From positions 456 to 64,455 of the forward strand of contig CAZQEY010000001.1 of assembly GCA_964592485.1 (NCBI GenBank): 64,000 nt of DNA. The letters run 5' to 3'. Origin of the DNA: an uncultured Planctomycetales bacterium. Its GTDB lineage: Bacteria > Omnitrophota > Gorgyraeia > Gygaellales > JAHJCI01. Below, piece after piece: positions 1-64,000 of this stretch (positions within the stretch are counted from its first letter, which is position 1; each line of letters starts with the position of its first letter). The notes beneath the pieces were generated by a model. That model did not search any database. It worked only from the letters and a program-made list of their open reading frames with translations, and had not been told where the DNA came from. Both the position numbers and the translations under genes were made by a program.

Positions 1-926
1 CTAACAATATTTCTCCATGGATTCTGGATTTGAGCCTCCTCGTTTTTATTTTGCAATAGAGTAACATCGTCTGAAAAACCAAGTTCTGAGACGAGTTTCT
101 GCAGGATAAAAGATGGGTCATCAGAAAAACGTACAATATGCCTATATTCATTTATGTCCCATTCTTGTATTGGCTCGTTGTGAGAGCTTCCTGGAAAAAC
201 GCAGATGTAACAAGGGAAATTATTACTTTTCAAAACATTAATCATGAAAGGAAAGATGTCCTCATCATTACCGCTGTACCCTACAATTAGAACAGGTGAT
301 GATTTAAGTATTTTTTCTAGCAGGTTCTTCTTTTTTTCAGCCAAATGTTGAATCTGATCTAATCTGAATTGCAGAGAATGAGATAAGCTTAAACATCCAT
401 GCGGTTTATAAATAACGAATTTTTTCAAAATCGAACTTATATTATCTGCAATCTCATGCTTACTTCTTATCAATGTAAAAGGCACTGAATATGACGCTAA
501 TGCTTTCTCGAAATATGTATCAAAATTGGTTGTAATGAGTTTGCGTAAAACACCAGCTTTCGCTAAAACGGCGATGCATTCATGATTCAGATTGGGTACG
601 GACTGATTAAGCCCGCCAATGAGTTCCAGGGTACTTCTCAATCCAATGTTACTTGAAAGTACCCACATAAAAGTCTCGGGTCTTAGTGTAATCTCTGTAG
701 TCCTTGATTTTATTGCTTCTAAGAATGGCTTCTTGGGCCAATCTTGTTGAAGAAGTCTATCAATAAAACATTCAAGAATAAATGCCTTCAGACCAATCCA
801 TGTTGGACAACCAGTTGGTGAAGGGACAGAAATACCTGCTCCAGCGAATATAACTAAGCCATGTTTTGCAGCTTGTTTAAATATTTCTTCCCTTATTGAT
901 TCATTATGAGAAAGGTCTGCTGACAT
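1..926 (-). CDS. SIR2-family (sirtuin-like NAD-binding) protein, partial; about 308 aa visible and the C-terminus lies beyond the window start
   Basis: Hand translation of the minus strand from the ATG at 924-926 gives MSADLSHNESIREEIFKQAAKHGLVIFAGAGISVPSPTGCPTWIGLKAF... It stays open down to position 3 with no stop, which is why it is missing from the ORF track. 'GAGIS' is the Sir2 Rossmann signature. Confidence 0.55.
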   Translation of the reverse strand, partial: MSADLSHNESIREEIFKQAAKHGLVIFAGAGISVPSPTGCPTWIGLKAFILECFIDRLLQQDWPKKPFLEAIKSRTTEITLRPETFMWVLSSNIGLRSTLELIGGLNQSVPNLNHECIAVLAKAGVLRKLITTNFDTYFEKALASYSVPFTLIRSKHEIADNISSILKKFVIYKPHGCLSLSHSLQFRLDQIQHLAEKKKNLLEKILKSSPVLIVGYSGNDEDIFPFMINVLKSNNFPCYICVFPGSSHNEPIQEWDINEYRHIVRFSDDPSFILQKLVSELGFSDDVTLLQNKNEEAQIQNPWRNIV

Positions 927-1024
927 TATATTTTCACTCCTAAATTTCAATATATTTAATTCTTAATGTAATTAATCTCCAATAGGATCGGTATGCAACT
1001 AATTGTTTTGAAATACAGCGGTCT

Positions 1025-1245
1025 AACGGCCGAGCTAAGCGAATTGCGTATAATGAGGGTTGCGAACAGAATATTAGCAACCCGGGTTATGCGCAATTTC
1101 GCTTCAGCGAGTTGTTGGCGTGTCGCGAATCAGCGCGCAGGCAACTTATCAGGTCGAGTAGCTATTCACATTCCCGAGTAGTTTTTGGGGTGAAAGCAGC
1201 CAACAACTCGCTGGGAAAGCGACAGCTTAGCTCGGCCGTTGCCGT
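1025..1245. ncRNA. GC-rich, highly structured element with nested long perfect stems; candidate structured RNA, strand and function unknown
   Basis: A 16-bp perfect pairing joins 1025-1040 (aacggccgagctaagc) with 1226-1241 (gcttagctcggccgtt). A 15-bp perfect pairing joins 1106-1120 (cagcgagttgttggc) with 1198-1212 (gccaacaactcgctg). An inner 7-bp stem joins gggttgc and gcaaccc. The GC content is far above the flanking AT-rich DNA. The + ORFs 993..1181 and 1112..1324 lie inside these stems and look spurious. Confidence 0.3.
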
Positions 1246-1270
1246 GGCGCGCAGCGACACGGCAACAATT

Positions 1271-1294
1271 AATAGACGAATGTCGTCTTTTATG
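1271..1294 (+). terminator. Short intrinsic-terminator-like hairpin (agacga-atg-tcgtct followed by ttttatg)
   Basis: A 6-bp stem with a 3-nt loop followed by a T-run. A near-identical copy lies at 1391-1414. Confidence 0.3.
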
Positions 1295-1297
1295 TTA

Positions 1298-1325
1298 TTG
1301 AATACAGCTCTAACATTAGTATAAT
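1298..1325 (+). promoter_or_regulatory. Sigma70-like promoter: TTGAAT, 16-nt spacer, TATAAT
   Basis: TTGAAT at 1298-1303 and TATAAT at 1320-1325. It would drive an ~80-nt + strand transcript ending at the 1391-1414 hairpin. A homologous arrangement (TTGAAATACAGCGGTCTAAC...TATAATG at 1006-1054) lies upstream with a 21-nt insertion in the spacer. Confidence 0.3.
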
Positions 1326-1390
1326 GACTAAATCGCTTATTTCAAGCATAAAAGTCGTCGACCAAGTTCGCATTTTGCCCGTAATAGCAT

Positions 1391-1414
1391 GATAGACGAA
1401 GGTCGTCTTTTCCG
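1391..1414 (+). terminator. Second copy of the agacgaaNgtcgtctttt hairpin
   Basis: gatagacgaaggtcgtcttttcc; a 6-bp stem followed by a T-run. Confidence 0.3.
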
Positions 1415-1507
1415 AAAAACCAATAGCAATTCACCTGTACTTAACTGCATAATTGGCGGAGTGAAAATTAGAGTAAGATACCCAGAAAGGAATCACCATA
1501 AAAAGAT

Positions 1508-1672
1508 TCTCTGTGGACAGGTCTGAGAGGTAACTCCCTTCACCAAGCCCAGAAATATCGCGCAAGGGGACGACCTCTCAAGACACAGCTATTGGGGAAT
1601 TTGAGAGGTATTCCTCGCTTCAAGCCCAGAAATACGGCGCGGCAGAAGAACTCTCTGTATACAGCTACTTAC
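1508..1672. repeat. Two tandem diverged copies of a ~77-80-nt unit, each able to form a hairpin
   Basis: Unit 1 (1508-1590) and unit 2 (1591-1672) share tgagaggta, caagcccagaaata, cgcg, ctctc and acagcta in the same order. Within unit 1, gagaggt pairs with acctctc and ctgtg with cacag. Confidence 0.5.
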
Positions 1673-1711
1673 CAGTTCCAAGTTAGGTGTCAATAAACCA
1701 CAGGATAATAA

Positions 1712-1849
1712 GGTGTGTGGAGATCAATATTAAGATTAAAATTAGGTAAGAAGGTTGAAGGAAAGAACCCGCTTGCTTTAAAGATTGATACTATTGAACG
1801 AATTGCCAAAGCGTTGAAAGTGAAGCCCGCCGAGTTGTTGAAGTTCTAA
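1712..1849 (+). pseudogene. Internally deleted remnant of an XRE-family HTH gene; paralogue of 3619..3834
   Basis: The + frame ending at TAA 1847-1849 reads ...LRLKLGKKVEGKNPLALKIDTIERIAKALKVKPAELLKF. The intact gene reads ...RLKLAKRIKQ[HTH]RIEGKNPPNIKLETIERLAKTLKTTPSRLLDF. The HTH segment is missing and there is an upstream stop at 1709. The 17-mer agttaggtgtcaataaa precedes both copies (1681-1697 and 3576-3592). Confidence 0.5.
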
Positions 1850-1869
1850 TCTTGCCATTAATTCTTCCC

Positions 1870-2742
1870 CTACTGTAACGCTTTCTTCGCTTCTTTGTAT
1901 TTTTCCTTAACAAATTGAGTTATCTTCTCAAGCTGTTCATCTTTACTTAGAGAAAAAAAATGGATATCTTCTAGACTTAAAGAAGCAGAGTAAATCAATT
2001 TGCCTTTTTTACCATAAGCCTCAATTATTATTGAAAGGGGGTTATCATGATATATTCCACAGAAAACTTTACTAGTCTCAATATAGAAACCAGAGTGACC
2101 CCATCCTCCAGATTTTAGTAATTTAAGTGACATCGCCTCAATCGCTACGCCAATCATATTTATAAGATTCTTAAAAGCAGGAAAACCATCAATATATTCC
2201 CACGAAACTTTTTGTACAGTCATGTTTTTCACCTCCAAAAATTTTAAAAACGAGTTTATAAAATACGTGCTAATGGGATTTTTACATTTAAGCTTCAAAA
2301 GCCAGTTTGCAACCTCGAACCAACGTACATGTTTATATGGTTTTTCTTGCTCCTGGTCAAAATCAATAGGAAATCTCGTTAATAAGATAACCTTTTTTAT
2401 AGGTACATTTGATATACTTAAAGCTGTTTTATACCGTTCTATTTGCCTATGTCCTAATCCAGAATCATGCTTAACTTCAATATATATTAACTTATCTGGA
2501 GAAGAGATTTTAATATCTGGCCTGCCCAGTTCTGTTGTTTCTTGTGTTGAAATTACGAGACTTTCATCATTCAAAAAATCAAAATCATTTTCTTTTACAC
2601 ATAGATGCCTCAGAATCTCTATGCAAGCAGAACGATCGCTCTCAAGCAGGGAATTAAGCACGAAAACAAAAGACTCTGTGAGATAGTTCTCGTCTACTGC
2701 TGAATTGTATTTTGATAAACTCGTGAATATATTATTAACCAT
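1870..2742 (-). CDS. PD-(D/E)xK nuclease superfamily protein; the track ORF is 1870..2790 but the start is likely the Met at 2742
   Basis: Motif ELGRPDIKISSPDKLIYIEVKHDSGLGHRQIERY (PD...E-V-K plus QxxxY). The first 16 codons of the track ORF overlap a strong hairpin terminator, so the second Met (MVNNIF...) is the more plausible start. Confidence 0.5.
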   Translation of the reverse strand: MVNNIFTSLSKYNSAVDENYLTESFVFVLNSLLESDRSACIEILRHLCVKENDFDFLNDESLVISTQETTELGRPDIKISSPDKLIYIEVKHDSGLGHRQIERYKTALSISNVPIKKVILLTRFPIDFDQEQEKPYKHVRWFEVANWLLKLKCKNPISTYFINSFLKFLEVKNMTVQKVSWEYIDGFPAFKNLINMIGVAIEAMSLKLLKSGGWGHSGFYIETSKVFCGIYHDNPLSIIIEAYGKKGKLIYSASLSLEDIHFFSLSKDEQLEKITQFVKEKYKEAKKALQ

Positions 2743-2754
2743 TTTTAGTGACCT

Positions 2755-2806
2755 ATAAAAACAAAAAACCTTTGCCTTCTTCGCAGGCAAAGGTTTTGCT
2801 TTTTGT
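2755..2806. terminator. Bidirectional rho-independent terminator
   Basis: An 11-bp perfect stem aacctttgcct / aggcaaaggtt with a 7-nt loop, flanked by an A-run upstream and ttgctttttgt downstream. Confidence 0.5.
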
Positions 2807-3175
2807 AACGTCCAGGTTCACCCTTCAACTCAGGACCCTACTTTCTAGAACCGTTATTAATGTACACCCTTTATAAGCCTTTGTCAACCTTTTCCTTAGC
2901 GCTTTTGGGTCTTAACAAACTGGTTTAAAACTAGCGGAATGCGGCCATTCGTAAAATATAGCTCTACTTCCTGGTAGCGGTCATGGAGATTGCAAGCTTT
3001 GGCAAATTCCTTATGTGATTCCGGAAACTTTTCAGGACCGTTGACCTACCCCCATTTATTGTACCACTAAGAATTGGGACTTTTAGCGTTATTTAATATT
3101 GATACAGCGACACCCGCCGCTGCTATAGATTTCTCCTGCCTGATAAATTTTTCCGGCGTAAGGTTGTTTAAAGAG

Positions 3176-3535
3176 CTAATGCGACCTTTCGGTATTATAA
3201 TCTTCCCCAGAGCATAAATCTATTGCTAATAACCAAATGCTCATTGCTTGACCCGCTAGTCTTACCCTGACTATTCCTTCCCAATACAATTGCTCTTCAA
3301 TGAAAACCTTAGTGCCCTCTTTAACTGAAAATATCTGTCCCTCAATAATTAATTTCGGTAATGCTTCTGCATCTTTAGCGAGAATTACATTAAGTAATTT
3401 TTTAATTCCTTCTTTGGTATAAGCTCCATAAGTATCTTTTTTAACAATATACGCCGATTCAGCAAAGCCTTTTGTTAAAAAATATATAGACAGTAAAAAA
3501 ATCGCAATTATCAATAAAATAATTGATTTCCTCAT
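3176..3535 (-). CDS. Small secreted or membrane-anchored protein of unknown function (119 aa)
   Basis: N-terminal hydrophobic signal or anchor MRKSIILLIIAIFLLSIYFL. No recognisable catalytic motif. Confidence 0.45.
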   Translation of the reverse strand: MRKSIILLIIAIFLLSIYFLTKGFAESAYIVKKDTYGAYTKEGIKKLLNVILAKDAEALPKLIIEGQIFSVKEGTKVFIEEQLYWEGIVRVRLAGQAMSIWLLAIDLCSGEDYNTERSH

Positions 3536-3618
3536 TTTAATCTCCCATCCTTTGTCAATTATACACCTTATTATAGTTAGGTGTCAATAAAACAAACACA
3601 GTGCGATAATACAGTGTT

Positions 3619-3834
3619 ATGAATACCGTAATTAGACTTAAATTAGCTAAAAGAATAAAGCAATTGCGCAAGAATCTTGGACTTACCCAAGAAAAACTTT
3701 CAGAAGTCTCAGGCATAGATTACAAATACATCCAAAGAATCGAAGGTAAAAATCCTCCCAATATAAAGCTTGAGACCATAGAAAGACTCGCCAAAACCTT
3801 AAAAACCACCCCCTCAAGACTGCTCGATTTTTAA
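3619..3834 (+). CDS. XRE-family helix-turn-helix transcriptional regulator (71 aa)
   Basis: LGLTQEKLSEVSGIDYKYIQRIE is a classic XRE HTH. Typical of phage and island control regions. Confidence 0.75.
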   Translation: MNTVIRLKLAKRIKQLRKNLGLTQEKLSEVSGIDYKYIQRIEGKNPPNIKLETIERLAKTLKTTPSRLLDF

Positions 3835-3937
3835 AAGCTTATCCTTCCTTAAATCATATATAAGCCATATATTTTGAGAGATATCAAGGTCGGCTGCAGA
3901 TAGGGATATATAAAAGGGGATTTCCAGTTTTATTGCA

Positions 3938-4579
3938 TCAATCACTCTGAAGCATCTTGAGTTTAATCCTTCTTCTTCGCTCTATAGCCTGGCACCAAGA
4001 TATACGGTGGTGCGGCGAAAGGCCGTTTTTTATGATCTTTTCCTCATGATTCTTAGTAAAAATGCCTTTATTATGTAGCCAATTATATTGCGGATATTTC
4101 TTGTGTAGCTTCAGCATTTCCTGGTCATGGTGGTATTTGGCTATAATCGAGGCTGCTGCTACACAAAGATATTTCTGGTCAGCATCGATTTCGGCCAATT
4201 GCCAACAGTAAATACCGCTTAGATTACGAAAATCTATCAATAGACAATTTGGCTTTAAATTTAGAGCTTTAACTGCCCTCTTCATAGCTTGGTCAATCGC
4301 CCAGGAGGTTCCTTTGGTATCTATCTCTTTTACTGTAGATTTAGCCACTGACCAAGCTCTTGCCTTTTGGATGAGTTCCTGATAGGCCTTCTTAAGCTGG
4401 CAATCATTCAATGTTTTGCAATCGCGGATAAGATGAGAGTATTTAAGGTTATAATCCAGGATTACCGCAGCTGCATAAATCGGCCCTGCATAACAACAAA
4501 CCGCCGCTTCATCAATTCCTGCTATTGGCCAGAATCTCTTGTCTTTGGCTAACACTAATTCTGATTTACTAGGTTTCAT
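3938..4579 (-). CDS. rnhB: Ribonuclease HII
   Basis: GIDEA..AGPIYAAAVIL (RNase HII DEAGRG-like catalytic motif), DCKTLN (DSKKLS-like), AAASIIAK. Confidence 0.75.
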   Translation of the reverse strand: MKPSKSELVLAKDKRFWPIAGIDEAAVCCYAGPIYAAAVILDYNLKYSHLIRDCKTLNDCQLKKAYQELIQKARAWSVAKSTVKEIDTKGTSWAIDQAMKRAVKALNLKPNCLLIDFRNLSGIYCWQLAEIDADQKYLCVAAASIIAKYHHDQEMLKLHKKYPQYNWLHNKGIFTKNHEEKIIKNGLSPHHRISWCQAIERRRRIKLKMLQSD

Positions 4580-4688
4580 ATTTATATCTTCGGTCGATTT
4601 TTCTCTTTAGAACCGATTGAAATTTCTCCTTAATGACTATATAGCCATAAGGGGTACTTATTATCAAGGCTAAATCTCAGAAAGAATT

Positions 4689-4733
4689 TACAAAAATAGG
4701 CCTGTCCGCTAGCTAATAGCGAACAAGCCTATT
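4689..4733 (-). terminator. Rho-independent terminator downstream of the large terminase gene
   Basis: Hairpin aataggc...gcctatt enclosing cgctagctaatagcg, followed on the minus strand by a T-run (tttttg). Confidence 0.45.
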
Positions 4734-4765
4734 ATTTATAAGTCGACTTCTTTTTTCTTTACGGA

Positions 4766-6445
4766 TTAATCATCTTCATCGCAACTATAAATATTATATT
4801 GTTTACCATAATCCCTGACATTGGGGTCTTGCGTAGCTTCCTCGCGAATTGGCTCGTCCTCGTCATCATCGCCGTTTAGATCGATCCATTTCGTTCCTTT
4901 TCTTTCTATATTTTCACGGCAAGCTCTTACAGCCATCTCCAAGGCATCCGGGCCATCATCGTGAGGGCCTTTCGGAAAATATCCCAATTGTACAAGAAGC
5001 TCTGTGTGTCTTTTGGAAAACTGAATCCTTCCGCTTTTAATAAGCACCTGCAGTGATTGAATCCTGGCGAGTTTATCCGTAGTATTGTTCAATTCTTCTA
5101 TAGGAGGATAGACTCCTCCTCTCGCCCCTTCATTTTTGATTGCATCTACCAATATGACTTGGAATTGATTTGACTCAAAGAAAAATTTGTTATAGTTACG
5201 TATCTTGCAGTATTCAAGGATGTCTTCGGTCAGTCTATCAGGCAGTCTTTTTGCAATATCAGCATCAATTACATAGATTATCCCCGTATTCTTATCGCGA
5301 GCTATCGTAATTATTGCGGAATAATCTCCTTGTCTTCCTTGCTTGCCAAGGCTTGGGTCACAGGCTCCAAATACCTCAAGGTCAAGTCCTGATGTCCGCA
5401 GTAATTCATCTACAGATGAATGATCTTTATCCCAATAGTAGAACTCATCTGGATTAAAATGGCGCTCTTTGGAGTTAACGGGTTCGTTCTGTTTCTCGGA
5501 ATCGAAACTCCATTCGCCTTCCTGTTCCCTTATCTCCATTAAAGTATAATAATCTTCTTGTTCAGGCCAAAGCACTCTTGTTCCTTCGAGCATTGCCTCT
5601 TTGTTATCAAGGTAGAAGGCATAGGCGGCTTCCTTTCCGCCTTTATCCTGATAAGTATCCCTGAAATTGAAGACAGCTGACCATTTCTGCCAAAGCTCAG
5701 GATGAGTCGACCAAGAGATAATGGCTTTATATTTCTTCTTACGCCAGCCAGGCATTTCATTATCCCGAAGTAGCTTTGCAAGCAGTGAATCGTAATGCAA
5801 AATTGTGCCAATGACTATGACATTCGTCTTAGGAGAACCCGCTTTAAGCACGGCCTTGGTAAACCAATCGTAAATCTTCTGGCGCATCTCCTGGCGAACC
5901 ACGTGCTCATCTCCTTCTATATCATCTGCGATAATCAATGATGGCCTTCCCTCCTTGTGGCGCCTTCCGCGTATCTTTTGGCCTGAACCGAGACTGGTGA
6001 CTTTAACGCCATTAGGGGTAATGATCTCGTTTTTCTTCCAGCATCTAGGCTTTGGGGAATCGTCTATAACGCATATCTCAGGGAAATCCTCGATTAATTT
6101 TTGATTGTTCTCCAGCTCGTATTTTATATGCGAAAGGTTATCCACTGCCTGATCCCTGGTCTCTGAAAGAAGCAGAATGTATTCTTCCTTCTTAAAGCAT
6201 ATGCACCAGAGAGTGTAAATAACGCTAACAATTGAACTCTTGGCATTGTCCCTGGGCGCTGCAACTGCTACGCGCTCATTACGCTTATTGCTTATCTCAA
6301 ACAGTAATTGATATATCTCCTCATGCATAGAGCAATCCGGCTTCTTACGATAGTGCTCGAAATAGATTTGAGCGAAAAGCCTGGGAGATTTCTCCGCCAG
6401 GTGCTTACGTAAATTTTTAATGCTATTGTTTATCTTCTCTGGCAT
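4766..6445 (-). CDS. Phage terminase large subunit (Terminase_6-like ATPase plus RNase H-fold nuclease)
   Basis: Walker A-like VAVAAPRDNAKSS (compare PRGHGKS), Walker B LIIADDIEGDE, C-terminal nuclease FGACDPSLGK...DYSAIITIARD. Confidence 0.7.
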   Translation of the reverse strand: MPEKINNSIKNLRKHLAEKSPRLFAQIYFEHYRKKPDCSMHEEIYQLLFEISNKRNERVAVAAPRDNAKSSIVSVIYTLWCICFKKEEYILLLSETRDQAVDNLSHIKYELENNQKLIEDFPEICVIDDSPKPRCWKKNEIITPNGVKVTSLGSGQKIRGRRHKEGRPSLIIADDIEGDEHVVRQEMRQKIYDWFTKAVLKAGSPKTNVIVIGTILHYDSLLAKLLRDNEMPGWRKKKYKAIISWSTHPELWQKWSAVFNFRDTYQDKGGKEAAYAFYLDNKEAMLEGTRVLWPEQEDYYTLMEIREQEGEWSFDSEKQNEPVNSKERHFNPDEFYYWDKDHSSVDELLRTSGLDLEVFGACDPSLGKQGRQGDYSAIITIARDKNTGIIYVIDADIAKRLPDRLTEDILEYCKIRNYNKFFFESNQFQVILVDAIKNEGARGGVYPPIEELNNTTDKLARIQSLQVLIKSGRIQFSKRHTELLVQLGYFPKGPHDDGPDALEMAVRACRENIERKGTKWIDLNGDDDEDEPIREEATQDPNVRDYGKQYNIYSCDEDD

Positions 6446-7133
6446 GGTTATCCGCCTCTTTATCGTTTTCGTTTATTTCGTTTGTTTTCTCTTTGGTCAA
6501 TTGTGTAATGTCCTTGGCTATTCCAGCCTGTTCAATGCGCATCTTAAGCGCGTTTATTCTGCCTTTTACTGCCTCATCCAAGACACCATTGTCAGTAGCT
6601 ATTTTCTCTAAAGTAATTAATTCTTCTTTTAACTCAACAAGGGTCTTTTCTTCATCTTGAGAATCATCGTGATGATAGATATTACTGATTATCTTCTGAG
6701 GTGCAGAAGGTAGATATCCTAAATTTTGCAGGCGTTCTACAGTCTGATTTTGAATTTCCCAGGCAAGGCGCTCGGCATTAATTCTTTCCTGCAAAGAGCC
6801 TTCACTTGAACGGGCAACCCGCATAAGATGCGCCACTTGTGACTTTGACTTGGTAATTAACTCGGCAATGAATTGCAAGGCTATTTCAGTAGTGGGTCTT
6901 TTAGAATTTCGCTGCCAGATATCCTCAAGGTCACGCTTGATAGTTTTCTCGCTCCTATCCAGTAACTGGGCAATAGCTGAGACAGAATAGCCTTCAAGAA
7001 TTAAAACTTCCACGCATTCTTGACGAGCCTCTTTGAATAAATCTTTTGCCTGTAGCATGCCATCTTTTATTTGTTTTAAAGTTTTATAGACTGGGATTTC
7101 TTCTTTGTTTGTAATTTGGTTATTATTTTCCAT
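6423..7133 (-). CDS. HTH DNA-binding protein (sigma-70 region 4-like), possibly the terminase small subunit
   Basis: ILEGYSVSAIAQLLDRSEKTIKRDL resembles a sigma70 r4 HTH. It sits immediately upstream of, and overlaps by 23 nt, the large terminase gene. The C-terminus is acidic. Confidence 0.4.
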   Translation of the reverse strand: MENNNQITNKEEIPVYKTLKQIKDGMLQAKDLFKEARQECVEVLILEGYSVSAIAQLLDRSEKTIKRDLEDIWQRNSKRPTTEIALQFIAELITKSKSQVAHLMRVARSSEGSLQERINAERLAWEIQNQTVERLQNLGYLPSAPQKIISNIYHHDDSQDEEKTLVELKEELITLEKIATDNGVLDEAVKGRINALKMRIEQAGIAKDITQLTKEKTNEINENDKEADNHAREDKQ

Positions 7134-7153
7134 ATTTAAATTACCTCTTTTTC

Positions 7154-8458
7154 TTATTTACCTATATATTTTTCAACCAACTCTTTTGAGACCTTATCTT
7201 CACCGACTGCCTTAATGTAGCGTTTGACTATGCCATCACAATAATAAGGATCGATTTCTATGCCAAAGCAAGTGCGGCTTAACATCTCAGCAGCAATCAA
7301 AGTTGTACCTGAGCCTAAGAAGACATCCATGACGATATCTTCTCTTTTTGAGCTATTTTTTATGGCTCTTGCAGCTAAAGCTATGGGCTTCTGAGTTGGA
7401 TGAATATAACTTGCCGTGTGATCACGTTTAACTTGCCAAAGAGTTGTTTCATTTACCGGCCCATACCAATTATGCACACCGTTATCTTCTTTCCAGCCAT
7501 ACATGCAGAATTCCGTCTGCTGATTATAATCGCCATAGCCTAAAGCGAAGCTCTCCTTTGCCCAGATTATTACGCAGGAAACATGATAACCGAGCCCTGT
7601 AAGCATCAGATACATCGGCCCAAATTGCTTATGGCCGTTCCAGAGATAGAAGCTTGAGCCTTTTTCAAGGTAAGGCGTAATATTGGTAAGGATTTGTTTC
7701 AGCCAGACTTCGTATTCTTCCTGAGTTAAGTTATCATTGTAAATTCTTTCCCAATTTTTTCCTCCTGTAGGCCGAGACTCTCTTGGATCAGGTCTATCGC
7801 CACCATAATAGTCAACGTTATAAGGTGGATCCGTAAAAATAAGATTTACTTTATTATTGCCTGTGAGTTTTGCTACGTCTTCAGGTTTTGAAGAATCACC
7901 GCAAAGGAGCTTGTGGCTGCCAAGTTCAATCAAGTCGCCTTTTTGAGTTACTGCTTCATCTTTATTAATCTCATCTTCAATATTGAAATTGTCTTCCTTT
8001 ATTTCTTCAGCCCTATCTAGGATTTGGCTTATTTCAGAAACGTCAAAGCCAGTCAAGACAACATCTAAATCTTGAGTTTTATTCAACTCGTTTAAAAGCA
8101 AAGCTAATTTCTCATCATCCCAATCGCCCCTTATCTTATTCAAAGCTAAATTGAGTGCTTTTTCTTTCTCAAGAGGTAAGTCAACTATGCTTGCCTCAAC
8201 TTCAATTAATCCCTGTCCAATAAGAATTTTCAGCCTCTGATGGCCGCTTACTAAATTGCCGGTTTGCCGATTCCAAACTAGCGGCTCAACATAACCAAAA
8301 GAATCGATACTGTTCTTAAGTTTTTCATATTCAGCGTCACCCGGCTTTAGATTAACTCGCGGGTTATATGCCGCGGGATTGATTTTTGAAATTGATATTT
8401 TTTGAATGTTCATTTTATTTCCCTCCTTATTTGTGAATTTAATCTTGGTCTTTCTCAT
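7154..8458 (-). CDS. ParB-like nuclease domain fused to an N6-adenine/N4-cytosine DNA methyltransferase (beta class)
   Basis: N-terminus ISKINPAAYNPRVN...SGHQRL (ParB-like). C-terminus IFTDPPYNVDY (motif IV DPPY) followed later by FLGSGTT (motif I), which is the beta-class order. This is the usual phage orphan methyltransferase next to terminase genes. Confidence 0.8.
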   Translation of the reverse strand: MRKTKIKFTNKEGNKMNIQKISISKINPAAYNPRVNLKPGDAEYEKLKNSIDSFGYVEPLVWNRQTGNLVSGHQRLKILIGQGLIEVEASIVDLPLEKEKALNLALNKIRGDWDDEKLALLLNELNKTQDLDVVLTGFDVSEISQILDRAEEIKEDNFNIEDEINKDEAVTQKGDLIELGSHKLLCGDSSKPEDVAKLTGNNKVNLIFTDPPYNVDYYGGDRPDPRESRPTGGKNWERIYNDNLTQEEYEVWLKQILTNITPYLEKGSSFYLWNGHKQFGPMYLMLTGLGYHVSCVIIWAKESFALGYGDYNQQTEFCMYGWKEDNGVHNWYGPVNETTLWQVKRDHTASYIHPTQKPIALAARAIKNSSKREDIVMDVFLGSGTTLIAAEMLSRTCFGIEIDPYYCDGIVKRYIKAVGEDKVSKELVEKYIGK

Positions 8459-8597
8459 ATATGCGAACAGTTATTTTTATTAAATCATCGGATGCCAAAA
8501 CATCTCTAAAAAACTCCCGCAATTCTGACATACCATCTCTAATACGGCATTCTTGAAAAATAAATATTTTCTCAACTGCCTTATCTAATTTGACCAT
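8439..8597 (-). CDS. Small ORF (52 aa) with a perfect Shine-Dalgarno; below the track size cutoff
   Basis: AAAGGAGGTGAtaaaaATG lies upstream. Translation: MVKLDKAVEKIFIFQECRIRDGMSELREFFRDVLASDDLIKITVRIYEKDQD. The stop overlaps the start region of the ParB-methyltransferase gene. Confidence 0.4.
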   Translation of the reverse strand: MVKLDKAVEKIFIFQECRIRDGMSELREFFRDVLASDDLIKITVRIYEKDQD

Positions 8598-8711
8598 TTT
8601 TATCACCTCCTTTTGACCACAGGATAGAATGAATGATTAGCCCTCAAAATAAAAACCAAATAAGGTTTTTGAGGGTAAAATATGGATTTTGGATTGTCAA
8701 AGAGCCATAAT

Positions 8712-8756
8712 TAAAAAAAGAAAAAAGGCCAAAAAATTTAATTATTTTTTGGCCTT
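8712..8756 (-). terminator. Rho-independent terminator ending the six-gene DISARM-like operon
   Basis: A 12-bp stem aaggccaaaaaa / ttttttggcctt followed on the minus strand by a long T-run. It lies ~190 nt after the 803-aa ORF stop. Confidence 0.55.
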
Positions 8757-8943
8757 TGGATACTTTATTTAACTTATTTATTTAGAAAGAGTTATGGGAA
8801 GAATAGTTTTCGTTAATTTTAAAAAATATATTGTAGATTTTAATTTCTGTATATTTTTAATATAACCTGTTGTAGAATAATAAGATAGGTATTATTTCTG
8901 GAGGATTTTGCTGTCTAAAGAATTAAATTAGGGAACCCCTTTT

Positions 8944-11355
8944 TTACATTTTTACGGTAAATTTCTTAGAAAGTAGCCGCAAAATTAGCTTCTGCTTTAG
9001 TAAAATGCGGTATTTTATCTCTAATACATTTCTTCCTTCATGAAATCTAATATAGTCTCGCCGTTGCACTTGCGGCAAATATTTTTCATATTTCTTGAAG
9101 ACTTTAATTACAAGTTGTTTTGCAATTCTATTCCACTTCTTCCCCCGTGACGATAAAGTTGCTATCCCATATTTCTCAAGAATAGCCGAAATATCGGCTT
9201 CATACTCTACCAATCTTTCAGAACAAATAACCCTTTCGTAACGTGCCGCATTCTCAATCAAGGAAATTTCCCCGGAACTCAAAATATTCTCAATCGGTTC
9301 CAGGATATTCTTTCCATATCTAAAGGGGTGAATAATGGGCAGAAAATTCTCCTGCTCTATTATAATCTTCGCAAGGTACTCCCATTTTTGCATATGAGTC
9401 TTGTTTTCTATTTTAAAATTACGTCCTATTAGACTTTGCATCTGGAGTAGATTTAAAAAATGGTATCTATAGAAAAATTTTTCATTCGAATGTAGAATTA
9501 ATTCCTCGCTTAAAAGTTTATCGATAACTTCCTTTAAAGGAGGCTCGCCGATTATCCGGCTTGCTAATTTCTGCTCAAGCTCTTTAATAGTCAAATATTG
9601 ATAATATTTAAGTAATGCAATTACAGTGCTTGCTAAAACTTTTTCCTTTCCTGTATCTTTAACTGCTGTTCCTGGAGTCAACTGGAACACTGGAATATTC
9701 TCTTTAAGGCGCATATTTTTAAGGGCGCAACTCTGGGCAAAGAAGGTTTTCCACATTCTCTCAGAAGACAACTCAAAAAGTTTTTGAAGATTTGGGTCGG
9801 TATATGTCTCCCTGTCCCAGCATATAAAAAATTTATTGCCAAAAATATCTTCAAAAAGAGAGGTAGGCTCATCGAATTCCCTAACATCTTTTTGAAGCAA
9901 TCTCCCGCATCCGGAAAAATATCTGCTCAGCTCTAAATGACCCCGCCAAAGATTCTGATCCATATTCAAGAAAAATGAACAAAGTTTAAATTCATCAACT
10001 AACATTTTTTCGCAAGTAGGTATACCTGCAAGGGTAAGTAAGCCTTCTTTAATTTCAGCTCTCTTAGAGCGCGCTATGAGAAATTCTGTGCGTGGAGTAA
10101 GCCTTGCTCTCCCTATATAAGGCATAATTCTCCACTGAGTCAGCAATATACTAGCAGGCCACTTTGCTGAACTCATATCTCTTATAATTGGATAAGTAGT
10201 TTTACAGCCAGCCATTATTTCTATCTCAGGGAATATAATTTTATAGTAATTGCTCCCTTGGTATTGTTTTTTTGCACTTGCTGAGGCATCAATTATGATT
10301 CCAAGCAATTCAGGAGGTAAGCCATTATCTCTTAATTCCTTAAAATCTATAGCCGATGGCAGGCGTGCTTTTAAATAATCTAAAAACTGCATGGGCATAG
10401 CGTTTAATTCATAACTTGCATTGGCAAAATGTACAAGTTTCTCTCTTAAACTCAAATCACTTATAGCTTCCCAGTCGCAAAATTGAATTACTTCAAAAAA
10501 TTTTTTTGTTTTTTCTTGGCTGCGCAAAAATTCTGAGTATATACCTTTAAAAATATCTGACACTGCTCCAGCAAATTGGACAATTTCGATATTTTTTTCA
10601 GCCGTAGGAGAACCTTCAATTAAGTCAATATCTAAACAGCCAAATGCAGATTTAAGCAACTCTATATCTGATTTGTAATAAATTAAAATTTGCCCAAACT
10701 GAGCAAGGGGTAATTCCTTATATATGTAATGGTAGTGAGGTCCTGGCAGCCATATGTTAGTGTGTTTCAGGAAAACAAAATCTCCGCAAACCTGAAACAA
10801 TTCCCTTGCAGGGAATGATCTCCCGTGAGCCTCTACCAAAGCATTTGTTTTATCTTTCACTTCCTCTAACTCACACTCGCCTGCTCTAAATAACATAGTA
10901 GCTAATCCATATTTATAGGCCAAAAGAGAATTTTCCCTGGCAAAAACCTTATGTTTCCCTAGCCTTTCTTTAATTTTGCAGGTTTTCAGCGACCTAGAAA
11001 CTGGAGAAAAGTAATGCCAATTATCCCCGCTGCCATCTGCAGGAATCGGAATTTCATAGAGCCTAAAGGGGCTCGCTTGAACTTCGCCTTTTATTGCTTT
11101 TGGCAAATGATTGGCTTTTTCTTGCAAACTTAAAGTTTTCACTCTAAGCCGCGCAAGTTCTAACGCAGCTTCTTCTGCCTTAGCTCTTGAGATAACTAAC
11201 TCGGGTCCTTTTATATATTTCCTTAAAAGTGGCGGGAGGCAAGAAAGGTCTAAATGGGTATCAAATAGAAACCTACACCTTTTAACTTCTACAGCTTGGT
11301 AATCTTCAAGGATTTTCTCACTATTTGCATTTTGAGATAATGTAGCCATGTTCAA
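8944..11355 (-). CDS. 803-aa protein of unknown function; last gene of the DISARM-like operon, possible DrmE-like accessory component
   Basis: Its start overlaps the upstream PLD gene by 35 nt, which suggests translational coupling. No recognisable catalytic motif and no TM segments. Confidence 0.5.
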   Translation of the reverse strand: MNMATLSQNANSEKILEDYQAVEVKRCRFLFDTHLDLSCLPPLLRKYIKGPELVISRAKAEEAALELARLRVKTLSLQEKANHLPKAIKGEVQASPFRLYEIPIPADGSGDNWHYFSPVSRSLKTCKIKERLGKHKVFARENSLLAYKYGLATMLFRAGECELEEVKDKTNALVEAHGRSFPARELFQVCGDFVFLKHTNIWLPGPHYHYIYKELPLAQFGQILIYYKSDIELLKSAFGCLDIDLIEGSPTAEKNIEIVQFAGAVSDIFKGIYSEFLRSQEKTKKFFEVIQFCDWEAISDLSLREKLVHFANASYELNAMPMQFLDYLKARLPSAIDFKELRDNGLPPELLGIIIDASASAKKQYQGSNYYKIIFPEIEIMAGCKTTYPIIRDMSSAKWPASILLTQWRIMPYIGRARLTPRTEFLIARSKRAEIKEGLLTLAGIPTCEKMLVDEFKLCSFFLNMDQNLWRGHLELSRYFSGCGRLLQKDVREFDEPTSLFEDIFGNKFFICWDRETYTDPNLQKLFELSSERMWKTFFAQSCALKNMRLKENIPVFQLTPGTAVKDTGKEKVLASTVIALLKYYQYLTIKELEQKLASRIIGEPPLKEVIDKLLSEELILHSNEKFFYRYHFLNLLQMQSLIGRNFKIENKTHMQKWEYLAKIIIEQENFLPIIHPFRYGKNILEPIENILSSGEISLIENAARYERVICSERLVEYEADISAILEKYGIATLSSRGKKWNRIAKQLVIKVFKKYEKYLPQVQRRDYIRFHEGRNVLEIKYRILLKQKLILRLLSKKFTVKM

Positions 11356-12160
11356 TCTCAGTAGACTTGTCCCATATAATATTAAATAGCCGCGTAAGTA
11401 CTTTTGCTTTATTTGCGGATTTAATAACCGCCCCTACTTCAAAATTATTGCAGAGCGCATTAAGCCTTATTTCTGCACTGCCAATATATACTTCTTTTAT
11501 TCCGCTTATAATCAGTTTTGCGTGAAGAGCTTCCACAACACTCTTCCTGCCCTTACTACTTTCTGCTATATACGAATAATTGGCGATTGAAATGTTTTTG
11601 CCAAAAAATGAAATAAGGTCATATAAACCTAAAATTTGGCTCACTGAGGGATTATCTATATCATCTATCCTGGTAATTAACCTAACAGAAACTTTTTGAT
11701 TTGCCGCCCGGCTAAATGCCTTTTCTAAATATTGAACTCCTCCCCTGTCCAGAAATGGCGAACAGATAAGCAACTCTGACTTACAGGAAGATATAATCTC
11801 GCTAATTAAATCTCTTATCTTCTGAATATTTAGAGTAGAAAGCGATTGCCTCAAAGAACTATGTAGCGTCGTAGCAATAAAGCAATTTTCAGAAACTTCT
11901 TTCGCATCGAGTGGCTTTATTTTTTTAATTTCTTTAGGAGGATGCGCAATTGTATCAGGGACTTTTGCTGCAATTAAACTCACCTTACTTCTTTCGAAAT
12001 CCGGATTATCTTCAATTATTGCCAAAGCTTCTGAGCCCATAAGTTGAAAAATTAACTCGCGCGCCTCTGGAGGCTTCATGCCTTTAGAAACAAAAAACTC
12101 AGTAAGCTGCCTAATTTCTAGAGGCCATTTCAAGCTAATTAATTCTCTTACGCCAGGCAT
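11321..12160 (-). CDS. Phospholipase D-family (HKD) nuclease; DrmC-like
   Basis: HKD motif LHAKLIISG...GSAEI (HxK...GSxN). 279 aa. It overlaps the upstream gene by 13 nt. Confidence 0.7.
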   Translation of the reverse strand: MPGVRELISLKWPLEIRQLTEFFVSKGMKPPEARELIFQLMGSEALAIIEDNPDFERSKVSLIAAKVPDTIAHPPKEIKKIKPLDAKEVSENCFIATTLHSSLRQSLSTLNIQKIRDLISEIISSCKSELLICSPFLDRGGVQYLEKAFSRAANQKVSVRLITRIDDIDNPSVSQILGLYDLISFFGKNISIANYSYIAESSKGRKSVVEALHAKLIISGIKEVYIGSAEIRLNALCNNFEVGAVIKSANKAKVLTRLFNIIWDKSTEIEHGYIISKCK

Positions 12161-13794
12161 TTATCCCAATATCCTATATTTTTACTTATAGTAACTACTA
12201 ATTTTCTGTCTAAGTTTGCATTGAACATTTCATTACATGACCTCTCAGCAATATATAAACACCCATGACACGCGGACGGTACATGAGCTTCGCATAAAGG
12301 GTCATAGGGGCAATTCTCTGCAGCATGCCTTGTTTTATGGAGCCAATTATACATCTGCGATTCAAAAGTTGACTTTAAAGCGCCTAACTCTGTGCCTTCA
12401 GTGCTGAAAATCACAAAAGACATTGCTGGGGTAAATACCATTTCCCCTAAGTTATCTCTGGATATTCCGCTAAAAATTTCACTCTGCCTGATCATGAGGT
12501 GGCTAATTGTATGAAGGAGAGTTTTTACTGCGGAAGGAATATCTCCTGCACAATCTCCGCTAGAAGTTAGCAAGATTTTCCGCAGTGATTTTTCATCCAA
12601 TTCTTTTCCTGATTTATTCAGCCAATTTACTACTCTTGCAGGTGACAATTCTACAAGGAGCGCCTCACTTTCATAACACCTCGTTAAGACATTATAATTC
12701 CCATACCCGGCATCAAATAATTGTAGTTTGGAATTAGCTTCATCTGTAGAGCCAACAAGGTAGCCATATACCATTGTTACTAGAGGTATACGGTCCAGGT
12801 AAAACAATTTTAACCCAAAATCTTTTTCTACCTTTGATGCCTCTGCCTCACTTAGCTTGCCGTCAAAAGCTATATGTGAGGTAGCGCCTTTATATTCGGA
12901 AAGCAGCCTCCTTACATTGAAAGAAATCTCTCCTATTTCCTCCCGGATAATTTCCTCTCGAGACCTCTCGCTGGGGTGCTTCTCTTTATAATCGGCAATC
13001 ATCTTTTCCTTGAAACTCTCATCAGCTTCCATATTCCGTTGAGCTATTTCTCTCATTGGCTCTGGCAAATCTCCCAGAATTTTCTCTTCAAGAGTGCCGC
13101 CCTCAAATCTAAACCACGAATCTATACACTCTTCCCAGCCCGAACCTACATCTACAGCGTTTATAGACATAGGCTTTATAGCAGAAGCTGCTGGCATAGG
13201 CTTCATTTTAACTCTATCGTCAGTTGAGCAATTACATAAATAGCTAAGGTGAACTTTAGTTTTGCAATTTGGGCAAAGCCATGTTGACTTAGCAAAATTC
13301 TCTTTCACAAGGTAAAGTTCAAAATAACTTTTCTTACATTCGTAACATAGCTTAGGTTTAATTTCCTGAATATTTCCGCATTGAGGGTGAGTAAATATGT
13401 GGACAATTTGCGAGAGCGAACTTTTACAATTTGGGCATATAAAGTCGCTTTCTTTAATATCTTTCTTCTTTTGCAAATCGTACACTTTATTGCACTGCGG
13501 GCATAAGAATGACGCCGGCGCTAACTCGGGGTCAATACTTCTATATTCTCTAAATTGAAATTGCCTCTTTGCAGGTAGCCGCTTACCTTTCCCTTCTGTA
13601 AGTCCCATTTCATGCCTGCATATCCTCTGTGTAATTATCCTTTCAAGCCTTACTTCATCGCGGACTTTTGCATTAGATAGAATTCGCTCATAATTATTCC
13701 CTGCCTTGCACATTATATCCCGAACGAGAAAATAAGCATTCGGGAATGCATAAAACAAAGCAGCAGATATACTCATTTCATTTCTCTTTATCAT
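12148..13794 (-). CDS. Cys-rich zinc-ribbon protein, DUF1998-like; DrmB-like
   Basis: Two N-terminal CxxC...CxxC zinc ribbons (CPQCNKV...CPNCKSS and CYECKKS...CPNCKTK) and a C-terminal CPYDPLCEAH...CHGC cluster. Its ATGA start overlaps the stop of the helicase gene. Confidence 0.55.
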   Translation of the reverse strand: MIKRNEMSISAALFYAFPNAYFLVRDIMCKAGNNYERILSNAKVRDEVRLERIITQRICRHEMGLTEGKGKRLPAKRQFQFREYRSIDPELAPASFLCPQCNKVYDLQKKKDIKESDFICPNCKSSLSQIVHIFTHPQCGNIQEIKPKLCYECKKSYFELYLVKENFAKSTWLCPNCKTKVHLSYLCNCSTDDRVKMKPMPAASAIKPMSINAVDVGSGWEECIDSWFRFEGGTLEEKILGDLPEPMREIAQRNMEADESFKEKMIADYKEKHPSERSREEIIREEIGEISFNVRRLLSEYKGATSHIAFDGKLSEAEASKVEKDFGLKLFYLDRIPLVTMVYGYLVGSTDEANSKLQLFDAGYGNYNVLTRCYESEALLVELSPARVVNWLNKSGKELDEKSLRKILLTSSGDCAGDIPSAVKTLLHTISHLMIRQSEIFSGISRDNLGEMVFTPAMSFVIFSTEGTELGALKSTFESQMYNWLHKTRHAAENCPYDPLCEAHVPSACHGCLYIAERSCNEMFNANLDRKLVVTISKNIGYWDKCLA

Positions 13795-16700
13795 TTCTTC
13801 AGCTCCTCTAAATCTTCATCTTCTCCAGTTTCTTCTCTTTCTACTTCTGTTTCTTCATCTACCGGCGCTTCTTTTACATTAATTTTCGCTAAGCCCGCTC
13901 GCTTTGCTGCTTCTACTGCAGAGTTATACTTTACCTCAACTTGCGGCTGAATATTTCGAAGGCTATAACGAAATTTGCCTTGGCTTTTAAAAGGGTCTGT
14001 TATAAATGAACTTGGATTTTCTTTAACAGCTTCCTTAAAGTATTCCCAAAAATCCTCAATTTTTTCCTCATATGCTCCGCTGCCATCATCTTGAGAGCGG
14101 TAAATGCGTTTAAGAATTCCCAGCATTTCCTTTTCAGGAAAGCCACTTTCTAAAGCATCTCTTACTCTATTGCACCAGCGGAAATCTTGCCCCATCTTTG
14201 GTCCAAAATGGAACAAAAGCAAAGAGACAACAATGTTATTAAATGTTTGGTCTATTGCTGTGCGCGCAAATCTATTCAGAGGAATACCTTCAAGTATTTT
14301 ATCAGCAGTATGTACAAATGGACTCCAATATGTATAATATGAAACATCTCTGTCCTTATTGGGGCCGAGGACTGCTAAACAGAAAGCAGGTTTTCTCCGA
14401 CCTGTCCTGTTAAGAGTCTGGATGAATTCGCTTACATTAGAAGGAAGGCCAAAGAAAAATATGCTATTAAGATTCTCTATATCAATGCCTATAGAGGCGA
14501 TGTTTGTTGCATATATAAGTTCTTGCTGACGATTTTTTATTTTCTCTACAACTGAAGCCACCTTTTCTTCTTCAAAGTGCCTGCCAGAAAGCTCAACATA
14601 GCGCAGTGGAGGCGACCCTCTCTGTACTCTTTTAGGATTTATAGCATTCTTTATCATTTCCTGAAGGGTGTTTATATTTTTGTATGAAGAACAATAAATC
14701 ATAATCTGAGAAATAGAATAAAGTGGGTGGTTTATGTTAACGTGGCTTATATCAAAGCCGTAAATTTCAGCAAGAGTTTCAAAGTAAATATTACATAAGT
14801 CTGGTATAGCCCATGTTAATGGCCTATCTTGCGGCAATAAAGCAAGGGTTATATGTTTTAATTCGCTCTTCTCTATATAATATGCTCGGCTTTCTTTTTG
14901 GGGAGGCAGAATTATAGATTCTCCCTTGCCTACAAATCCAAGCTGGAACATGTGCCTCTTTATATAAGCAATAGTTGCTGTAGAAACAATAGGAATAGGG
15001 TATACACCAGTGTTTGCTTTGAAGATTTCTGCATAATCTGTCTCTATATGTGAATTTAATGTTCCTTCCGGCCCTCTGATTAAATGGCCTTCATCTAAAA
15101 TCAGAATACCAGGCTTTACTACTTGCTTTGAATTAGATAAGTCTCTCTTACAATCTGGGCAGCGGTTTCCAAGCATATAGCCGTGGTTTGGGCAAAAATA
15201 GGCTTCAATACCTAATAGGTTCCTTAACTTTTGCTGCATGGACCTTGCTATGAATTTATCCCACGTTGCAATCAAAAAACTTGGCACCTGAAAAAATATC
15301 TCATCTCCTATACCTAATGTGAGCCTATGCCCTTTTTCGCATATAAGTTGAGACGCGCCTGCGCAAAACTTTTTTTCTTCTTTCCATTCGCTATTGCAAA
15401 CTCCTCTTCCTGAAATAGGCCTTGGACATTTGCTTATAATATCTTTTGGCGACTCATAGGCCCCCTTCTTGCCAACAAAATATCCTATTCCTGCTGGCTC
15501 TCCTAAAATTTCATCCAAAACAATACTATATCCAGCAAGCCTCCGCGCCTGATCACTGCTTAACAGTGTAACAGGGTATTTGATTATATTAATTGACTTA
15601 GAACCTTTTTGTTTCTCAAAAAAGATAGCCCACATAGCCGCCGAAAGGAAACTCTCTGTTTTGCCTCCAGCAGTTGGAATATTTAGCACTATTGGCTGAA
15701 GATCCATTTTTCCCTTTAGGTAACAACTGGCAGCTACAAGCAAAGTAACTAATTGGTGACAATACCAAGGCACCTCTTTTCCAAAACACCGACCGTATAC
15801 TTCTGATACTTTCTTAAACGCACCCATACCTTGTGGAGAACGCTTAATTTCTTCAGCGCACTCCTTAAGAAAAGAAATATGAGCATCACTAGCTCCTGCT
15901 TTTTCTAATATCGAAATAACTGAATCTATGGCTTCTCCAGGAGCTTCTGCGGCTTCCTTAAATGTGGGGCCTTTCCTGGGTTCTTCCATCTGCGTTTTTG
16001 ACTTAGCAATTGGTGTAAAAATTAGTTCTTTTTCTGTACTTAGCTCTTTATCAAAGGAAATATTAGCACTAAATGCTTCTACATTATAGTCATCCAGAAC
16101 GGGGCATTTAAAATCCATTAGCGAATTCTCTTTTAAGCCAATTTTTATTCTTACATCGAACCAGTTTGACTCTCCAGCCGCCCTGCTTTTGCCGCTATAC
16201 GTGTTCGCCAATATTATAGAGACTAGCGAAGCCCCATCTTCCCTTATTTCAGAATTAACAGCAATACTGCCTTGCCAGTTTGGCGAATCTCCTAAAGATT
16301 TATAACTTTCTCTGAAATCTGCAAGGTCTAATTCTACAAAGTTATTTTCAAGACTGAGCCTAAATGTTTTGGCATAACGCTTTCTAATAAATACAGTCTG
16401 ACTTTGCGCTTCTCCTTTCTCTGGAGCCGGCGCGCTCTGACTAGAATGTGTTCCGTTAACCGGTGATTGAGATAGTCTTTCTCTCCAATCTTTCCATATT
16501 TCATCTTCTTTTATCTCATCAGCTAATCCTCTTAAGTCTTGCAAAACTTTACCTTTTAACGGCGCCTTTGCCCGAAAGTACAGCGTAAAAGAGGGAGTAA
16601 TACTTATATCCTTAAGCTCCCCCTGTACTCTAAATTGCACCTTACAAGAGCTAGGTGCAACTTTACTTTTATATTCAAAGTTTCTCCTATTTGAGTCAGA

Positions 16701-16850
16701 TTCTGAGGCTGGAAACAACATCCCTGTATTAAACTTATCAGAAGGCAGTGAATCTGTTACTAATCTTTGGCTATCGCAATTGCCAAGCACTCTTTTAATA
16801 AAACTATCTGAAAAATCAATTACCGCTTTTGAAAGTTGATCTTGAAACAT
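13791..16850 (-). CDS. Large SF2 helicase (1019 aa); DrmA-like
   Basis: Walker A NIPTAGGKTESFL, motif II ILILDEGH (DEGH), motif III STATIA, motif VI QTLNRTGRR. There is an ~350-aa N-terminal domain of unknown function. Confidence 0.7.
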   Translation of the reverse strand: MFQDQLSKAVIDFSDSFIKRVLGNCDSQRLVTDSLPSDKFNTGMLFPASESDSNRRNFEYKSKVAPSSCKVQFRVQGELKDISITPSFTLYFRAKAPLKGKVLQDLRGLADEIKEDEIWKDWRERLSQSPVNGTHSSQSAPAPEKGEAQSQTVFIRKRYAKTFRLSLENNFVELDLADFRESYKSLGDSPNWQGSIAVNSEIREDGASLVSIILANTYSGKSRAAGESNWFDVRIKIGLKENSLMDFKCPVLDDYNVEAFSANISFDKELSTEKELIFTPIAKSKTQMEEPRKGPTFKEAAEAPGEAIDSVISILEKAGASDAHISFLKECAEEIKRSPQGMGAFKKVSEVYGRCFGKEVPWYCHQLVTLLVAASCYLKGKMDLQPIVLNIPTAGGKTESFLSAAMWAIFFEKQKGSKSINIIKYPVTLLSSDQARRLAGYSIVLDEILGEPAGIGYFVGKKGAYESPKDIISKCPRPISGRGVCNSEWKEEKKFCAGASQLICEKGHRLTLGIGDEIFFQVPSFLIATWDKFIARSMQQKLRNLLGIEAYFCPNHGYMLGNRCPDCKRDLSNSKQVVKPGILILDEGHLIRGPEGTLNSHIETDYAEIFKANTGVYPIPIVSTATIAYIKRHMFQLGFVGKGESIILPPQKESRAYYIEKSELKHITLALLPQDRPLTWAIPDLCNIYFETLAEIYGFDISHVNINHPLYSISQIMIYCSSYKNINTLQEMIKNAINPKRVQRGSPPLRYVELSGRHFEEEKVASVVEKIKNRQQELIYATNIASIGIDIENLNSIFFFGLPSNVSEFIQTLNRTGRRKPAFCLAVLGPNKDRDVSYYTYWSPFVHTADKILEGIPLNRFARTAIDQTFNNIVVSLLLFHFGPKMGQDFRWCNRVRDALESGFPEKEMLGILKRIYRSQDDGSGAYEEKIEDFWEYFKEAVKENPSSFITDPFKSQGKFRYSLRNIQPQVEVKYNSAVEAAKRAGLAKINVKEAPVDEETEVEREETGEDEDLEELKK

Positions 16851-17532
16851 TATTCAAACTCCTTTTTCCATAGTTACAAAAATTTTGTAAAACGCACCTT
16901 TGGCATTTCGGAAACTGATTACGGCAGCAGTCGCGCCCAAGACTAATGCAATTAACATGATACGAATATCTTTTCTGAAGAGGTATTAATTTTTCTAACC
17001 TGTGGTGCGCCTCTGCTAAACTAATATGCTGAGGAATCAAACCTAACCTACATGAAATCCTGAAGACGTTAATATCAACTGGCAAAACACCCCTGCTCAA
17101 TGAATACATTAAAATACAGTAGGCCGACTTAATACCAAGCCCCGGCAAACCCATTAAGTAGTCTAATGCCTCCGGAGTTTCTAATTTTTTAAGCCAGGCC
17201 AAACTTACTATTCCTCTATCCTTATAAATCTTTTTTATCAAGTTCTTTATTTGCCCTGCCTTTTGATTTTCAAGACCGCTCGATTTAATTACATTAGCTA
17301 TATTCTTTATTGGCATCTTCAATATATTTTTCCAGACTTTACATTTGCCTTTTAATTTTTTGTACGCCTCGGAAAATCTCTGTCCGTCAGTTTGTTTTGA
17401 TAGTATTATATAAATGGCTTCATCAAGCGGATTACTCTTGTTCCCATGTCTTGAATTTCCATATTTTTCAAGTCTGCGAATTATCTTATAAATGTCTTTC
17501 CGGGAGGATACTTTCTTAATCTTAACTTTCAT
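16816..17532 (-). CDS. HhH-GPD / endonuclease III-family DNA glycosylase with a [4Fe-4S] loop
   Basis: HhH motif LPGLGIKSAYCIL...PVDINVFRI. C-terminal C-x6-C-x2-C-x5-C (CRNQFPKCQRCVLQNFC) is the Nth/MutY iron-sulfur signature. It lies 16 nt after the methyltransferase gene and overlaps the helicase start by 35 nt. Confidence 0.75.
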   Translation of the reverse strand: MKVKIKKVSSRKDIYKIIRRLEKYGNSRHGNKSNPLDEAIYIILSKQTDGQRFSEAYKKLKGKCKVWKNILKMPIKNIANVIKSSGLENQKAGQIKNLIKKIYKDRGIVSLAWLKKLETPEALDYLMGLPGLGIKSAYCILMYSLSRGVLPVDINVFRISCRLGLIPQHISLAEAHHRLEKLIPLQKRYSYHVNCISLGRDCCRNQFPKCQRCVLQNFCNYGKRSLNNVSRSTFKSGN

Positions 17533-17548
17533 AGTCTAACTATAAAAT

Positions 17549-18472
17549 TCATTTGGGAAATGGACTAATAACTGCTTTTGCAACTGATGGGGACACTGCA
17601 TTGCCTATTTGCCAATATTTTGCCTCTAAAGAATCTTCTACCTTAAAATTATCCGGAAAACTCTGAATCCTTGCACATTCTTTCCACGAAAGTCTTCTAT
17701 GCCTAGACCCTTTGGGTAATATCCATTTATCTTCGCTCACATATACCATTGGCTTGCCCATTGGATGAAGAGGTACATGCCTCCAATTTGCCAAAATACA
17801 GTAACTTACTTCATCCCAACCACGTTTTCTATTTCTTGAAAGATAATACCATGGGAAACCTTCATCATAAAACTCACCTTCTGGCCACCTGGGTAAATCC
17901 CATATAGAATCTCGAAGAGTCACGTAATTTTTTAACCCTGGGCCATGAGTTGGTTTAGGGAATGTATATTGAAAGTCTACACTTTTTTTTACTCCGACAA
18001 TAAATATTCTCTTCCTATCCTGCGGAACCCCAAAGTCTTTAGCATCTAATACTTCCCATTTAACTGCATACCCAGCTGCTCTATAAGCTTTTAGCTGGTT
18101 CTTTAAAAATCTTCCATTATAGAGAACTGCCATACCATTTACATTTTCTGCTATGAAAAATTTTGGCTTTATTGTTTTTATACATCTAAGAAACTGCCTG
18201 TAAAGGTAATTTCTTTCATCAAATGATTTTCTATTCCCTCCCACACTGAAACCTTGGCAAGGATAACAACCTACAGCCATATCTGCCTTAGGAAAATTCT
18301 TTACATTATCAATATCGCCACGAAAGAATTCAACCTCTGGAAAGTTTGCTATATAAGATTTTGCTGCGGGAGGATATATATCATTAGCCCATATGATTTT
18401 GTGACCTGCTAGCTTAACCCCGAAATCAAAACCGCCACAACCAGAAAATAAAGATATAACTTTTAAAGGCAT
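17549..18472 (-). CDS. DNA (cytosine-5)-methyltransferase; DrmMII-like
   Basis: Motif I FSGCGGFDFG, motif IV GCYPCQGFS (PCQ), motif VI ENVNG, motif X QIGNAV. Confidence 0.85.
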   Translation of the reverse strand: MPLKVISLFSGCGGFDFGVKLAGHKIIWANDIYPPAAKSYIANFPEVEFFRGDIDNVKNFPKADMAVGCYPCQGFSVGGNRKSFDERNYLYRQFLRCIKTIKPKFFIAENVNGMAVLYNGRFLKNQLKAYRAAGYAVKWEVLDAKDFGVPQDRKRIFIVGVKKSVDFQYTFPKPTHGPGLKNYVTLRDSIWDLPRWPEGEFYDEGFPWYYLSRNRKRGWDEVSYCILANWRHVPLHPMGKPMVYVSEDKWILPKGSRHRRLSWKECARIQSFPDNFKVEDSLEAKYWQIGNAVSPSVAKAVISPFPK

Positions 18473-18790
18473 TATTTATTTCCCTTTATCTGATTTTTCC
18501 GCCACTCATTTATTTCTTTTTTATCGAATCTCCACTGCCCACCAAATTTAAAAGCCGGGATTTTTCTTTCCCGGCTTAATCTTCTTATTGAATAAGGAGC
18601 AATTTAAGGACTTCTGCTATTTCTTTAACTGTATGAACCTCGGATAATTCCCCCATTAAGGCTCCTGTTACATTTTGTTATATATTATATCGCCAATTTA
18701 TTCTCTCCACAATCAAAAAATACCTCTTTAAAATACTCTATTTGCCTTGATATCTCTCGAAATATATGGCTATATATGACCTGAGGTGAG

Positions 18791-19252
18791 ATGACCGTGA
18801 AAGAAAAATTGCAATCCGAGATAGAAAAACTAAATAATGCAACTTTTGAACAAGTTCAAGAAAAATATCATGAGCTTTTTGATGTTAAAGAGATACCTTG
18901 TGGCAATAAAAGTTACTTGCTAAAGAGAATTATTTACAAATTACAAGAAATCGAATATGGCGGTTTATCAAAAGAAGCTAAAAATAAAATTGAAGAATTA
19001 ACTAAAGAATTCGATCCTATTAATAATATTGCTCTCAGGCCAAGCATTCCGAAAGAAAGAGTATTCTTACGAGATAGGCGCCTTCCTATTCCGGGGACAG
19101 TAATCATTAAAGAATATAAAGGCAATAATTTCAAAGTTAAAGTCTTAGAAAGGGGTTTTGAATATAATGGCAAGATTTTTAAATCCCTTACTGCGATAGC
19201 TAAAGAAATAACCGGGGCTCATTGGAACGGATATTTATTTTTTAATCTATGA
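18791..19252 (+). CDS. DUF2924-family protein; the usual partner of large serine recombinases
   Basis: RRLPIPGTVIIKEYKGNNFKVKVLERGFEYNGKIFKSLTAIAKEITGAHWNGYLFF matches the DUF2924 consensus (...ITGtrWNGwrFFgl). Its stop overlaps the recombinase start (ATGA). Confidence 0.5.
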   Translation: MTVKEKLQSEIEKLNNATFEQVQEKYHELFDVKEIPCGNKSYLLKRIIYKLQEIEYGGLSKEAKNKIEELTKEFDPINNIALRPSIPKERVFLRDRRLPIPGTVIIKEYKGNNFKVKVLERGFEYNGKIFKSLTAIAKEITGAHWNGYLFFNL

Positions 19253-20622
19253 AAGACGAAAAGAAAACTAAACAAGAAAAGAAACAAAACTTCTGTGCTA
19301 TTTATACGCGCGTCTCCACTGCTGAAAACTTAGAACAGGAATTTACTTCTTTGGATGCCCAGCGCGAATCTGCTGAAAGCTACATCTTAAGCCAAAAATC
19401 TGAAGGTTGGATCGCTCTAACAGAACATTATAATGACGCCGGTTATACCGGAGCAAATACAGATAGACCTGCCTTGCAAAGGCTTATCCAAGATATCAAA
19501 GATAGAAAAATTAACTGTGTTGTAGTTTATAAAGTAGATAGATTATCTCGTTCTTTGCTTGATTTCAGCCAGCTTTTAGAATTTTTTGAGCAACATAATG
19601 TGGCTTTTGTTTCAGTAACGCAAAATTTTAACACTAACACTTCTATGGGGCGATTAACCTTGAATATCCTACTTTCTTTTGCTCAATTTGAAAGAGAAAT
19701 CATTAGTGAAAGAACGCGTGATAAGATGGGTGCTGCCAAAAAGAAAGGCAAATGGATCGGCGGAAGGCCGCCTTTAGGCTATGATCTTGATAGGGTAAAC
19801 CATAAGCTTGTAATAAATCCAAAGGAAGCTAAGCTCGTGCGTAAAATATTCGACCTATATCTTGAAAAACGCTCGCTTTTGGCTGTAACTATTGCCTTAA
19901 ATGAACAAGGCTTCAAGACAAAGAGCTATATCACGCTTCAAGGTAGAACCTTCGGTGGAATTAAATTTAAAAACACGGGAATTCAACTAATTTTAAAGAA
20001 TATTTATTATACCGGTAAAGTCAAATACAATGGCGAAATCTATCCAGGCGAACAAGAGCGCATAATATCCGATGAAACATTTCAAAGGGCTCAAGAAATC
20101 TTAATCGAAAACAGACCAGAACGAAAAATTACCCAAAATGCCAAAAATATTGGCTTACTTAGCGATATTTTGCGCTGTAAAAACTGCAATTGTTCGATGT
20201 ATTATGCCTACGCTATAAAAGGCAAATATAAATACCACTATTATCTCTGTATGAATGCTCAAAAGCGCGGCTACAAAAGCTGTCCTACGCGCTTAATCAA
20301 CGCTCAGGCTATTGAAAATAAAGTAATCGAATGCCTCAAAAATATTATCAATGATAAGGAAAAACCAAACAAAATTTTAAAAATATTAAATAAGGGGCCC
20401 TCAAAGGAAAAAGCCATAACTATGGAAAAACTTAGAGATGTCATAATGGTAAATTCCCCACTCTGGGGAAATTTCAGCCTTAAAGAAAAGAGGCGAATGC
20501 TTATGTTAATTGTTAAAGGTATGGACTATGATTCCAAAAATGGAGTTTTAGGAATTACCCTGAATGAAAATGGACTAAAATTCTTATGTGCAAATATAGA
20601 TTTCAATCAAAAGGATAGGTAA
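19249..20622 (+). CDS. Large serine recombinase (integrase)
   Basis: N-terminal resolvase domain AIYTRVSTAENLEQ...DAQRE with the catalytic Ser in RVST, a recombinase domain, and a C-terminal zinc ribbon CKNCNC...CMNAQKRGYKSC. Confidence 0.85.
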   Translation: MKDEKKTKQEKKQNFCAIYTRVSTAENLEQEFTSLDAQRESAESYILSQKSEGWIALTEHYNDAGYTGANTDRPALQRLIQDIKDRKINCVVVYKVDRLSRSLLDFSQLLEFFEQHNVAFVSVTQNFNTNTSMGRLTLNILLSFAQFEREIISERTRDKMGAAKKKGKWIGGRPPLGYDLDRVNHKLVINPKEAKLVRKIFDLYLEKRSLLAVTIALNEQGFKTKSYITLQGRTFGGIKFKNTGIQLILKNIYYTGKVKYNGEIYPGEQERIISDETFQRAQEILIENRPERKITQNAKNIGLLSDILRCKNCNCSMYYAYAIKGKYKYHYYLCMNAQKRGYKSCPTRLINAQAIENKVIECLKNIINDKEKPNKILKILNKGPSKEKAITMEKLRDVIMVNSPLWGNFSLKEKRRMLMLIVKGMDYDSKNGVLGITLNENGLKFLCANIDFNQKDR

Positions 20623-20623
20623 A

Positions 20624-20998
20624 ATGGATAGTGCTTTAAGATTTGAATTTAAAGTAGCTTTAAAAGAGCTTAAACATCAAAGGCCAAAATGTAAAGAAGC
20701 TGAAATCAGGAAAGAGCCTCGTCTTCGCCAGACATTAATCTTGGCTTATCATATTCAAGATATTATTAGTGAAAATAGAGCTAAGGATTTTACGCAAATT
20801 GCAAAATGGCTCAATATGACCAAAGCTAGGCTAAGCCAAATTATGAATTTTGTTAATCTGGCACCTTGTATCCAGGAAGAAATTCTCCTCTCTAAAAATA
20901 ACAAAATCCAGGAATTTACTGAATATAAAATCCGAGCAATTACTATAGAGTCCGGTTGGGAAAAACAAAAGAAGCTCTGGAAAGAACTAATTTCATAA
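20624..20998 (+). CDS. Small HTH-containing protein (124 aa); function unknown
   Basis: IAKWLNMTKARLSQIMNFVNLAP is HTH-like. It is co-oriented with the recombinase and starts 2 nt after it. Confidence 0.4.
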   Translation: MDSALRFEFKVALKELKHQRPKCKEAEIRKEPRLRQTLILAYHIQDIISENRAKDFTQIAKWLNMTKARLSQIMNFVNLAPCIQEEILLSKNNKIQEFTEYKIRAITIESGWEKQKKLWKELIS

Positions 20999-21340
20999 AT
21001 CTTACCTCTTATCTCTTCTTTAATCTCGCTGATTTATTGTTAAAATCCATTTAACTCATATTTCTAAAAGAAGAATGCCAACAAAAATACGACAAATATT
21101 AAAAAAATAGCAGTTAAATGGCATCTGTTAAATGCAGAGATAAAATGGTAGATTTTAGAGAAAAATCAGCAGATTACTGGCAGATTCATTTAACAAGTTT
21201 ACTGAATCAGAAAATGTGATTAGATTATCAAGCTTATAATGCCCTAACCTTTTGACAAATCGATACATAAAAATAGCCTTGATTAACGATAATAATCAAG
21301 GCTATTGACCTCTCAAATTGCAAATTGAGAGAGAATTTAT

Positions 21341-21415
21341 TGGGGTGGCTAACGGGATTTGAACCCGCTCTAAGAGAGCCACAGTCTCTCGTGCTGCCAT
21401 TACACCATAGCCACC
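21341..21415 (-). tRNA. tRNA-His (GTG) with encoded G-1 and CCA
   Basis: Reverse complement GGTGGCTATGGTGTAATGGCAGCACGAGAGACTGTGGCTCTCTTAGAGCGGGTTCAAATCCCGTTAGCCACCCCA. Anticodon loop CTGTGGC, extra 5' G pairing with C73, 7-bp acceptor stem, T-loop TTCAAAT. Confidence 0.85.
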
Positions 21416-21427
21416 ATTGACTTTTAT

Positions 21428-22681
21428 TTAATCTTCTGAAAAATTATCCTGTTGAAACTCTGTCTTATCAGTCTTTAAAGCATCCAGGATTGCGTCCTTG
21501 AAGCTCTTGCCCACAGAAAGTGCCCCATCAATAATTGCCTTGGTTGCTCCGGTTGTTCCCTTTGCCACGCCCTCAAGAAGTCTGCCTGGCAGCAAAACCA
21601 CATCTTCAATCTTAACCTTATCGGATGCAACTGCCTTACTGATTGTATCATTTACTGCCTGACTGATACTGTCAAGTTTAAATTCCGGCTTATCCATCTT
21701 CGTTTTTATGGTAAAATTCAATACTATCCTTCCCTGATTAAGTGCACGAAAAATCCCCAGAACCGTAGTAGCAACCTTTTCCGCATTATGTTCGGGCTGG
21801 TCAGGCGGGCGCGGCTTGAATTTAATATCGGTTAATTCCAGACGACACTGCGCCGTAATTTCATTATTCAGTCCCTGAATGTCGCTGCTAAAATTAAGGT
21901 TTGCCTTTTCTATGCGCGAATTCTCCAAATCCACCCAATAAGAATAGTAGGGATACAGCTGTATGCCGTCAATGCCGTCAATCTCCAGCCTTGCCTGCAT
22001 ATCTTTCTTATAAAGGTTAATCCAGCCGGAAGCGTAGACGCTTCCTTCCTCCGAACCTCCCTGCCAGGGTATCTTTGCGGTTAATTGGAAATTTGTAAAT
22101 ACCGACTTAGGAAAAAGATACAGGTTATCTACATCGAGTAAAACCTCTTTTAAGATTATCCGTACGCCTGATTCAGAAACAGTCCGGTCAATAAAACTTA
22201 TTGTTCCTTGTTTAACATTCAAGGATTTTATAACAATTGGGGTTGACCGCCTATTCTCTGTCTTGGATGTATTTACTTTAGATTGATTCGGGGCTTCTTG
22301 GGCTGGGGATAAAGCCTTGCCTGTACTTATTGGCTCATTCTTTGATGGTTCATCGGCAGACAATCTTCTTTCCCAATTAATCTCCGGCCTTACAACCCTG
22401 AGTTCATTGAGAATAATCTTACCGCGAAGCAAACCGGAAAGACTTGGAGATGCATAAATGTAATCAATCTTTGCCAGCTTCTCAATTGTCAGGCCCCTTA
22501 TCTCTAAAGCCAGAATCTTTCTTAATCCCAGATAACCGATGCTTACATCTTTTTTTAATGCATCCTCTAATTTTTGGGTAAGCAACGCCTTGCCTCTAAG
22601 CGCAACAAATATACGTGCTGCGCTAAAGAGCAAAACCAGGATTGCCAATACGATTATTAATATTTTTATAAACAGTTTCAT
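21428..22681 (-). CDS. N-terminally anchored envelope protein with a large extracytoplasmic domain (AsmA/DUF748-like, tentative)
   Basis: One N-terminal TM segment (MKLFIKILIIVLAILVLLF) followed by ~390 soluble residues. Assignment is by architecture only. Confidence 0.35.
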   Translation of the reverse strand: MKLFIKILIIVLAILVLLFSAARIFVALRGKALLTQKLEDALKKDVSIGYLGLRKILALEIRGLTIEKLAKIDYIYASPSLSGLLRGKIILNELRVVRPEINWERRLSADEPSKNEPISTGKALSPAQEAPNQSKVNTSKTENRRSTPIVIKSLNVKQGTISFIDRTVSESGVRIILKEVLLDVDNLYLFPKSVFTNFQLTAKIPWQGGSEEGSVYASGWINLYKKDMQARLEIDGIDGIQLYPYYSYWVDLENSRIEKANLNFSSDIQGLNNEITAQCRLELTDIKFKPRPPDQPEHNAEKVATTVLGIFRALNQGRIVLNFTIKTKMDKPEFKLDSISQAVNDTISKAVASDKVKIEDVVLLPGRLLEGVAKGTTGATKAIIDGALSVGKSFKDAILDALKTDKTEFQQDNFSED

Positions 22682-22751
22682 AACATTTGGGGCACCTGGC
22701 GTGATTCGGAAAACCGACCCATACCGCCCTTTCTTATCTTAATCTTTCCTA

Positions 22752-22825
22752 TGCGCCCGGCCCGAATCGAACGGGCAACCCTCTGCTTAGAAGGCAGATG
22801 CTCTATCCTATTGAGCTACGGGCGC
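22752..22825 (-). tRNA. tRNA-Arg (TCT)
   Basis: Reverse complement GCGCCCGTAGCTCAATAGGATAGAGCATCTGCCTTCTAAGCAGAGGGTTGCCCGTTCGATTCGGGCCGGGCGCA. Anticodon loop CTTCTAA, T-loop TTCGATT, 7-bp acceptor stem. Confidence 0.85.
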
Positions 22826-22933
22826 ATTTTCCAGGATTCTCTTCAAAAATTCTTTATAGAACGTTCACTTAATCATTACTACTTACTACTTAATCCTAAC
22901 CCCTACCTACTACATACTATCTACTAAATCAAT

Positions 22934-23039
22934 CGGGGCGGACGGACTTGCGAGCCGCCCTCACACAAGTTTACGCGGCGAAGTCCCGAGGCTTCCTTAA
23001 TATAAATACGTTAAAAGCCGAGGGAAACCGTCGACCTCT
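22934..23039 (-). pseudogene. Partial tRNA-Pro copy: a 3'-portion fragment interrupted by a ~74-nt insertion
   Basis: tcggggcggacggacttg (22934-22951) and aaccgtcgacctct (23026-23039) are identical to the matching segments of the intact tRNA-Pro 3' half, but are separated by unrelated sequence. Confidence 0.4.
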
Positions 23040-23107
23040 GATTATTCGTCCCTCGCTACTTGCATTAAAACTATTGTCGCTCGGGATCATCCGCCAAAGG
23101 CGGATGG

Positions 23108-23183
23108 TCGGGGCGGACGGACTTGAACCGTCGACCTCTTGGTCCCAAACCAAGCGCTCTAAGCCAAACTGAGCCACGCCCCG
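23108..23183 (-). tRNA. tRNA-Pro (TGG)
   Basis: Reverse complement CGGGGCGTGGCTCAGTTTGGCTTAGAGCGCTTGGTTTGGGACCAAGAGGTCGACGGTTCAAGTCCGTCCGCCCCGA. Anticodon loop TTTGGGA, T-loop TTCAAGT. Confidence 0.85.
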
Positions 23184-23188
23184 CACTG

Positions 23189-23434
23189 TTATTCTCGGTG
23201 GCGAAATAAATTTATTAAAGTGCTTCTACCCCTACCTGTCTTTAAAAACTTTTCTCTTTTTAAAGCTAAAGATTTGCTATCGTACTGCTCAACCTTAACC
23301 AATCCCCATGGAACTTTCGATTTTGTAGATAAACTTTCTCGATGATTATGCTGTTTAAGACGTTTATTTACATCATTTGTAGAACCAATATAAAAACTTC
23401 CGTCTTTGTAACTTCTAATTATATAAACGTACAT
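23189..23434 (-). CDS. Small stand-alone GIY-YIG nuclease-family protein (YhbQ/UPF0213-like, 81 aa)
   Basis: MYVYIIRSYKDGSFYIGSTNDVNKRLKQHN is the GIY-YIG motif (YVYIIR...FYIGST). R and E residues sit downstream. Confidence 0.7.
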   Translation of the reverse strand: MYVYIIRSYKDGSFYIGSTNDVNKRLKQHNHRESLSTKSKVPWGLVKVEQYDSKSLALKREKFLKTGRGRSTLINLFRHRE

Positions 23435-23498
23435 TTAGCCACAAACCAAGCGCCCGCCACTAAAACGTTGGCGGGCGTCCGCCAATCTTTGTGGCGGA

Positions 23499-23527
23499 CG
23501 CTCTAAGCCAAACTGAGCCACGCCCCG
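23499..23527 (-). pseudogene. Second partial tRNA-Pro copy: acceptor plus D-arm (5' part) only
   Basis: The reverse complement CGGGGCGTGGCTCAGTTTGGCTTAGAGCG is identical to the 5' 29 nt of the intact tRNA-Pro. It is followed by two GC hairpins and a degenerate anticodon-arm-like segment GCGCTTGGTTTGTGGC. Confidence 0.4.
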
Positions 23528-23619
23528 GTCGCTCACTAGTGCTTATTCTTAACTGGTCAGTAAACAAATAAAACTTTTAGCTGTATCCTTACTTCAGCTG
23601 TATTCGTTGGACGTTCGCT

Positions 23620-23800
23620 CCTTAGGAGGGGGCACGCCCCCTCCTAACGCTCCACAATATTTAAATCTCGGGTCGCTGTTCTCCCCCCTGCCTGCCGGCA
23701 GGCAGGTAAAGCGTGGGGGACATTCTCCCCCACACCCCCTTTAGGTTTTTGGTAATAAAACAATATTTTTACATAAGCCGTATCCGCTTTCGCGGATAAT
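23620..23800. repeat. Cluster of GC-rich palindromic (REP-like) hairpins
   Basis: ggagggggcacgccccctcc, cctgcctgccggcaggcagg (a perfect 10+10 palindrome), gtgggggacattctcccccac and tatccgctttcgcggata, all in an AT-rich intergenic stretch. The same cctgcctgccggcaggcagg palindrome recurs at about 34133-34152. Confidence 0.5.
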
Positions 23801-23852
23801 TACCAAAAACCTGTCGCTCAGTAGTGGTTATTCAGGTAGGTTAGTATAACAC

Positions 23853-24488
23853 TTAGTGTATTTTTGTCAATCTATCCGAATATTTCCGGATTATCTTTTT
23901 TGCCTCGTTGAGCGCGCGAAAGCGATGGCTCATCTTATGTTTGATTCGTAAACCCAGTTGAGCAAAGGTTTTTTTATACTTAGGGATAATGAACAAAGGG
24001 TCATAACCAAAGCCGGCAGAGCCGCGCATTTTAAATCCGATTAAGCCGGGACAAATCCCCTCGGCAACACCAAGTAAACAGTTCTTATCAGCCAGGGCTA
24101 CGCTGCAAACATAGCGCGCCTTTCGCTTAGGGAGCGGCAGATTTCCCAGAAGGCGTAATAACTTAAGATTATTCTTTAAATCGCTTTTATCCTTCCCGGA
24201 AAAGCGTGAAGAATATATCCCTGGTTTTCCGTCTAAGGCAGCAACCTCAAGCCCAGAATCCTCACCCAGGGTTAATCTTTGCGTAAAACGGGCAATCTTC
24301 ATTGCCTTTCTTATGGCATTTTCTTTAAAGGTTTTACCATTTTCGGCAATATAGGGTGCCCGGGGATAATCACGCAGGGATGATATTTTTAGAGCCTTTA
24401 GTCCTTTTAGTAACTCTTTTATCTCCCTAACCTTTTTTTGATTTCTACTGGCAATTACCAGTTCAATTCGTTGTTTTTTGCTCACCAT
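23853..24488 (-). CDS. rdgB: Non-canonical purine NTP pyrophosphatase (RdgB/Ham1 family)
   Basis: ELVIASRNQKKVREI at the N-terminus and Ham1-family length and motifs (..KPGIYSSRF.., FGYDP). Confidence 0.8.
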   Translation of the reverse strand: MVSKKQRIELVIASRNQKKVREIKELLKGLKALKISSLRDYPRAPYIAENGKTFKENAIRKAMKIARFTQRLTLGEDSGLEVAALDGKPGIYSSRFSGKDKSDLKNNLKLLRLLGNLPLPKRKARYVCSVALADKNCLLGVAEGICPGLIGFKMRGSAGFGYDPLFIIPKYKKTFAQLGLRIKHKMSHRFRALNEAKKIIRKYSDRLTKIH

Positions 24489-24525
24489 CTCGCCCTATTG
24501 GAAGTCTCGCCTTGAAGAAAAATCA

Positions 24526-25257
24526 TTAGAGAGGGCCGTCCCCGTAATTTATTTTTTTCAATAAATTGTGCTGAATATCAATCAGATACAGAATCCCTGT
24601 TTTGGCTAATTCCAGAAGTTTATCCATTTGCTCCTTCTTAAAGGGGAACCTTTCTGCTGTACCCTGAATCTCAATAAATTCATCCTTATCAGTCATTACT
24701 ACATTCATATCAACATCAGCATGAGAATCTTCATCGTAGGTCAAATCTAACAACAGCTCTTTATTGACAATACCTACGCTAATCGCAGCAACAGAATCTT
24801 TAAGGGGAATCGTCTGAATTAATCCGGCTTCATTTAATTTAATCAGGCTATCAGCCAGAGCGATAAAACTTCCTGTAATGCTTGCCGTACGCGTTCCGCC
24901 GTCTGCCTGGATTACATCACAGTCAATCCAGATTGTGCGCTCACCTAAATCTCCCATCTCTGTTACTGCACGCAGGGACCTGCCCACTAATCTCTGTATC
25001 TCATAGGTTCGGCCTGAACTCTTGCTGCGCGGAACCCTCACCTGACAGGAACGGGGAAGCATCCCATACTCAGCGGTAACCCAACCAGTGCCGCTGCCCT
25101 TTAAAAAAGCAGGCACAGACTCCTCAACCGAAGCAGTACAGATAACCCGGGTATTACCCAGCTCAATTAAACAGGAGCCTTCTGCATAATTAATATAATT
25201 GCGCTCAATCTTTACTCTGCGTATCTGGTTAAATTCTCTGCCGTCAGCCCTCGCCAT
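24526..25257 (-). CDS. rph: Ribonuclease PH
   Basis: [46 protein letters not shown] is the classic RNase PH N-terminus. 243 aa. Confidence 0.9.
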
Positions 25258-25259
25258 CT

Positions 25260-26501
25260 TTATAACGCCTCCTTCTGGGTCATCTCCATAATATGGGAAA
25301 CATAGGCCTCTAACTCTGGGGGGAGGCCAAGTATGGAAACATCCTCAAAGCCCTTAACAATCATTGCGATTGCAGCTTCACGGCTCAATCCGCGGCTCAT
25401 CAGATAGCAAATCTCATCTTCATCAATGGGGCCGATTGCTGCTTCATGAGAAAGTGTGCTACCCGGTGCTCCTTCGGAGATTAGCTCAGGTATTGCAAAC
25501 ACCTTACCTTGTTTAGAGAAGAGTATCCCGCGGCAGTCAAGATGCGCGCGCGTATTATCGTGTCGCGCCTGGAGTATCCCCCGGGCATAAATTTGTGCCC
25601 GGTCATAGCAAATTGAACGCATAGTTGATTGACCGCGCGAGCCGTCCCCTTCGAGAATTATTTTTGAGCCGATATCAATATAAGAATCGCCCAGGCCCCA
25701 AAGCAGGGAATTAAAATTGGCAACCGCGTCTTTGCCTTTTAAATAAGCAGAAGGAAACATCTGGATTGAACGCGCTGCTTTAGGCAAAATGTAATTGCTC
25801 TTAAATATTGCTGCCTCCTGGAGTATTCCTGCTGAGCGCGGACGCACATGAAACTCCTCTGCCCAATTGTGAATCATGGTAAAGGTAAGTTTACTCCGCT
25901 TATCTAAATAGAACTCTGAAATCCCGATATGTAAACCCTCCTTAACCTTGGGGGCAATACTGCAGCCGGTAATAATCTGCGCCTCTGCGCCCTCCTCCAT
26001 AATAATAATATTGTGCACATTTTGTAAAGTAGCATTCTCCTGCAGGAGTAGGCATGACTGAATCGGCTGGCTGACCTTGCTCCCCTTTAATACTCGAATA
26101 AAATAACCATGCATAGGATTTAGCTCCGCATAAGAGGTATATTTATCCGTATCCACTGATACTGCCTTCCAGTAATATTTCTTTTTTATCTCTGGATATT
26201 TCTCCAAAGCGTCAGTAATACTCATTATCTCTACCTGGCCGGAATACATATCTTTAACCTTCTGGTATATTACGCTGTGGTCTAACTGGACAAAAGTCCC
26301 TGCGCGAGCCTCTTCCTTGAGCTCAACTCCCACTCCCTCAGCAACCCTCATAAGCTCCGGAGATAAACCGGATAATGACGAAATAGGTGACCTTTCCTGC
26401 GGTTCTTCAAACTTGACAATATCAATATCCGGACCAAAGGCAGCTATTTTGTTCTTACTCGCTTCGGCTTTATTTTCTGTCTCAATTTGCATTCTGCGCA
26501 T
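25260..26501 (-). CDS. sufB: Fe-S cluster assembly scaffold, SufB/SufD family
   Basis: Length and C-terminal beta-helix region are conserved with SufB/D. It is adjacent to sufC with overlap. Only one B/D paralogue is present, a minimal SufBC system. Confidence 0.7.
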
Positions 26502-27280
26502 TTTTCATATCCATGTTTTTTTATCCCCTTGAATAAATCAAGAGGGTGACCTTCGCAAATTATCCTGCCGTTCAACAGCACATATCCTATATCTGTCTCT
26601 ACATACTGTAATATATATCCAGTATGGGTCACGATAATGCCGGCAGGGCTTCCGTTTTTGTCGGGATGAAGAAGCTCATTAATCGTGCGCCCGACTAAAG
26701 AGATATTATCCAAATCCACTCCGGATTCCGGCTCATCCAATAAAACCAGAGCAGGGTCTTGACAAAGCAACTGAAACAGCTCAGACCTCTTTAATTCCCC
26801 TCCGGAAAAGCCGTAATTCAGGTCTCTTTCCAAATGCTCGGTAAGGCCTAATTCCTGGGCAAACTGCTCTGATTTTTTTATTTCTTTGGGAGAAAGAAGG
26901 GTATCCGCCTCCGCCTTCGCTGAAGTATCTATTTCTTGGGCCTTGGCGGATAGTCCTCCGGAACCTTGGCGAAGAAGGACATCGCAGATTTTACGTAACT
27001 TGACTCCCCGCACTTGTGGCGGCTTCTGAAACATTATTCCAATGCCTAACTTTGCGCGCTCGTTCAGAGAAAGACGGGTGATATCTTTGTCTCTAAAAAT
27101 AATTCTGCCGCTGGTTATCTTATATTGAGGCATACCGATGATTGCCATTAGCAGACTGGTCTTGCCGCTGGCATTAGGACCAAGAAGCGCATAGGTCTTG
27201 CCTTTCTCAATCTTAAGATTAATCCCCTTTAAGATTTTCCTGCCCTCAATCTCAACAAATAAATCCTTAATCTCCAACAT
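26444..27280 (-). CDS. sufC: Fe-S cluster assembly ATPase SufC
   Basis: Walker A LLGPNASGKTS, ABC signature FSGGELKRSEL, Walker B LVLLDEPESG. It carries an ~40-aa insertion relative to canonical SufC. Confidence 0.85.
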   Translation of the reverse strand: MLEIKDLFVEIEGRKILKGINLKIEKGKTYALLGPNASGKTSLLMAIIGMPQYKITSGRIIFRDKDITRLSLNERAKLGIGIMFQKPPQVRGVKLRKICDVLLRQGSGGLSAKAQEIDTSAKAEADTLLSPKEIKKSEQFAQELGLTEHLERDLNYGFSGGELKRSELFQLLCQDPALVLLDEPESGVDLDNISLVGRTINELLHPDKNGSPAGIIVTHTGYILQYVETDIGYVLLNGRIICEGHPLDLFKGIKKHGYEKCAECKLRQKIKPKRVRTK

Positions 27281-27283
27281 AGA

Positions 27284-27400
27284 GACATCCTCCTTCGCCC
27301 TTCAGAAACTTAAACAATGGTAAGGCTACATAGGATAGTCCGCCGAAGCTCTACTGTCGTCTTGCTTGTTAAGAGCGAAGGCGGACATCCTTTCCCTAAT
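27284..27400 (-). promoter_or_regulatory. Conserved structured 5' leader, copy 1, upstream of sufCB; includes the Shine-Dalgarno
   Basis: ~80% identical over its conserved blocks to 29833-29950 (acatcctccttcgc ... ttaaacaatggtaaRgctacRtaggatagtccgccgaagc ... agcgaaggcggacatcctttc). On the coding strand its 3' end supplies AAGGAGG, 8 nt before the sufC ATG. Confidence 0.45.
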
Positions 27401-27914
27401 ATATATTCCTTCCCTTGATATCAATTCCGACAATTAGAGGAAAATCCTCAACATATAATTCATAAATTGCCTCCGGCCCCAATTCAGGATAAGCCCTCAA
27501 TTTGACTTTTTTCACATAACCGGCAAGCAAAGCGCCACACCCAGCATAGGTTAAAAAATAAACAGCATGATATTTCTTTATTGCTGCCGCAACCTCAGAT
27601 GAACGCCTGCCCTTGCCAATCATTGCCGCCAGCCCTGCCTTAAGTAAAGCAGGGCTAAATTCATCCATCCTAGAAGCAGTAGTCGGGCCGCAAGAGCCAA
27701 TAATCTTACCCTTTGGCGTAAGGGTTGGGCCGCAATAGTAGATAGCCTGAGCGTTTAGGTCTATGGGTAATCTCCTCTTCTGATTGATACACTCAAGTAA
27801 TCTTCTATGCGCCTGGTCCCGGGCAGTATAGATAATGCCGGTCAAGAGCACTTCATCTCCTCTTTTTAATTTTGTAATCTCTTTTTTCTCTAAAGGAGTG
27901 TTTACTCTCTTCAT
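27396..27914 (-). CDS. fumB: Class I (Fe-S) fumarate hydratase / L(+)-tartrate dehydratase, beta subunit
   Basis: 172 aa, MKRVNTPLEKKEITKLKRGDEVLLTGIIYTARDQAHRRL. Conserved with two-subunit Fe-S hydro-lyase beta chains. Confidence 0.8.
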   Translation of the reverse strand: MKRVNTPLEKKEITKLKRGDEVLLTGIIYTARDQAHRRLLECINQKRRLPIDLNAQAIYYCGPTLTPKGKIIGSCGPTTASRMDEFSPALLKAGLAAMIGKGRRSSEVAAAIKKYHAVYFLTYAGCGALLAGYVKKVKLRAYPELGPEAIYELYVEDFPLIVGIDIKGRNIY

Positions 27915-27920
27915 TTAACC

Positions 27921-28763
27921 CTATAAACTTTTTGTTGCACCTCTTAAGGCATGACAACTAATATTCACTGCCACAGGCAACCCCGCAATGTGCGTGGGAT
28001 GAGTCTCAATATTTACGCCTAAACAAGTGGTTTTTCCTCCCAGCCCCATTGGGCCGATATTTAATCTGTTTATCTGTCTTAATAAATCGTGTTCTAATTT
28101 AGAAACGTAACTCGTAACTGGTAACTCGTAACTCGTAATTTTTTTAAGTAAGGCCTTCTTGGCCATAAAACAGGCATAATCAGCCGTGCCGCCGATACCT
28201 ACTCCAATAATATAAGGCGGACAGGCATCAGGACCTGCCTCTCTTACGCTCTCGATGATGAACTCCTTTATCTGGTCGATATTGGCGGTAGGGAGAAACA
28301 TCTTCAGTCTGCTTTTATTTTCACAACCAAAGCCTTTAGGTAAAACAGCTAACTTTAAATTACTACCCTTAACTAAATCGAGATGAATAATTGCTGGTTT
28401 ATAGTCTGACTTGTTTCTGGATAGGGGATTTCCTACAATCGAATTCCTCAAATATCCTTTTTTATAGCCGGCTTCCACGCCTTTATTAATCGCTCTTTTT
28501 AAATCTCCGATAACCTTCAGATTATCGCCCAACTCTACAAAAACGCAGGGCAAACCTGTATCCTGACATATTGCCAACTTGTTCTTTTTAGCCAAGACAG
28601 CATTTTTGATAATCGCGCCCAAAACAGACTTAGCTATAGCCTTACCCTCTTCCTGATAAGCTTTTTTTAAGGCTGATAGAACATCGGGGCGAAGCGCCGT
28701 ATTAGCTTTAATACAAAGCTCAGCCACTGCTCGCTGGATAACTGAGGAGTTTAAGTTTCTCAT
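27921..28763 (-). CDS. fumA: Class I (Fe-S) fumarate hydratase, alpha subunit
   Basis: 280 aa with Fe-S hydro-lyase alpha-region motifs (CQDTGLP, GIGGTADY). It contains a heptanucleotide tandem repeat at about 28107-28141. Confidence 0.8.
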   Translation of the reverse strand: MRNLNSSVIQRAVAELCIKANTALRPDVLSALKKAYQEEGKAIAKSVLGAIIKNAVLAKKNKLAICQDTGLPCVFVELGDNLKVIGDLKRAINKGVEAGYKKGYLRNSIVGNPLSRNKSDYKPAIIHLDLVKGSNLKLAVLPKGFGCENKSRLKMFLPTANIDQIKEFIIESVREAGPDACPPYIIGVGIGGTADYACFMAKKALLKKITSYELPVTSYVSKLEHDLLRQINRLNIGPMGLGGKTTCLGVNIETHPTHIAGLPVAVNISCHALRGATKSL

Positions 28764-29155
28764 TTTTTATACTCTGCAGTTACTATTGTTTTAATCCCGC
28801 CGCGTACATTAAACTCACCGTTAATCCTAAGCCAGCGGGGCTTGCATACCCTTACTAAATCCTCCAACATCTTATTCACTACATGTTCATGAAATATCCC
28901 GAGATTGCGATAGAAAATCGTGTACATCTTGAATGACTTCAATTCAATGCAGTATTTATCTGGAGAATATTCAATTCTAATTACGGCGAAATCAGGCAGG
29001 TTCGTTTTCGGGCAGATACAGGTAAACTCGGGGATTTCAAGACTTATGGTATATTCCTTATCCGGGTATTTGTTCTGCCAGACCTCAATGGCAGGAGTCT
29101 TTAATTGCCTAACGCTTTCCTGCAGACCCTCATAGCGGCTTTTTCGCTTATTCAT
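28760..29155 (-). CDS. queF: NADPH-dependent 7-cyano-7-deazaguanine (preQ0) reductase QueF, type I
   Basis: Catalytic Cys in TCICPKTNLPDF and the QueF motif ELKSFKMY. Confidence 0.8.
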   Translation of the reverse strand: MNKRKSRYEGLQESVRQLKTPAIEVWQNKYPDKEYTISLEIPEFTCICPKTNLPDFAVIRIEYSPDKYCIELKSFKMYTIFYRNLGIFHEHVVNKMLEDLVRVCKPRWLRINGEFNVRGGIKTIVTAEYKK

Positions 29156-29826
29156 CTTATTCCTGCCAACTTATGCACCTGAGGAATAACCCTTACATCT
29201 GATAGAAACCTAAGAGAATATTCCTTAAATCCCTGAATCTTATCCATAAGCCATCTATTTAATTCAAACGAATTTGGCTGTAGAATAAAAGGGATATTCT
29301 GATTAAAATCGGACAGCAGTTCAACAGCTTTCTTCAGATCCGCTACATCGGTATCATGACAGATAACCGCCTTGACAAACACCTTCCCTCGCGAGGCAAT
29401 ATCTAAAAAGGCTTTATGCTCCTGCCAGAATTCCCGCAATCCGGTCGAAGAGGGAAGTTTAAAATCCATGGCTATAATGTCGGTGTAATCGATTATATCC
29501 TTCAGAGCCGACGGGAGGGTAGCGTTAGTCTCTAAATAAGTCGTTAAGCCCTTTTGCTTAACCAGAGGCAGGAATTCTTTCAGGAAATCCTTCTGCATCA
29601 AAGGCTCACCCCCGGTTAAAGAAACAGAGTGAAAATTATTGGAATACGATTTTAAATGACTGAACAATTCATAAGGCTCGTATTCCTTAAATTCATCTAA
29701 TCGGGTATCGCAAAATTTGCACTGATTCAAATTACAGCCATAGAAGCGGATAAAAATCTGCCTTTCGCCTAAATATACGCCCTCACCCTGAATACTCTCA
29801 AAAACCTCAGCAATCCTTCCCTTCAA
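29152..29826 (-). CDS. queE: 7-carboxy-7-deazaguanine synthase QueE (radical SAM)
   Basis: CNLNQCKFCD cluster motif, QGEGVYLG, 224 aa. It appears to use a TTG start preceded by AAGGAGGA. Confidence 0.8.
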   Translation of the reverse strand: MKGRIAEVFESIQGEGVYLGERQIFIRFYGCNLNQCKFCDTRLDEFKEYEPYELFSHLKSYSNNFHSVSLTGGEPLMQKDFLKEFLPLVKQKGLTTYLETNATLPSALKDIIDYTDIIAMDFKLPSSTGLREFWQEHKAFLDIASRGKVFVKAVICHDTDVADLKKAVELLSDFNQNIPFILQPNSFELNRWLMDKIQGFKEYSLRFLSDVRVIPQVHKLAGIR

Positions 29827-29832
29827 CTTAGG

Positions 29833-29950
29833 AACATCCTCCTTCGCTTTTCAAAAAATTAAACAATGGTAAAGCTACGTAGGATAGTCCGCCGAAGCCC
29901 TATCATAGGCTTACCCTCCGATAGCGAAGGCGGACATCCTTTCTGCCTCA
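29833..29950 (-). promoter_or_regulatory. Conserved structured 5' leader, copy 2, upstream of queE-queF
   Basis: Homologous to 27284-27400. The Shine-Dalgarno AAGGAGGA for queE is contributed by the element's 3' end. Confidence 0.45.
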
Positions 29951-30694
29951 GCCGAAGCTGTTCCCTACCCGTCCGGCAGGCGGGCGCCTTCGGCGGAAAT
30001 CAAGGAGAGGATCAGGAATGCCTGCCTCGGCAAAACCCTTGGCGCGAAAATAGCAGCTGTCACATCTGCCGCAGGGCTTCCCTCTCCCTCGATAACAAGA
30101 CCAGGTCAATTCAAAGGGAACCTTTAGCCTTAAACCTGACTTAATAATCTCTGATTTTCTTTTACTGATTAAAGGGGCCTGAATACTTATCTCTTCTTTC
30201 TCTACCCCTGACCTTGTCCCGGTTTTAATTATTTTCTTAAATGCATTGAAAAAATCTTCACGGCAATCGGGATAGTCGGAATAATCCTGCATATGCGCGC
30301 CGATAAATATCGCACTGGCGCCGACTGCCTCTGCAAAAGAAACAGCAAAGCTTAAGAACACTATATTCCGGCCGGGAACATAAGTTGAGGGGATATTTAC
30401 CCCTTTGCTCTTCCTCGCGGCTATCCTGTGGGGAATCCGTATCTTCCTATCTAATAGACTTGAGCCTTTCCAAGGAAGGTCTATTTTTAGGACCTGACAC
30501 CGGCAGGCCGCTGCTCTAGCAATCCTTTTTGCCGACTCAATTTCTTTTTTATGACGCTGCCCGTAATCAAAAATAAGGCAATGACAAAAGAAGCCTCGAT
30601 GCTTGGCAATATAGAGGGTTACAGCCGAATCTAATCCGCCTGATAAGAGAACAATTGCCTTACGAAGGGCAGAAACGGCCTTCTTATCTTCCAT
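29948..30694 (-). CDS. queC: 7-cyano-7-deazaguanine synthase QueC
   Basis: PP-loop LLSGGLDSAV and a C-terminal zinc site CGRCDSC. Confidence 0.85.
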   Translation of the reverse strand: MEDKKAVSALRKAIVLLSGGLDSAVTLYIAKHRGFFCHCLIFDYGQRHKKEIESAKRIARAAACRCQVLKIDLPWKGSSLLDRKIRIPHRIAARKSKGVNIPSTYVPGRNIVFLSFAVSFAEAVGASAIFIGAHMQDYSDYPDCREDFFNAFKKIIKTGTRSGVEKEEISIQAPLISKRKSEIIKSGLRLKVPFELTWSCYRGRGKPCGRCDSCYFRAKGFAEAGIPDPLLDFRRRRPPAGRVGNSFG

Positions 30695-31043
30695 AATAAG
30701 TAGCCGAACAGCTATCCGATTCCCAGACTGTTACTGATTTAAGACCCAAGACTTGCTTGCTTAGGTTATTATAAATAAACTTAGCGATGTTTTCCGAGCT
30801 GGGGTTTATTCTTTTAAAGTAACTCAGGCTATTAAGATACTTATGGTCCAACTCGTCCAGAAGCTTATTCAAGCAGGATTTTATTTGCTTAAAGTCCAAA
30901 AGTATGCCCTTTTTGTCTAATTTCATTCCGCAAACAAGCACCTCAACCTTCCAGTTATGCCCGTGAAGGCCTTCGCACTTGCCCAGGTATTCCCTTAAAT
31001 TATGTGCCGCGCTAAATTCGCCAGTTACCTTAAGTTCGAACAT
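30684..31043 (-). CDS. queD: 6-carboxy-5,6,7,8-tetrahydropterin synthase QueD
   Basis: CEGLHGHNWKVEV (Cys-x-x-HGH zinc and catalytic motif). 119 aa. Confidence 0.8.
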   Translation of the reverse strand: MFELKVTGEFSAAHNLREYLGKCEGLHGHNWKVEVLVCGMKLDKKGILLDFKQIKSCLNKLLDELDHKYLNSLSYFKRINPSSENIAKFIYNNLSKQVLGLKSVTVWESDSCSATYYGR

Positions 31044-31839
31044 CGCTTATCTTTTTAACTTTCGATAACCTGTATCCTAAAAAGCGGACTGCCTGCCGGG
31101 AAAATCCTTCGGGGTCATCCGTAACATAAAACTTATATTTGCCCTTAGCCCTTGATTTCTTCTTAATTAACCCTCGGCTCTTCAAGGTACTCTCAACTTC
31201 ACTAGCCACCTGTTGGGCAGAATCAATCAGGCAGACTCTTTTACCAAGGACCTTGCTGATTGCTGGCTTAAGCAGCGGATAATGGGTGCAGCCGAGAATA
31301 AGGCTGTCCAGCTTATGATTTTTTTTAACCAGCGGCTCAAGGTATCTCTTGATAATCGTGACTGTCTCTGACTGTTTAAACCATCCTTCCTCAACTAGAG
31401 GTACAAACAGAGGGCATGCCTTACTGATTACCTTAATTGTTGAGTCAATTTTCTTTATCTGTCTCTCGTAAGCCCTGCTCTTTATGGTTGCGCGCGTGCC
31501 GATTACACCTATGCACTTTGTCCTGGTCAGTCTGGCTGCCTTTCTGGCTCCCGGCTGAATGACACCAATAATTGGAACTCGAAAATGCCCCTGAATAGCA
31601 TCTAAAGCAAGACTTGATGCGGTATTACAGGCAATGACAATAAGCTTAACATTTTGTTTTAGCAAGAACAGGATATTATCCAACGTAAATCTGATTATTG
31701 TACCGGCAGATTTTGTGCCGTAAGGAAGCCGGGCAGTATCCCCCAGGTAAATTATATCTTCTGCGGGTAGATGCCGTATTAATTCTTTAACTACAGTAAG
31801 ACCGCCGATTCCTGAATCAAACACTCCAATTGGTCTCAT
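31030..31839 (-). CDS. murI: Glutamate racemase
   Basis: IGVFDSGIGGLTV, ACNTAS and GCTHYP motifs. Confidence 0.85.
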   Translation of the reverse strand: MRPIGVFDSGIGGLTVVKELIRHLPAEDIIYLGDTARLPYGTKSAGTIIRFTLDNILFLLKQNVKLIVIACNTASSLALDAIQGHFRVPIIGVIQPGARKAARLTRTKCIGVIGTRATIKSRAYERQIKKIDSTIKVISKACPLFVPLVEEGWFKQSETVTIIKRYLEPLVKKNHKLDSLILGCTHYPLLKPAISKVLGKRVCLIDSAQQVASEVESTLKSRGLIKKKSRAKGKYKFYVTDDPEGFSRQAVRFLGYRLSKVKKISDVRT

Positions 31840-31889
31840 TTATGGCTAAGGGCACCCTTTAATCTAACCAGAAGGCTCCCCTGAATTAA

Positions 31890-32062
31890 TGGTGGGGTGC
31901 GGGGAATCGAACCCGTCGTCGCTTACGCTCCTCCTCATAGGGGCTTTATCACACTTATGCCTTAGCTGAAATCTTCTTTTAAGTCAAACTTCAGCCAAGG
32001 CTAAAACTTTGATAAAGCTTATTGCCCCTCTGACGCTTCACTTCGTTCCGCTGTCACCCCGC
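31890..32062 (-). ncRNA. Truncated tmRNA-like relic (~173 nt): tRNA-like ends without a tag reading frame or pseudoknots
   Basis: 3' end GGGTTCGATTCCCCGCACCCCACCA differs at a single position from the tmRNA 3' end. 5' end GGGGTGACAGCGGAACGAAG resembles the tmRNA 5' consensus (GGGG..G...GG.TCGAC). T-stem and acceptor pairing are imperfect. Confidence 0.35.
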
Positions 32063-32137
32063 AGCGTAGCTAAAGTAAGTTATTCATTGAGGGGAAAATC
32101 TTTCCCCTCAAACTCCCCTTTCGGGTTCGTTTCAATT

Positions 32138-32545
32138 TGGTGGAGGTGCGGGGAATCGAACCCCGGTCCTTCAGCAATCAGATAAAAATCGCTACATGTT
32201 TAGTCAGTCTATTGAGCTTAACCCCGAAAAACTCCGACAGACAGGATTCTCTCAGGGCGCAGCCTTTTAGAATCTCGCTCCGGCACCAAAGGCTAATTTA
32301 CCGAAGCCAGCCTACTAACCGCTCTATTTCATCCCGCAGGCTGAATGAATAGAGGCTTCGGGCTTAATTAAGCCCGAAGACTGGGAGGAACATTGGTCCA
32401 GCCATTACTGGTGACTGAAGCGTTGTTCCTAAACGTGACACTTGTGTGTTCGCGTTTGTATTGTGCAAGGTGTTTTTCGAGGCCTCCTTGCAACCTCGAC
32501 ATGCTACTTTTATCCGATTTGCTCAAGTCGAGCCCTTTCACCCCC
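32138..32545 (-). ncRNA. ssrA: tmRNA (SsrA)
   Basis: 5' GGGGGTGAAAGGGCTCGACTTG and 3' GGGGTTCGATTCCCCGCACCTCCACCA. The 7-bp acceptor stem carries the G3·U70 tRNA-Ala identity wobble. The T-loop TTCGATT and CCA are encoded. A 12-bp perfect palindrome CTTCGGGCTTAA/TTAAGCCCGAAG carries the TAA stop expected for helix 5. smpB is adjacent. Confidence 0.7.
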
Positions 32546-32682
32546 GAATTTTCTTTCGTTTTACTGCCGGAAAATTCATCCCGAGTAACCTTATGATTAG
32601 TCTATCAGTTACGAGGGACAAATTCTCTATCATTTTAGTATCTCAAAATTTAATCCCGGCAACATACTGATTACGAGAAACA

Positions 32683-33138
32683 TTATTGCCTTCTGCTTCT
32701 TAAAACCCGACGTAATTGACGCTCTGCCTCGCGGCGTTTAATCGTTTCTCTACGGTCGTATAGCTTCTTTCCTTTACAGAGAGCAAGTTCTATTTTTACG
32801 TATCCGCGTTCATTAAAATAAAGCCGCAAGGGAATTAAGGTGAAGCCGCGCTGGAGAACCTCTCCCGCAATCTTCCTGATTTGATTCTTATGTAAAAGCA
32901 GGCGGCGTACCCGGACAGGGTCAACATTAAAGAAGCTGGCCTGAGCATAAGGGGTAATGTGTATATTATACAGCAAAACCTGACCATTTTCAACCCGGGC
33001 AAAGCTATCACTAAGATTTGCACGACCGGCTCTAATTGATTTTACCTCGCTGCCCATTAGCTGAATCCCGGCTTCCCAAACCTTAAGGATTTTATAATCC
33101 CGGCCCGCCTTACGATTCCTAATCTCTACCTTGTCCAT
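32683..33138 (-). CDS. smpB: SsrA-binding protein SmpB
   Basis: KSIRAGRANLSDSFARVENGQVLLYNIHITPY and a basic C-terminal tail. Confidence 0.9.
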   Translation of the reverse strand: MDKVEIRNRKAGRDYKILKVWEAGIQLMGSEVKSIRAGRANLSDSFARVENGQVLLYNIHITPYAQASFFNVDPVRVRRLLLHKNQIRKIAGEVLQRGFTLIPLRLYFNERGYVKIELALCKGKKLYDRRETIKRREAERQLRRVLRSRRQ

Positions 33139-34070
33139 ATTAAACTTAAAAACAGGGGTATACTAACTAAACTAAACAGGTGAGTAAACAGTACCCCTTG
33201 ACTGATTAACAAATCCTCTCTTTTATAATAAGTAATAATTAATGAGAGTGAAGTAGCAGAGGGCATAGCTAACTGTATTATAAACAATAAACCAAATAGC
33301 CGGGGAGGAGAGAATTTCCAGATAAACAACAAACCCAGAAAGGGTAAGATTAAAAGCTTAACCAGAATCAATAGGAAGACGAGCTTAAACCGAACCCTCC
33401 TGATCTGAATTAAACCAAGACTGCCCCCCACTACAAACATTGCCAGAGGCAGAGTAGAATCACCAAGCATCTTTATGGGTTTTAATATAATCTCGGGAAT
33501 AAATTTATTCCCACCGACGCCCACCAGCAGCATAGTGATTACTGTTGTTAATACGGGCGGACTAAACAGGCTGGCTAATTCAAATCTCTTATTTCTCTGG
33601 TGAGATAGAAAATGAACCCCCAAAGACCACATCACCAGATTAAATCCCAACAAGAACAAGAAGATATAAATAAACATCAAGCCCGCCTCTTCAGGGCTTA
33701 ATAATGCGGCAACCAGAGCAAGAGGAAGATAACCGGAGTTCTGAAACGAGGTTAGGCTTAAGAATTGCCTTCTTGCTTCGCCCTGTTTAATAAGACCGGC
33801 AAAAACCGCTCCCACCAAGAAGCCTAAAAGCGTAATTGCGAAACTGGTCAAAGGGAAAATCCACCAGGCAGGCTTTAAACCAAAACTGAATCCCCGGATT
33901 AATTGAGAAAAAATCATTGCCGGCAGGGTTACTGTAATAACCAGACGACTAATAAGATCCATCCCCTGCCTGGTTAAAATATTTTTCTTTACCAGGAAAT
34001 AGCCAATTACTCCCAAAATAAAGATTTGTCCTATCGCCCCGGAAACCAAACCAAAGGATTTTAAAAACAT
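33126..34070 (-). CDS. Auxin-efflux-carrier (AEC) family membrane transporter
   Basis: Ten predicted TM segments arranged in two halves. 314 aa. Confidence 0.65.
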   Translation of the reverse strand: MFLKSFGLVSGAIGQIFILGVIGYFLVKKNILTRQGMDLISRLVITVTLPAMIFSQLIRGFSFGLKPAWWIFPLTSFAITLLGFLVGAVFAGLIKQGEARRQFLSLTSFQNSGYLPLALVAALLSPEEAGLMFIYIFLFLLGFNLVMWSLGVHFLSHQRNKRFELASLFSPPVLTTVITMLLVGVGGNKFIPEIILKPIKMLGDSTLPLAMFVVGGSLGLIQIRRVRFKLVFLLILVKLLILPFLGLLFIWKFSPPRLFGLLFIIQLAMPSATSLSLIITYYKREDLLISQGVLFTHLFSLVSIPLFLSLIWTR

Positions 34071-34242
34071 AAGTTAATTATATACTAAAATCAGCTCCTC
34101 GCAATTCTTTTTAGGGACACCCTGCCGATTGGCTCAAAGCCTGCCTGCCGGCAGGCAGGGGTGTCCCCCAATTGGCAGAAAGGATGCCCCTAAATTAATT
34201 GACAAGTTCTTTAGTCTAATATATACTTAAAAATTGCTTCTT

Positions 34243-34330
34243 GCCGAGATGGCGGAATTTGGTATACGCGTATGCTTCAGGAGCATATGGGCTTATGCCC
34301 TTGGGGGTTCGACTCCCCCTCTCGGCACCA
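34243..34330 (+). tRNA. tRNA-Leu (CAG), class II with a long variable arm; CCA encoded
   Basis: GCCGAGATGGCGGAATTTGGTATACGCGTATGCTTCAGGAGCATATGGGCTTATGCCCTTGGGGGTTCGACTCCCCCTCTCGGCACCA. Anticodon loop TTCAGGA, variable arm TGGGCTTATGCCC. Confidence 0.85.
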
Positions 34331-34389
34331 GAATTATCTCTACACCAATTGGAGCATAACCTAAATAATTTTTAAATTGGCGTGGGGAT

Positions 34390-35763
34390 TTAATCACCGT
34401 GGGGCTTCTGTTCAATATTGATGTAATCATCAAAGGTAAGAGGCTTGCCTAATTCTTGCTTTACCACGCGGATTCTATCCGGGACGTATGGGTGGGTTCG
34501 AATATAGGATTTTGGACGCAAGGGTTCGCGCCGACTAATCTCCTGCAGTTTCTCCAGAAAACTAATCATCCCTTCGGGATTAAAACCAGCGCGCTTTGCA
34601 TAGCGGGCGGCCAACTGATCAGCCAAAAGCTCATCCTCGCGAGAATATCCAGAAATTATCTCAGTAAATGCAATATCTGCTCCGGTAACCAGCTTTCCGC
34701 TTTCCGGCGCTTGAGCCATTAAAATTCTTAAAAAATTATATCCCATCATTGCCTGGAGTTTCTTGACACTGTGCCGGGCAACAATATGACCAACCTCATG
34801 AGCCAAGACGCAGGCTAATTCATCATCATTATCTACCTTATCGATTAGACCGCTGTTAACATAAATAAAACCGCCGGGTAGAGCAAACGCATTTACTTCC
34901 TCCTCCTGAATTACCTTAAAATGATAATCAATCTCCTGCCGGTCACAAACCTGAACAATTAACTTGCCGATATCTTCAACCCGCTTCTGAACTAAAGGGT
35001 CATTAACTAACTTATACTCCTTCTCAACTGCCCCGGCAATCGATTTCCCCATCCTGACTTCCTTTTCAACGCTATAAAAAATCCACTCCTCTTGCTCGGT
35101 AGCTAAATTATATTCTGTAGCACAACCACTTAACCCAATAACCCAACAACCCAATAACCCAACAACCAATAAATGAATCCCGATTTTCTTAAGCATCTGA
35201 TAAAGTTTAGCCAGGGGAAGCCCAATGACATTATAAAAACAGCCCTCAATTCGAGGAATAAACAAAGCGCCCCTGCCTTGGATATCAAAACTACCGGCTT
35301 TATCCAGAGGCGAAACGCAGGAAAAATAACGGGTAATCTCTTTATCGGTTAACTTGCTCATATAGACCTTGGTCTTGTCATAATCAACCAAGGTCTCGTT
35401 TTTATCTAAATCAATTACTGCCACACCCGTAAAAACCCAGGCAGCTTGGCCGGATAATCCCTTTAAAGTTCGCCTTGCCTGTTTGAGGCTTTTCGGCTTG
35501 CCGAATATCGTTTTTCCTTGCACCGTAATTGTATCCGCACCAATAATTATGCCGTGCTTACCTCGCCTGGCAACCTGCCTTGCCTTCTTTAAAGCATTAT
35601 CTTTTACTAATTTACTGAATGAACCAGTGGGGCTTCTCTTTTCAACTATCCTGCTGGGTATAACCTTAACCAACAGCCCGAAAGATTCAAGCAACCGCCT
35701 CCTGGCTACAGACGCCGACGCTAAATATATTCTTCTCCTCATTTCAGGGATACCCTCTCGCAT
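34390..35763 (-). CDS. Fusion ORF: Maf-like nucleotide pyrophosphatase (N-terminal ~190 aa) joined to an M48-family zinc metallopeptidase with an internal lipoprotein-type signal
   Basis: Maf: YLASASVARRRLLES...NVIGLPLAKLYQML. Then MLKKIGIHLLVVGLLGCWVIGLSGC (signal plus lipobox) and HEVGH (HExxH) within AFALPGGFIYV...LAHEVGHIVARH. There is no stop between the two domains. Confidence 0.7.
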   Translation of the reverse strand: MREGIPEMRRRIYLASASVARRRLLESFGLLVKVIPSRIVEKRSPTGSFSKLVKDNALKKARQVARRGKHGIIIGADTITVQGKTIFGKPKSLKQARRTLKGLSGQAAWVFTGVAVIDLDKNETLVDYDKTKVYMSKLTDKEITRYFSCVSPLDKAGSFDIQGRGALFIPRIEGCFYNVIGLPLAKLYQMLKKIGIHLLVVGLLGCWVIGLSGCATEYNLATEQEEWIFYSVEKEVRMGKSIAGAVEKEYKLVNDPLVQKRVEDIGKLIVQVCDRQEIDYHFKVIQEEEVNAFALPGGFIYVNSGLIDKVDNDDELACVLAHEVGHIVARHSVKKLQAMMGYNFLRILMAQAPESGKLVTGADIAFTEIISGYSREDELLADQLAARYAKRAGFNPEGMISFLEKLQEISRREPLRPKSYIRTHPYVPDRIRVVKQELGKPLTFDDYINIEQKPHGD

Positions 35764-35773
35764 AAGATAACTC

Positions 35774-36634
35774 CTATTTGCTCTTCTGAACCTCTATTTC
35801 TAACTTCTGGCCTTCGGATTGATAAATACTTAAGATAATATCTCCGTCTCTATCCGTACGATATAGCTCTGCTATTGCTTTTTTTAGCCTGCTTACTGCC
35901 TCCTCTGAGGGATGTCCACACATATTCTCTGCGTTTACACTTATAATGGCTACCCGGGGAGAAACCGCCCCTAAAAACTCCCGGCAGCTTGCATCACCGG
36001 CACCGTGATGCCCTACCTTCAATACATCTGCTTTTAAATCTATCCCCTGCTCGAGGAGTTTTCTTTCAGCCACAGAGGTCAAGTCTCCGGTAAGAAGACA
36101 GCGAAATTTCCTGTAGTTAAGCATAATTACCAAAGAATTGGAATTAAAATCTGAAAATATAGGTGGTTGCAGCGGCCAGAGCACACTCAGGGTTATATCG
36201 CCAAGCAGGAGATTATCCCCGGCTTTTAGAGCCTTATAATTACTGCTGCTTCTTGCTAACTCCTCATACCAGCGATATATACCAATGGATTTTGCTATAT
36301 TAGTTAAATCATGTCCATTATCATAAATATTTCCGACATCTATCATCTGCAAAACAAAGAATGCTCCACCTATGTGGTCGAGGTCCGGATGGGTAAAGAT
36401 AAGATAGTCTAAGTTTTGGATATTCCTTTTTTTTAAATATTCAACTACTCTAAACCCCGTGATGAGATTGCCCGCATCCACAAGGACAGCCCTGCCGTCA
36501 GAAGCCTGAATAAGGATAGAATCCCCTTCTCCCACATCAATGAAATGTATCTTTAAATCCGGCTCTTGAGCAGATATACGGACAACAAGAGAAATAAAAA
36601 ATAAAAATATTGCAAAAATCCTAAACCTTTTCAT
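35774..36634 (-). CDS. Secreted MBL-fold metallo-hydrolase (ComEC C-terminal-domain-like)
   Basis: Signal peptide MKRFRIFAIFLFFISLVVRISAQ and the metallo-beta-lactamase motif THPDLDHIGG. Confidence 0.65.
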   Translation of the reverse strand: MKRFRIFAIFLFFISLVVRISAQEPDLKIHFIDVGEGDSILIQASDGRAVLVDAGNLITGFRVVEYLKKRNIQNLDYLIFTHPDLDHIGGAFFVLQMIDVGNIYDNGHDLTNIAKSIGIYRWYEELARSSSNYKALKAGDNLLLGDITLSVLWPLQPPIFSDFNSNSLVIMLNYRKFRCLLTGDLTSVAERKLLEQGIDLKADVLKVGHHGAGDASCREFLGAVSPRVAIISVNAENMCGHPSEEAVSRLKKAIAELYRTDRDGDIILSIYQSEGQKLEIEVQKSK

Positions 36635-37145
36635 TTTTTAACAAGGGAGCAACCCCCAACAAATATATAACCGCCCCCAAACCACCGCCTAAACTATTAA
36701 ATACAATATCCCGTAAATCAAAAACACGATAAGGCAATACTGCCTGAAATAACTCATCAAGAATCCCCACCGTTACAGCAAACATGCATACCAAAGCAAT
36801 TCCCCTGATTCTTCTGTTTCTCCTAATTAAATCCCTGCCGGCAAACCAACCCAAAACCCCATATTCCAAAATATGAATTCTCTCTTCCGGGATTCTTATC
36901 TGCCAGGCAAGGGTTAAGCCCCCAATCAATATCAGCATAATCGCCAGGCTCTTTATTAAACCGGGTTTATTTCTTATTTCAAAAATCAAAAGGGCTAATC
37001 CTACCGCTGCCAAGATTAACCCAATCAAAATCATAAAACCGGCTTCTCCAATATGGGCCTTGAGAAAGCTCATCAACTGCCTCACAAAGGAAGCTGAGAC
37101 AATTATAAACAACCCGATAAAGATTGTAATTTTTGAAATTTTCAA
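36621..37145 (-). CDS. VanZ-like small membrane protein
   Basis: Four TM helices and 174 aa, typical of VanZ-family topology. Confidence 0.45.
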   Translation of the reverse strand: MKISKITIFIGLFIIVSASFVRQLMSFLKAHIGEAGFMILIGLILAAVGLALLIFEIRNKPGLIKSLAIMLILIGGLTLAWQIRIPEERIHILEYGVLGWFAGRDLIRRNRRIRGIALVCMFAVTVGILDELFQAVLPYRVFDLRDIVFNSLGGGLGAVIYLLGVAPLLKNEKV

Positions 37146-37189
37146 GAAAATATGATTAATAAGATTTCTCTTTTAATCACCGTCAGACA

Positions 37190-37340
37190 TCGCTATTGCT
37201 TATTCTCAAAATCAAGAAGGCTAATCTTGCTGTTGCCAAGATTAGCCCAGTGAAAAATTTTTCCAATATGGGCTCTGCCGATTGTCTCGTAAAATGAGTC
37301 GAGGCAACTATAAACAATCCAATAAACCTCGTCAGATACT
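37190..37340 (-). pseudogene. Degenerate duplicate of the 5' end of the VanZ-like gene
   Basis: 37190-37340 aligns with 36960-37145 (ttcaaaaatcaa..ggctaatc..gccaagatta..cc...ccaatatgggc...ataaacaa.c..ataaa). The reading frame is broken. Confidence 0.4.
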
Positions 37341-37349
37341 AAAGATTAT

Positions 37350-38570
37350 CTAAGGGGTTGGAGATTGTTGTTTTTGAAATCCGTCTCGATCAAACCTTGC
37401 CACCACCCCTAAAAGAAACCAAAACAAAACGGATAATTGTAAGGAATAAAGTTGCGTATCGAAGAAGCTATGTACGAGAAAGCCGAAGATTGCACAAATA
37501 AACCCAAGCAACAATATCGAGGATTGCCGATTATCCTTAAATGTTCTTATTCCTTTATACAAAATTGAGCCCACAAATAAAAGAAAACTCAACAAGGCAA
37601 ATATCCCTGTCTCAGCCCACATTTGTAGATAGCAATTGTGCGCATATTGAACCAGTAAACCCTTGTTGGCATACTGGGGGAAATATTGCATAAATGTGCC
37701 CAAGCCTTTACCCAAAAAGGGATTCTCTTTGACTATTACCCAAGCGCCCTGCCAGATGACAAATCTATCTCTATCTCCACCGGCTTGAAAGGTAAACATT
37801 GCTCTTTCTCTCACCTCTGGTATCACAATTAGCATAAGTATAAAAATAGAAATTGCTAACAGAACAACCTTACTTTTACGTAATAAAAATAGCATTAATA
37901 ATCCAGCTGCCAAAAATCCTACCCAACCTCCACGAGAAAAGGTAAACAAAAGACATAAAGCCAATAAAGTTATTATAAAAAATAAGCCAACGCGATAAAT
38001 TATTCTTTTAATCATTGCTGATGAAAATAGAGTAATTGCTAAAGGTAAAACACAGATTAAATAAGCAGCAAAATCATTATAATGCTTAAAAGGGCCAGTA
38101 ATTGCATACAACACCCCCCTTACCTCAATTATCTGTCTTCCTCGTAAAAACTCAATCCCCAAGAATCGCTGAGAAAAAGCATCTATCCCGACAATTGCTC
38201 CTACAACTAAAAGAATAACTACAGCGTTTATTAGACGCTTGCGATTAGCCAAGATATCCTCGGCCATCAGAAAAATAAAAATATACTCTAACCATTTAAA
38301 AAATAATGCTTCTAAACTCTTCTTAAGATAAGGCCAGCTATTGAATAAAGAAAGCCCGCTAAAGACAACAAAGAGCAAGAGAAATAGATGGGTATAATTT
38401 TTAATAAATCTAAACTCTGGCTGAAGAATCTTCTTAACAACAAAAGCCAGAATCGCCAGACTAGCAAATACTTCGATTACTGCACTAGAAATAGGTATAA
38501 AGAATATTAACCCATACAAACAATACTCAAGCACTCTGTCAGTAATTAATATTATCCTCTCTTTTTTCAT
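37350..38570 (-). CDS. O-antigen ligase / Wzy_C-family polymerase-ligase membrane protein
   Basis: 10-12 TM segments with a periplasmic loop carrying the conserved Wzy_C-type region. 406 aa. Confidence 0.6.
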   Translation of the reverse strand: MKKERIILITDRVLEYCLYGLIFFIPISSAVIEVFASLAILAFVVKKILQPEFRFIKNYTHLFLLLFVVFSGLSLFNSWPYLKKSLEALFFKWLEYIFIFLMAEDILANRKRLINAVVILLVVGAIVGIDAFSQRFLGIEFLRGRQIIEVRGVLYAITGPFKHYNDFAAYLICVLPLAITLFSSAMIKRIIYRVGLFFIITLLALCLLFTFSRGGWVGFLAAGLLMLFLLRKSKVVLLAISIFILMLIVIPEVRERAMFTFQAGGDRDRFVIWQGAWVIVKENPFLGKGLGTFMQYFPQYANKGLLVQYAHNCYLQMWAETGIFALLSFLLFVGSILYKGIRTFKDNRQSSILLLGFICAIFGFLVHSFFDTQLYSLQLSVLFWFLLGVVARFDRDGFQKQQSPTP

Positions 38571-38578
38571 TCCTTCTC

Positions 38579-40021
38579 TTAATAAGCTCCTTTTCTTTTA
38601 AGCACTGCTGGTATTGTCCACAATAATATCCGGAGGTCAAGCCCGAAGGACCAATTATCAATATACCATAAATCCCATCTCATCCACTTATAGAAGCTCA
38701 AGTCGCTCCTTCCTCTTATTTGCCAAAGACAGGTAATTCCGGGTCTTACATTCAGCCGCCGCATCTGCCAGATATCGTATTTATCTACTTCATCAGGAGT
38801 TGGTGGCCGGGGCCCCACCAGACTCATATCCCCTTTTAAAACATTAATTAGTTGAGGTAATTCATCTAAGCTGTACCTTCGCAACCAGCGACCCAAGCGA
38901 GTAACACGCGGGTCATTTTTCATCTTAAATATCGGTCCCTTAACTTCGGACCTATGACGTAAAGCCTCCTTATGATTATCTGCGTCCCTAACCATTGAGC
39001 GAAACTTATAGAAATTAAATATCTTGCCTTTTTTACCACAGCGCAAACACTTATAAAACACCGGTCCGCGGCTGTCCAATTTAATTAAAAAGGCAGTAAT
39101 TACAAGCAAGGGCGTAAGTAATATCAAACTTATACCTGCCACCAACACATCCAACAATCTCTTAACAAACAACTCAGTTCCATGTAAGCCTGCATCAATA
39201 TAGCCAATCAAAGGAGCCATTCCAATATAGTCCAACTTCATCCTCCTAAAAGGAAACCCATTTGTTATAGATATCGTGCCCCATTTAGTCTCTAAAGAGG
39301 TAAAATTGTCTGCTAAAATTCGCACTGTTTTATTCAATTTTCTTCCCTTCGTCAAAATATCAGAAACTAACCTCCGCTCAGAAGGAATACTAACATATAT
39401 CTCATCAACAAAGTGCCTCTGAACCAAAGACTCTAAATCCTTAATCTCTCCTAGGATGTTATAACCTAACACCTTGCCATTTTTATTATCATCTAAAAAG
39501 CCAACGATTTTAAAACCTAAATAATGATTATTTATTATTTCTTCGGCTAAAGCACATCCTGCCTTACCCGCACCAACAATTAAAACATTAATATTGTAAT
39601 GGCCTTTAGCAATACGATATCTAATAATGATTCTTTTAATCATGCGCCAGAAAGACAAACTTAAAATCAAAAGCATTCCTGCCCAGATAAATACAAGGCG
39701 AGAAAAGAATTTCATCTGTAAGAAAAATATAGCCAATGCAGCCAAAATAGTTGCAAAAACCACACTCTTAATTACTCTCCCTATCTCTTTTGGTATAGTT
39801 AAAGAACGGTCTGTTGAATAAAGACGGTGATTGTTCAGGAAAAAGATAAGGCTTAATCCCCACAAAAAAAATAAAAGCCAGTAGTCATTAAAATATGGAA
39901 GATTATTTGGGATAAGGCCGCGGTTATATCTTAAGCAATAAGGCAGATAAAATGAAAGGCTAATCAAGAAGATGTCTATAACCAAATAGGCAAAATGTAA
40001 GTATCTTCTGTCCTGATACAT
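38579..40021 (-). CDS. Undecaprenyl-phosphate sugar phosphotransferase (WbaP/EpsL-like initiating transferase) with a CoA-binding domain
   Basis: Bacterial sugar-transferase C-terminus DELPQLINVLKGDMSLVGPRP, a Rossmann GAGKAG, and N-terminal TM segments. Confidence 0.85.
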   Translation of the reverse strand: MYQDRRYLHFAYLVIDIFLISLSFYLPYCLRYNRGLIPNNLPYFNDYWLLFFLWGLSLIFFLNNHRLYSTDRSLTIPKEIGRVIKSVVFATILAALAIFFLQMKFFSRLVFIWAGMLLILSLSFWRMIKRIIIRYRIAKGHYNINVLIVGAGKAGCALAEEIINNHYLGFKIVGFLDDNKNGKVLGYNILGEIKDLESLVQRHFVDEIYVSIPSERRLVSDILTKGRKLNKTVRILADNFTSLETKWGTISITNGFPFRRMKLDYIGMAPLIGYIDAGLHGTELFVKRLLDVLVAGISLILLTPLLVITAFLIKLDSRGPVFYKCLRCGKKGKIFNFYKFRSMVRDADNHKEALRHRSEVKGPIFKMKNDPRVTRLGRWLRRYSLDELPQLINVLKGDMSLVGPRPPTPDEVDKYDIWQMRRLNVRPGITCLWQIRGRSDLSFYKWMRWDLWYIDNWSFGLDLRILLWTIPAVLKRKGAY

Positions 40022-40188
40022 AAACTGAATTATATCATAACAATCTATTTCTCAGCAAGTAATAAAAATAGACTAAACCTTAACAAGTCACATCCTGCCA
40101 AAAGGCCTAGCCTCCTCTGATGGAATTTCTTTAGAAAGAATTAGGATTAATCTGCTAAAAATAAAAAGGATAAAATTTGCAATAGACC

Positions 40189-41340
40189 TTAATTATAAAG
40201 TTTTAAATAAGTTAAAAAGGCATTCAAACTACATACAATAAGGAAAGCGAGATAAAAAGCATTAAAGCTTAAATATAATGGTTTATTCTTCTTTAAAAAA
40301 CTTATACCCTTTACAATCATAAAAAAAACAAAAGGAGCAAAAAATAAGGTTATTCTCTCTCCTGTAAAGGGATACTTCTTTACTATTCCCAGGATGAACA
40401 ACTCTAAGAAGATAATTAGGGCCAAGGCATCTATATCCCACAGTCTAAATTTATTTTTTCTGATAGATTTAATTCCATAACCAAAAAGGGAGAATATAAA
40501 GAATGGAATTAAAAAAGAGGCAACCCTTCTAAAAAAGGCACTATTTCCAAACCACCACACCGATAGTCTTCTTAACCCCTCTGTAAAGGATTTTATGAAG
40601 CAGTAAAACGAATTTGTACATAGAAAGTAATCCTTCCAATATGAAAAAAGAGCCTGGTCAGATAAAGTGTACTTTAAGTCAAAAGAAAAAACAAAAATAA
40701 TGAATAAAAGGCACATGAAAGCATAGATAATCAGCAGAGTAAAAACTTTAGGGTTCTTCTTAACAATAAATAAAAAGTTATAAATGACTATCCAGAAAAT
40801 AAAAAAACTGCTATATGAAAAGAAAATAGTAAACGGCAATAGAAGCGTTGTGATAATAAAAAATTTTGATAGCCTTTTATCCAAATATTGTTTCTGATAA
40901 GCTAAATACAGGCAAAAAATTCCTATAACCAAAACATCCATAGAATAATGTTTCAATTCTGATGCATAATAACTCAAGTAATAACTACTGGCAAAGGAAA
41001 ATAAAGCAAGTAGAGAATGCCATTTATAAGGAAGCTCTCTTTTGTATATTTTTGCCCAAATAAAGAATGCAGAAAGCATACTTATCAAAGCAAAAAATCT
41101 TAAGGAAAGGGTATTGTAGTTAAATTTTTGTGAAAGATATTTTATCACAATAAGATAAATTCGTGGGAATGCCTGGCAATTTTTAAGAGGACCCAAAGTC
41201 TCACCAAGATTAAGACTCTTTATATTTTCTAAAATAAAATTCTCATCAAGCCAGAGCGGCCTTTGAGAAAAATAATGCAAAAGACATAAAAAGATAAACC
41301 AACTTATACAAGCAACAACTAAAAATTTATATATTTTCAT
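40189..41340 (-). CDS. Polytopic membrane protein (putative polymerase or GT-C-like)
   Basis: About 11 TM segments and no soluble catalytic motif. Set among glycan genes. Confidence 0.4.
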   Translation of the reverse strand: MKIYKFLVVACISWFIFLCLLHYFSQRPLWLDENFILENIKSLNLGETLGPLKNCQAFPRIYLIVIKYLSQKFNYNTLSLRFFALISMLSAFFIWAKIYKRELPYKWHSLLALFSFASSYYLSYYASELKHYSMDVLVIGIFCLYLAYQKQYLDKRLSKFFIITTLLLPFTIFFSYSSFFIFWIVIYNFLFIVKKNPKVFTLLIIYAFMCLLFIIFVFSFDLKYTLSDQALFSYWKDYFLCTNSFYCFIKSFTEGLRRLSVWWFGNSAFFRRVASFLIPFFIFSLFGYGIKSIRKNKFRLWDIDALALIIFLELFILGIVKKYPFTGERITLFFAPFVFFMIVKGISFLKKNKPLYLSFNAFYLAFLIVCSLNAFLTYLKLYN

Positions 41341-41378
41341 TTAGAGAAACTCGTAGACGTCCTATCCTCAATCAATGT

Positions 41379-42950
41379 TTAAAACATATTTATAATAAGC
41401 AAAATTATAAGGGCGAAAATAAGAGGAAATCTTATACTCCTGTATCGTTTCTGTTTATCTATTGCTATTGCCTTAACTACTCTGCGAAACCCGACTGCTC
41501 CTAAATAGAATAATGCTAATGCTTGAGGCATCATATAACGCATAGAGCTTCCGGAATCTGCGCCACCATATATATATCCATAATATAAAAAAACAGAAAA
41601 TACCAAACAAACGATAGGAACCAAATGAATAAATTCTATTTTTCTAAACGCCATCAAGATAAACGCCAAAGACAAAATGCTAAAGTAAATAGCATCGGGG
41701 CAATTAGCAGATAAATCTGAGATTACATTTTTCAACATAGTAAAATTAATTTGAAAAAAATTATGTTGAACCACAGCAGCATATATAGCATTATAAAAGG
41801 GATTTAGATTAATATTATAAACAAAAGTAAATAATTTCCATATAAAAAATGGCACGACAGATATAATTAAAGCCAATAAAGAAAGAGAGAGTCTGTTAGG
41901 TCTCATTTTATATTTAAGATTAAATAAAACAATAAAAATAATTGAAAATAAAAAAGTAAAATAACTAAGAGGAGACTTACTCAATGATAAAAGTCCGATG
42001 CAAAAACTCATGAGTATTAGGTCTATTGTTCTGATGTTGGGTTGATCAGTGAGCTTTTTGATTTCATAAGTAACTAACAAAAAGAAAACCATACAGATAC
42101 CTTCGCCATATATTACTCTATAGCACAATTGGCCGATCCAACTTAGATTATTAAAAGCGCCGAATAAGGCAAGATAAAAGAACAAAAAACACCATCGCTT
42201 AGACCTTATTTGGCACAGAAATAGGAATAAGGTAATGATGATAACGATGGGCATAAAAAAAATAGTCTCAGTAAAATGGGTGCCAGAAAGTTTAGCAGGC
42301 AAAACAGATATAAAAGGTATGCCTAATGAGTGAACTTCTCCTCCAGGATAACCCGCAAGATGACCTTTTAGAACATTTAACATAACCATATTTTTGGAGG
42401 CTATAAACCATAGACCAGTTTCATCACCATAGGCAATTCTTTGCAGATTAAAATTGTATTCAAAAAAATAGAAGAAGCTATGAACAAGCCAGGCAAAGAT
42501 TAAAATATCCACCATCGTAAACCTGTAATTTTTTATAGGCAATAATTTTACTTTTGATTTATTAGTTATAACTCTATACACGATTGGAATTAATAAAATA
42601 ACTACACAAAATTGAATGAAGAAAGTATCTGCGATTTTAAAAACAAGTAAATTTAATAGTGTTAAAAAATAAAGCAGGAAAAGAAACCCGATGTATAATA
42701 TTGGGGCTGATAAAATTTTAAATAACTTTGAGTAGGCCAAAGATAGAAAAAGAATTATAAGATAGGTTACCAAGCTAATAATAAAACATTTCCATAAGTA
42801 AGTGCTCTGGAGATTTTGCAATTCAAGCCTCATTAGGATTTGGACAAAGCGTTTGCAAATCTTTGCAGCTATAATAATGGAAACTAAATTAAATATTATT
42901 CCTTGCCACTTAATGCCAGATAATCTTTGCTTTAACCCTAAATCTTTCAT
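41379..42950 (-). CDS. Polytopic membrane protein (putative GT-C fold glycosyltransferase / ArnT-PMT-like)
   Basis: 523 aa with more than 12 TM segments. Assignment is by locus context only. Confidence 0.4.
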   Translation of the reverse strand: MKDLGLKQRLSGIKWQGIIFNLVSIIIAAKICKRFVQILMRLELQNLQSTYLWKCFIISLVTYLIILFLSLAYSKLFKILSAPILYIGFLFLLYFLTLLNLLVFKIADTFFIQFCVVILLIPIVYRVITNKSKVKLLPIKNYRFTMVDILIFAWLVHSFFYFFEYNFNLQRIAYGDETGLWFIASKNMVMLNVLKGHLAGYPGGEVHSLGIPFISVLPAKLSGTHFTETIFFMPIVIIITLFLFLCQIRSKRWCFLFFYLALFGAFNNLSWIGQLCYRVIYGEGICMVFFLLVTYEIKKLTDQPNIRTIDLILMSFCIGLLSLSKSPLSYFTFLFSIIFIVLFNLKYKMRPNRLSLSLLALIISVVPFFIWKLFTFVYNINLNPFYNAIYAAVVQHNFFQINFTMLKNVISDLSANCPDAIYFSILSLAFILMAFRKIEFIHLVPIVCLVFSVFLYYGYIYGGADSGSSMRYMMPQALALFYLGAVGFRRVVKAIAIDKQKRYRSIRFPLIFALIILLIINMF

Positions 42951-43244
42951 TAGAAAGTTTTTCTGAACAAAGGTTCCTTTTTAAAAATGACATCTTGCTC
43001 AAAGTGCCACATAATTAGACGATTTATATTATCGCCAAAAATTTTGTAAAGCAATGACATTTATAAAACCTGTGAAAAATTCAGAGGTCATACTTAATTA
43101 TTAAGGAGGGGGAAATCACAAAAAAAATACTCTAGTCTAATTTTGAGAAAAATAATCGGATACGATAAGGTAAATTCTGGGAAAAGCTTAACTATCTTGG
43201 GTAGTTTTAAGACTTTTTTCTTCTATAAGTTATCATCGCATAAA

Positions 43245-44699
43245 TCAATATGCTCCTTTACCCTTTAATACAGCAGGAAATGTCCTTAAAATTATACTCA
43301 AATCCAACCAGAATGACCAATTATTGATATACCAAATATCCCACTCCACCAATTGATGAAATGAGGTATCGCCTCTACCTCTAATCTGCCAGAGCCCAGT
43401 TAATCCTGGCTTTATCTCGAGTCTTTTTAGTTGAGCAAAGTCATGTTTTTCTACTTGATCCAGAGGAAGGGGCCGAGGTCCCACAACGCTCATATCCCCC
43501 TTTAACACATTCCAAAGCTGCAGCAGTTCATCAATACTATACTTTCTCATAAATCTACCCAACTTACTACTAATCCGGGGGTCATTTTTTATCTTGAATA
43601 TAGGGCCGCTCTTTTCATTTTTATTTCTTAAACTTTCCAACATGCTATCGGCATTAAGTACCATACTTCTAAACTTATAGAATTTGAATGGCCTTCCTTT
43701 CCTGCCATATCTCTGAGAAATATAAAGAACAGGACCGCCATCACTTATCTTTATGGCAATGCTCAAAATGATAAATAGAGGTAAAAACAAAACTAAACAT
43801 AATCCAGATAAGATGATATCCATAACCCTCTTGCCAAATAAATCTGCACCGTGAAGTTCTTTGACTGAATAATCCAAAACCGGCAGATTTCCTATACTAT
43901 AAACATTGAGGGCCTCTATAGACAGCTCAAATGGGTCGGGTATAACTCTTATGCTGACATTTAATTCCCTGCCTAACTGTAATAAATTAGTTATTTTCCT
44001 TCTTTCATGTGGAATAGTAATTAAAACCTCATCAACAAAATTCTGGCGGACAATTCTTTCAAAGTCAGTTGTTTTACCCAATACTGTGTAATTGGCAACT
44101 GATGTTCCTTTTTCTTTATCGTCATCTAGAAATCCCACTATATTCAATCCCAAATAGGGGTTCCTCTGAATTTCACTAAGCAACTCTTCAGCCACCTTTC
44201 CGGAACCAATGATTAAAACATTAAAATTCTTATACCCCTTTAAGATAATTCGTCTCAATATTAACTTTTTTATTCCTCTCCATAGGCTAAGTGTAATACA
44301 CAAAGAGACAAAATTACCGATAAACACCAAGCGTGATATATAAATTGCCTTTATAAAGAAAACAACTAACCCTGCAATCAGGGTCGAATATAATACTGCC
44401 CTGAGAACTGACTTTGTCTCCTGAGCAATAGAAAACAGTCTGTTGGTTCTATATAAATGCTGGGTATGCAAAAATAATATTGTGATTATTCCCCAAAAGA
44501 TATAAAGTCTATAATACTGCTCAAAAGAAGGAAACAATATCCCCCGCCAACTAAATATATAAGAGGCATCACCTCCCCAATTAAAGAAAATATTCCATCT
44601 GATTATATAGGGCAGGTAAAAAGATAAAAATACGAAGGCTATATCCGTAATAAGGTACAACCCATAAATAACTACGCCTAAACGCTCTTGTTTAAACAT
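43245..44699 (-). CDS. Second WbaP-like undecaprenyl-phosphate sugar phosphotransferase (paralogue of 38579..40021)
   Basis: DELLQLWNVLKGDMSVVGPRP, the same domain order and a Rossmann GSGKVA. Confidence 0.85.
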   Translation of the reverse strand: MFKQERLGVVIYGLYLITDIAFVFLSFYLPYIIRWNIFFNWGGDASYIFSWRGILFPSFEQYYRLYIFWGIITILFLHTQHLYRTNRLFSIAQETKSVLRAVLYSTLIAGLVVFFIKAIYISRLVFIGNFVSLCITLSLWRGIKKLILRRIILKGYKNFNVLIIGSGKVAEELLSEIQRNPYLGLNIVGFLDDDKEKGTSVANYTVLGKTTDFERIVRQNFVDEVLITIPHERRKITNLLQLGRELNVSIRVIPDPFELSIEALNVYSIGNLPVLDYSVKELHGADLFGKRVMDIILSGLCLVLFLPLFIILSIAIKISDGGPVLYISQRYGRKGRPFKFYKFRSMVLNADSMLESLRNKNEKSGPIFKIKNDPRISSKLGRFMRKYSIDELLQLWNVLKGDMSVVGPRPLPLDQVEKHDFAQLKRLEIKPGLTGLWQIRGRGDTSFHQLVEWDIWYINNWSFWLDLSIILRTFPAVLKGKGAY

Positions 44700-44764
44700 C
44701 TTTACTCTTTATTTTATTAATTATAATATATAAAACAAATCTATTCAACTAAAATGAAATAAAT

Positions 44765-45544
44765 CTACTTTAAAATTCGCTCTTTTATAAACTCCTTAAA
44801 AAATAATCCTATAAAAAGTGTATTGCCTATTAAATATCTCTTCCATAACCTCTTAGGTTCGCTAACCAAACGGAATAACCACTCAAAGCCGCTATCCCTA
44901 ATCCAGGCAGGAGCCTGAATCTTGGTCCCTGCTACAAAATCAAAGGCAGCTCCAACTCCTACCATTACAGGAACCTTTAATTTGTCCTTATGATTATACA
45001 TCCAAAGTTGTTGTTTTGGACAACCTAAACCTACCCATAGAACATCGGGAGAGGCCTTATTAATTTTCTCACTTATTTCTTTATCCTCCTGCTCGGTTAT
45101 TTCTCTAAAGGGCGGTGAATATGTACCTGCAATCTTTAGCCGAGGGAATTGCCTTTTTAAATTATTGAGTAATGAATTAAGGGTTTCCTGCGTGGAGCCG
45201 TAGAAAAAATTAGAATAACCATTTTTTTCTGCCAATCTTAAGAATTCTAACATCAAAGCCTGCCCGTATACTCTCTCTTTTAAATTATAGCCGTATAACT
45301 TCGCAAGAAACACCAATGAAATACCGTCCGGCACCGACAAGCTGCTGTTGTTTATTGCCTCCCTGACGTTACTTTCCCTTCTGCTTGTAACTGCATCATT
45401 AGCATTAGCTATTACAATATAGTTACCTAAATCCTTTTTCTTTATCCAATTCTCCATATTGTCTATGACCTCAGGGATCTGAACAGCGTCTATGCGCATT
45501 TCCCAGGCCTTAAAAGATTTGTTGGTATAGTTAGCGGTAACCAT
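44765..45544 (-). CDS. WecB/TagA/CpsF-family glycosyltransferase
   Basis: 259 aa with Glyco_tran_WecB features (..LWVGLGCPKQQLWM..). Confidence 0.75.
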   Translation of the reverse strand: MVTANYTNKSFKAWEMRIDAVQIPEVIDNMENWIKKKDLGNYIVIANANDAVTSRRESNVREAINNSSLSVPDGISLVFLAKLYGYNLKERVYGQALMLEFLRLAEKNGYSNFFYGSTQETLNSLLNNLKRQFPRLKIAGTYSPPFREITEQEDKEISEKINKASPDVLWVGLGCPKQQLWMYNHKDKLKVPVMVGVGAAFDFVAGTKIQAPAWIRDSGFEWLFRLVSEPKRLWKRYLIGNTLFIGLFFKEFIKERILK

Positions 45545-45551
45545 TTTAACG

Positions 45552-46526
45552 TTAGCTTACCTTCTGCAACCAAAGAGATGAAGGAAAATGTTTTTTCGGA
45601 TTATATATATTAAACGCTGACTGCAAACTTTTAGGTCTTTTGTAATGTAGATAACTAGAACAAAGTAACATTTTAAAAACAGCGTTATAAATAAGAAATG
45701 CCTGAACTAAATCTGACTCTGTCCAAAATCTGTGCTCTCCAAACATCCAAAGCTCAGAATTAAAACTAGGATAGGGAAAAAATATATCGTGGATATGTAT
45801 TATAATACCCTTATTTAGATTAGGAAGTACTTCTAAATATAAATAATTTACATCGCTACCTGCTTTAACAACATGGCTTGAATCGATAAATAAAATATCT
45901 CCTTCCTTTAATGTTTTAAAAAATTCTATATCTACTTCTTGTACTGGCTTAGCAATAATCTCTAAAATACCATTACCTGACATATCTTTTAACTTTTGCC
46001 AAGGATAAGGCTCTATACAAATAATTTTTGAATCTATTAAATCCCGACTTTTATTAAAAGATAAGGCATTTGCAGAAAAAAATGTTGATATGCCAGAACC
46101 AACTTCTATAATTGTATGAGGTTTAAAATAACGAATCATGGCATACAAAATATGAGCTTCTACCTCACCATAACCTTCTCCTAAACGTTGTTTAACCACC
46201 TCATCGTAAGGAGTCAGTGCATCATATTCATTTTTATATTTTTTTAATTTATCGAGAAAGTCCAGCTGTTCTTTAATATTGAAATTAACGCCGGTAAAAC
46301 TACCCTCTTTATACCAATATTCTACATTTTTACGCAAATCCCGCATACACGGAACAGGGCTATAGTAGTGAACAGGCAATACGTGTAATCCAAACCTCTC
46401 AAAAAATGTGATTCCCCTTCCAAGCAAAATTTTTTTTATTCCTCTCTTTATTATCTCTTTAGGTCCTTTCGCCCATAATTTTCGTAATGTTTTAATGAGC
46501 CGCATATTCTGATATACTATTAACAA
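45552..46526 (-). CDS. Putative class I SAM-dependent methyltransferase (TylF/Methyltransf_24-like)
   Basis: IIEVGSGISTFF (GxGxG-like) and a following acidic residue (ICIEPYP). Assignment is moderate. Confidence 0.4.
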   Translation of the reverse strand: MLIVYQNMRLIKTLRKLWAKGPKEIIKRGIKKILLGRGITFFERFGLHVLPVHYYSPVPCMRDLRKNVEYWYKEGSFTGVNFNIKEQLDFLDKLKKYKNEYDALTPYDEVVKQRLGEGYGEVEAHILYAMIRYFKPHTIIEVGSGISTFFSANALSFNKSRDLIDSKIICIEPYPWQKLKDMSGNGILEIIAKPVQEVDIEFFKTLKEGDILFIDSSHVVKAGSDVNYLYLEVLPNLNKGIIIHIHDIFFPYPSFNSELWMFGEHRFWTESDLVQAFLIYNAVFKMLLCSSYLHYKRPKSLQSAFNIYNPKKHFPSSLWLQKVS

Positions 46527-46623
46527 ACTACTCTTTTTAATTTAATCCTTGGTAAAATTATTATAGTGAATTTAATAATTATTGCAACTTTTAACGTTCA
46601 GAAATGCTTGATTTTTGGTCATC

Positions 46624-48639
46624 TTAAGAGTTGCTTTTTTTAATTTGATATGCGAATTCCGAATAGACAACCTCTAAAGATTTTTCGATTGCTAATCGTT
46701 TAAATTTGTTAAACTCATATTTTCTCAAAAGCTCTTTTAAGAAAACTACATCTTGCTGATTCTTATATAAGTTTATATATACATATATTTCGCTATTATC
46801 CAATTTCCCATTCAGAAAGAACTCAGCTATCTCCTGTTTAATTTTTATGGTTTTTTCTAAAATATTGCCATCGTAAAACAACTTATTTACGTCAACTATT
46901 AATTCTTTAATCAAAACGCAAAGAATATCTGGAATCTTTCCAACCGCAAGGCTTCCTGCTACCTCATGAATCAAATCACAGAATTCTATATATAACTGCT
47001 TATCCAAGATAAATAATGCTGCAAATTTAAAATTCAGTTTAGAAAAACTGCCTCTTAATAACTCCTCGAATTCACCTTTTTGAGAATAATGTTTACGTAA
47101 TTCTTCGGGCGAATCAAATTTTTCTTTTTTTGCCTCGAGACAAAATTGTTCAAACAATCTTTCTACCCGCGGATAGTTATTTTTATCGTATTTAATTATG
47201 TTCATAATTAATTCCATGGTATTAATTTTATGATAAATTTTAAGATAGCGGAGTGCTGATCTTAAAAAACCTGTATTCCAACAGAACCAGATTAACCAAT
47301 GGATCAATCTGAATTCTAACATCTCCTCTTCAGTCATGGTTGAGGTAGCAACGATGATTTCTTCACATTCAATTGCGGTTATCCCATGATAAATACCGTA
47401 TGAACCCTGCCGCAAGCGAAATTTAGTCCTCAGGGAAAATCTTTCCCTTGAACTATCACTTTCCAACTCAGTACCTGGTAACAATATGGTATTACCGACA
47501 TCGATAGCATCAAAATCAATATCAAAGCATTTACGTAAAGTCTGAATATGGCTTTTGGCGGTTTCTAATGACAAACCACAAAGAATATCAGTTGATACCA
47601 AAAGTCCCTTAAGTCTTAACTCTCTGACTAAACTTGACACTTTCCCCTGAATAATATTAGCTCGACCAATGGCTCTCTGAACCTTGGGGTCAAACGTTTG
47701 CACTGCAATTAGTTGTTTATCCTTACTGCCCAACATCTCAGAAATTTTCTTATTGTGTTCTAATCTATTTTTACTCGCCCAAATATCGATTCTTCTTAAA
47801 GCGGGTGTTCGCTTTTTTATTGTTTTTATTTTTTGGGCTATCTGGATATCTCTTTTCAATATACCAAAATTTGCGTCTGCAATAATCCAATAGGGGATTT
47901 CGGGGTTCTTTCTTGCAACATATTCCATCTCGCTACATATTCGTTCCAAAGGAAATATTCTGACTTTTCTCAAAGCTGAAACTCCCCAATTACAAAAACT
48001 GCAAGAGAAAGGACACCCCCGATTAGATTCAAATAATGGAATGTATTCCTTCTTAAGGAACCCATCCAGCCAGCCAGTTAAATATGGTGAAGGGAATATA
48101 TCAAGATTGGAAAGTATATCACATTGCGAGTATACCATAATATCGCCCATTAGATAGGTACAACCTTTAATAATCTCTCCATCTGCAAAGCACTTTTTTA
48201 GTCCTTTATTCCTATGAATGCTTCTGCTCAATATTTTTTTTATAAAATTAACAAAAGGCTGCTCTCCCTCAAATAGTGTATAAATATCAACATAGCTGTT
48301 TTGCTTTAAAAATTTCTTAATCCCTGGTTTATCAGTACGAACGCCAGGCCCCCCCATAACAATGACAATATCAGTGAAATCTTTCTTAACCTGTTTTGCG
48401 ATTTGTGCACTTAAATGTTGATTCCACATATAATTAGATAATGCTAATATGTGCGGCGAGTCTTTCTTTATCGAAGTTAATAAACCTGATGGCGACTTAA
48501 ATAATTCAATTTTTATATCCTTGCCAAAAAATTTTTTTACGTAAACTGCAATATTAGAGATATTCAAAGGAACAACATAATTACCTGGCAGAATATCGTG
48601 AACTAAATCTGCCATATAAATTTTAATCGGATTCTTCAT
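46624..48639 (-). CDS. B12-binding-domain radical SAM enzyme (class B)
   Basis: CPFSCSFCNW (CxxxCxxC) after an N-terminal Rossmann-like B12-binding region. 671 aa. Confidence 0.7.
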   Translation of the reverse strand: MKNPIKIYMADLVHDILPGNYVVPLNISNIAVYVKKFFGKDIKIELFKSPSGLLTSIKKDSPHILALSNYMWNQHLSAQIAKQVKKDFTDIVIVMGGPGVRTDKPGIKKFLKQNSYVDIYTLFEGEQPFVNFIKKILSRSIHRNKGLKKCFADGEIIKGCTYLMGDIMVYSQCDILSNLDIFPSPYLTGWLDGFLKKEYIPLFESNRGCPFSCSFCNWGVSALRKVRIFPLERICSEMEYVARKNPEIPYWIIADANFGILKRDIQIAQKIKTIKKRTPALRRIDIWASKNRLEHNKKISEMLGSKDKQLIAVQTFDPKVQRAIGRANIIQGKVSSLVRELRLKGLLVSTDILCGLSLETAKSHIQTLRKCFDIDFDAIDVGNTILLPGTELESDSSRERFSLRTKFRLRQGSYGIYHGITAIECEEIIVATSTMTEEEMLEFRLIHWLIWFCWNTGFLRSALRYLKIYHKINTMELIMNIIKYDKNNYPRVERLFEQFCLEAKKEKFDSPEELRKHYSQKGEFEELLRGSFSKLNFKFAALFILDKQLYIEFCDLIHEVAGSLAVGKIPDILCVLIKELIVDVNKLFYDGNILEKTIKIKQEIAEFFLNGKLDNSEIYVYINLYKNQQDVVFLKELLRKYEFNKFKRLAIEKSLEVVYSEFAYQIKKSNS

Positions 48640-48773
48640 ACTCTATCCTCTACTTAATAGCTTTAGCAAATCTAATTTCTAATTATTTTTTAAAAAAATC
48701 AAATGCTTACGACTTTTATACCTTTACCCAATTTTTTTGATTTTTACGGAAAGGTATTGCTCGGAAATAATCA

Positions 48774-50021
48774 TCATAATTTATTCAAAGTATCTATAAA
48801 CTGCTGCGCAGGAGATTGATAAAAAATATCATCTATCAAATCCCTCATATTTCTTCTTATTCTTTTGCATAATTCCTTGTCATTGATTATTCTGGCTATT
48901 TGTTCAGCAAAGGAATCCGGCTCCTTTGGTTTTGCAAAAGAGATAACATCAGTACAAGGTTCAAATTCTTTTTTAATATTCACAATTTCCGAAGCAATAA
49001 CAGGTAAACCCTGACTCATCGCTTCCCAAATAACACGGGGGAAGCCCTCAGCAATAGAAGATATAACAAATATATCTGACTTTCTGTATTTTGCTATTAA
49101 TTCTTTTCGATTACCTATATATCCGTTGAAGGATATACAATCTCCTAAATTATATTGACTTATTAAATCTCGCAGTTTAACTTCATAGTCATCCCCTTGC
49201 AGTCCTCCCACAATAGATAGCTGTATTGGAATACTAGTCTGGCTCTTCAATATTCTCATAGCTTTAATCAAATATTCATAACCTTTACGAGGAATAACTG
49301 TCCCCACAGAAAGTATCTGCACAGGTAACTCATTACATATCTCTTCTCTGAAGTAAAAATCATTTTTCTCTATATGTACTAAAGGAATGGTTTTCACTGT
49401 AAACCCTGACAATGGCTGATACTTTTTAATCAAGTCGTATCCATTCAGAATCCTTAAAGGGCAATGCGCCATCGTCCATTTCTCTAAATAGCGGCAAAGT
49501 TGAGCATAGGGCTTTTTTCCAAATTTTACTAACCCTTTATTCCATCGATATAAATTCAAGGTATCTTCCCTCCAGCCACTGCCAGCATACAAAATCACTT
49601 TCTTACTCATTTTTCTTGCAAGATAAATTCCCATAACAGCTCTAAATATCGGCATAAAAACAAAAACAACCTCAGCTTTTTTTAGTAAAGATTTTATCTG
49701 ATTGTATTGCCTGATGAGTTTCCATATATTAAAGACAATGCCCCTATTTCGGTTTTTATCTTCAAATAAAGATACAAGTTCAATATTATTGCAAATAAAC
49801 TTATAGCTATATCCTTTTAAAGCATTAAAACACCTGTCATTCTCGGTCACAATTGGACATAGTATCCTGACTTTCAGAAAGCTTTTAGCAATATCATCAA
49901 TATATTTTCCATCCAAATATTGAAAAAAGTATTCTTCCTTTTTTAATATTGCAGAAGCTCGCGATATAATCAGTAAACTGCTATTTTTAAAACTGTTCTG
50001 TTTAGCTGTAGCTTGATGCAT
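48774..50021 (-). CDS. Glycosyltransferase family 4
   Basis: C-terminal EGFPRVIWEAMSQGLPVIASE (E-x7-E GT4 motif). Confidence 0.75.
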   Translation of the reverse strand: MHQATAKQNSFKNSSLLIISRASAILKKEEYFFQYLDGKYIDDIAKSFLKVRILCPIVTENDRCFNALKGYSYKFICNNIELVSLFEDKNRNRGIVFNIWKLIRQYNQIKSLLKKAEVVFVFMPIFRAVMGIYLARKMSKKVILYAGSGWREDTLNLYRWNKGLVKFGKKPYAQLCRYLEKWTMAHCPLRILNGYDLIKKYQPLSGFTVKTIPLVHIEKNDFYFREEICNELPVQILSVGTVIPRKGYEYLIKAMRILKSQTSIPIQLSIVGGLQGDDYEVKLRDLISQYNLGDCISFNGYIGNRKELIAKYRKSDIFVISSIAEGFPRVIWEAMSQGLPVIASEIVNIKKEFEPCTDVISFAKPKEPDSFAEQIARIINDKELCKRIRRNMRDLIDDIFYQSPAQQFIDTLNKL

Positions 50022-50041
50022 TATCCAATAATCTTTCTAAT

Positions 50042-51274
50042 CTAATTACATATAGATAAATTTCTATTTTTAAGTAAATTCTCATATATCATAATATACC
50101 TTTTTGCTACTACATCCCAATCATAATTTTCTTTCACATCTTTCAAGGCATTTCTTACAAGTTTTTCCCTGAAATCTACATCTTCAATAATTTTATTAAT
50201 TGCTTCTGCCATAGCTTTAGCATCCTCAGGAGAGACGCATAATCCATTATATCCATTCTTAATAATATCCCTACTTCCTGGCACATCAAAAGTAACAACT
50301 GGAAGACGCGCCGCCATTGCCTCTATTAAAACTATACCAAAGCTTTCTAACAAAGACGGAAAAACAAATATATCTGCGGCATTATAGTATTCAATTAGTT
50401 CTGTGGGTGGCAGATTCTCTATTGCTTGTAAGTTATTAAAAACTTTCTCTAAACCAATCTGGCCTTTAAGAAAAATATACCTGTTTAACAAATTGTATCT
50501 ATCGTGCATAAAAAGTTTTTCTGTAGCCTTACCAATCACCAACCATATAAAGTCATCCCTTAAGTCTAATAATGATTTTGTAATTTCAAAGATATATTTA
50601 TAGTTCTTTTTAGGATGATTCCGTCCTATAGTAATTATTACTTTTTTATTCAATGGTATTCCCAATTTCTTCCTCAAAGTAAGCTTATCTTTATCTAAAT
50701 TAAATTTTAAAATACCAATACCATTAGGGATGATTCTTATCTTATTGTCTTTTGTAATAACTTTGATATATTCTTCCCTAACGCTCTGGCTTGTAGCAAT
50801 TAAGATATCAACTTTTCTTAACACGGACACTACTCTACTATTAATCAATGAATCTTTTCTCATCCCATAATTTAAGGCATCATCCATCTGCACATCAACA
50901 CCCGGACATCTAAGTACTGTGGGCACATCTTTGGTAAAAGAGGCAATATATCCTGCAGGATAGGCAAAGGTTGAATGCCATATTTCATACCTATTTACCT
51001 GCTGTTCTTTTGAAATAAAAATCTTAGCTAAACAATCAGCCAATATTGGGCTAATAAAACACATCTTATTTAATAAAGGGGGTAAAGTTTTAACCCTGTA
51101 AATCAATTGTCTTATTATCTTTTTTCTTGATAAATACCTAAACGATTTATAAGGAATATATAAAGTTGCGTCTATCTTATATTTTTTTACTAGACTCATC
51201 AATAAATTATGGAGCATTATTTCTGCTCCTCCGATGTTAGGAAAATATGTTGAGATAATATAAGCTATTTTCAT
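50042..51274 (-). CDS. Glycosyltransferase family 4
   Basis: ESFGIVLIEAMAARLPVVTFD (E-x7-E) and an N-terminal GT-B domain. Confidence 0.8.
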   Translation of the reverse strand: MKIAYIISTYFPNIGGAEIMLHNLLMSLVKKYKIDATLYIPYKSFRYLSRKKIIRQLIYRVKTLPPLLNKMCFISPILADCLAKIFISKEQQVNRYEIWHSTFAYPAGYIASFTKDVPTVLRCPGVDVQMDDALNYGMRKDSLINSRVVSVLRKVDILIATSQSVREEYIKVITKDNKIRIIPNGIGILKFNLDKDKLTLRKKLGIPLNKKVIITIGRNHPKKNYKYIFEITKSLLDLRDDFIWLVIGKATEKLFMHDRYNLLNRYIFLKGQIGLEKVFNNLQAIENLPPTELIEYYNAADIFVFPSLLESFGIVLIEAMAARLPVVTFDVPGSRDIIKNGYNGLCVSPEDAKAMAEAINKIIEDVDFREKLVRNALKDVKENYDWDVVAKRYIMIYENLLKNRNLSICN

Positions 51275-53253
51275 TTTAAAATGTTCTCAATTACATTCAA
51301 GGCCCTGTATCCTGAACCACTATCAAGAAAGGCAAAATTGTAAATAAAAAAACTTTCCAAGTGTTTGCTATTATCCGAGATAACTAAGTTGTAAAAATCG
51401 CCTATTTTATTAAAATCTACAGGATCGGTTATATGCATTGCTACATCATGATTGGAATTGAAAAATGGACTCATATCAGGAATACGGGCAGACCTAATTA
51501 TAATTACCGGTAAGCCAAAAGCTAAGGCCTCAACCCCTGTTGAGGAATAAGTTGTAATAAGAATATCTACTTGTTTAAACCAATCATAAATATTTCCAGA
51601 AACTATTTCGTAATGAACATCGCTAATGCAAATTCTTTCGCTGATAGCCTTAACGTGCTTCAAAGGAACTTTCGGATGTGACTTTATGAAAATTCTTAGT
51701 TTATTATTTTTATTTATACCATTCAATACAAACCTCAATACAAAATCTGTATCATGTAACCCGGGGGCAATAAGTATTTTTATCTTCCCCTGCCCTCTTC
51801 TCTTATGGGTCAGCAGAGAAGCATTATTCCATAGACCATCAAATCTGACTGGTCCACAAATAAAGATTTTTTGTTCAGGATACCCCCTCTCTATCAAAAT
51901 TTTCTTTGCAAGTTGGCCATCAACAATTAAGTAATCCGGCATAGGCATAGGTAAATGAAATGCATTAAGAGAACAAAGCTCCTCCTTGAGACCAGCATAT
52001 AAAAATTTCATATACGTAATAGGGCCGTGCTGTAAAGCCACTATTGGCATATTCGAAACAGAACGTGTACCCCTCGTTATAGCCTTTCCGTAAATAAATT
52101 CAAAACAATATAGCCCAGTTAATCTGGGTTGGGTAACTTCTGCCACTCTCTTTGCTGCTCTCTCAAGCAATTGCATTAAAGGCCAAGAGATGAGTATAGA
52201 CCTACGTATAAGAGGAATAAAGAGTTGCGCCAAGTCAATATTATCAAACAAAAAAAGTCTCTGAGATTCTTTTTTCTTTAACAATTTTGAATACAAAAAT
52301 AGCGATCTAAAATCAAAAAAAATAAGAAATATATCAAAAAACATTAAAAAGCCTTCGAGAACCGCACAGTCTTTTAATGCATTTCGGTCTCTGGTTAATC
52401 TTCTAAATTTACTTATAATAACACCTGGCTTAATGAAACATTTTTGATCATAAAACCTCAATATATATCTTACGCAATGCTTCTTCTCTCGCATAAGCTC
52501 TATTAATTTACCATAGTACATATCTTGCCAACGATTATTTCTCAAGCGCCATACCCTAGGATACCAAGTATAAAAGTTTATTCCACCCGCTCCTGATTTA
52601 TATAACTTGCCATGCCCCTGGATATATTTCGCAATACAAACTGTAAAAAACATAGAGAAACATACCAAAAGCCGATGCATGAAGGTTTTTAAGAAGCCGG
52701 TAATGCCAGATGCCATTTCCTTTATAGTAAATATAGAATAATAGTGAATACTATTGTTTTTACAAAATTGAGAGAGTAATTTACCCATTCTCTTATTGCC
52801 TATATAATAGATTCTCCCAATTTTATCTTTGTTTAGTTCTTTTGTTATTATGTAGAAATGGAACCATAACCACCATACATCGTCAGCAAGGCTATTCTTT
52901 TCAGAAATCTCTGAATACCACCACATTCCTGAGAAAAACTTACCTACTTTATCATCTATGCTATATGCCAATTTTAGCCATTTATCATAGGTAGCGTAAA
53001 TGAAATTACTGACCTTATCTCTAAACTCTATTGAAAACTCATCCATTAATTCTGTGGGATTGAGTATTTCTATGTTCACAGAAGATAAATTTATATTTAG
53101 CCATTTTACTATTTTACCTTCAACATCATCAACAAATCCCAAGTATAATACCTTATCAGCTGAGCCAAAAGGATAATGCTCAATTTTTCTAATAATTTTT
53201 TTTAGTTCGTTATCTCGAAGTTCTCGTATATCAATAATTAGGAATGATTTCAT
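51271..53253 (-). CDS. Large protein of unknown function with a GT-B-like C-terminal region (possibly TagF/capsule-polymerase-like)
   Basis: ILITTYSSTGVEALAFGLPVI resembles a GT-B nucleotide-sugar binding segment. 660 aa. Confidence 0.35.
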   Translation of the reverse strand: MKSFLIIDIRELRDNELKKIIRKIEHYPFGSADKVLYLGFVDDVEGKIVKWLNINLSSVNIEILNPTELMDEFSIEFRDKVSNFIYATYDKWLKLAYSIDDKVGKFFSGMWWYSEISEKNSLADDVWWLWFHFYIITKELNKDKIGRIYYIGNKRMGKLLSQFCKNNSIHYYSIFTIKEMASGITGFLKTFMHRLLVCFSMFFTVCIAKYIQGHGKLYKSGAGGINFYTWYPRVWRLRNNRWQDMYYGKLIELMREKKHCVRYILRFYDQKCFIKPGVIISKFRRLTRDRNALKDCAVLEGFLMFFDIFLIFFDFRSLFLYSKLLKKKESQRLFLFDNIDLAQLFIPLIRRSILISWPLMQLLERAAKRVAEVTQPRLTGLYCFEFIYGKAITRGTRSVSNMPIVALQHGPITYMKFLYAGLKEELCSLNAFHLPMPMPDYLIVDGQLAKKILIERGYPEQKIFICGPVRFDGLWNNASLLTHKRRGQGKIKILIAPGLHDTDFVLRFVLNGINKNNKLRIFIKSHPKVPLKHVKAISERICISDVHYEIVSGNIYDWFKQVDILITTYSSTGVEALAFGLPVIIIRSARIPDMSPFFNSNHDVAMHITDPVDFNKIGDFYNLVISDNSKHLESFFIYNFAFLDSGSGYRALNVIENILK

Positions 53254-53258
53254 GATAT

Positions 53259-54053
53259 TTATCTATGGCAAACAAAGATATATCTTGTCTCTCGAGGATC
53301 TTTTATGAATAGCTTATACAATAAATAAGTTACCATTCTTAAGTGTGGTTTTTGTGGCATAGATTCTGTTTTTCTAAATGTTGTGCTTACAAATTTTCGC
53401 AAATTCCCCAATAAACCATTAAAACCTAAAGGGTTAATAACTTCCACTTTCCTAAACTCAGTGCTATTAAGCCAATTTTTAAGTATCCAGTTTTGCGGCT
53501 CCATTCCCATGATGTTTAATTTGGTACTCCAGTTAAATGGTTCTCCGTTCTGTCCACTCTCAAAAAATAATAAATTTGTTTTTTTGCTAATTTCTGAGAG
53601 TATCTGTCTACAGAATGAGATTGGATCGATAATCTTACGAGCAAAAAAATGATGAATAACTGAACAAAATATTGCTATGTCGCATTCTTTCATTCTCTCT
53701 CTATAGAAATCAATATCAGATAGATCATCTTCGATAAATTCAATATCTAATTCGTAGTATTTTGCTATCAATTTATTTAATTCCAACACTTCTTTATTCT
53801 TATCCACCCCTATAACCCTTGCTCCCCTCTTGGCAAACTCATAGCAAAAATATCCATTGCTGCATCCTAAATCATATACCAGTTTATCTTTAACATCTAA
53901 ATCAAACAATTGCATTCGCAAATCCGGCCTTTTTCTCTTCCTTTCTTTTAGCTTTCCTTTTAATTCAAAGTCCGAAAACTTTATTGTTTGATATACTTTT
54001 ACTCCTTTGGCCTTTTTCTTTATTTCTCTTAGCAATAAAGTCTTATCACTCAT
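53259..54053 (-). CDS. Class I SAM-dependent methyltransferase
   Basis: Motif I DLGCSNGYFCYEFAKRGARVIGVD. Confidence 0.65.
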   Translation of the reverse strand: MSDKTLLLREIKKKAKGVKVYQTIKFSDFELKGKLKERKRKRPDLRMQLFDLDVKDKLVYDLGCSNGYFCYEFAKRGARVIGVDKNKEVLELNKLIAKYYELDIEFIEDDLSDIDFYRERMKECDIAIFCSVIHHFFARKIIDPISFCRQILSEISKKTNLLFFESGQNGEPFNWSTKLNIMGMEPQNWILKNWLNSTEFRKVEVINPLGFNGLLGNLRKFVSTTFRKTESMPQKPHLRMVTYLLYKLFIKDPRETRYIFVCHR

Positions 54054-54355
54054 AGTTTTCTTATAATAATACTTAATCTCTGTTTATATTTATATACGAA
54101 AATTACCTCAAAACCCTACAGTTTCACAAATCTATAAAAATCTTTTTCAAGAAAAATGAATATCTCCCTTAGTTTTATCGCGAAATAAATCAAGATAGCT
54201 GATGAAAAGATTATTATTTTTTCCTGTAACTTCTTGAATTACCATACCTTAGCAGATGCTTTATATATCATTTTTATACTACTTCAAATCAAAAATGCTC
54301 TATCCAATTCGTTCAAACATATTATCTATCATTATTCTTAAGCTAACAATAGATT

Positions 54356-56413
54356 TTAGTCAATTTTATATAATACGAATATTTCGTTTTTATAAATTGC
54401 AGCGAAACTTAGTTTATGCGCTCTTTCGGTTAATATATATTCATATGCAGGATAATCATTCTTTATTTGTTGAAAATCTTGTTCAGATAAATTAAGATAA
54501 AATTCTCTTCCCTGCGGGCCAACATCTCCAAAGGTAAAACCAGGATTAGTCTCAATGGCATATTTACCTGCTACAGCATAAAGACGCCTCAGACCTAAAG
54601 GATAATAATTAGGTATCATATACATTGAATGTTGGTCAATCTTACTATCCCAAAATCCAATATGATTGGATAGCATATTGAAAGCAGGTAAATACGGAGG
54701 CTGAATGATACCAATATTCTTTGATAAATTATTGTTTATCCATGCACAAATTTCTTCATAATCTCCTAATGGGATTCTTATTTTTACCTGATGAATTGAA
54801 TCATTTACTGAACCAGATTTCCATACAACTTTTTTTTCTTTAAATAAATTATCTGCCATTTTTAAGATATGGAAGGCTTGCGAATATTTGCCTTCTCTAA
54901 ACTTACTTAGTGCACGAATATTCCAGACCTCAGGATTAGAATAGTCTTTTTGATTTTCTTTTTTTCCAAGAACCGGGAAATAAATATCCTCTAAGCTTAC
55001 CAGATTTTTATCAAGAGATTCAGGGTCATTTAATAGAAGTGATTGTAATGCCTTATTAAATGCTTGTTTGTGTGTTGCAACAAGATTTGCTTCGCTAACC
55101 TGAATATAATCAGATTCATAAATAATACCCGACGAAGCAATTGTACCCTTTTGTGCAATAACCCAATCATTTCTTTGAATTTTATGAAGAGTAAGTCCAG
55201 CAAACAATATAACAACAACAAATGTTACCCATTGTATAAATGAGTTATAAGACCATTTCATACCTATTCTATTAATGCCGCTTTTCAACCACCTAAAAGT
55301 TAAGAAGGATACGCCAAAACCAAATGCAGTTACAACAACCCAGATTAAATCCCAAAAACGAGTTAGAATAATAGTAAGAGCAATATTGGGATTTAGCCAA
55401 TTTATTAACCATTTTTCAAAGACTAAACCAGATATAAAGAACAACAAGCTGGTAATAGTTCCAAGCATCATAACACTAGCTACAATACGGCTATTAGGCT
55501 TATCTCTAGAGGATGTCCGGCGTATAAATTCCCAGAGCACTAAAGTTAGGGCAGAAAAAAATATAAACAAAATAATCTTAATAGGGTTAAAAAAATACAC
55601 CAACCAATCATCAGGTTCATTTTTCATTAGCCAGGCTAAAGGTGATATGATTGACCCTACACGTGGTGCTATAATCTGGCGAAAATAATCTCGTGCAATA
55701 AATAGTGTATTATATAATGGAAAGGACACCGTTAGAATAAACATTACTAACATTGAAACAATCTTTCTAAAAGAAATTCGCTGGTAGTCTAAATATGATA
55801 ATTTTTTACCAAAAATATTCCAAAGAAGAATAAGTATACTGATAAAAGCAAAAAAACGTATGCCAAATTTGGGATGCAATATAAAATTTAGTCCAAGCAG
55901 AATTCCTGCAAAGAAAAGCTTTTGTTTTGTAATTAGATAAATTGCAATTCCAACCAGAGGAAAGACAAATGAACGAAAATCATAAAAGCCTGGAATAAAA
56001 AATGGGTTTGGCCTTAGTATTTGTAGCAACCCAAAATAATAATAACAGTGGCGTGTAACCAAGGTAATAATATAAACCAATATAGATTCATAATTAGAAA
56101 GGCCAACAACATATTTGCAAATTAAGAAAAAGAGGATAACAATTAAAAACTTAAAAAAAAAGGCAGAAAAGATATGAAAAGATGAATTGAAGAGTAAATC
56201 AGTTGGAATAATTTTTAATAAAAAAGGGATATAATATAGTGGGGAATAAAAGGGGTGGATATTCGATTGTTCTGTTATTTGCGTAATTTGAATTAGAGCA
56301 CTCTCCATATACTGTTGTGATGTATATGGTTGTAATATAATACCTTGGCGAATAACCATAATAAGAGTTATAAACATCAATAAAAATGTAAGCTTTAATT
56401 TAGACAATGACAT
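54356..56413 (-). CDS. Large membrane protein: N-terminal polytopic domain plus a ~250-aa C-terminal soluble domain (putative GT-C-like)
   Basis: More than 12 TM segments followed by a hydrophilic C-terminus. 685 aa. Confidence 0.4.
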   Translation of the reverse strand: MSLSKLKLTFLLMFITLIMVIRQGIILQPYTSQQYMESALIQITQITEQSNIHPFYSPLYYIPFLLKIIPTDLLFNSSFHIFSAFFFKFLIVILFFLICKYVVGLSNYESILVYIITLVTRHCYYYFGLLQILRPNPFFIPGFYDFRSFVFPLVGIAIYLITKQKLFFAGILLGLNFILHPKFGIRFFAFISILILLWNIFGKKLSYLDYQRISFRKIVSMLVMFILTVSFPLYNTLFIARDYFRQIIAPRVGSIISPLAWLMKNEPDDWLVYFFNPIKIILFIFFSALTLVLWEFIRRTSSRDKPNSRIVASVMMLGTITSLLFFISGLVFEKWLINWLNPNIALTIILTRFWDLIWVVVTAFGFGVSFLTFRWLKSGINRIGMKWSYNSFIQWVTFVVVILFAGLTLHKIQRNDWVIAQKGTIASSGIIYESDYIQVSEANLVATHKQAFNKALQSLLLNDPESLDKNLVSLEDIYFPVLGKKENQKDYSNPEVWNIRALSKFREGKYSQAFHILKMADNLFKEKKVVWKSGSVNDSIHQVKIRIPLGDYEEICAWINNNLSKNIGIIQPPYLPAFNMLSNHIGFWDSKIDQHSMYMIPNYYPLGLRRLYAVAGKYAIETNPGFTFGDVGPQGREFYLNLSEQDFQQIKNDYPAYEYILTERAHKLSFAAIYKNEIFVLYKID

Positions 56414-56442
56414 AATTTTATAAGAAAATTAGGCCCCAATTG

Positions 56443-57240
56443 CTACTCCTTGGAAACTACAAAGAAAAGGCATCCTCCTTCTTCACTCTCCTTATCATAG
56501 TATCGCCTGATAAAATTCATAAATACTTTGGGCCTGTTAAATTTAGGGAATAATTTCCATCTATTTATAGTTCTCTTGTATATAAAGGAACTCAGAGAAG
56601 AAACCAAAAAAAAACCCATTATATGAAGCAATTGGGGGGACAAATAAGGGTATACTTCCTTTATTGTCAAACCTGCCTTGGTTATCCTCATTTTCCATTC
56701 ATCTGCAGATAAAACATAATTATGACAAAAAAGATAATCAAGTAATTTACTGCTCAGCTTTAGCTTAATCCCCAGTTTATTAAGCATAATATCACTTAAG
56801 GACATCGCTTCCGAGAATAAGGAAGTTACCACACTTAAATATGCTCGCCCACCAGGAGTCAATACCCTGCGTATCTCACTCAAAGTACGATCCAGATCCT
56901 GAACATGCTCCAGAACACAATTGGAAATAACTGTTCTAAAATAAGATGAGCTGAAGGGAAGATCCTCTGCTTCTCTACAATAGACTTCTTTGTAAGCCCT
57001 AAGCTTTCTTGCCTTATATACATTCTTCAGATCAATATCAACCCCAACATCAATCTGTCCCTCAAAAAGGGTGCTGGCAAAAATACCTTCTCCAGAACCA
57101 ATATCTAAAATTGGCCTTTCATACACATAACGAGAAAACAATTCACACTCTTTAGCACGAATTATGAACAACGAAACTGGAGCAAGCCTGCCATAAGTGT
57201 TGAAGAAATCCTCATTTTTTGGATATAGGCAATCTGTCAT
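56443..57240 (-). CDS. Class I SAM-dependent methyltransferase
   Basis: ILDIGSGEGIFASTL (motif I) and VISNCVLEHV (motif II-III region). Confidence 0.65.
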   Translation of the reverse strand: MTDCLYPKNEDFFNTYGRLAPVSLFIIRAKECELFSRYVYERPILDIGSGEGIFASTLFEGQIDVGVDIDLKNVYKARKLRAYKEVYCREAEDLPFSSSYFRTVISNCVLEHVQDLDRTLSEIRRVLTPGGRAYLSVVTSLFSEAMSLSDIMLNKLGIKLKLSSKLLDYLFCHNYVLSADEWKMRITKAGLTIKEVYPYLSPQLLHIMGFFLVSSLSSFIYKRTINRWKLFPKFNRPKVFMNFIRRYYDKESEEGGCLFFVVSKE

Positions 57241-57245
57241 TTAGT

Positions 57246-58577
57246 TTAGAGATTGCATCTGAAACGCCCCTCTTCTTTTCTCCTAGCCATATACAACTTC
57301 ATAAGCTCTTTTCTCTTTTCAGGGTCTTCCCACTCCCTAACCAGATTGTTGTTATAACGATCAGGATGACGGGATTTATCATAAACCTCAGGTGATGCTG
57401 CTTTTATTTCGTTAATGATTTTAATCACTTCATTATATCTAAGAGGAATAATTCCCTGCCTTTTTACATTCATGAATAGTTTCAACCGTTCAAAGATGAC
57501 TCTTGGACTACGAACAGAAAGAGTCATTTCCGGGTAACTGCCATATTGACAACCGCTGCAAATCCTAGTTACAGTATACACGCGTTCTTTAAATACTTTA
57601 CTGCGGTAAATTCTCGGAAAATCAGGGTCCATAAGTGAGACCTGCTCACCAGGCAACTGATGGTCGGCGCATATCGCAAAATCACCGTTAGGACGTATTT
57701 TAAAATATAGGTCAGGGCTATCACAAACATCCTTCCTTCGCCAGGTAACCTTTTTATACTTCATAAAATTCAGAGCGCTTTCTAAATAAGGAATTGAATC
57801 AAACAACTTGTATCCAGATTTTTTCATTTCAATAAGTTTCTTAAACACACTGTCTAATTCAGAATGGTCTTCCTGTTGTATTTCAAAAGTTGTATCATAA
57901 CTTCGGTAGGGCATTGGTTTTTCCTGACTGGTTATGTGAACAGGAACAAGAGACACATACCAGCCAATCCGGTTTGCTAACTTCAATATACTCGATATTT
58001 CCGGATAGTTATACCTAGAGATAACCGTACCAAAACTGGTAACTGCCTCGTTTTTTGGAAAAAATTGCGAAATAGAAGCAATGGTTTTAATAACTTCATC
58101 CCAAGAACCAGCGACACTATTAATAAAATCTTGCTTCGATGCATCAAGAGAATCTAATGAAACATTAATATCTCGTGCGCCTGCTTTAACACAGGCTTCA
58201 AGCATTTGTGGTGTGGCCACTTTCATGCCGGCAGTCTGGAGCCTGACATTAATCCCATGCTTAACAAAAATCTCGATTATCTCAGGATAGTCTTTACGTA
58301 AAAAAGGTTCGCCCCCCATCAGCACAACTACACCAGTACCAATTTTAACCAAATTATCGGCAACCTTTTCTATGTCGTCCAATTCAATCTCTCTAACATC
58401 TGAATTAGATTCAACCACATTACAGTATTTACAGAATAAGTTGCATTGAGAATTAATGTAATACTGAACATAGAAAGGAGCATTCTTTTTTAATAATACT
58501 GCCTTTGCCATAGATAGTTTTGTGCGCCAGGTAAACACCTCCAAGCCTCCTTTAATTATGACTTTTGGGCAAGACAA
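57246..58577 (-). CDS. Radical SAM enzyme with a SPASM-like C-terminal Cys cluster
   Basis: QCNLFCKYCN (CxxxCxxC) and C-terminal CSGCQYG. Confidence 0.7.
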   Translation of the reverse strand: MSCPKVIIKGGLEVFTWRTKLSMAKAVLLKKNAPFYVQYYINSQCNLFCKYCNVVESNSDVREIELDDIEKVADNLVKIGTGVVVLMGGEPFLRKDYPEIIEIFVKHGINVRLQTAGMKVATPQMLEACVKAGARDINVSLDSLDASKQDFINSVAGSWDEVIKTIASISQFFPKNEAVTSFGTVISRYNYPEISSILKLANRIGWYVSLVPVHITSQEKPMPYRSYDTTFEIQQEDHSELDSVFKKLIEMKKSGYKLFDSIPYLESALNFMKYKKVTWRRKDVCDSPDLYFKIRPNGDFAICADHQLPGEQVSLMDPDFPRIYRSKVFKERVYTVTRICSGCQYGSYPEMTLSVRSPRVIFERLKLFMNVKRQGIIPLRYNEVIKIINEIKAASPEVYDKSRHPDRYNNNLVREWEDPEKRKELMKLYMARRKEEGRFRCNL

Positions 58578-59284
58578 GCCAATGTAGTGCCAAAGGGAAA
58601 ATCAAATCTTCTTAAAAAATATTTTTCCATACAGAGAATCTTATTAAGAACCGCGTTGATTGGTTTTGCTAATTTAAAGAAATCATCGCTCTGGGAACTG
58701 CACACAAGTATCTTTCGTTTAAACCACAACGGCAAGACAAAAGCCGGTTGAAAATAAGTAGCTCGCAGCACTCTAAAACCTGCTTTCTCTAATATAGTTG
58801 TTAACCTTTTTCGATTATAACGGCGTTTATGGCCATATAATTCATCATGCTTGCCGTATAATGCATTGTAAGCCGGAACAGATACCAATAACCATCCCGC
58901 AGAGTTAAGAATACTCTTTATACCAACGATAAGACCGTCCTCATCATCCACGTGCTCAAGTACATCGAGTAAAGTAACAAGGTCAAAAGAGTTCTCTTTA
59001 AACGGTAATTTTATAGCGTCAGCAACTACTGCTTTAACATCTTGATTGCGTTTGCAAAGAATATTTAATATATCGTGATTCAAATCAATTCCAAAAATAT
59101 CAATCTTAAACTGTTTTACATAGCCAAGAAACACCCCGCTGCCACAACCAATATCCAACATTCTCTTAGCAAATAATCCAGCGCAAGATTGTTCTAATAA
59201 ATCACTCAGAACAACATACTTGCTCCTCAGCCACCAATAATTGTGGCCTAAGCGGTCATATTTAAGCAATTTCTCAATTTCCAT
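58556..59284 (-). CDS. Class I SAM-dependent methyltransferase
   Basis: MLDIGCGSGVFLGY (motif I) and LLDVLEHV. Confidence 0.7.
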   Translation of the reverse strand: MEIEKLLKYDRLGHNYWWLRSKYVVLSDLLEQSCAGLFAKRMLDIGCGSGVFLGYVKQFKIDIFGIDLNHDILNILCKRNQDVKAVVADAIKLPFKENSFDLVTLLDVLEHVDDEDGLIVGIKSILNSAGWLLVSVPAYNALYGKHDELYGHKRRYNRKRLTTILEKAGFRVLRATYFQPAFVLPLWFKRKILVCSSQSDDFFKLAKPINAVLNKILCMEKYFLRRFDFPFGTTLACLAQKS

Positions 59285-60263
59285 AATTACTATTTTCTCT
59301 GGGGAATTCTACGAACTCCCTATCTATACCTATAACTTCATCAATAACATAAACAGGGCGATTCTTTATCTCATCAAAAATGGACCCGATATATTCGCCT
59401 ATCATTCCCAACATAATCAACTGCATTCCGCCAAGAAAACTTATAATCACTACTATTGTTGCAAAACCACTAAAAGGGGTATCAAAAATTATGTAACGTA
59501 AAATATTTATAATGCCAAAGGCAAAACTTAACATGGATATAACAATACCAACAAATATAGAAACCCTCAAAGGCACTTTTGAAAAAGATATAAAACCAGA
59601 GAGCGCAAGTTTCAGGAGTCTGAACAAGCTGTATTTCGGGTCCCCTTTCTCACGTGCAGGACGGCTATACTCTATTCCAATAAATTTTCCCCCTGCCCAA
59701 CAACGCAGTCCCCTTATAAAGGGATTGTGCTCTTTGAACGATATAAGTAAATCAACAGTATTTCGATTTATTACTGAAAAATCTCCTGTATCAAGAGGAA
59801 TTTCAAAGGAGGCCATTTTATTCAACATTCGGTAAAAAGTAAAGTATGCTAACCTTTTGAAAAAGTTTTCTTTACGCCTTTTGCGTATGGCATATACAAC
59901 ATCATAACCTTGCTCACACTTTTTAAAGAATTCTGGAAGAAGTTCTGGGGGGTCCTGACCATCAGCATCTAAAACCGCAACCATTCTTCCTGATGACCCT
60001 CTCAATCCTGCTATAATAGCTATTTGATGACCGAAGTTGCGCGAAAATCTAATACCCTTAATATTTGGATTGCGTCTATTGCATTCTAGAATAATCTGCC
60101 AACTGCCATCATTGCTGCCATCATTAACCAGGATGATCTCATATGTCTCTCCTAGCGCAGATAATACCCTTTCAGTCCTATTTATAATCTCAAGTAATGT
60201 CTCTTGCTCATTAAATACCGGAATCACAACTGAATAAACAATCTCACTCTTTGCCGAAATCAT
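59274..60263 (-). CDS. Glycosyltransferase family 2: polyprenyl-phosphate sugar synthase (ArnC/GtrB/DPM1-like) with C-terminal TM helices
   Basis: SVVIPVFNE...VNDGSNDGS, DAD at LDADGQD, and two C-terminal TM segments. Confidence 0.8.
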   Translation of the reverse strand: MISAKSEIVYSVVIPVFNEQETLLEIINRTERVLSALGETYEIILVNDGSNDGSWQIILECNRRNPNIKGIRFSRNFGHQIAIIAGLRGSSGRMVAVLDADGQDPPELLPEFFKKCEQGYDVVYAIRKRRKENFFKRLAYFTFYRMLNKMASFEIPLDTGDFSVINRNTVDLLISFKEHNPFIRGLRCWAGGKFIGIEYSRPAREKGDPKYSLFRLLKLALSGFISFSKVPLRVSIFVGIVISMLSFAFGIINILRYIIFDTPFSGFATIVVIISFLGGMQLIMLGMIGEYIGSIFDEIKNRPVYVIDEVIGIDREFVEFPRENSNYGN

Positions 60264-60298
60264 GCTCCTTTTCTCCTTGAGATATACTTAACTTCAGA

Positions 60299-61351
60299 TT
60301 AATAAAAACTCACATGGATAAGTCTTTTTTCTTTAGCAAAGGAGTCCCTGAAACCAATTGAGTTATCACAATATGCACAACCACCAAGCCCTTTTCTGCT
60401 GTTGAGCATACTTTTACGGAATTTATTAAATTTCTCTCCCTTCCATATTGCATCAAAACTGCTTTCACTTATATTCCCAAAAGTAGGTACTCCTAATTGA
60501 TTAAGACAGCAAGGAAGCACCGCTCCATTGCTCTGAACCGCCGGAGACAACCATAATCCCAAACAATGGTTTCTTATCTTGCCTGGTTGTTTTGAAGAAT
60601 ATACATGGATTCTGGTTTTATTTGGATCATCCAGCCCCTCAAAAATGTAATTAAGACGCACATAACGCGGGTGTAGCCCTATCCCCAGTTGTTTAGTAAA
60701 TTTTCTAACATTTTTTATAGACAAACTACTTTTGTCAGTTATTAACAATCGTGAACAAATATAAGGCGTTTTGGAATGCAATTTCTTTTTAGCGTTCTGT
60801 ATCTTTTTAATATTATCGATTACATATGAAAAGTTTCCTTTTCGGTGATATTTTTCGTAATCCTCCTGGTTTATTCCCGAGATAGAAAAATACAATGTAT
60901 CAATACCGGTTTTTACAATTTTTTCTCCCCAGTCATCAGGTGTAGGGAAACTACCGTTCGTACTTGTCCATATAATTATTTTTTTTTCATTGGCATAGGA
61001 CATCATCTCAAGTATATTCTTATTCAAAAATGACTCTCCACTCATCTGAAGCATTATCATTATTGCGCTGTCACTTATTTGGTCAACTAACCTCTTGTAC
61101 ATTTCAATATCCATTGCCTTGGGAATTAATTTCTTAGACAAAGACGGCACCCAGCAACCTTCACAAGCAAGATTACAAAAATTGGCTGCCTCCACCCACA
61201 TGGCTACAGGACCATACTTTACTTGCGTTATCTTCAACTTAGCAAATAATAAATTAACCAAAAGAGCCCTTATCTTTTTAAATGATATTTTACCGCTGAA
61301 GATATTCCGGTAAAATAGTTTAGTAAAAAATAAGGCACTTCTTACATCCAT
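60299..61351 (-). CDS. Radical SAM enzyme with a SPASM/twitch-like C-terminus
   Basis: FCNLACEGCW (CxxxCxxC) and C-terminal CCLNQ...CAYCDN. Confidence 0.7.
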   Translation of the reverse strand: MDVRSALFFTKLFYRNIFSGKISFKKIRALLVNLLFAKLKITQVKYGPVAMWVEAANFCNLACEGCWVPSLSKKLIPKAMDIEMYKRLVDQISDSAIMIMLQMSGESFLNKNILEMMSYANEKKIIIWTSTNGSFPTPDDWGEKIVKTGIDTLYFSISGINQEDYEKYHRKGNFSYVIDNIKKIQNAKKKLHSKTPYICSRLLITDKSSLSIKNVRKFTKQLGIGLHPRYVRLNYIFEGLDDPNKTRIHVYSSKQPGKIRNHCLGLWLSPAVQSNGAVLPCCLNQLGVPTFGNISESSFDAIWKGEKFNKFRKSMLNSRKGLGGCAYCDNSIGFRDSFAKEKRLIHVSFY

Positions 61352-61355
61352 CCCC

Positions 61356-62816
61356 TCAACCCTTCTTGCGCGAAGACCTATTTAAAAAATATCCTTTGAA
61401 AATTGTGTATTTCATAAAGGACAGGCCTCCTCGAAATACCTTTATAAATAATTTTTTGCTCTTCATCATTTTAAAAATATAGTAAATGATTATACGTAGC
61501 CGTAAGTAAAATACCCTGTAAGCTTTTTTATGGTAATATAATAATTCATCATAGGTTAATCCATAAGGGACGAAATTATGCGGAGATGTCATAACCGCCT
61601 TTCTCCAATCAGGATCGAATTCACCATATTGTTTGGCTAATTTAGAAGCCAGAGTGCCTGGAAGCGGAGTAAAACCATTAATATGAAAATCATCCATCGG
61701 GACATTCTTAATAAACTTAAGTGTCTCTTCAATTGTCTCTTTGGTTTCACCAAAATTACCAAGCATAAAAAGCCCCTTTATTTTTAATCCAGCTTGATGG
61801 GTAATCTTAAGAGCCCGCTCAATCTGTTCAACCTTTATCCCTTTATTGATGCTATCCAGTATTTTCTGAGAACCACTCTCACAACCATAACCTACCTGCC
61901 AGCACCCTGCCTCTTTAAGTATCTTTAACATCTCTGGGTCAACCATATCAACTCGACCCATTATAGAAAAAGTAATATCTATATTTTTTTCTTTTAGTAT
62001 CCGGCAAAAGTCCTTAACCCTCTTCTTAAATGCGGGAAAGTTATCATCCTCAAAGAAGATATCTTTTATTCCATAATTCACGGTTAGATGCTCAATCATG
62101 CCTATTATGTATTCAGCACTATAACCCCTGATTTTATTTCCAAACATACTCTTTTCGCAAAAGACACACTTCCCCGGGCATCCCCTTGAGGTTACTAACA
62201 GTGTTGCGGGCGAACGGTGTAGGCTATCTGCTGCAGGTTGATAATATTTCACTAAATCGGGTAGAAGATCCCATGCAGGAAATGGAAGTTTATCAAGGTC
62301 TTCTATAAATGCCCTTCTGCCAGTAAAAACAATCCTGCCATTATTTCTAAATATTATACCTTTGCAATTATTTAAATCAGAATCATTCTCAAAACATTTA
62401 AGTAATTCTAGAATAGTAATTTCCCCCTCGCCCACAACCCCTACATCAAACTCAGGAAAGACAGACATGGTTTCATAGGGACATGATGTAACATGGGCAC
62501 CACCAATAACTATCTTTATCCTGCTACCCTTTTGCCTTAGCATCCTGGCAATGTAAGCCGCATTGTAAATGGTGGTAGTTGTGGAAGTTATGCCAAGTAT
62601 GTCAGGAGATTCGCCTATTATTTTCTCAAGCGTTGAATCATGGCTTAACCTTAAAGCAGCAGCATCAAGAATCGTTGTCAGATAACCATTTTCCCGGGTT
62701 ATAGCAGCCAATAAAGCAATTCCCAGTGGAGGCAACTCACTGCCTCCTTCTGATAAGTCACCATATAATTCTTCCGCTGAAAACGGAGGATTTAAAAACA
62801 TTATTTTACTTTTCAT
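61356..62816 (-). CDS. B12-binding-domain radical SAM enzyme (class B)
   Basis: N-terminal B12-binding-like Rossmann (ILGITSTTTTIYNAAYIARML) then RGCPGKCVFCE. Confidence 0.75.
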   Translation of the reverse strand: MKSKIMFLNPPFSAEELYGDLSEGGSELPPLGIALLAAITRENGYLTTILDAAALRLSHDSTLEKIIGESPDILGITSTTTTIYNAAYIARMLRQKGSRIKIVIGGAHVTSCPYETMSVFPEFDVGVVGEGEITILELLKCFENDSDLNNCKGIIFRNNGRIVFTGRRAFIEDLDKLPFPAWDLLPDLVKYYQPAADSLHRSPATLLVTSRGCPGKCVFCEKSMFGNKIRGYSAEYIIGMIEHLTVNYGIKDIFFEDDNFPAFKKRVKDFCRILKEKNIDITFSIMGRVDMVDPEMLKILKEAGCWQVGYGCESGSQKILDSINKGIKVEQIERALKITHQAGLKIKGLFMLGNFGETKETIEETLKFIKNVPMDDFHINGFTPLPGTLASKLAKQYGEFDPDWRKAVMTSPHNFVPYGLTYDELLYYHKKAYRVFYLRLRIIIYYIFKMMKSKKLFIKVFRGGLSFMKYTIFKGYFLNRSSRKKG

Positions 62817-63669
62817 TTTCTACTTTTGACCTCAGATTTAGAAATGACTTATTAATCAGATTTTGATACCTTTGTCTCATTACAATAGTTTTAATTGGAA
62901 ACATGGATGAACTTTTGTTTATCCAAAAAAACTGCAAAGGCTTTTTTATCCTTAGGAGGTAAACAAATTTCAATATTTCAAAAGTTAAAAGATCAAAATT
63001 ACCGCATTCTGCATATCCTTTCAGGAAATTATCTTCTAAGGATTCAACTATTTTATTATCTCCACCCAACATTCCCGAAATGATTATTCTAGAACAGAAA
63101 CGAGACAAATCATCAATCTGATAAGCAAAACACGAATGTTCAAAATCGATAAAACATATACGACCCTCATTGTAAAGAATATTTTGGTAACAAAAATCAC
63201 CGTGTATGAAACCATAATTAGATTTGAATTTAATCTGTTGCGAAAATGCCTTAAACCATTGATAAATATTTTTAATTTGTCTTCTGCTGAGATAAATTCC
63301 TCCCCACTCCTGCAGATGTTTGTCTAATTTAGTGGTTATAAAGTCTTTCAAAGAACAACTAATTCTAGGGATGTGCTCAGATATATGGCTAAAATCTATA
63401 TAATGTAACTTGGCTAAGGCCTGACCAATCTCCTGCATCAGTTTTAACAATACATCATCATCTGTCTTCAAAAAATTAATATTATCCCCTTGTAGCCTTT
63501 TTAACTTTAATAGATTATTCTTCCAAGAAACAGCTTCTAGAACATTTATTGTACTATTATTTTTCAAATATTTAATAATCTCGTATTCCCTGTGCGCATA
63601 AACAGTATGTTTGTAAAAATATTCATTACTAGTCTGAATCTTAGTGAAATTTTCTGTATTTTTATTCAT
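62806..63669 (-). CDS. Aminoglycoside/choline-kinase-like phosphotransferase
   Basis: Brenner motif FIHGDFCYQNILY and the downstream IDFE metal-binding motif. Confidence 0.55.
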   Translation of the reverse strand: MNKNTENFTKIQTSNEYFYKHTVYAHREYEIIKYLKNNSTINVLEAVSWKNNLLKLKRLQGDNINFLKTDDDVLLKLMQEIGQALAKLHYIDFSHISEHIPRISCSLKDFITTKLDKHLQEWGGIYLSRRQIKNIYQWFKAFSQQIKFKSNYGFIHGDFCYQNILYNEGRICFIDFEHSCFAYQIDDLSRFCSRIIISGMLGGDNKIVESLEDNFLKGYAECGNFDLLTFEILKFVYLLRIKKPLQFFWINKSSSMFPIKTIVMRQRYQNLINKSFLNLRSKVENEK

Positions 63670-64000
63670 ACTGGAATCTTGTCTATTTGGGCGTTTCTAT
63701 AACCAAGGGGATTTATTCTTTTTCCTTTACGTTTTTCTAATTTCCTGACTTGGCTATAAGATGGATATGAGTATACCCTGCCAAGAGAAAACTCTACCGG
63801 GATTGTTCTGATATTGCCACTGCAAAACATATCTAATGCTTCCTCTACTAATTTGTAATCGATAGAAAGTGCCTTCTCAAAGAGTGTCTTTGTATCGTCG
63901 TGTTCTCCAATTCTAACTTGCTCTTGAGTCAATAAAGCTCCGTGGTCAATCTTAGAATCAATTCGGTGGACTGAAACTCCCATATAATCCTCATCGTTAT
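63666..64000 (-). CDS. Formyltransferase-family protein (sugar N-formyltransferase / Fmt-like), partial; N-terminus lies beyond the window end
   Basis: GVSVHRIDSKIDHGALL matches the formyl-transferase catalytic region (H...D). The frame stays open upstream of the track's Met to position 64000. Confidence 0.5.
   Translation of the reverse strand, partial: NDEDYMGVSVHRIDSKIDHGALLTQEQVRIGEHDDTKTLFEKALSIDYKLVEEALDMFCSGNIRTIPVEFSLGRVYSYPSYSQVRKLEKRKGKRINPLGYRNAQIDKIPV

What the first reader, a model, noticed from the sequence alone, without database searches (positions are those of the whole stretch)
8944..11355. 803-aa orphan protein as the terminal gene of the defence operon
No recognisable motif and no TM segment. 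It is coupled by a 35-nt overlap to the PLD gene and followed by the operon terminator. It could be a DrmE-like accessory or a novel component such as a sensor or anti-anti-defence factor.
Basis: seen in the sequence. Interest (0 to 1): 0.55.

Follow-up and report, generated by a model that had tools for sequence, protein, structure and literature searches.

The report
New DNA-binding partner of DISARM-like defence
The large unannotated gene at the end of this anti-phage operon encodes a rare, undescribed protein built from predicted DNA-binding modules that always travels with a DISARM-like helicase/nuclease trio and takes the place of, but is unrelated to, the known accessory protein DrmE.

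Summary
The ORF is real. It most likely starts at ATG 11349, which gives 801 aa and a 29-nt rather than 35-nt overlap with the PLD gene. It has no TM segment, and a strong hairpin plus T-run lies 187 nt downstream.

The protein ("X") is not a true orphan. An exhaustive HMM search found 36 clusters among 1.84 billion proteins, a very rare family.

In all 13 genomic contexts examined, X sits next to DrmA-like helicase, DrmB-like and PLD (DrmC-like) genes, either last (A-B-C-X) or first (X-A-B-C). The neighbouring modification module varies: m5C methylase plus HhH-GPD, PAPS-reductase-like, a 7-deazaguanine cluster, or DUF6884. DrmA helicases linked to X form their own branch (100/100 bootstraps).

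X is not DrmE. Two NCBIfam DrmE models and Pfam DrmE_C detect even archaeal DrmE but none of the 37 X-family members. hhalign gives 0.07% probability, against 91% for the positive control.

A confident AF2 model (pLDDT 88.5) shows no recognised enzymatic domain. It contains β-rich N-terminal domains, a helical bundle, a HIN-200-like tandem OB fold, a winged helix, and a basic C-terminal Alba domain that sequence profiles also support.

Best reading: X is the DNA-recognition or recruitment subunit of a distinct DISARM-like subtype and a functional substitute for DrmE. This is a new variant of a known kind, of moderate interest.

The parts
8944..11349 (-). Gene X: 801-aa protein. The ORF extends to a TTG at 11355, but ATG 11349 is the likely start.
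   Evidence: ORF list. Start region. The identical 801-aa protein is in the database and homologues start at the same position. AF2 model pLDDT 88.5, pTM 0.85.
10615..11298 (-). X residues ~18-245: a small alpha/beta N-terminal domain (18-80) plus a beta-rich domain (95-245), possibly further OB-like barrels. The 18-80 part is missing in most members of the X-first subfamily.
   Evidence: Secondary structure of the AF2 model. Domain coverage per family member. Long multi-OB alignments to BRCA2, TEBP and RPA. Boundaries are inferred from secondary structure only.
10327..10590 (-). X residues ~254-341: helical bundle.
   Evidence: AF2 secondary structure.
9679..10308 (-). X residues ~348-557: two beta-barrels joined by two helices (HIN-200-like tandem OB). 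This is the most conserved part of the family, with motifs WRxxPYxGR (406-414), GIPxxE (442-447), FFLDLD (459-464), SRYF (475-478), P495/D501/G504/F507.
   Evidence: Foldseek against PDB: 35 hits with E<=1e-3, nearly all HIN-200 (AIM2, IFI16, p202, p204), BRCA2, TEBP-alpha or RPA; probability 1.0; TM on target ~0.4. Conservation. Assigning the hits to these residues is my inference from the OB1/two-helix linker/OB2 pattern.
9469..9648 (-). X residues ~568-627: winged-helix-like unit (H-H-H-beta-beta).
   Evidence: AF2 secondary structure. Inferred; no specific database hit.
8962..9252 (-). X residues ~700-796: Alba-fold domain (beta-alpha-beta-alpha-beta-beta), net charge +14, with a conserved SxRG loop at 733-736.
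   Evidence: Family profile against PDB: Alba 1nh9_A E=3.5e-4, 2h9u E=1.2e-3, and 12 other Alba or SpoVS chains. Pfam Alba in 4 of 37 members. Foldseek to Alba 8xap: TM on target 0.81, rmsd 1.7 A. Charge.
8714..8757 (-). Intrinsic-terminator-like hairpin plus T-run that ends the operon.
   Evidence: AAAGGCCAAAAAATAATTAAATTTTTTGGCCTTT followed by TTTCTTTTTT. Sequence read.
11321..12160 (-). DrmC-like PLD nuclease; its 3' end overlaps the start of X by 29 nt.
   Evidence: Pfam PLDc_2 E=9e-11. PADLOC DrmC E=2e-12. NCBIfam DISARM_DrmC_I 37.7 bits, below its cut-off of 133.
12148..13794 (-). DrmB-like protein (OB-CON-DUF1998 type, Cys-rich).
   Evidence: PADLOC DrmB E=4e-28. NCBIfam DrmB_fam E=1e-14, 54 bits, below its cut-off of 240.
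13791..16850 (-). DrmA-like SF2 helicase with GGKT and DEGH motifs.
   Evidence: PADLOC DrmA E=4e-35. NCBIfam DISARM_DrmAS E=1e-34, 120 bits, far below its cut-off of 950. Pfam Helicase_C. Motifs read from the translation.
16816..17532 (-). HhH-GPD protein, probably a T:G mismatch glycosylase or nickase that partners the m5C methylase. It is conserved next to the m5C-type systems.
   Evidence: Pfam HhH-GPD E=8.5e-11. PADLOC 'Type II nicking endonuclease' E=4e-14. The same gene is present in L002, L005 and L006.
17549..18472 (-). C5 cytosine DNA methyltransferase (DrmMII-like modification module).
   Evidence: Pfam DNA_methylase E=2e-70. PADLOC DrmMII E=2e-58.

Best explanation
X is the fourth, non-enzymatic, nucleic-acid-binding subunit of a distinct DISARM-like restriction cassette (DrmA-like helicase, DrmB-like, PLD nuclease, X).

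Shown: (1) X belongs to a very rare family that is always encoded beside this trio. (2) The helicases linked to X form their own branch. (3) X is unrelated in sequence to DrmE and never co-occurs with it. (4) Its confident model consists of beta-barrels (a HIN-200-like tandem OB), a winged helix and a basic Alba domain, with no recognised catalytic domain.

Inferred: X binds DNA through the OB pair, the winged helix and the Alba domain. It acts as the target-recognition or loading factor that brings or licenses the DrmAB translocase and the PLD nuclease on invading DNA lacking the host mark. This would be the job that the essential but uncharacterised DrmE is presumed to do in class 2 DISARM. 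The same X architecture is paired with chemically different modification modules (m5C, PAPS-reductase-like, 7-deazaguanine, DUF6884). X therefore more probably recognises DNA structure or ends, or holds the complex on DNA, than reads one particular base modification.
For: Synteny: the window and L001, L002, L003, L005, L006, L013, L014, L015 and L017 carry the full A-B-C trio next to X. On short contigs, L004 and L007 have PLD upstream, L012 has a DEAD helicase downstream, and L016 has a DUF1998 protein upstream.

Rarity: 36 clusters among 1.84 billion representatives. No hit in plasmid, phage, viral-contig or species-representative genome collections.

Phylogeny: all eight X-linked DrmA proteins form one bipartition in 100 of 100 NJ bootstraps, separate from DrmE-linked, class-1 and other DISARM DrmAs.

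Structure: pLDDT 88.5 with 37 sequences. Foldseek hits HIN-200, BRCA2, TEBP, RPA and Alba. Alba is supported by sequence. The Alba region has net charge +14.

DrmE context: DrmE is essential in class 2 DISARM and of unknown function (bioRxiv 10.1101/2021.12.28.474362; PMC9142583). The closest annotated relatives of this DrmA, on haloarchaeal plasmids, carry DrmE upstream.

Parallel: the DISARM-like helicase DpdJ carries a fused wHTH-HTH-ALBA tail (bioRxiv 10.1101/2025.09.15.676423).
Against: No experiment and no complex prediction supports either DNA binding or an interaction with DrmAB.

The HIN/OB similarity is fold-level only (TM ~0.4, rmsd 7-9 A, ~10% identity). I mapped it onto residues 348-557 from secondary structure, not from coordinates.

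The most conserved residues include acidic and histidine positions (E447, D462/D464, D501, H674) that could form an unrecognised active site.

The DrmA, DrmB and DrmC matches are all far below NCBIfam curated cut-offs, so the analogy with DISARM is itself a step removed.

Only 13 contexts were seen, all from metagenomes.
Confidence: 0.55

Rival explanations
1. X is a highly diverged DrmE: a true homologue whose sequence similarity has been erased, with the same fold and function as class 2 DISARM DrmE.
For: Its size is similar to DrmE (650-840 aa). It has the same partners (DrmA/B/C plus a C5 methylase). It is mutually exclusive with DrmE in the loci seen. X lies directly upstream of drmA in L012, L014 and L017, as DrmE does. 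Proteins in the DrmE position are themselves very divergent; the L. plantarum 801-aa protein at that position matches no DrmE model.
Against: NCBIfam NF038316 and NF038323 and Pfam PF24957 detect bacterial and archaeal DrmE but none of the 37 X-family members. hhalign of the X family against DrmE alignments gives 0.06-0.18% probability, while Bacillus against archaeal DrmE gives 91% (E=1e-6). The X HMM with filters off gives negative scores on DrmE. DrmE profiles show no Alba signal against PDB.
Confidence: 0.12
2. X is a cryptic enzyme, for example a nuclease or DNA-modification-dependent effector. Its active site would be formed by the invariant polar residues of the 440-510 region plus H674, making X the real effector of the system. 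This would fit the finding that DrmC is dispensable in studied DISARM systems.
For: The strongest conservation in the family falls on E447, D462/D464, R476, D501 and H674-P675. The local alpha-beta-beta-beta-beta-alpha pattern at 444-527 is not incompatible with a nuclease-like core. DrmC is not required for defence in class 1 or class 2 DISARM.
Against: No nuclease or other enzyme family appears among the top 50 Foldseek PDB hits or in any HMM library for 37 members. The same region is better explained as OB1/linker/OB2 of a HIN-like unit. A PLD nuclease is already encoded in every locus.
Confidence: 0.15
3. X is a transcriptional or post-transcriptional regulator of the operon, acting through its winged helix and Alba domains, and not a component of the restriction machinery.
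For: Winged-helix and Alba domains occur in regulators and RNA-binding proteins. One member weakly hits a metalloregulator model.
Against: At 800 aa with six or seven domains it is far larger than defence-island regulators. It is translationally coupled to drmC in several loci, with overlaps of 29, 32, 4 and 1 nt. It co-evolves with the helicase.
Confidence: 0.06
4. X is an unrelated passenger or mobile-element gene that merely sits next to the defence operon.
For: The island lies in a phage-like mobile element with a terminase, a ParB-methylase and a serine recombinase.
Against: All 13 contexts keep X beside DrmA/B/C although the flanking genes differ completely. No X relative was found in phage, plasmid or viral collections.
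Confidence: 0.02

Closest known systems
DrmE of class 2 DISARM (NCBIfam NF038316/NF038323, Pfam PF24957)
   Same: A large (650-840 aa) accessory protein with no enzymatic annotation, encoded with drmA, drmB, drmC and a C5 methylase. DrmE is essential for defence and its mechanism is unknown. In one X subfamily the gene occupies the same position, just upstream of drmA.
   Different: No detectable sequence or profile similarity, although positive controls work. In the window X is the last gene, after drmC. X has an Alba domain detectable by sequence; DrmE profiles show none.
DpdJ, the DISARM-like YprA helicase of Dpd systems (C-terminal wHTH-HTH-ALBA extension; Bell et al. 2025, bioRxiv 10.1101/2025.09.15.676423)
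   Same: An Alba-like domain preceded by a winged helix and helical units, attached to a DISARM-clade helicase system. X residues 568-796 have the same order (winged helix, helices, Alba). One X locus (L014) lies beside a 7-deazaguanine/TGT-like gene set, as in Dpd.
   Different: In Dpd the module is fused to the helicase; here it is on a separate 800-aa protein that also carries OB barrels. No PADLOC or NCBIfam Dpd model hits X. Homology was not tested directly because no DpdJ sequence was at hand.
HIN-200 domains of AIM2, IFI16, p202 and p204 (mammalian cytosolic DNA sensors)
   Same: Best structural matches (E 5e-6 to 1e-3, probability 1.0). Both have two OB folds joined by a two-helix linker, a unit that binds the DNA backbone without sequence specificity in an innate-immune context.
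   Different: TM only ~0.4, rmsd 7-9 A, ~10% identity, and no sequence-level signal. BRCA2, TEBP-alpha and RPA OB arrays score similarly, so this is a generic tandem-OB resemblance and not evidence of common descent.
Alba/Sso10b chromatin proteins (Pfam PF01918)
   Same: The C-terminal ~95 residues share the beta-alpha-beta-alpha-beta-beta fold and the basic RG loop. Support comes from the profile (E=3.5e-4), Pfam (4 members) and Foldseek (TM on target 0.81).
   Different: Here it is one domain of a large bacterial defence protein and not a small stand-alone archaeal or eukaryotic chromatin or RNA-binding protein.

Membership tests
DISARM DrmE | Match to curated DrmE models (NCBIfam NF038316 DrmE_fam, NF038323 DISARM_DrmE; Pfam PF24957 DrmE C-terminal domain) | tested here: not met
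   X and all 36 relatives have no hit at E<=0.01. The same models detect Bacillus and haloarchaeal DrmE at E=3e-11 to 9e-38.
DISARM DrmE | Remote homology by profile-profile comparison | tested here: not met
   hhalign of A2 against DrmE alignments or sequences gives 0.06-0.18% probability. Control: Bacillus DrmE_C against archaeal DrmE gives 91%, E=1e-6.
DISARM DrmE | Encoded immediately upstream of drmA in a drmE-drmA-drmB-drmC-drmMII operon | tested here: not met
   In the window X follows drmC. The X-first order is seen only in the distant subfamily (L012, L014, L017).
DISARM DrmE | Same three-dimensional fold as DrmE | not tested
DISARM DrmE | Required for phage defence | not testable with these tools
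   Needs a deletion and plaque assay.
DISARM DrmD (SNF2 helicase) | SNF2/helicase ATPase domains | tested here: not met
   No helicase or ATPase family hit in Pfam, NCBIfam or PADLOC. The model has no RecA-like domain among its top matches.
DISARM system (for the operon that X belongs to) | Core triplet: separate helicase (DrmA), DUF1998 protein (DrmB) and PLD nuclease (DrmC), adjacent and co-directional | tested here: met
   PADLOC DrmA 4e-35, DrmB 4e-28, DrmC 2e-12; Pfam Helicase_C and PLDc_2. All scores are far below NCBIfam equivalog cut-offs (120 vs 950, 54 vs 240, 38 vs 133 bits), so this is a divergent DISARM-like clade.
DISARM system (for the operon that X belongs to) | Associated DNA methyltransferase (class 2: C5 methylase DrmMII) | tested here: met
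   C5 MTase at 17549-18472: Pfam 2e-70, PADLOC DrmMII 2e-58. In other X loci it is replaced by a PAPS-reductase-like gene, DUF6884 or a 7-deazaguanine gene set.
Alba domain (PF01918) | Sequence-profile match and beta-alpha-beta-alpha-beta-beta fold with a basic RG loop | tested here: met
   Applies to the C-terminal domain only. X alone does not reach Pfam significance.
HIN-200 / PYHIN DNA sensors | HIN domain homology (tandem OB) detectable by sequence, and DNA binding | tested here: inconclusive
   There is fold-level similarity only and no sequence signal. DNA binding cannot be tested here.

The most novel reading that the evidence does not exclude
DrmA-like, DrmB-like, PLD and X form a self-contained, portable 'restriction core'. 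It has been wired to at least three or four chemically unrelated self-marking modules: 5-methylcytosine, a PAPS-reductase-type modification, 7-deazaguanine, and DUF6884. X would be a prokaryotic HIN-like/Alba DNA sensor that decides whether DNA is attacked. This would be a new class of DISARM-like immunity whose discrimination subunit is built on the same tandem-OB principle as the mammalian AIM2 and IFI16 sensors.
Probability: 0.25. Interest if true: 0.75.

Novelty: new variant of a known kind. Interest (0 to 1): 0.5.

Why it matters
How DISARM recognises foreign DNA is still open. DrmE is essential in class 2 systems, yet nothing is known about what it does.

This DISARM-like clade replaces DrmE with a protein whose domains can be read (tandem OB, winged helix, Alba). 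That gives a concrete hypothesis that can be tested: the accessory slot is a DNA-binding or recognition subunit.

The family is absent from Pfam, NCBIfam, PADLOC and PHROGs. Current annotators will therefore call these loci 'class 2 DISARM without DrmE' and miss a conserved component.

The cassette is also paired with several different DNA-modification modules. If that holds, it is a natural example of modular exchange between the restriction and modification halves of a defence system.

Tried and rejected
- **Single-sequence searches of X.** Pfam, NCBIfam, PADLOC (up to E=10) and PHROGs gave nothing.
- **Word-indexed protein search.** It found only 3 proteins. Repeating it with the 37-sequence profile returned only 2 and wasted the last search.
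- **First AF2 run with 3 sequences.** The model was unusable (pLDDT 32). It became reliable only with the 37-sequence alignment.
- **Collection scans for X.** tblastn of X against plasmids and phages found no relative. Pattern scans of genome, viral and metagenome contig collections with A1 or A5 found none. A2 and A3 were too divergent for that tool.
- **B. cereus plasmid DrmA hit.** It turned out to be class-1-like and had no DrmE.
- **L. plantarum pMK02.** The 801-aa protein in the DrmE position matches neither DrmE nor X.
- **att-site search.** No convincing direct repeats were found around the island.
- **Readings rejected.** DrmD or SNF2 (no ATPase), passenger gene (synteny), membrane protein (no TM).
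Full report
**1. Observation**

The minus strand carries an open frame at 8944..11355 (803 codons from TTG). The sequence at its 5' end reads TTG AAC ATG GCT. The identical database protein (P0001, 801 aa) and the two closest homologues begin at that ATG. I therefore take 11349 as the start, which shortens the overlap with the upstream PLD gene (stop codon at 11321-11323) from 35 nt to 29 nt.

The same short overlap or abutment between the PLD gene and X recurs in relatives: 29, 32, 4 and 1 nt in L002, L001, L013 and L015. This fits translational coupling.

A 14-bp GC-anchored hairpin followed by TTTCTTTTTT lies at 8757-8724, 187 nt past the stop. No 19-residue window exceeds a Kyte-Doolittle mean of 0.99, so there is no TM segment.

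The six co-directional genes are:
- C5 methylase, 17549-18472
- HhH-GPD protein, 16816-17532
- DrmA-like helicase, 13791-16850
- DrmB-like protein, 12148-13794
- PLD/DrmC-like nuclease, 11321-12160
- X, 8944-11349

The island has lower GC and GC3 than the flanking housekeeping genes. It sits between a terminase/ParB-methylase block and a serine-recombinase block next to tRNA-His. The host is probably a Candidatus Omnitrophota bacterium, since its RNase PH is 79% identical to that of Omnitrophota MAGs.

**2. X is rare but not an orphan**

The word-indexed search found only the protein itself, an 84% relative and a 40% relative. A filter-only HMM search of 1.84 billion cluster representatives with these three sequences found 36 clusters, 21 of them below E=1e-30. 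Most are 640-840 aa long and align over nearly the whole length.

None of the 37 sequences matches any meaningful model in PADLOC, NCBIfam or Pfam, with one exception: Pfam Alba hits four members. No relative exists in the plasmid, phage, viral-contig or species-representative genome collections at the sensitivity of those tools.

**3. Genomic context**

Every context I could retrieve has the DISARM-like core beside X.

| Arrangement | Loci |
|---|---|
| m5C-MTase, HhH-GPD, A-B-C-X (positions of the first two vary) | window, L002, L005, L006 |
| A-B-C-X, contig ends upstream | L001, L003 |
| PLD-X on short contigs | L004, L007 (upstream fragments match the window's DrmC at 5e-25 and 7e-29) |
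| PAPS-reductase-like, then A-B-C-X | L013, L015 |
| DUF1998 fragment, 189-aa ORF, X | L016 |
| X-A-B-C | L014, L017 |
| X-A, contig ends | L012 |

In L014 the X-first arrangement lies next to QueC, GCHY-1, PTPS, Q_salvage and a weak TGT-like gene. In L017 it is preceded by a DUF6884 protein.

Genes outside the cassette differ completely between loci.

A neighbour-joining tree of 15 DrmA-like helicases puts all eight X-linked ones on one side of a single split in 100 of 100 bootstraps. On the other side are DrmE-linked (Bacillus, three haloarchaea), class-1-like (B. cereus) and other DISARM helicases. Inside the X group, the subclades follow gene order and modification module. X therefore marks a distinct DISARM-like lineage. 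It is not a sporadic insertion.

**4. X is not DrmE**

The libraries do contain DrmE models: NCBIfam NF038316 (838 positions), NF038323 (785 positions) and Pfam PF24957.

These models recognise:
- a split Bacillus DrmE (3e-19);
- the annotated Haloplanus DrmE (9e-38);
- unannotated proteins in the DrmE position in Haloferax volcanii pHV1 (3e-15) and Haladaptatus (3e-11).

These haloarchaeal systems hold the closest annotated relatives of the window's DrmA (E down to 3e-43). None of the 37 X-family members hits any DrmE model.

Profile-profile comparison of the X family against DrmE alignments gives probabilities of 0.06-0.18%. The positive control, Bacillus DrmE_C against archaeal DrmE, gives 91% (E=1e-6). 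The X HMM with all filters off scores DrmE proteins below zero.

**5. What X looks like**

With three sequences AF2 failed (pLDDT 32). With the 37-sequence alignment it gave pLDDT 88.5 and pTM 0.85, with 510 residues above 90.

The order of elements is:
- 18-80: a small alpha/beta unit
- 95-245: a beta-rich region
- 254-341: a five-helix bundle
- 348-427: a seven-stranded barrel
- 430-452: two helices
- 460-557: a second barrel with inserted helices
- 568-627: a helix-helix-helix-beta-beta winged-helix unit
- 634-690: helices
- 705-783: a beta-alpha-beta-alpha-beta-beta unit with a final helix

Foldseek against PDB returned 35 hits at E<=1e-3. Almost all are HIN-200 tandem OB domains (AIM2, IFI16, p202, p204, MNDA) or other OB arrays (BRCA2, TEBP-alpha, RPA). 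Alba and SpoVS follow, with TM on target up to 0.81 and rmsd 1.7 A.

The HIN similarity is topological: TM ~0.4 and ~10% identity. I assign it to residues 348-557 because that stretch has the pattern OB1, two-helix linker, OB2 and the right length. This is an inference, because the tool does not report query ranges.

The Alba assignment has independent support. The family profile finds Alba 1nh9 at E=3.5e-4 and a dozen further Alba chains over the full domain, aligning X's SSRG loop with Alba's ARG loop. Pfam Alba also hits four members. The Alba segment has net charge +14.

Family conservation peaks in the tandem-OB region: W406, R407, P410, G413, G442, P444, E447, F459, D462/464, W468, G470, R476, P495, D501, G504 and F507. 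H674-P675, G728, G736 and R763 are also conserved.

No catalytic family appears in any search.

**6. Mechanism**

Shown: X is a conserved subunit-like partner of a DISARM-like helicase/DUF1998/PLD trio, and it is built from modules that elsewhere bind nucleic acids.

Inferred: X binds DNA and acts as the recognition or loading factor for the DrmAB translocase and the PLD nuclease. This would fill the slot held by DrmE in class 2 DISARM. DrmE is essential there but mechanistically unknown.

The X architecture stays constant while the modification module changes (m5C, PAPS-reductase-like, 7-deazaguanine-associated, DUF6884). I therefore favour recognition of DNA structure or ends, or tethering, over reading of one specific modified base.

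A published parallel exists. The DISARM-clade helicase DpdJ carries a fused wHTH-HTH-ALBA tail (Bell et al. 2025), the same order as X residues 568-796. [quoted passage not shown]

Rivals:
- A fold-level DrmE homologue (0.12).
- A cryptic enzyme using the conserved E/D/H residues (0.15). This is worth testing, because DrmC is dispensable in studied DISARM systems.
- An operon regulator (0.06).
- A passenger gene (0.02).

**7. Verdict**

This is a new variant of a known kind of system, defined by an undescribed protein family. Interest is moderate (0.5). It offers a readable handle on the unexplained accessory slot of DISARM and a possible case of one restriction core serving several modification chemistries. 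Everything about function remains inference.

Noticed in passing
window 16816-17532 (-); also L002 1235-1930, L005 9678-10346, L006 12517-13245: An HhH-GPD protein accompanies the C5 methylase in all four m5C-type X loci with enough flank, although its position in the operon varies. It hits PADLOC 'Type II nicking endonuclease' at 4e-14. It is probably a T:G mismatch glycosylase or nickase that repairs 5mC deamination, a Vsr analogue. It is not a canonical DISARM gene.
   Followed up: partly
L013 3383-4447, L015 457-1575, L014 1-5756, L017 161-1471: In other X-type loci the methylase is replaced by a different module. L013 and L015 have a PAPS-reductase-domain protein; L013 also has HMUDK_hel and thymidylate-synthase genes nearby. 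L014 has a QueC/GCHY-1/PTPS/Q_salvage cluster plus a weak TGT-like protein, reminiscent of Dpd. L017 has a DUF6884 protein. This suggests interchangeable self-marking modules.
   Followed up: partly
window 4766-8458 (-) and 18791-21414: The defence operon sits in a phage-like mobile element. On one side are a large terminase (4766-6445), an HTH/small-terminase-like protein (6423-7133) and a ParB-N6/N4 methylase (7154-8458). On the other are a phrog_11806 protein, a large serine recombinase (19249-20622) and a recombinase-associated protein, abutting tRNA-His (21341-21414). GC3 is lower than in housekeeping genes. No att repeats were found.
   Followed up: partly
window 1870-2790 (-): A 306-aa ORF with no PHROG hit contains a PD-(D/E)xK-like motif (GRPDIKI...IYIEVKHD). 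It is possibly another nuclease or defence gene at the edge of the island.
   Followed up: no
L009 4596-7001 (L. plantarum pMK02); L098 10139-12142; L099 10440-11594: The accessory slot of DISARM-like systems is generally variable. L. plantarum has an 801-aa protein in the DrmE position that matches neither DrmE nor X. Haladaptatus adds a pentapeptide-repeat protein after drmC, and H. volcanii pHV1 adds an HNH endonuclease there.
   Followed up: partly
L002 9892-11367; L001 7141-7665; L004 2971-3513: The genes just downstream of X differ among close relatives: a DUF4062 + HATPase_c_4 protein in L002, and unannotated 174-aa and 180-aa proteins in L001 and L004. They may be additional defence genes of the same islands.
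   Followed up: no
window 32138-32545 (-): ARAGORN calls a tmRNA gene with an unusually long tag peptide (ANTQVSRLGTTLQSPVMAGPMFLPVFGLN). This is unrelated to the finding.
   Followed up: no

What the first reader, a model, noticed from the sequence alone, without database searches (positions are those of the whole stretch)
37350..64000. Glycan locus with four radical-SAM enzymes (two B12-dependent) and four to five methyltransferases
Beyond the usual set (two WbaP-like primases, ligase, WecB, GT4 and GT2 enzymes, GT-C-like membrane proteins), the locus encodes two class-B (B12-binding) radical-SAM proteins, two SPASM-type radical-SAM proteins, several SAM methyltransferases, a kinase and a formyltransferase. 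Class-B radical-SAM enzymes typically C-methylate unactivated carbons (GenK or Fom3-like). Their number here suggests a heavily C-methylated, formylated or phosphorylated sugar or lipid-linked glycan of novel structure.
Basis: partly seen in the sequence, partly recalled or inferred. Interest (0 to 1): 0.6.

Follow-up and report, generated by a model that had tools for sequence, protein, structure and literature searches.

The report
Radical-SAM-rich surface glycan gene cassette
An uncultured Omnitrophota bacterium carries a surface-sugar gene cassette with four radical enzymes built in, and two of them belong to large, unstudied enzyme families that sit in sugar-coat gene clusters of hundreds of other microbes, pointing to sugar chemistry nobody has yet described.

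Summary
Window 37,218-64,000 (minus strand) is one co-directional, tightly packed, low-GC polysaccharide cassette of an Omnitrophota bacterium. It has 21 genes plus a cut formyltransferase, including four radical-SAM genes (two with B12 domains), four SAM methyltransferases and a kinase. None of the four reaches the curated cut-off of any cofactor or named family.

The 671-aa enzyme carries all three sequence signatures of TokK/ThnK/CysS iterative cobalamin methylases. Among its relatives with enough flank, 38 of 53 metagenome loci lie in sugar pathways, often between NeuB and NeuC.

The 486-aa enzyme belongs to a separate family present in bacteria, CPR and DPANN archaea. Its closest curated families are HpnJ and BchE, both non-methylases. 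In 38 of 76 genomes a GT2 gene lies within three genes of it, often with DUF2304 and GT-C genes, methyltransferases (sometimes fused) and further radical-SAM genes.

In the window it is followed by a twitch-type radical-SAM gene, a GtrB/ArnC-type transferase and a protein modelled with a GT-C fold.

Best reading: radical tailoring of a sugar that is delivered through a polyprenyl-phosphate/GT-C route. C-methylation is well supported only for the 671-aa enzyme. Such multi-radical-SAM glycan loci are common in uncultured lineages but uncharacterised.

The parts
63666..64000 (-). 3' part of a sugar N-formyltransferase-like gene. The gene runs off the window end.
   Evidence: The frame is open to base 63998. 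It matches Formyl_trans_N positions 133-180 of 181, E 8.7e-6. It overlaps the kinase start by 4 bp.
62806..63669 (-). Small-molecule kinase, APH/choline-kinase fold, 287 aa
   Evidence: PF01636 at 47.3 bits and PF01633 at 41 bits. The only solved relative is amicoumacin kinase, E 5e-4. No homologue was found in the 84 related loci searched.
61356..62816 (-). Class-B (B12-domain) radical-SAM enzyme, 486 aa, from an uncharacterised HpnJ/BchE-like family
   Evidence: B12-binding 81.5 bits and Radical_SAM 92.3 bits. CX3CX2C at residue 213. HpnJ 211 vs cut-off 578; BchE 197 vs 481. Closest solved structure is 9ccb (MCR glutamine C-methyltransferase), E 3e-23. At least 1968 homologues and at least 593 genome loci.
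60299..61351 (-). Radical-SAM enzyme with a twitch/SPASM-type C-terminal domain, 350 aa
   Evidence: Radical_SAM 62.5 bits and SPASM 47.6 bits. The C-terminal domain aligns to the BtrN twitch domain, E 2.9e-8. Cysteines at 263, 281, 282, 325 and 328. The same gene order (B12-rSAM, then SPASM rSAM, then GT2) is seen in L171, L057 and L037.
59274..60263 (-). GtrB/ArnC-type polyprenyl-phosphate glycosyltransferase (GT2 with two C-terminal transmembrane helices), 329 aa
   Evidence: PDB 5ekp GtrB E 1.8e-75; ArnC 9hwj E 5e-52. PgfS 243 bits and ArnC 197 bits, both below cut-off. Transmembrane helices at 224-242 and 258-276.
58556..59284 (-). Class I SAM methyltransferase, 242 aa
   Evidence: Methyltransf_23/11/25. 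The best related-locus hit is a methyltransferase in L027, E 2e-40.
57246..58577 (-). Radical-SAM enzyme with a 4-Cys C-terminal region, 443 aa (the NCBI gene call is 430 aa)
   Evidence: Radical_SAM 93.3 bits and no SPASM hit. Closest solved structure is BlsE, cytosylglucuronate decarboxylase, E 3e-10. Cysteines at 285, 303, 340 and 343. Alternative start.
56443..57240 (-). Class I SAM methyltransferase, 265 aa
   Evidence: Methyltransf_11/23/31/25.
54356..56413 (-). GT-C-fold membrane glycosyltransferase candidate, 685 aa (DUF6798-related)
   Evidence: No Pfam hit. Small family: 89 representatives among 1.84 billion proteins. 17 of 38 aligned sequences (the window protein plus 37 homologues) hit DUF6798. 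AlphaFold model built with alignment A2 has pLDDT 91.4. The four best PDB matches are PglB (two entries), ArnT and the yeast OST complex, probability 0.97-1.0 but TM-score only 0.24-0.45.
53259..54053 (-). Class I SAM methyltransferase, 264 aa
   Evidence: Methyltransf_25/31/11.
51271..53253 (-). TIGR04326-like 'surface carbohydrate biosynthesis protein', 660 aa, with a TagF-like C-terminal part
   Evidence: TIGR04326 at 98 bits (cut-off 250). Weak Glyphos_transf hit, E 5.8e-4. No solved relative.
50042..51274 (-). GT4 glycosyltransferase, 410 aa
   Evidence: Glycos_transf_1 at 135.5 bits and Glyco_transf_4.
48774..50021 (-). GT4 glycosyltransferase, 415 aa
   Evidence: Glycos_transf_1 at 114.8 bits.
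46624..48639 (-). TokK/CysS-type cobalamin-dependent radical-SAM methylase candidate, 671 aa
   Evidence: TokK 7kdx E 2.3e-38 and CysS 9n1b E 6.6e-30. W72 aligns to TokK W76, C209-X3-C213-X2-C216-X-W218 is present, and D255-A256-N257 aligns to TokK D250-A251-N252. All are invariant in 27 family members. These are the signatures listed in PMC9204698. KedN5 family 140 bits vs cut-off 700.
45552..46526 (-). Methyltransf_24-family SAM methyltransferase, 324 aa
   Evidence: PF13578 at 40.1 bits. No NCBIfam or PDB relative.
44765..45544 (-). WecG/TagA/CpsF-family glycosyltransferase, 259 aa
   Evidence: PF03808 at 212 bits. TIGR00696 at 166.6 bits, above its cut-off of 69.
43245..44699 (-). Polyprenyl glycosylphosphotransferase (WbaP/EPS type), 484 aa
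   Evidence: Bac_transf 223 bits plus CoA_binding_3. TIGR03025 at 426.6 bits, above its cut-off of 295.6.
41379..42950 (-). Polytopic membrane protein, 523 aa, about 13 transmembrane helices, unassigned
   Evidence: No Pfam hit even at E<=5. No homologue in the related loci. Hydropathy. GC 30%.
40189..41340 (-). Polytopic membrane protein, 383 aa, about 9 transmembrane helices, unassigned
   Evidence: No Pfam hit. Hydropathy. GC 29%. Has an N-terminal 'LWLDE' motif; I recall it as typical of GT39/GT83-type GT-C enzymes, which is from memory and was not tested.
38579..40021 (-). Second polyprenyl glycosylphosphotransferase, 480 aa
   Evidence: Bac_transf 230.6 bits. TIGR03025 at 423.3 bits, above cut-off. 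46% identical to the first transferase.
37350..38570 (-). Wzy_C-domain protein (O-antigen ligase or polymerase type), 406 aa
   Evidence: PF04932 at 78.9 bits. IctB 108, exosortase-linked ligase 68 and RfaL 38 bits, all below cut-off.
37218..37248 (-). Terminator-like hairpin that marks the 3' end of the cassette
   Evidence: 12-bp stem followed by a T-rich tail, 102 bp after the last stop codon.

Best explanation
The region is the downstream ~27 kb of a single co-directional, low-GC surface-polysaccharide cassette in an Omnitrophota (diderm) genome. The four radical-SAM enzymes are sugar-tailoring enzymes of that cassette. The cassette reads as two blocks.

Block A (63998 to 54356), gene order:
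- formyltransferase
- kinase
- 486-aa B12-domain radical-SAM enzyme
- twitch-type radical-SAM enzyme
- GtrB/ArnC-type polyprenyl-phosphate glycosyltransferase
- methyltransferase
- second twitch-like radical-SAM enzyme
- methyltransferase
- GT-C-fold transferase

Proposed mechanism for block A (inferred):
- One special monosaccharide is built and loaded on undecaprenyl phosphate by the GtrB-like enzyme.
- The radical enzymes and methyltransferases modify it at the cytoplasmic face. The substrate is either the nucleotide sugar or the lipid-linked sugar.
- The modified sugar is flipped and then transferred by the GT-C enzyme onto the glycan outside the membrane. This follows the Gtr, Arn, GacI/J/K/L and CsbB/YfhO systems.
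- The twitch-type enzymes most likely oxidise, epimerise or dehydrate a sugar carbon, as BtrN and BlsE do.
- The 486-aa enzyme either C-methylates or rearranges the sugar.

Block B (54053 to 37350) assembles the backbone. It holds a methyltransferase, a TIGR04326-like protein, two GT4, a Methyltransf_24 enzyme, a TagA/WecG transferase, two phosphoglycosyl transferases, two unassigned membrane proteins and a Wzy_C ligase or polymerase. It also holds the 671-aa TokK/CysS-type enzyme. I predict this enzyme uses methylcobalamin to add one or more methyl groups to an unactivated sp3 carbon of a sugar or of a sugar substituent. One possibility is extension of an O-methyl or N-acyl group to ethyl or isopropyl, as CysS and TokK do on their own substrates.

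Shown here: gene content, operon-like packing, family assignments, diagnostic motifs, the GT-C fold and recurrent co-location in other genomes. Inferred: substrates, order of steps and product.

My sub-confidences:
- The radical-SAM enzymes act in glycan synthesis: 0.8.
- The 671-aa enzyme is a Cbl-dependent C-methylase: 0.6.
- Block A works through a Und-P-sugar/GT-C route: 0.6.
- The 486-aa enzyme is a methylase: 0.4.
For: Packing.
- 21 co-directional genes. 14 of 20 junctions are 38 bp or shorter or overlap.
- A terminator-like hairpin closes the locus.
- GC is 29-38% against 43.5% in the adjacent housekeeping genes.

671-aa enzyme.
- It aligns with TokK over residues 61-471.
- It keeps the three signatures that PMC9204698 lists for iterative methylases. 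These are invariant across 27 homologues.
- Its relatives lie in sugar pathways. Examples: L083 (three tandem paralogues with DegT, SDR, deacetylase and GT2), L085 and L087 (nonulosonic-acid genes), L088 and L089 (dTDP-sugar genes with TylC3-type C-methyltransferase domains).
- 38 of 53 usable metagenome loci have glycan-type neighbours: NeuB in 14, CMP-nonulosonate synthetase in 12, NeuC in 11.

486-aa enzyme.
- At least 593 relatives were found in species-representative genomes of many bacterial phyla, CPR and DPANN archaea.
- Among 76 loci, a GT2 gene lies within 3 genes in 38 and within 10 kb in 46. A methyltransferase lies within 3 genes in 21, and 5 more anchors are at least 600 aa long, two of them confirmed methyltransferase fusions (P0125, P0142). 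Extra radical-SAM genes lie within 3 genes in 29.
- Other recurrent neighbours are DUF2304 (the GacJ type; bioRxiv 10.1101/180810), YfhO- or PMT_2-like GT-C proteins, YdjC, SDR, DegT and nucleotidyltransferases.
- The closest homologues (73-76% identity) show the same pattern. L171 has the order B12-rSAM, SPASM-rSAM, B12-rSAM, GT2.

Other parts of block A.
- The GT2 protein matches GtrB at E 2e-75 and has two C-terminal transmembrane helices.
- The 685-aa protein models at pLDDT 91, and its best structural matches are all GT-C enzymes.

Host: the fumarase gene's named best hits are all Omnitrophota, at 64-75% identity. An AsmA-like gene lies upstream.
Against: - No member of either B12 family has been characterised, and I found no paper on them.
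- The 486-aa family scores best against HpnJ and BchE, which are described as non-methylases.
- One relative of the 671-aa enzyme (L090, 45% identity) sits among UbiD decarboxylase and molybdenum hydroxylase genes, not sugar genes. 15 of 53 metagenome loci showed no glycan neighbour with my limited reference set.
- The visible part of the cassette has no nucleotide-sugar genes (no SDR, aminotransferase or nucleotidyltransferase) and no recognisable flippase or ABC exporter. The substrate sugar is therefore unknown, and the 5' part of the locus lies outside the window.
- The GT-C assignment rests on a model with low TM-scores (0.24-0.45) to the solved structures.
- The kinase and the 383- and 523-aa membrane proteins have no informative relatives.
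- The neighbourhood statistics use my own simple ORF calls and cluster labels, and have no matched random control.
Confidence: 0.6

Rival explanations
1. The 486-aa B12-domain enzyme is not a methylase. It is an HpnJ-like rearrangement enzyme that contracts or otherwise rearranges a lipid-linked amino sugar into a cyclitol- or carbasugar-like unit before the GT-C transfer step.
For: - HpnJ is the top curated match for the window protein (211 bits) and for 8 of 10 relatives tested (110-221 bits), closely followed by BchE.
- Both are described as non-methylases, and HpnJ acts on a lipid-linked glucosamine (PMC9204698).
- In 6-7 related loci the enzyme sits with a GT2 and a YdjC-family gene. From my own knowledge of hopanoid genetics, this is the same trio of families as HpnI/HpnK/HpnJ.
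Against: - All scores are far below the HpnJ cut-off of 578, so this is a different family.
- The window has no YdjC gene and no hopanoid genes.
- Methyltransferase neighbours and fusions fit methyl chemistry at least as well.
- The same review says HpnJ co-clusters with the methylases Fom3 and MoeK5 at stringent thresholds, so likeness to HpnJ does not exclude methylation.
Confidence: 0.2
2. The kinase and some of the methyltransferases do not tailor a sugar precursor. They cap the finished chain with a phosphate or methyl-phosphate terminator that sets chain length, as WbdD does in E. coli O9a (comparison from my own knowledge).
For: - The cassette encodes a protein-kinase-like or APH-fold kinase plus several class I methyltransferases.
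- No Wzx-type flippase is visible. That would fit an ABC-transporter pathway encoded upstream of the window.
Against: - The kinase gene overlaps both the formyltransferase gene and the B12 radical-SAM gene, which places it in the precursor block.
- Its only solved relative is a small-molecule kinase.
- The two WbaP-type initiating transferases and the Wzy_C protein fit a Wzy-type pathway better.
- No coiled-coil or WbdD-like fusion is present.
Confidence: 0.12
3. The radical-SAM/SPASM enzymes mature a ribosomal peptide or a protein, and their place in the glycan cassette reflects protein glycosylation or coincidence.
For: - SPASM-domain enzymes are best known as peptide maturases.
- Many weak NCBIfam hits are to RiPP maturases.
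- The GT2 resembles PgfS, which belongs to a protein-glycosylation system.
Against: - No small precursor ORF lies next to any radical-SAM gene, and the junctions are too tight to hold one.
- No peptidase or RiPP exporter is present.
- Both accessory domains have 4-5 cysteines like BtrN, a small-molecule enzyme.
- All RiPP-family scores are far below cut-off.
Confidence: 0.05
4. The radical-SAM enzymes modify lipids or cofactors (polyprenol, ether lipids, hopanoid-like lipids, corrinoids), and the locus is a mosaic of unrelated operons.
For: - Weak similarity to lipid-modifying families: ladderane B12-rSAM 112 bits, Tes 53 bits, HpnR 66 bits.
- GC varies inside the cassette from 29 to 38%, and there are two paralogous initiating transferases, which suggests assembly from sub-cassettes.
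- One relative of the 671-aa enzyme sits in a non-glycan context.
Against: - Overlapping genes tie the radical-SAM genes to the GT2, methyltransferase and kinase genes.
- The same associations recur in dozens of unrelated genomes across both prokaryotic domains.
- No lipid or cofactor pathway genes are present in the cassette.
- No curated cut-off is met.
Confidence: 0.05

Closest known systems
TokK / ThnK / CysS (and the KedN5 family): cobalamin-dependent radical-SAM iterative C-methylases of antibiotic pathways
   Same: The 671-aa protein is homologous over the cobalamin and radical-SAM domains: TokK E 2e-38, CysS E 7e-30. It keeps the Trp below the cobalt (W72), CX3CX2C-X-Trp (W218) and the Asp-Ala-Asn motif that replaces GGE.
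   Different: It sits in a cell-surface polysaccharide cassette, not an antibiotic cluster. It scores 140 bits against the KedN5-family cut-off of 700. Its relatives lie mostly in nucleotide-sugar and nonulosonic-acid pathways. The substrate and the number of methyl transfers are unknown.
HpnJ (with HpnI and HpnK) of hopanoid side-chain synthesis, and BchE
   Same: These are the top curated matches of the 486-aa family. HpnJ acts on a lipid-linked amino sugar (PMC9204698). Some relatives sit next to a GT2 and a YdjC-family gene.
   Different: Scores are about one third of the cut-offs. No hopanoid or chlorophyll genes are present. The usual neighbours are GacI/GacJ-like Und-P sugar synthases and GT-C transferases. 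The family also occurs in CPR bacteria and DPANN archaea.
Three-component extracytoplasmic glycosylation systems: GtrA/B/V, ArnC/ArnT, GacI/J/K/L, CsbB/YfhO, PgfS/PgfM
   Same: There is a GtrB/ArnC-type GT2 (E 2e-75 to GtrB) and a GT-C-fold protein in one operon-like block. A formyltransferase lies upstream, as in the Arn pathway. Related loci have DUF2304 (GacJ-like), YfhO and PMT_2 proteins.
   Different: No known system of this kind includes radical-SAM enzymes; here three lie in the same block. No GtrA-type flippase was recognised. The GT-C protein belongs to a tiny DUF6798-related family.
Sugar-active radical-SAM enzymes of antibiotic pathways: BtrN, BlsE, AprD4, GenK/GenD1, MoeK5, Fom3
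   Same: The BtrN twitch domain matches the 350-aa protein. BlsE is the best solved match of the 443-aa protein. AprD4 matches the 486-aa protein at E 2e-22. They share the principle of radical chemistry on a carbohydrate carbon.
   Different: All matches are distant and mostly limited to the core or accessory domain. Likeness to GenK, MoeK5 and Fom3 could not be tested with the tools. The pathway here is primary cell-envelope synthesis rather than secondary metabolism.
Hypervariable polysaccharide cassettes of Omnitrophota
   Same: This is a low-GC polysaccharide cassette next to housekeeping genes and close to a defence and mobile island. That matches the description in bioRxiv 10.64898/2026.06.07.730766.
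   Different: In the passages I searched, that preprint mentions radical SAM only as a Pfam domain within giant proteins, not as genes of polysaccharide cassettes.

Membership tests
Radical SAM superfamily (all four proteins) | CX3CX2C cluster-binding motif and a PF04055 hit above the gathering score | tested here: met
   Motifs at residues 209, 213, 45 and 59. PF04055 scores are 32.8, 92.3, 93.3 and 62.5 bits against a cut-off of 29.5.
Class B (cobalamin-binding) radical SAM | N-terminal Rossmann-type B12-binding domain | tested here: met
   486 aa: PF02310 at 81.5 bits, above the cut-off of 32.1. 671 aa: PF02310 at 28.3 bits, below cut-off, but residues 61-200 align with the TokK cobalamin domain.
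Class B (cobalamin-binding) radical SAM | Actual binding and use of cobalamin | not testable with these tools
   This needs reconstituted protein. AprD4 shows that the domain alone does not prove cobalamin use (my own knowledge of AprD4).
TokK/ThnK/CysS-type iterative methylases (671-aa protein) | A Trp that blocks the lower cobalt ligand (TokK W76) | tested here: met
   W72 aligns with TokK W76 and is invariant in 27 homologues. The feature is taken from PMC9204698.
TokK/ThnK/CysS-type iterative methylases (671-aa protein) | Cys-X3-Cys-X2-Cys-X-Trp (TokK W215), and Asp-Ala-Asn in place of GGE (TokK 250-252) | tested here: met
   C209, C213, C216, N217, W218 and D255-A256-N257 are aligned to TokK and invariant in the family.
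TokK/ThnK/CysS-type iterative methylases (671-aa protein) | Methyl transfer to an sp3 carbon, once or repeatedly | not testable with these tools
   This needs an enzyme assay.
KedN5 family (NF033712) | Score at or above the curated cut-off of 700 bits | tested here: not met
   139.7 bits. It is a distant relative only.
HpnJ (TIGR03471) | Score at or above the curated cut-off of 577.6 bits | tested here: not met
   211 bits for the window protein. Scores are 110-221 bits for ten relatives from all context types.
HpnJ (TIGR03471) | Hopanoid gene context (squalene-hopene cyclase, HpnH, HpnI, HpnK) | tested here: not met
   None among the ORFs of the window that were scanned.
BchE (TIGR02026) | Score at or above the curated cut-off of 481 bits | tested here: not met
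   197 bits.
   No model or solved structure of either appeared in the libraries searched. It needs a sequence-similarity network or a tree.
SPASM / twitch accessory domain | PF13186 hit | tested here: met
   350 aa: 47.6 bits, above the cut-off of 21.5. The 443-aa protein has no hit even at E<=5.
SPASM / twitch accessory domain | Full seven-cysteine SPASM motif for two auxiliary clusters | tested here: not met
   There are 5 C-terminal cysteines in the 350-aa protein and 4 in the 443-aa protein. The best solved match is the one-cluster twitch domain of BtrN.
GtrB/ArnC-type polyprenyl-phosphate glycosyltransferase | GT2 catalytic domain followed by two C-terminal transmembrane helices, with full-length homology to GtrB | tested here: met
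   5ekp E 1.8e-75 over residues 6-314. Transmembrane helices at 224-242 and 258-276. The ArnC equivalog cut-off is not met: 197 vs 529 bits.
GT-C glycosyltransferase (685-aa protein) | GT-C membrane fold with a periplasmic C-terminal domain | tested here: met
   The model has pLDDT 91.4. The four best PDB matches are PglB (two entries), ArnT and the yeast OST complex, with probability 0.97-1.0 but TM-scores of only 0.24-0.45.
GT-C glycosyltransferase (685-aa protein) | Catalytic acidic residue in the first external loop | tested here: inconclusive
   The conserved acidic motif is at E266/D268/D269, and R147, H180 and E333 are invariant. Their position in the fold was not mapped.
GT-C glycosyltransferase (383- and 523-aa proteins) | Any detectable GT-C family or fold | tested here: inconclusive
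   No Pfam hit at E<=5 and no homologue in the related loci.
WbaP/EPS-type polyprenyl glycosylphosphotransferase | TIGR03025 score above its cut-off of 295.55 bits | tested here: met
   423.3 and 426.6 bits.
WecG/TagA/CpsF glycosyltransferase | TIGR00696 and PF03808 scores above cut-off | tested here: met
   166.6 bits vs 69, and 212.4 bits vs 27.4. This is not the WecB 2-epimerase; there is no Epimerase_2 hit.
O-antigen ligase (WaaL/RfaL) | Wzy_C domain | tested here: met
   78.9 bits vs a cut-off of 31.7.
O-antigen ligase (WaaL/RfaL) | An equivalog-level match that separates ligase from polymerase | tested here: not met
   RfaL 38 bits vs 277, IctB 108 vs 366, exosortase-linked ligase 68 vs 188.

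The most novel reading that the evidence does not exclude
Two large, uncharacterised clades of B12-domain radical-SAM enzymes form a widespread and so far unrecognised layer of cell-surface glycan chemistry in bacteria, CPR and DPANN archaea.
- The ~480-aa HpnJ/BchE-like clade would work on polyprenyl-phosphate-linked sugars, between a GtrB/GacI-type synthase and a GT-C transferase.
- The ~670-aa TokK-like clade would alkylate nucleotide sugars and nonulosonic acids.

Their products would be C-alkylated or ring-rearranged sugars not yet seen in any glycan. The Omnitrophota cassette combines both clades with two twitch-type radical enzymes.
Probability: 0.3. Interest if true: 0.8.

Novelty: new variant of a known kind. 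Interest (0 to 1): 0.55.

Why it matters
- Radical-SAM tailoring of sugars is known almost only from antibiotic pathways such as gentamicin, butirosin, apramycin, blasticidin and moenomycin.
- If these enzymes tailor envelope glycans, surface polysaccharides of many uncultured lineages would contain sugar modifications made at unactivated carbons. Ordinary SAM methyltransferases cannot make such modifications.
- This would bear on glycan structure databases, on phage and host recognition in episymbiotic Omnitrophota, CPR and DPANN cells, and on biomarker chemistry.
- It also gives enzymologists two well-defined, very large families with a clear genomic handle on the substrate class. One has the full TokK signature. 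The other is regularly paired with, or fused to, a class I methyltransferase.
- The nonulosonic-acid-linked TokK-like enzymes, which sit between NeuB and NeuC, are the easiest entry point. That pathway can be reconstituted in vitro.

Tried and rejected
- Reading beyond base 64000 was not possible. The exact proteins lie on an NCBI contig of 240,875 bp that the contig index did not return. The only retrievable copy, a Logan contig of 12.9 kb, ends in the same formyltransferase gene. The genome is not among the species representatives; the best hit there is 60% identical.
- Direct tblastn of the window proteins against 80 related loci showed that only the GT2, methyltransferase and radical-SAM genes recur. 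The kinase, formyltransferase, TIGR04326-like protein and membrane proteins do not. The cassette as a whole is therefore not conserved; only modules are.
- A single-sequence AlphaFold model of the 685-aa protein was useless (pLDDT 44). It worked once 37 homologues were added.
- Literature searches for B12 radical-SAM enzymes in O-antigen, polysaccharide, nonulosonic-acid or undecaprenyl contexts found nothing relevant.
- I considered cofactor enzymes (MoaA, NirJ, AhbD, BzaD, BchE, tungsten-cofactor maturase) and rejected them. All score far below cut-off.
- I considered a RiPP cluster and rejected it. There is no precursor ORF next to the radical-SAM genes.
- I considered true HpnJ and rejected it. 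Scores are uniformly about 200 bits across all context classes.
- PDB searches for the TIGR04326-like protein and the Methyltransf_24 protein found nothing.

Full report
**What is in the window**

Every ORF of at least 100 aa between 37350 and 64000 that is not nested inside a larger ORF lies on the minus strand. Pfam, NCBIfam and PDB sequence searches give the following order in the direction of transcription.

| Coordinates | Product |
|---|---|
| 63666 to beyond 64000 | formyltransferase, cut by the window edge |
| 62806-63669 | APH/choline-kinase-fold kinase |
| 61356-62816 | B12-domain radical-SAM enzyme, 486 aa |
| 60299-61351 | radical-SAM/SPASM enzyme, 350 aa |
| 59274-60263 | GT2, 329 aa |
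| 58556-59284 | class I methyltransferase |
| 57246-58577 | radical-SAM enzyme, 443 aa |
| 56443-57240 | class I methyltransferase |
| 54356-56413 | 685-aa membrane protein |
| 53259-54053 | class I methyltransferase |
| 51271-53253 | TIGR04326-like protein |
| 50042-51274 and 48774-50021 | two GT4 glycosyltransferases |
| 46624-48639 | B12-type radical-SAM enzyme, 671 aa |
| 45552-46526 | Methyltransf_24 protein |
| 44765-45544 | WecG/TagA glycosyltransferase |
| 43245-44699 | phosphoglycosyl transferase |
| 41379-42950 and 40189-41340 | two unassigned polytopic membrane proteins |
| 38579-40021 | second phosphoglycosyl transferase |
| 37350-38570 | Wzy_C-domain protein |

Fourteen of the twenty junctions between the complete genes are 38 bp or shorter or overlap. 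A 12-bp-stem terminator-like hairpin at 37248-37218 follows the last gene. The cassette has 29-38% GC, against 43.5% in the housekeeping genes directly downstream.

- 'WecB' is the WecG/TagA glycosyltransferase family, not the epimerase.
- Only one protein hits the SPASM model, and both non-B12 enzymes have 4-5 C-terminal cysteines. That is twitch-like as in BtrN.
- Only one of the three membrane proteins could be shown to be GT-C-like.

**Host and setting**

- The genes at 22-37 kb are bacterial housekeeping genes. They include SmpB with a tmRNA gene, QueC, a QueE-like radical-SAM gene, fumarase, SufBD, RNase PH, a Ham1-family gene and an AsmA-like gene.
- The fumarase alpha subunit's named best hits are all Candidatus Omnitrophota, at 64-75% identity.
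- The first 21 kb hold a DISARM-like defence system, a cytosine methylase with a nicking endonuclease, and a serine recombinase.
- A recent preprint describes polysaccharide cassettes as hypervariable loci in Omnitrophota (10.64898/2026.06.07.730766). That fits the low GC found here.
- The exact proteins are on an NCBI contig of 240,875 bp and on a 12.9-kb Logan contig from SRR14802574. I could not read past the window end.

**The 671-aa enzyme**

- Its best solved relatives are TokK (E 2.3e-38, residues 61-471) and CysS (E 6.6e-30).
- A review of cobalamin-dependent radical-SAM enzymes lists three signatures of the TokK/ThnK/CysS/Swb9/PctJ iterative methylases (PMC9204698). These are a Trp that blocks the lower cobalt position (TokK W76), Cys-X3-Cys-X2-Cys-X-Trp (W215), and Asp250-Ala251-Asn252 in place of GGE.
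- In the HMMER alignment the window protein has W72, C209/C213/C216-N-W218 and D255-A256-N257 at exactly these positions. All are invariant in an alignment of 27 family members.
- It is not a member of the curated KedN5 family (140 bits against a cut-off of 700).
- The family is large: at least 1150 clusters at E<=1e-10 and at least 592 metagenome loci.
- Close relatives sit in sugar pathways:
  - L083: three tandem paralogues with DegT, SDR, deacetylase, methyltransferases and a short GT2.
  - L085 and L087: NeuB, NeuC and CMP-nonulosonate synthetases.
  - L088 and L089: dTDP-sugar genes that include TylC3-type C-methyltransferase domains.
- I labelled the ORFs of 80 metagenome loci against a small reference set built from these annotated neighbours.
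  - 38 of the 53 loci with enough flank had glycan-type neighbours. NeuB occurred in 14, CMP-nonulosonate synthetase in 12 and NeuC in 11.
  - In several loci the enzyme lies between NeuB and NeuC.
  - This is a lower bound, because unlabelled ORFs were not annotated.
- One relative (L090) sits among UbiD and molybdenum hydroxylase genes, so the family is not exclusively glycan-linked.

**The 486-aa enzyme**

- It has a strong B12-binding domain and a strong radical-SAM core.
- The best curated matches are HpnJ (211 bits, cut-off 578) and BchE (197 bits, cut-off 481). The best solved matches are 9ccb, the MCR glutamine C-methyltransferase, and AprD4.
- Ten relatives from different gene contexts give the same profile (HpnJ 110-221 bits). 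This is one distinct family, not HpnJ.
- It is conserved at 45-76% identity across bacteria, CPR and DPANN archaea.
- I fetched 80 species-representative loci, called ORFs, clustered the neighbours and annotated the cluster representatives.

| Neighbour of the 486-aa family (76 loci with the anchor called) | Loci |
|---|---|
| GT2 within three genes | 38 |
| GT2 within 10 kb | 46 |
| class I methyltransferase within three genes | 21 |
| anchor protein of at least 600 aa (possible methyltransferase fusion) | 5 |
| further radical-SAM gene within three genes | 29 |
| three or more radical-SAM genes in the locus | 20 |

- Two homologues found separately, P0125 and P0142, are confirmed methyltransferase fusions.
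- Other recurrent neighbours are DUF2304, YfhO- and PMT_2-like GT-C proteins, YdjC, SDR dehydratases, DegT aminotransferases, nucleotidyltransferases and AsnB.
- DUF2304 is the GacJ family. GacJ partners the Und-P-GlcNAc synthase GacI in streptococci (bioRxiv 10.1101/180810).
- The closest homologues show the same picture. L086 and L087 have a formyltransferase-like gene, a GNAT, a methyltransferase, an SDR, the B12 enzyme, a methyltransferase, a short GT2 and a 560-590-aa protein with no Pfam match. L171 has the order B12-rSAM, B12-rSAM, SPASM-rSAM, B12-rSAM, GT2.
- The window's order (B12-rSAM, SPASM-rSAM, GT2) is thus a recurring unit.

**The transferases of block A**

- The 329-aa GT2 is a GtrB/ArnC-type polyprenyl-phosphate glycosyltransferase. 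It matches GtrB at E 1.8e-75 and ArnC at E 5e-52, and has two C-terminal transmembrane helices.
- The 685-aa protein has no Pfam match and few relatives: 89 representatives in 1.84 billion proteins. 17 of 38 aligned sequences (the window protein plus 37 homologues) hit DUF6798.
- With those homologues AlphaFold gave a confident model (pLDDT 91.4). Its four best PDB matches are all GT-C enzymes: PglB twice, ArnT and the yeast OST complex. Probabilities are 0.97-1.0 but TM-scores are low, at 0.24-0.45.
- A polyprenyl-phosphate sugar synthase together with a GT-C transferase is the hallmark of the Gtr, Arn, Gac and CsbB/YfhO type of extracytoplasmic glycosylation.

**Most likely mechanism**

Block A makes one unusual sugar. 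The sugar is loaded on undecaprenyl phosphate and modified by the radical enzymes and methyltransferases. The substrate of those modifications is either the nucleotide sugar or the lipid-linked sugar. The sugar is then flipped, and the GT-C enzyme adds it to the polymer.

Enzymes that modify lipid-linked monosaccharides are known. ArnD deformylates Und-P-Ara4FN and DprE1/E2 epimerise decaprenyl-P-ribose (my own knowledge). HpnJ acts on a lipid-linked glucosamine (PMC9204698). The same review notes that HpnJ co-clusters with Fom3 and MoeK5 at stringent thresholds. From my own knowledge, MoeK5 methylates a sugar carried on a phospho-lipid. I could not test the relationship to MoeK5.

Block B builds the backbone. 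The two phosphoglycosyl transferases may reflect two initiating sugars or a composite cassette. Block B also contains the TokK-type enzyme, for which C-methylation of a sugar or of a sugar substituent is the best-supported prediction. The steps, the substrates and the product are all inferences.

**Rivals**

1. The 486-aa enzyme could be an HpnJ-like rearrangement enzyme rather than a methylase.
2. The kinase and methyltransferases could be a WbdD-like chain terminator.
3. The enzymes could mature a peptide. This is unlikely because there is no precursor ORF and the accessory domains are twitch-like.
4. The enzymes could act on lipids or cofactors in a mosaic locus. This is unlikely given the gene overlaps and the recurrence of the same associations in unrelated genomes.

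**Novelty and score**

I found no paper on B12-type radical-SAM enzymes in envelope glycan loci. Two recent reviews of the enzyme class do not mention glycans or polysaccharides.

The cassette itself is one example of something common in uncultured lineages, so it is not unique. The kind is uncharacterised, however, and the TokK-signature clade in nonulosonic-acid pathways gives a directly testable entry point.

I rate it a new variant of a known kind (radical-SAM sugar tailoring moved into envelope glycan assembly), with interest 0.55.

Noticed in passing
window 7154-18472 (minus strand): A DISARM-like defence island. It holds DrmA-like (13791-16850), DrmB-like (12148-13794) and DrmC-like (11321-12160) genes, an unassigned 803-aa protein (8944-11355) and a type II methyltransferase (7154-8458). 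It also holds a C5 cytosine methylase (17549-18472) with a type II nicking-endonuclease-like gene (16816-17532).
   Followed up: partly
window 19249-20622 (+) and 21344-21414 (-): A large serine recombinase lies next to a tRNA gene, at the border between the defence island and the housekeeping genes. This may be an integration site.
   Followed up: no
window 37218-37248 and 36992-37022 (minus strand): The terminator-like hairpin after the cassette has a near-copy inside the VanZ-like ORF (36621-37145). The intergenic piece may be a duplicated fragment of that gene.
   Followed up: no
window 34390-35763 (minus strand): A single 457-aa ORF joins a Maf-like domain (residues 11-193) to a peptidase M48 domain (residues 257-436).
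   Followed up: no
window 32138-32545 and 32683-33138 (minus strand): A tmRNA gene (181 bits) lies directly downstream of SmpB.
   Followed up: no
L129, L133, L134, L151 (metagenome loci); also L087 18531-20606: TokK-like B12 radical-SAM genes sit between NeuB and NeuC inside legionaminic-acid-type gene sets (acetyltransferase, NeuB, rSAM, NeuC, nucleotidyltransferase, CMP-synthetase). This suggests a radical modification of a nonulosonic acid.
   Followed up: partly
P0125 (L087 10001-12124), P0142, and long anchors in L017, L041, L080, L082: Relatives of the 486-aa enzyme are fused to a class I methyltransferase domain (700-785 aa). This points to coupled steps on one substrate.
   Followed up: partly
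L083 5689-12016: Three tandem TokK-like paralogues (683, 669 and 671 aa) lie next to sulfate-activation and sulfatase genes in the closest relative (63% identity) of the window's 671-aa enzyme.
   Followed up: no
L090 8001-11451: A 45%-identical relative of the 671-aa enzyme overlaps a UbiD-family decarboxylase gene and follows molybdenum hydroxylase genes in a Chloroflexi genome. This is a non-glycan context for the same family.
   Followed up: no
L027, L060, L081, L010, L050, L058: Relatives of the 486-aa enzyme are flanked by a short GT2, a methyltransferase and a YdjC-family gene. These are the same three protein families as HpnI/HpnJ/HpnK, but outside hopanoid clusters.
   Followed up: partly
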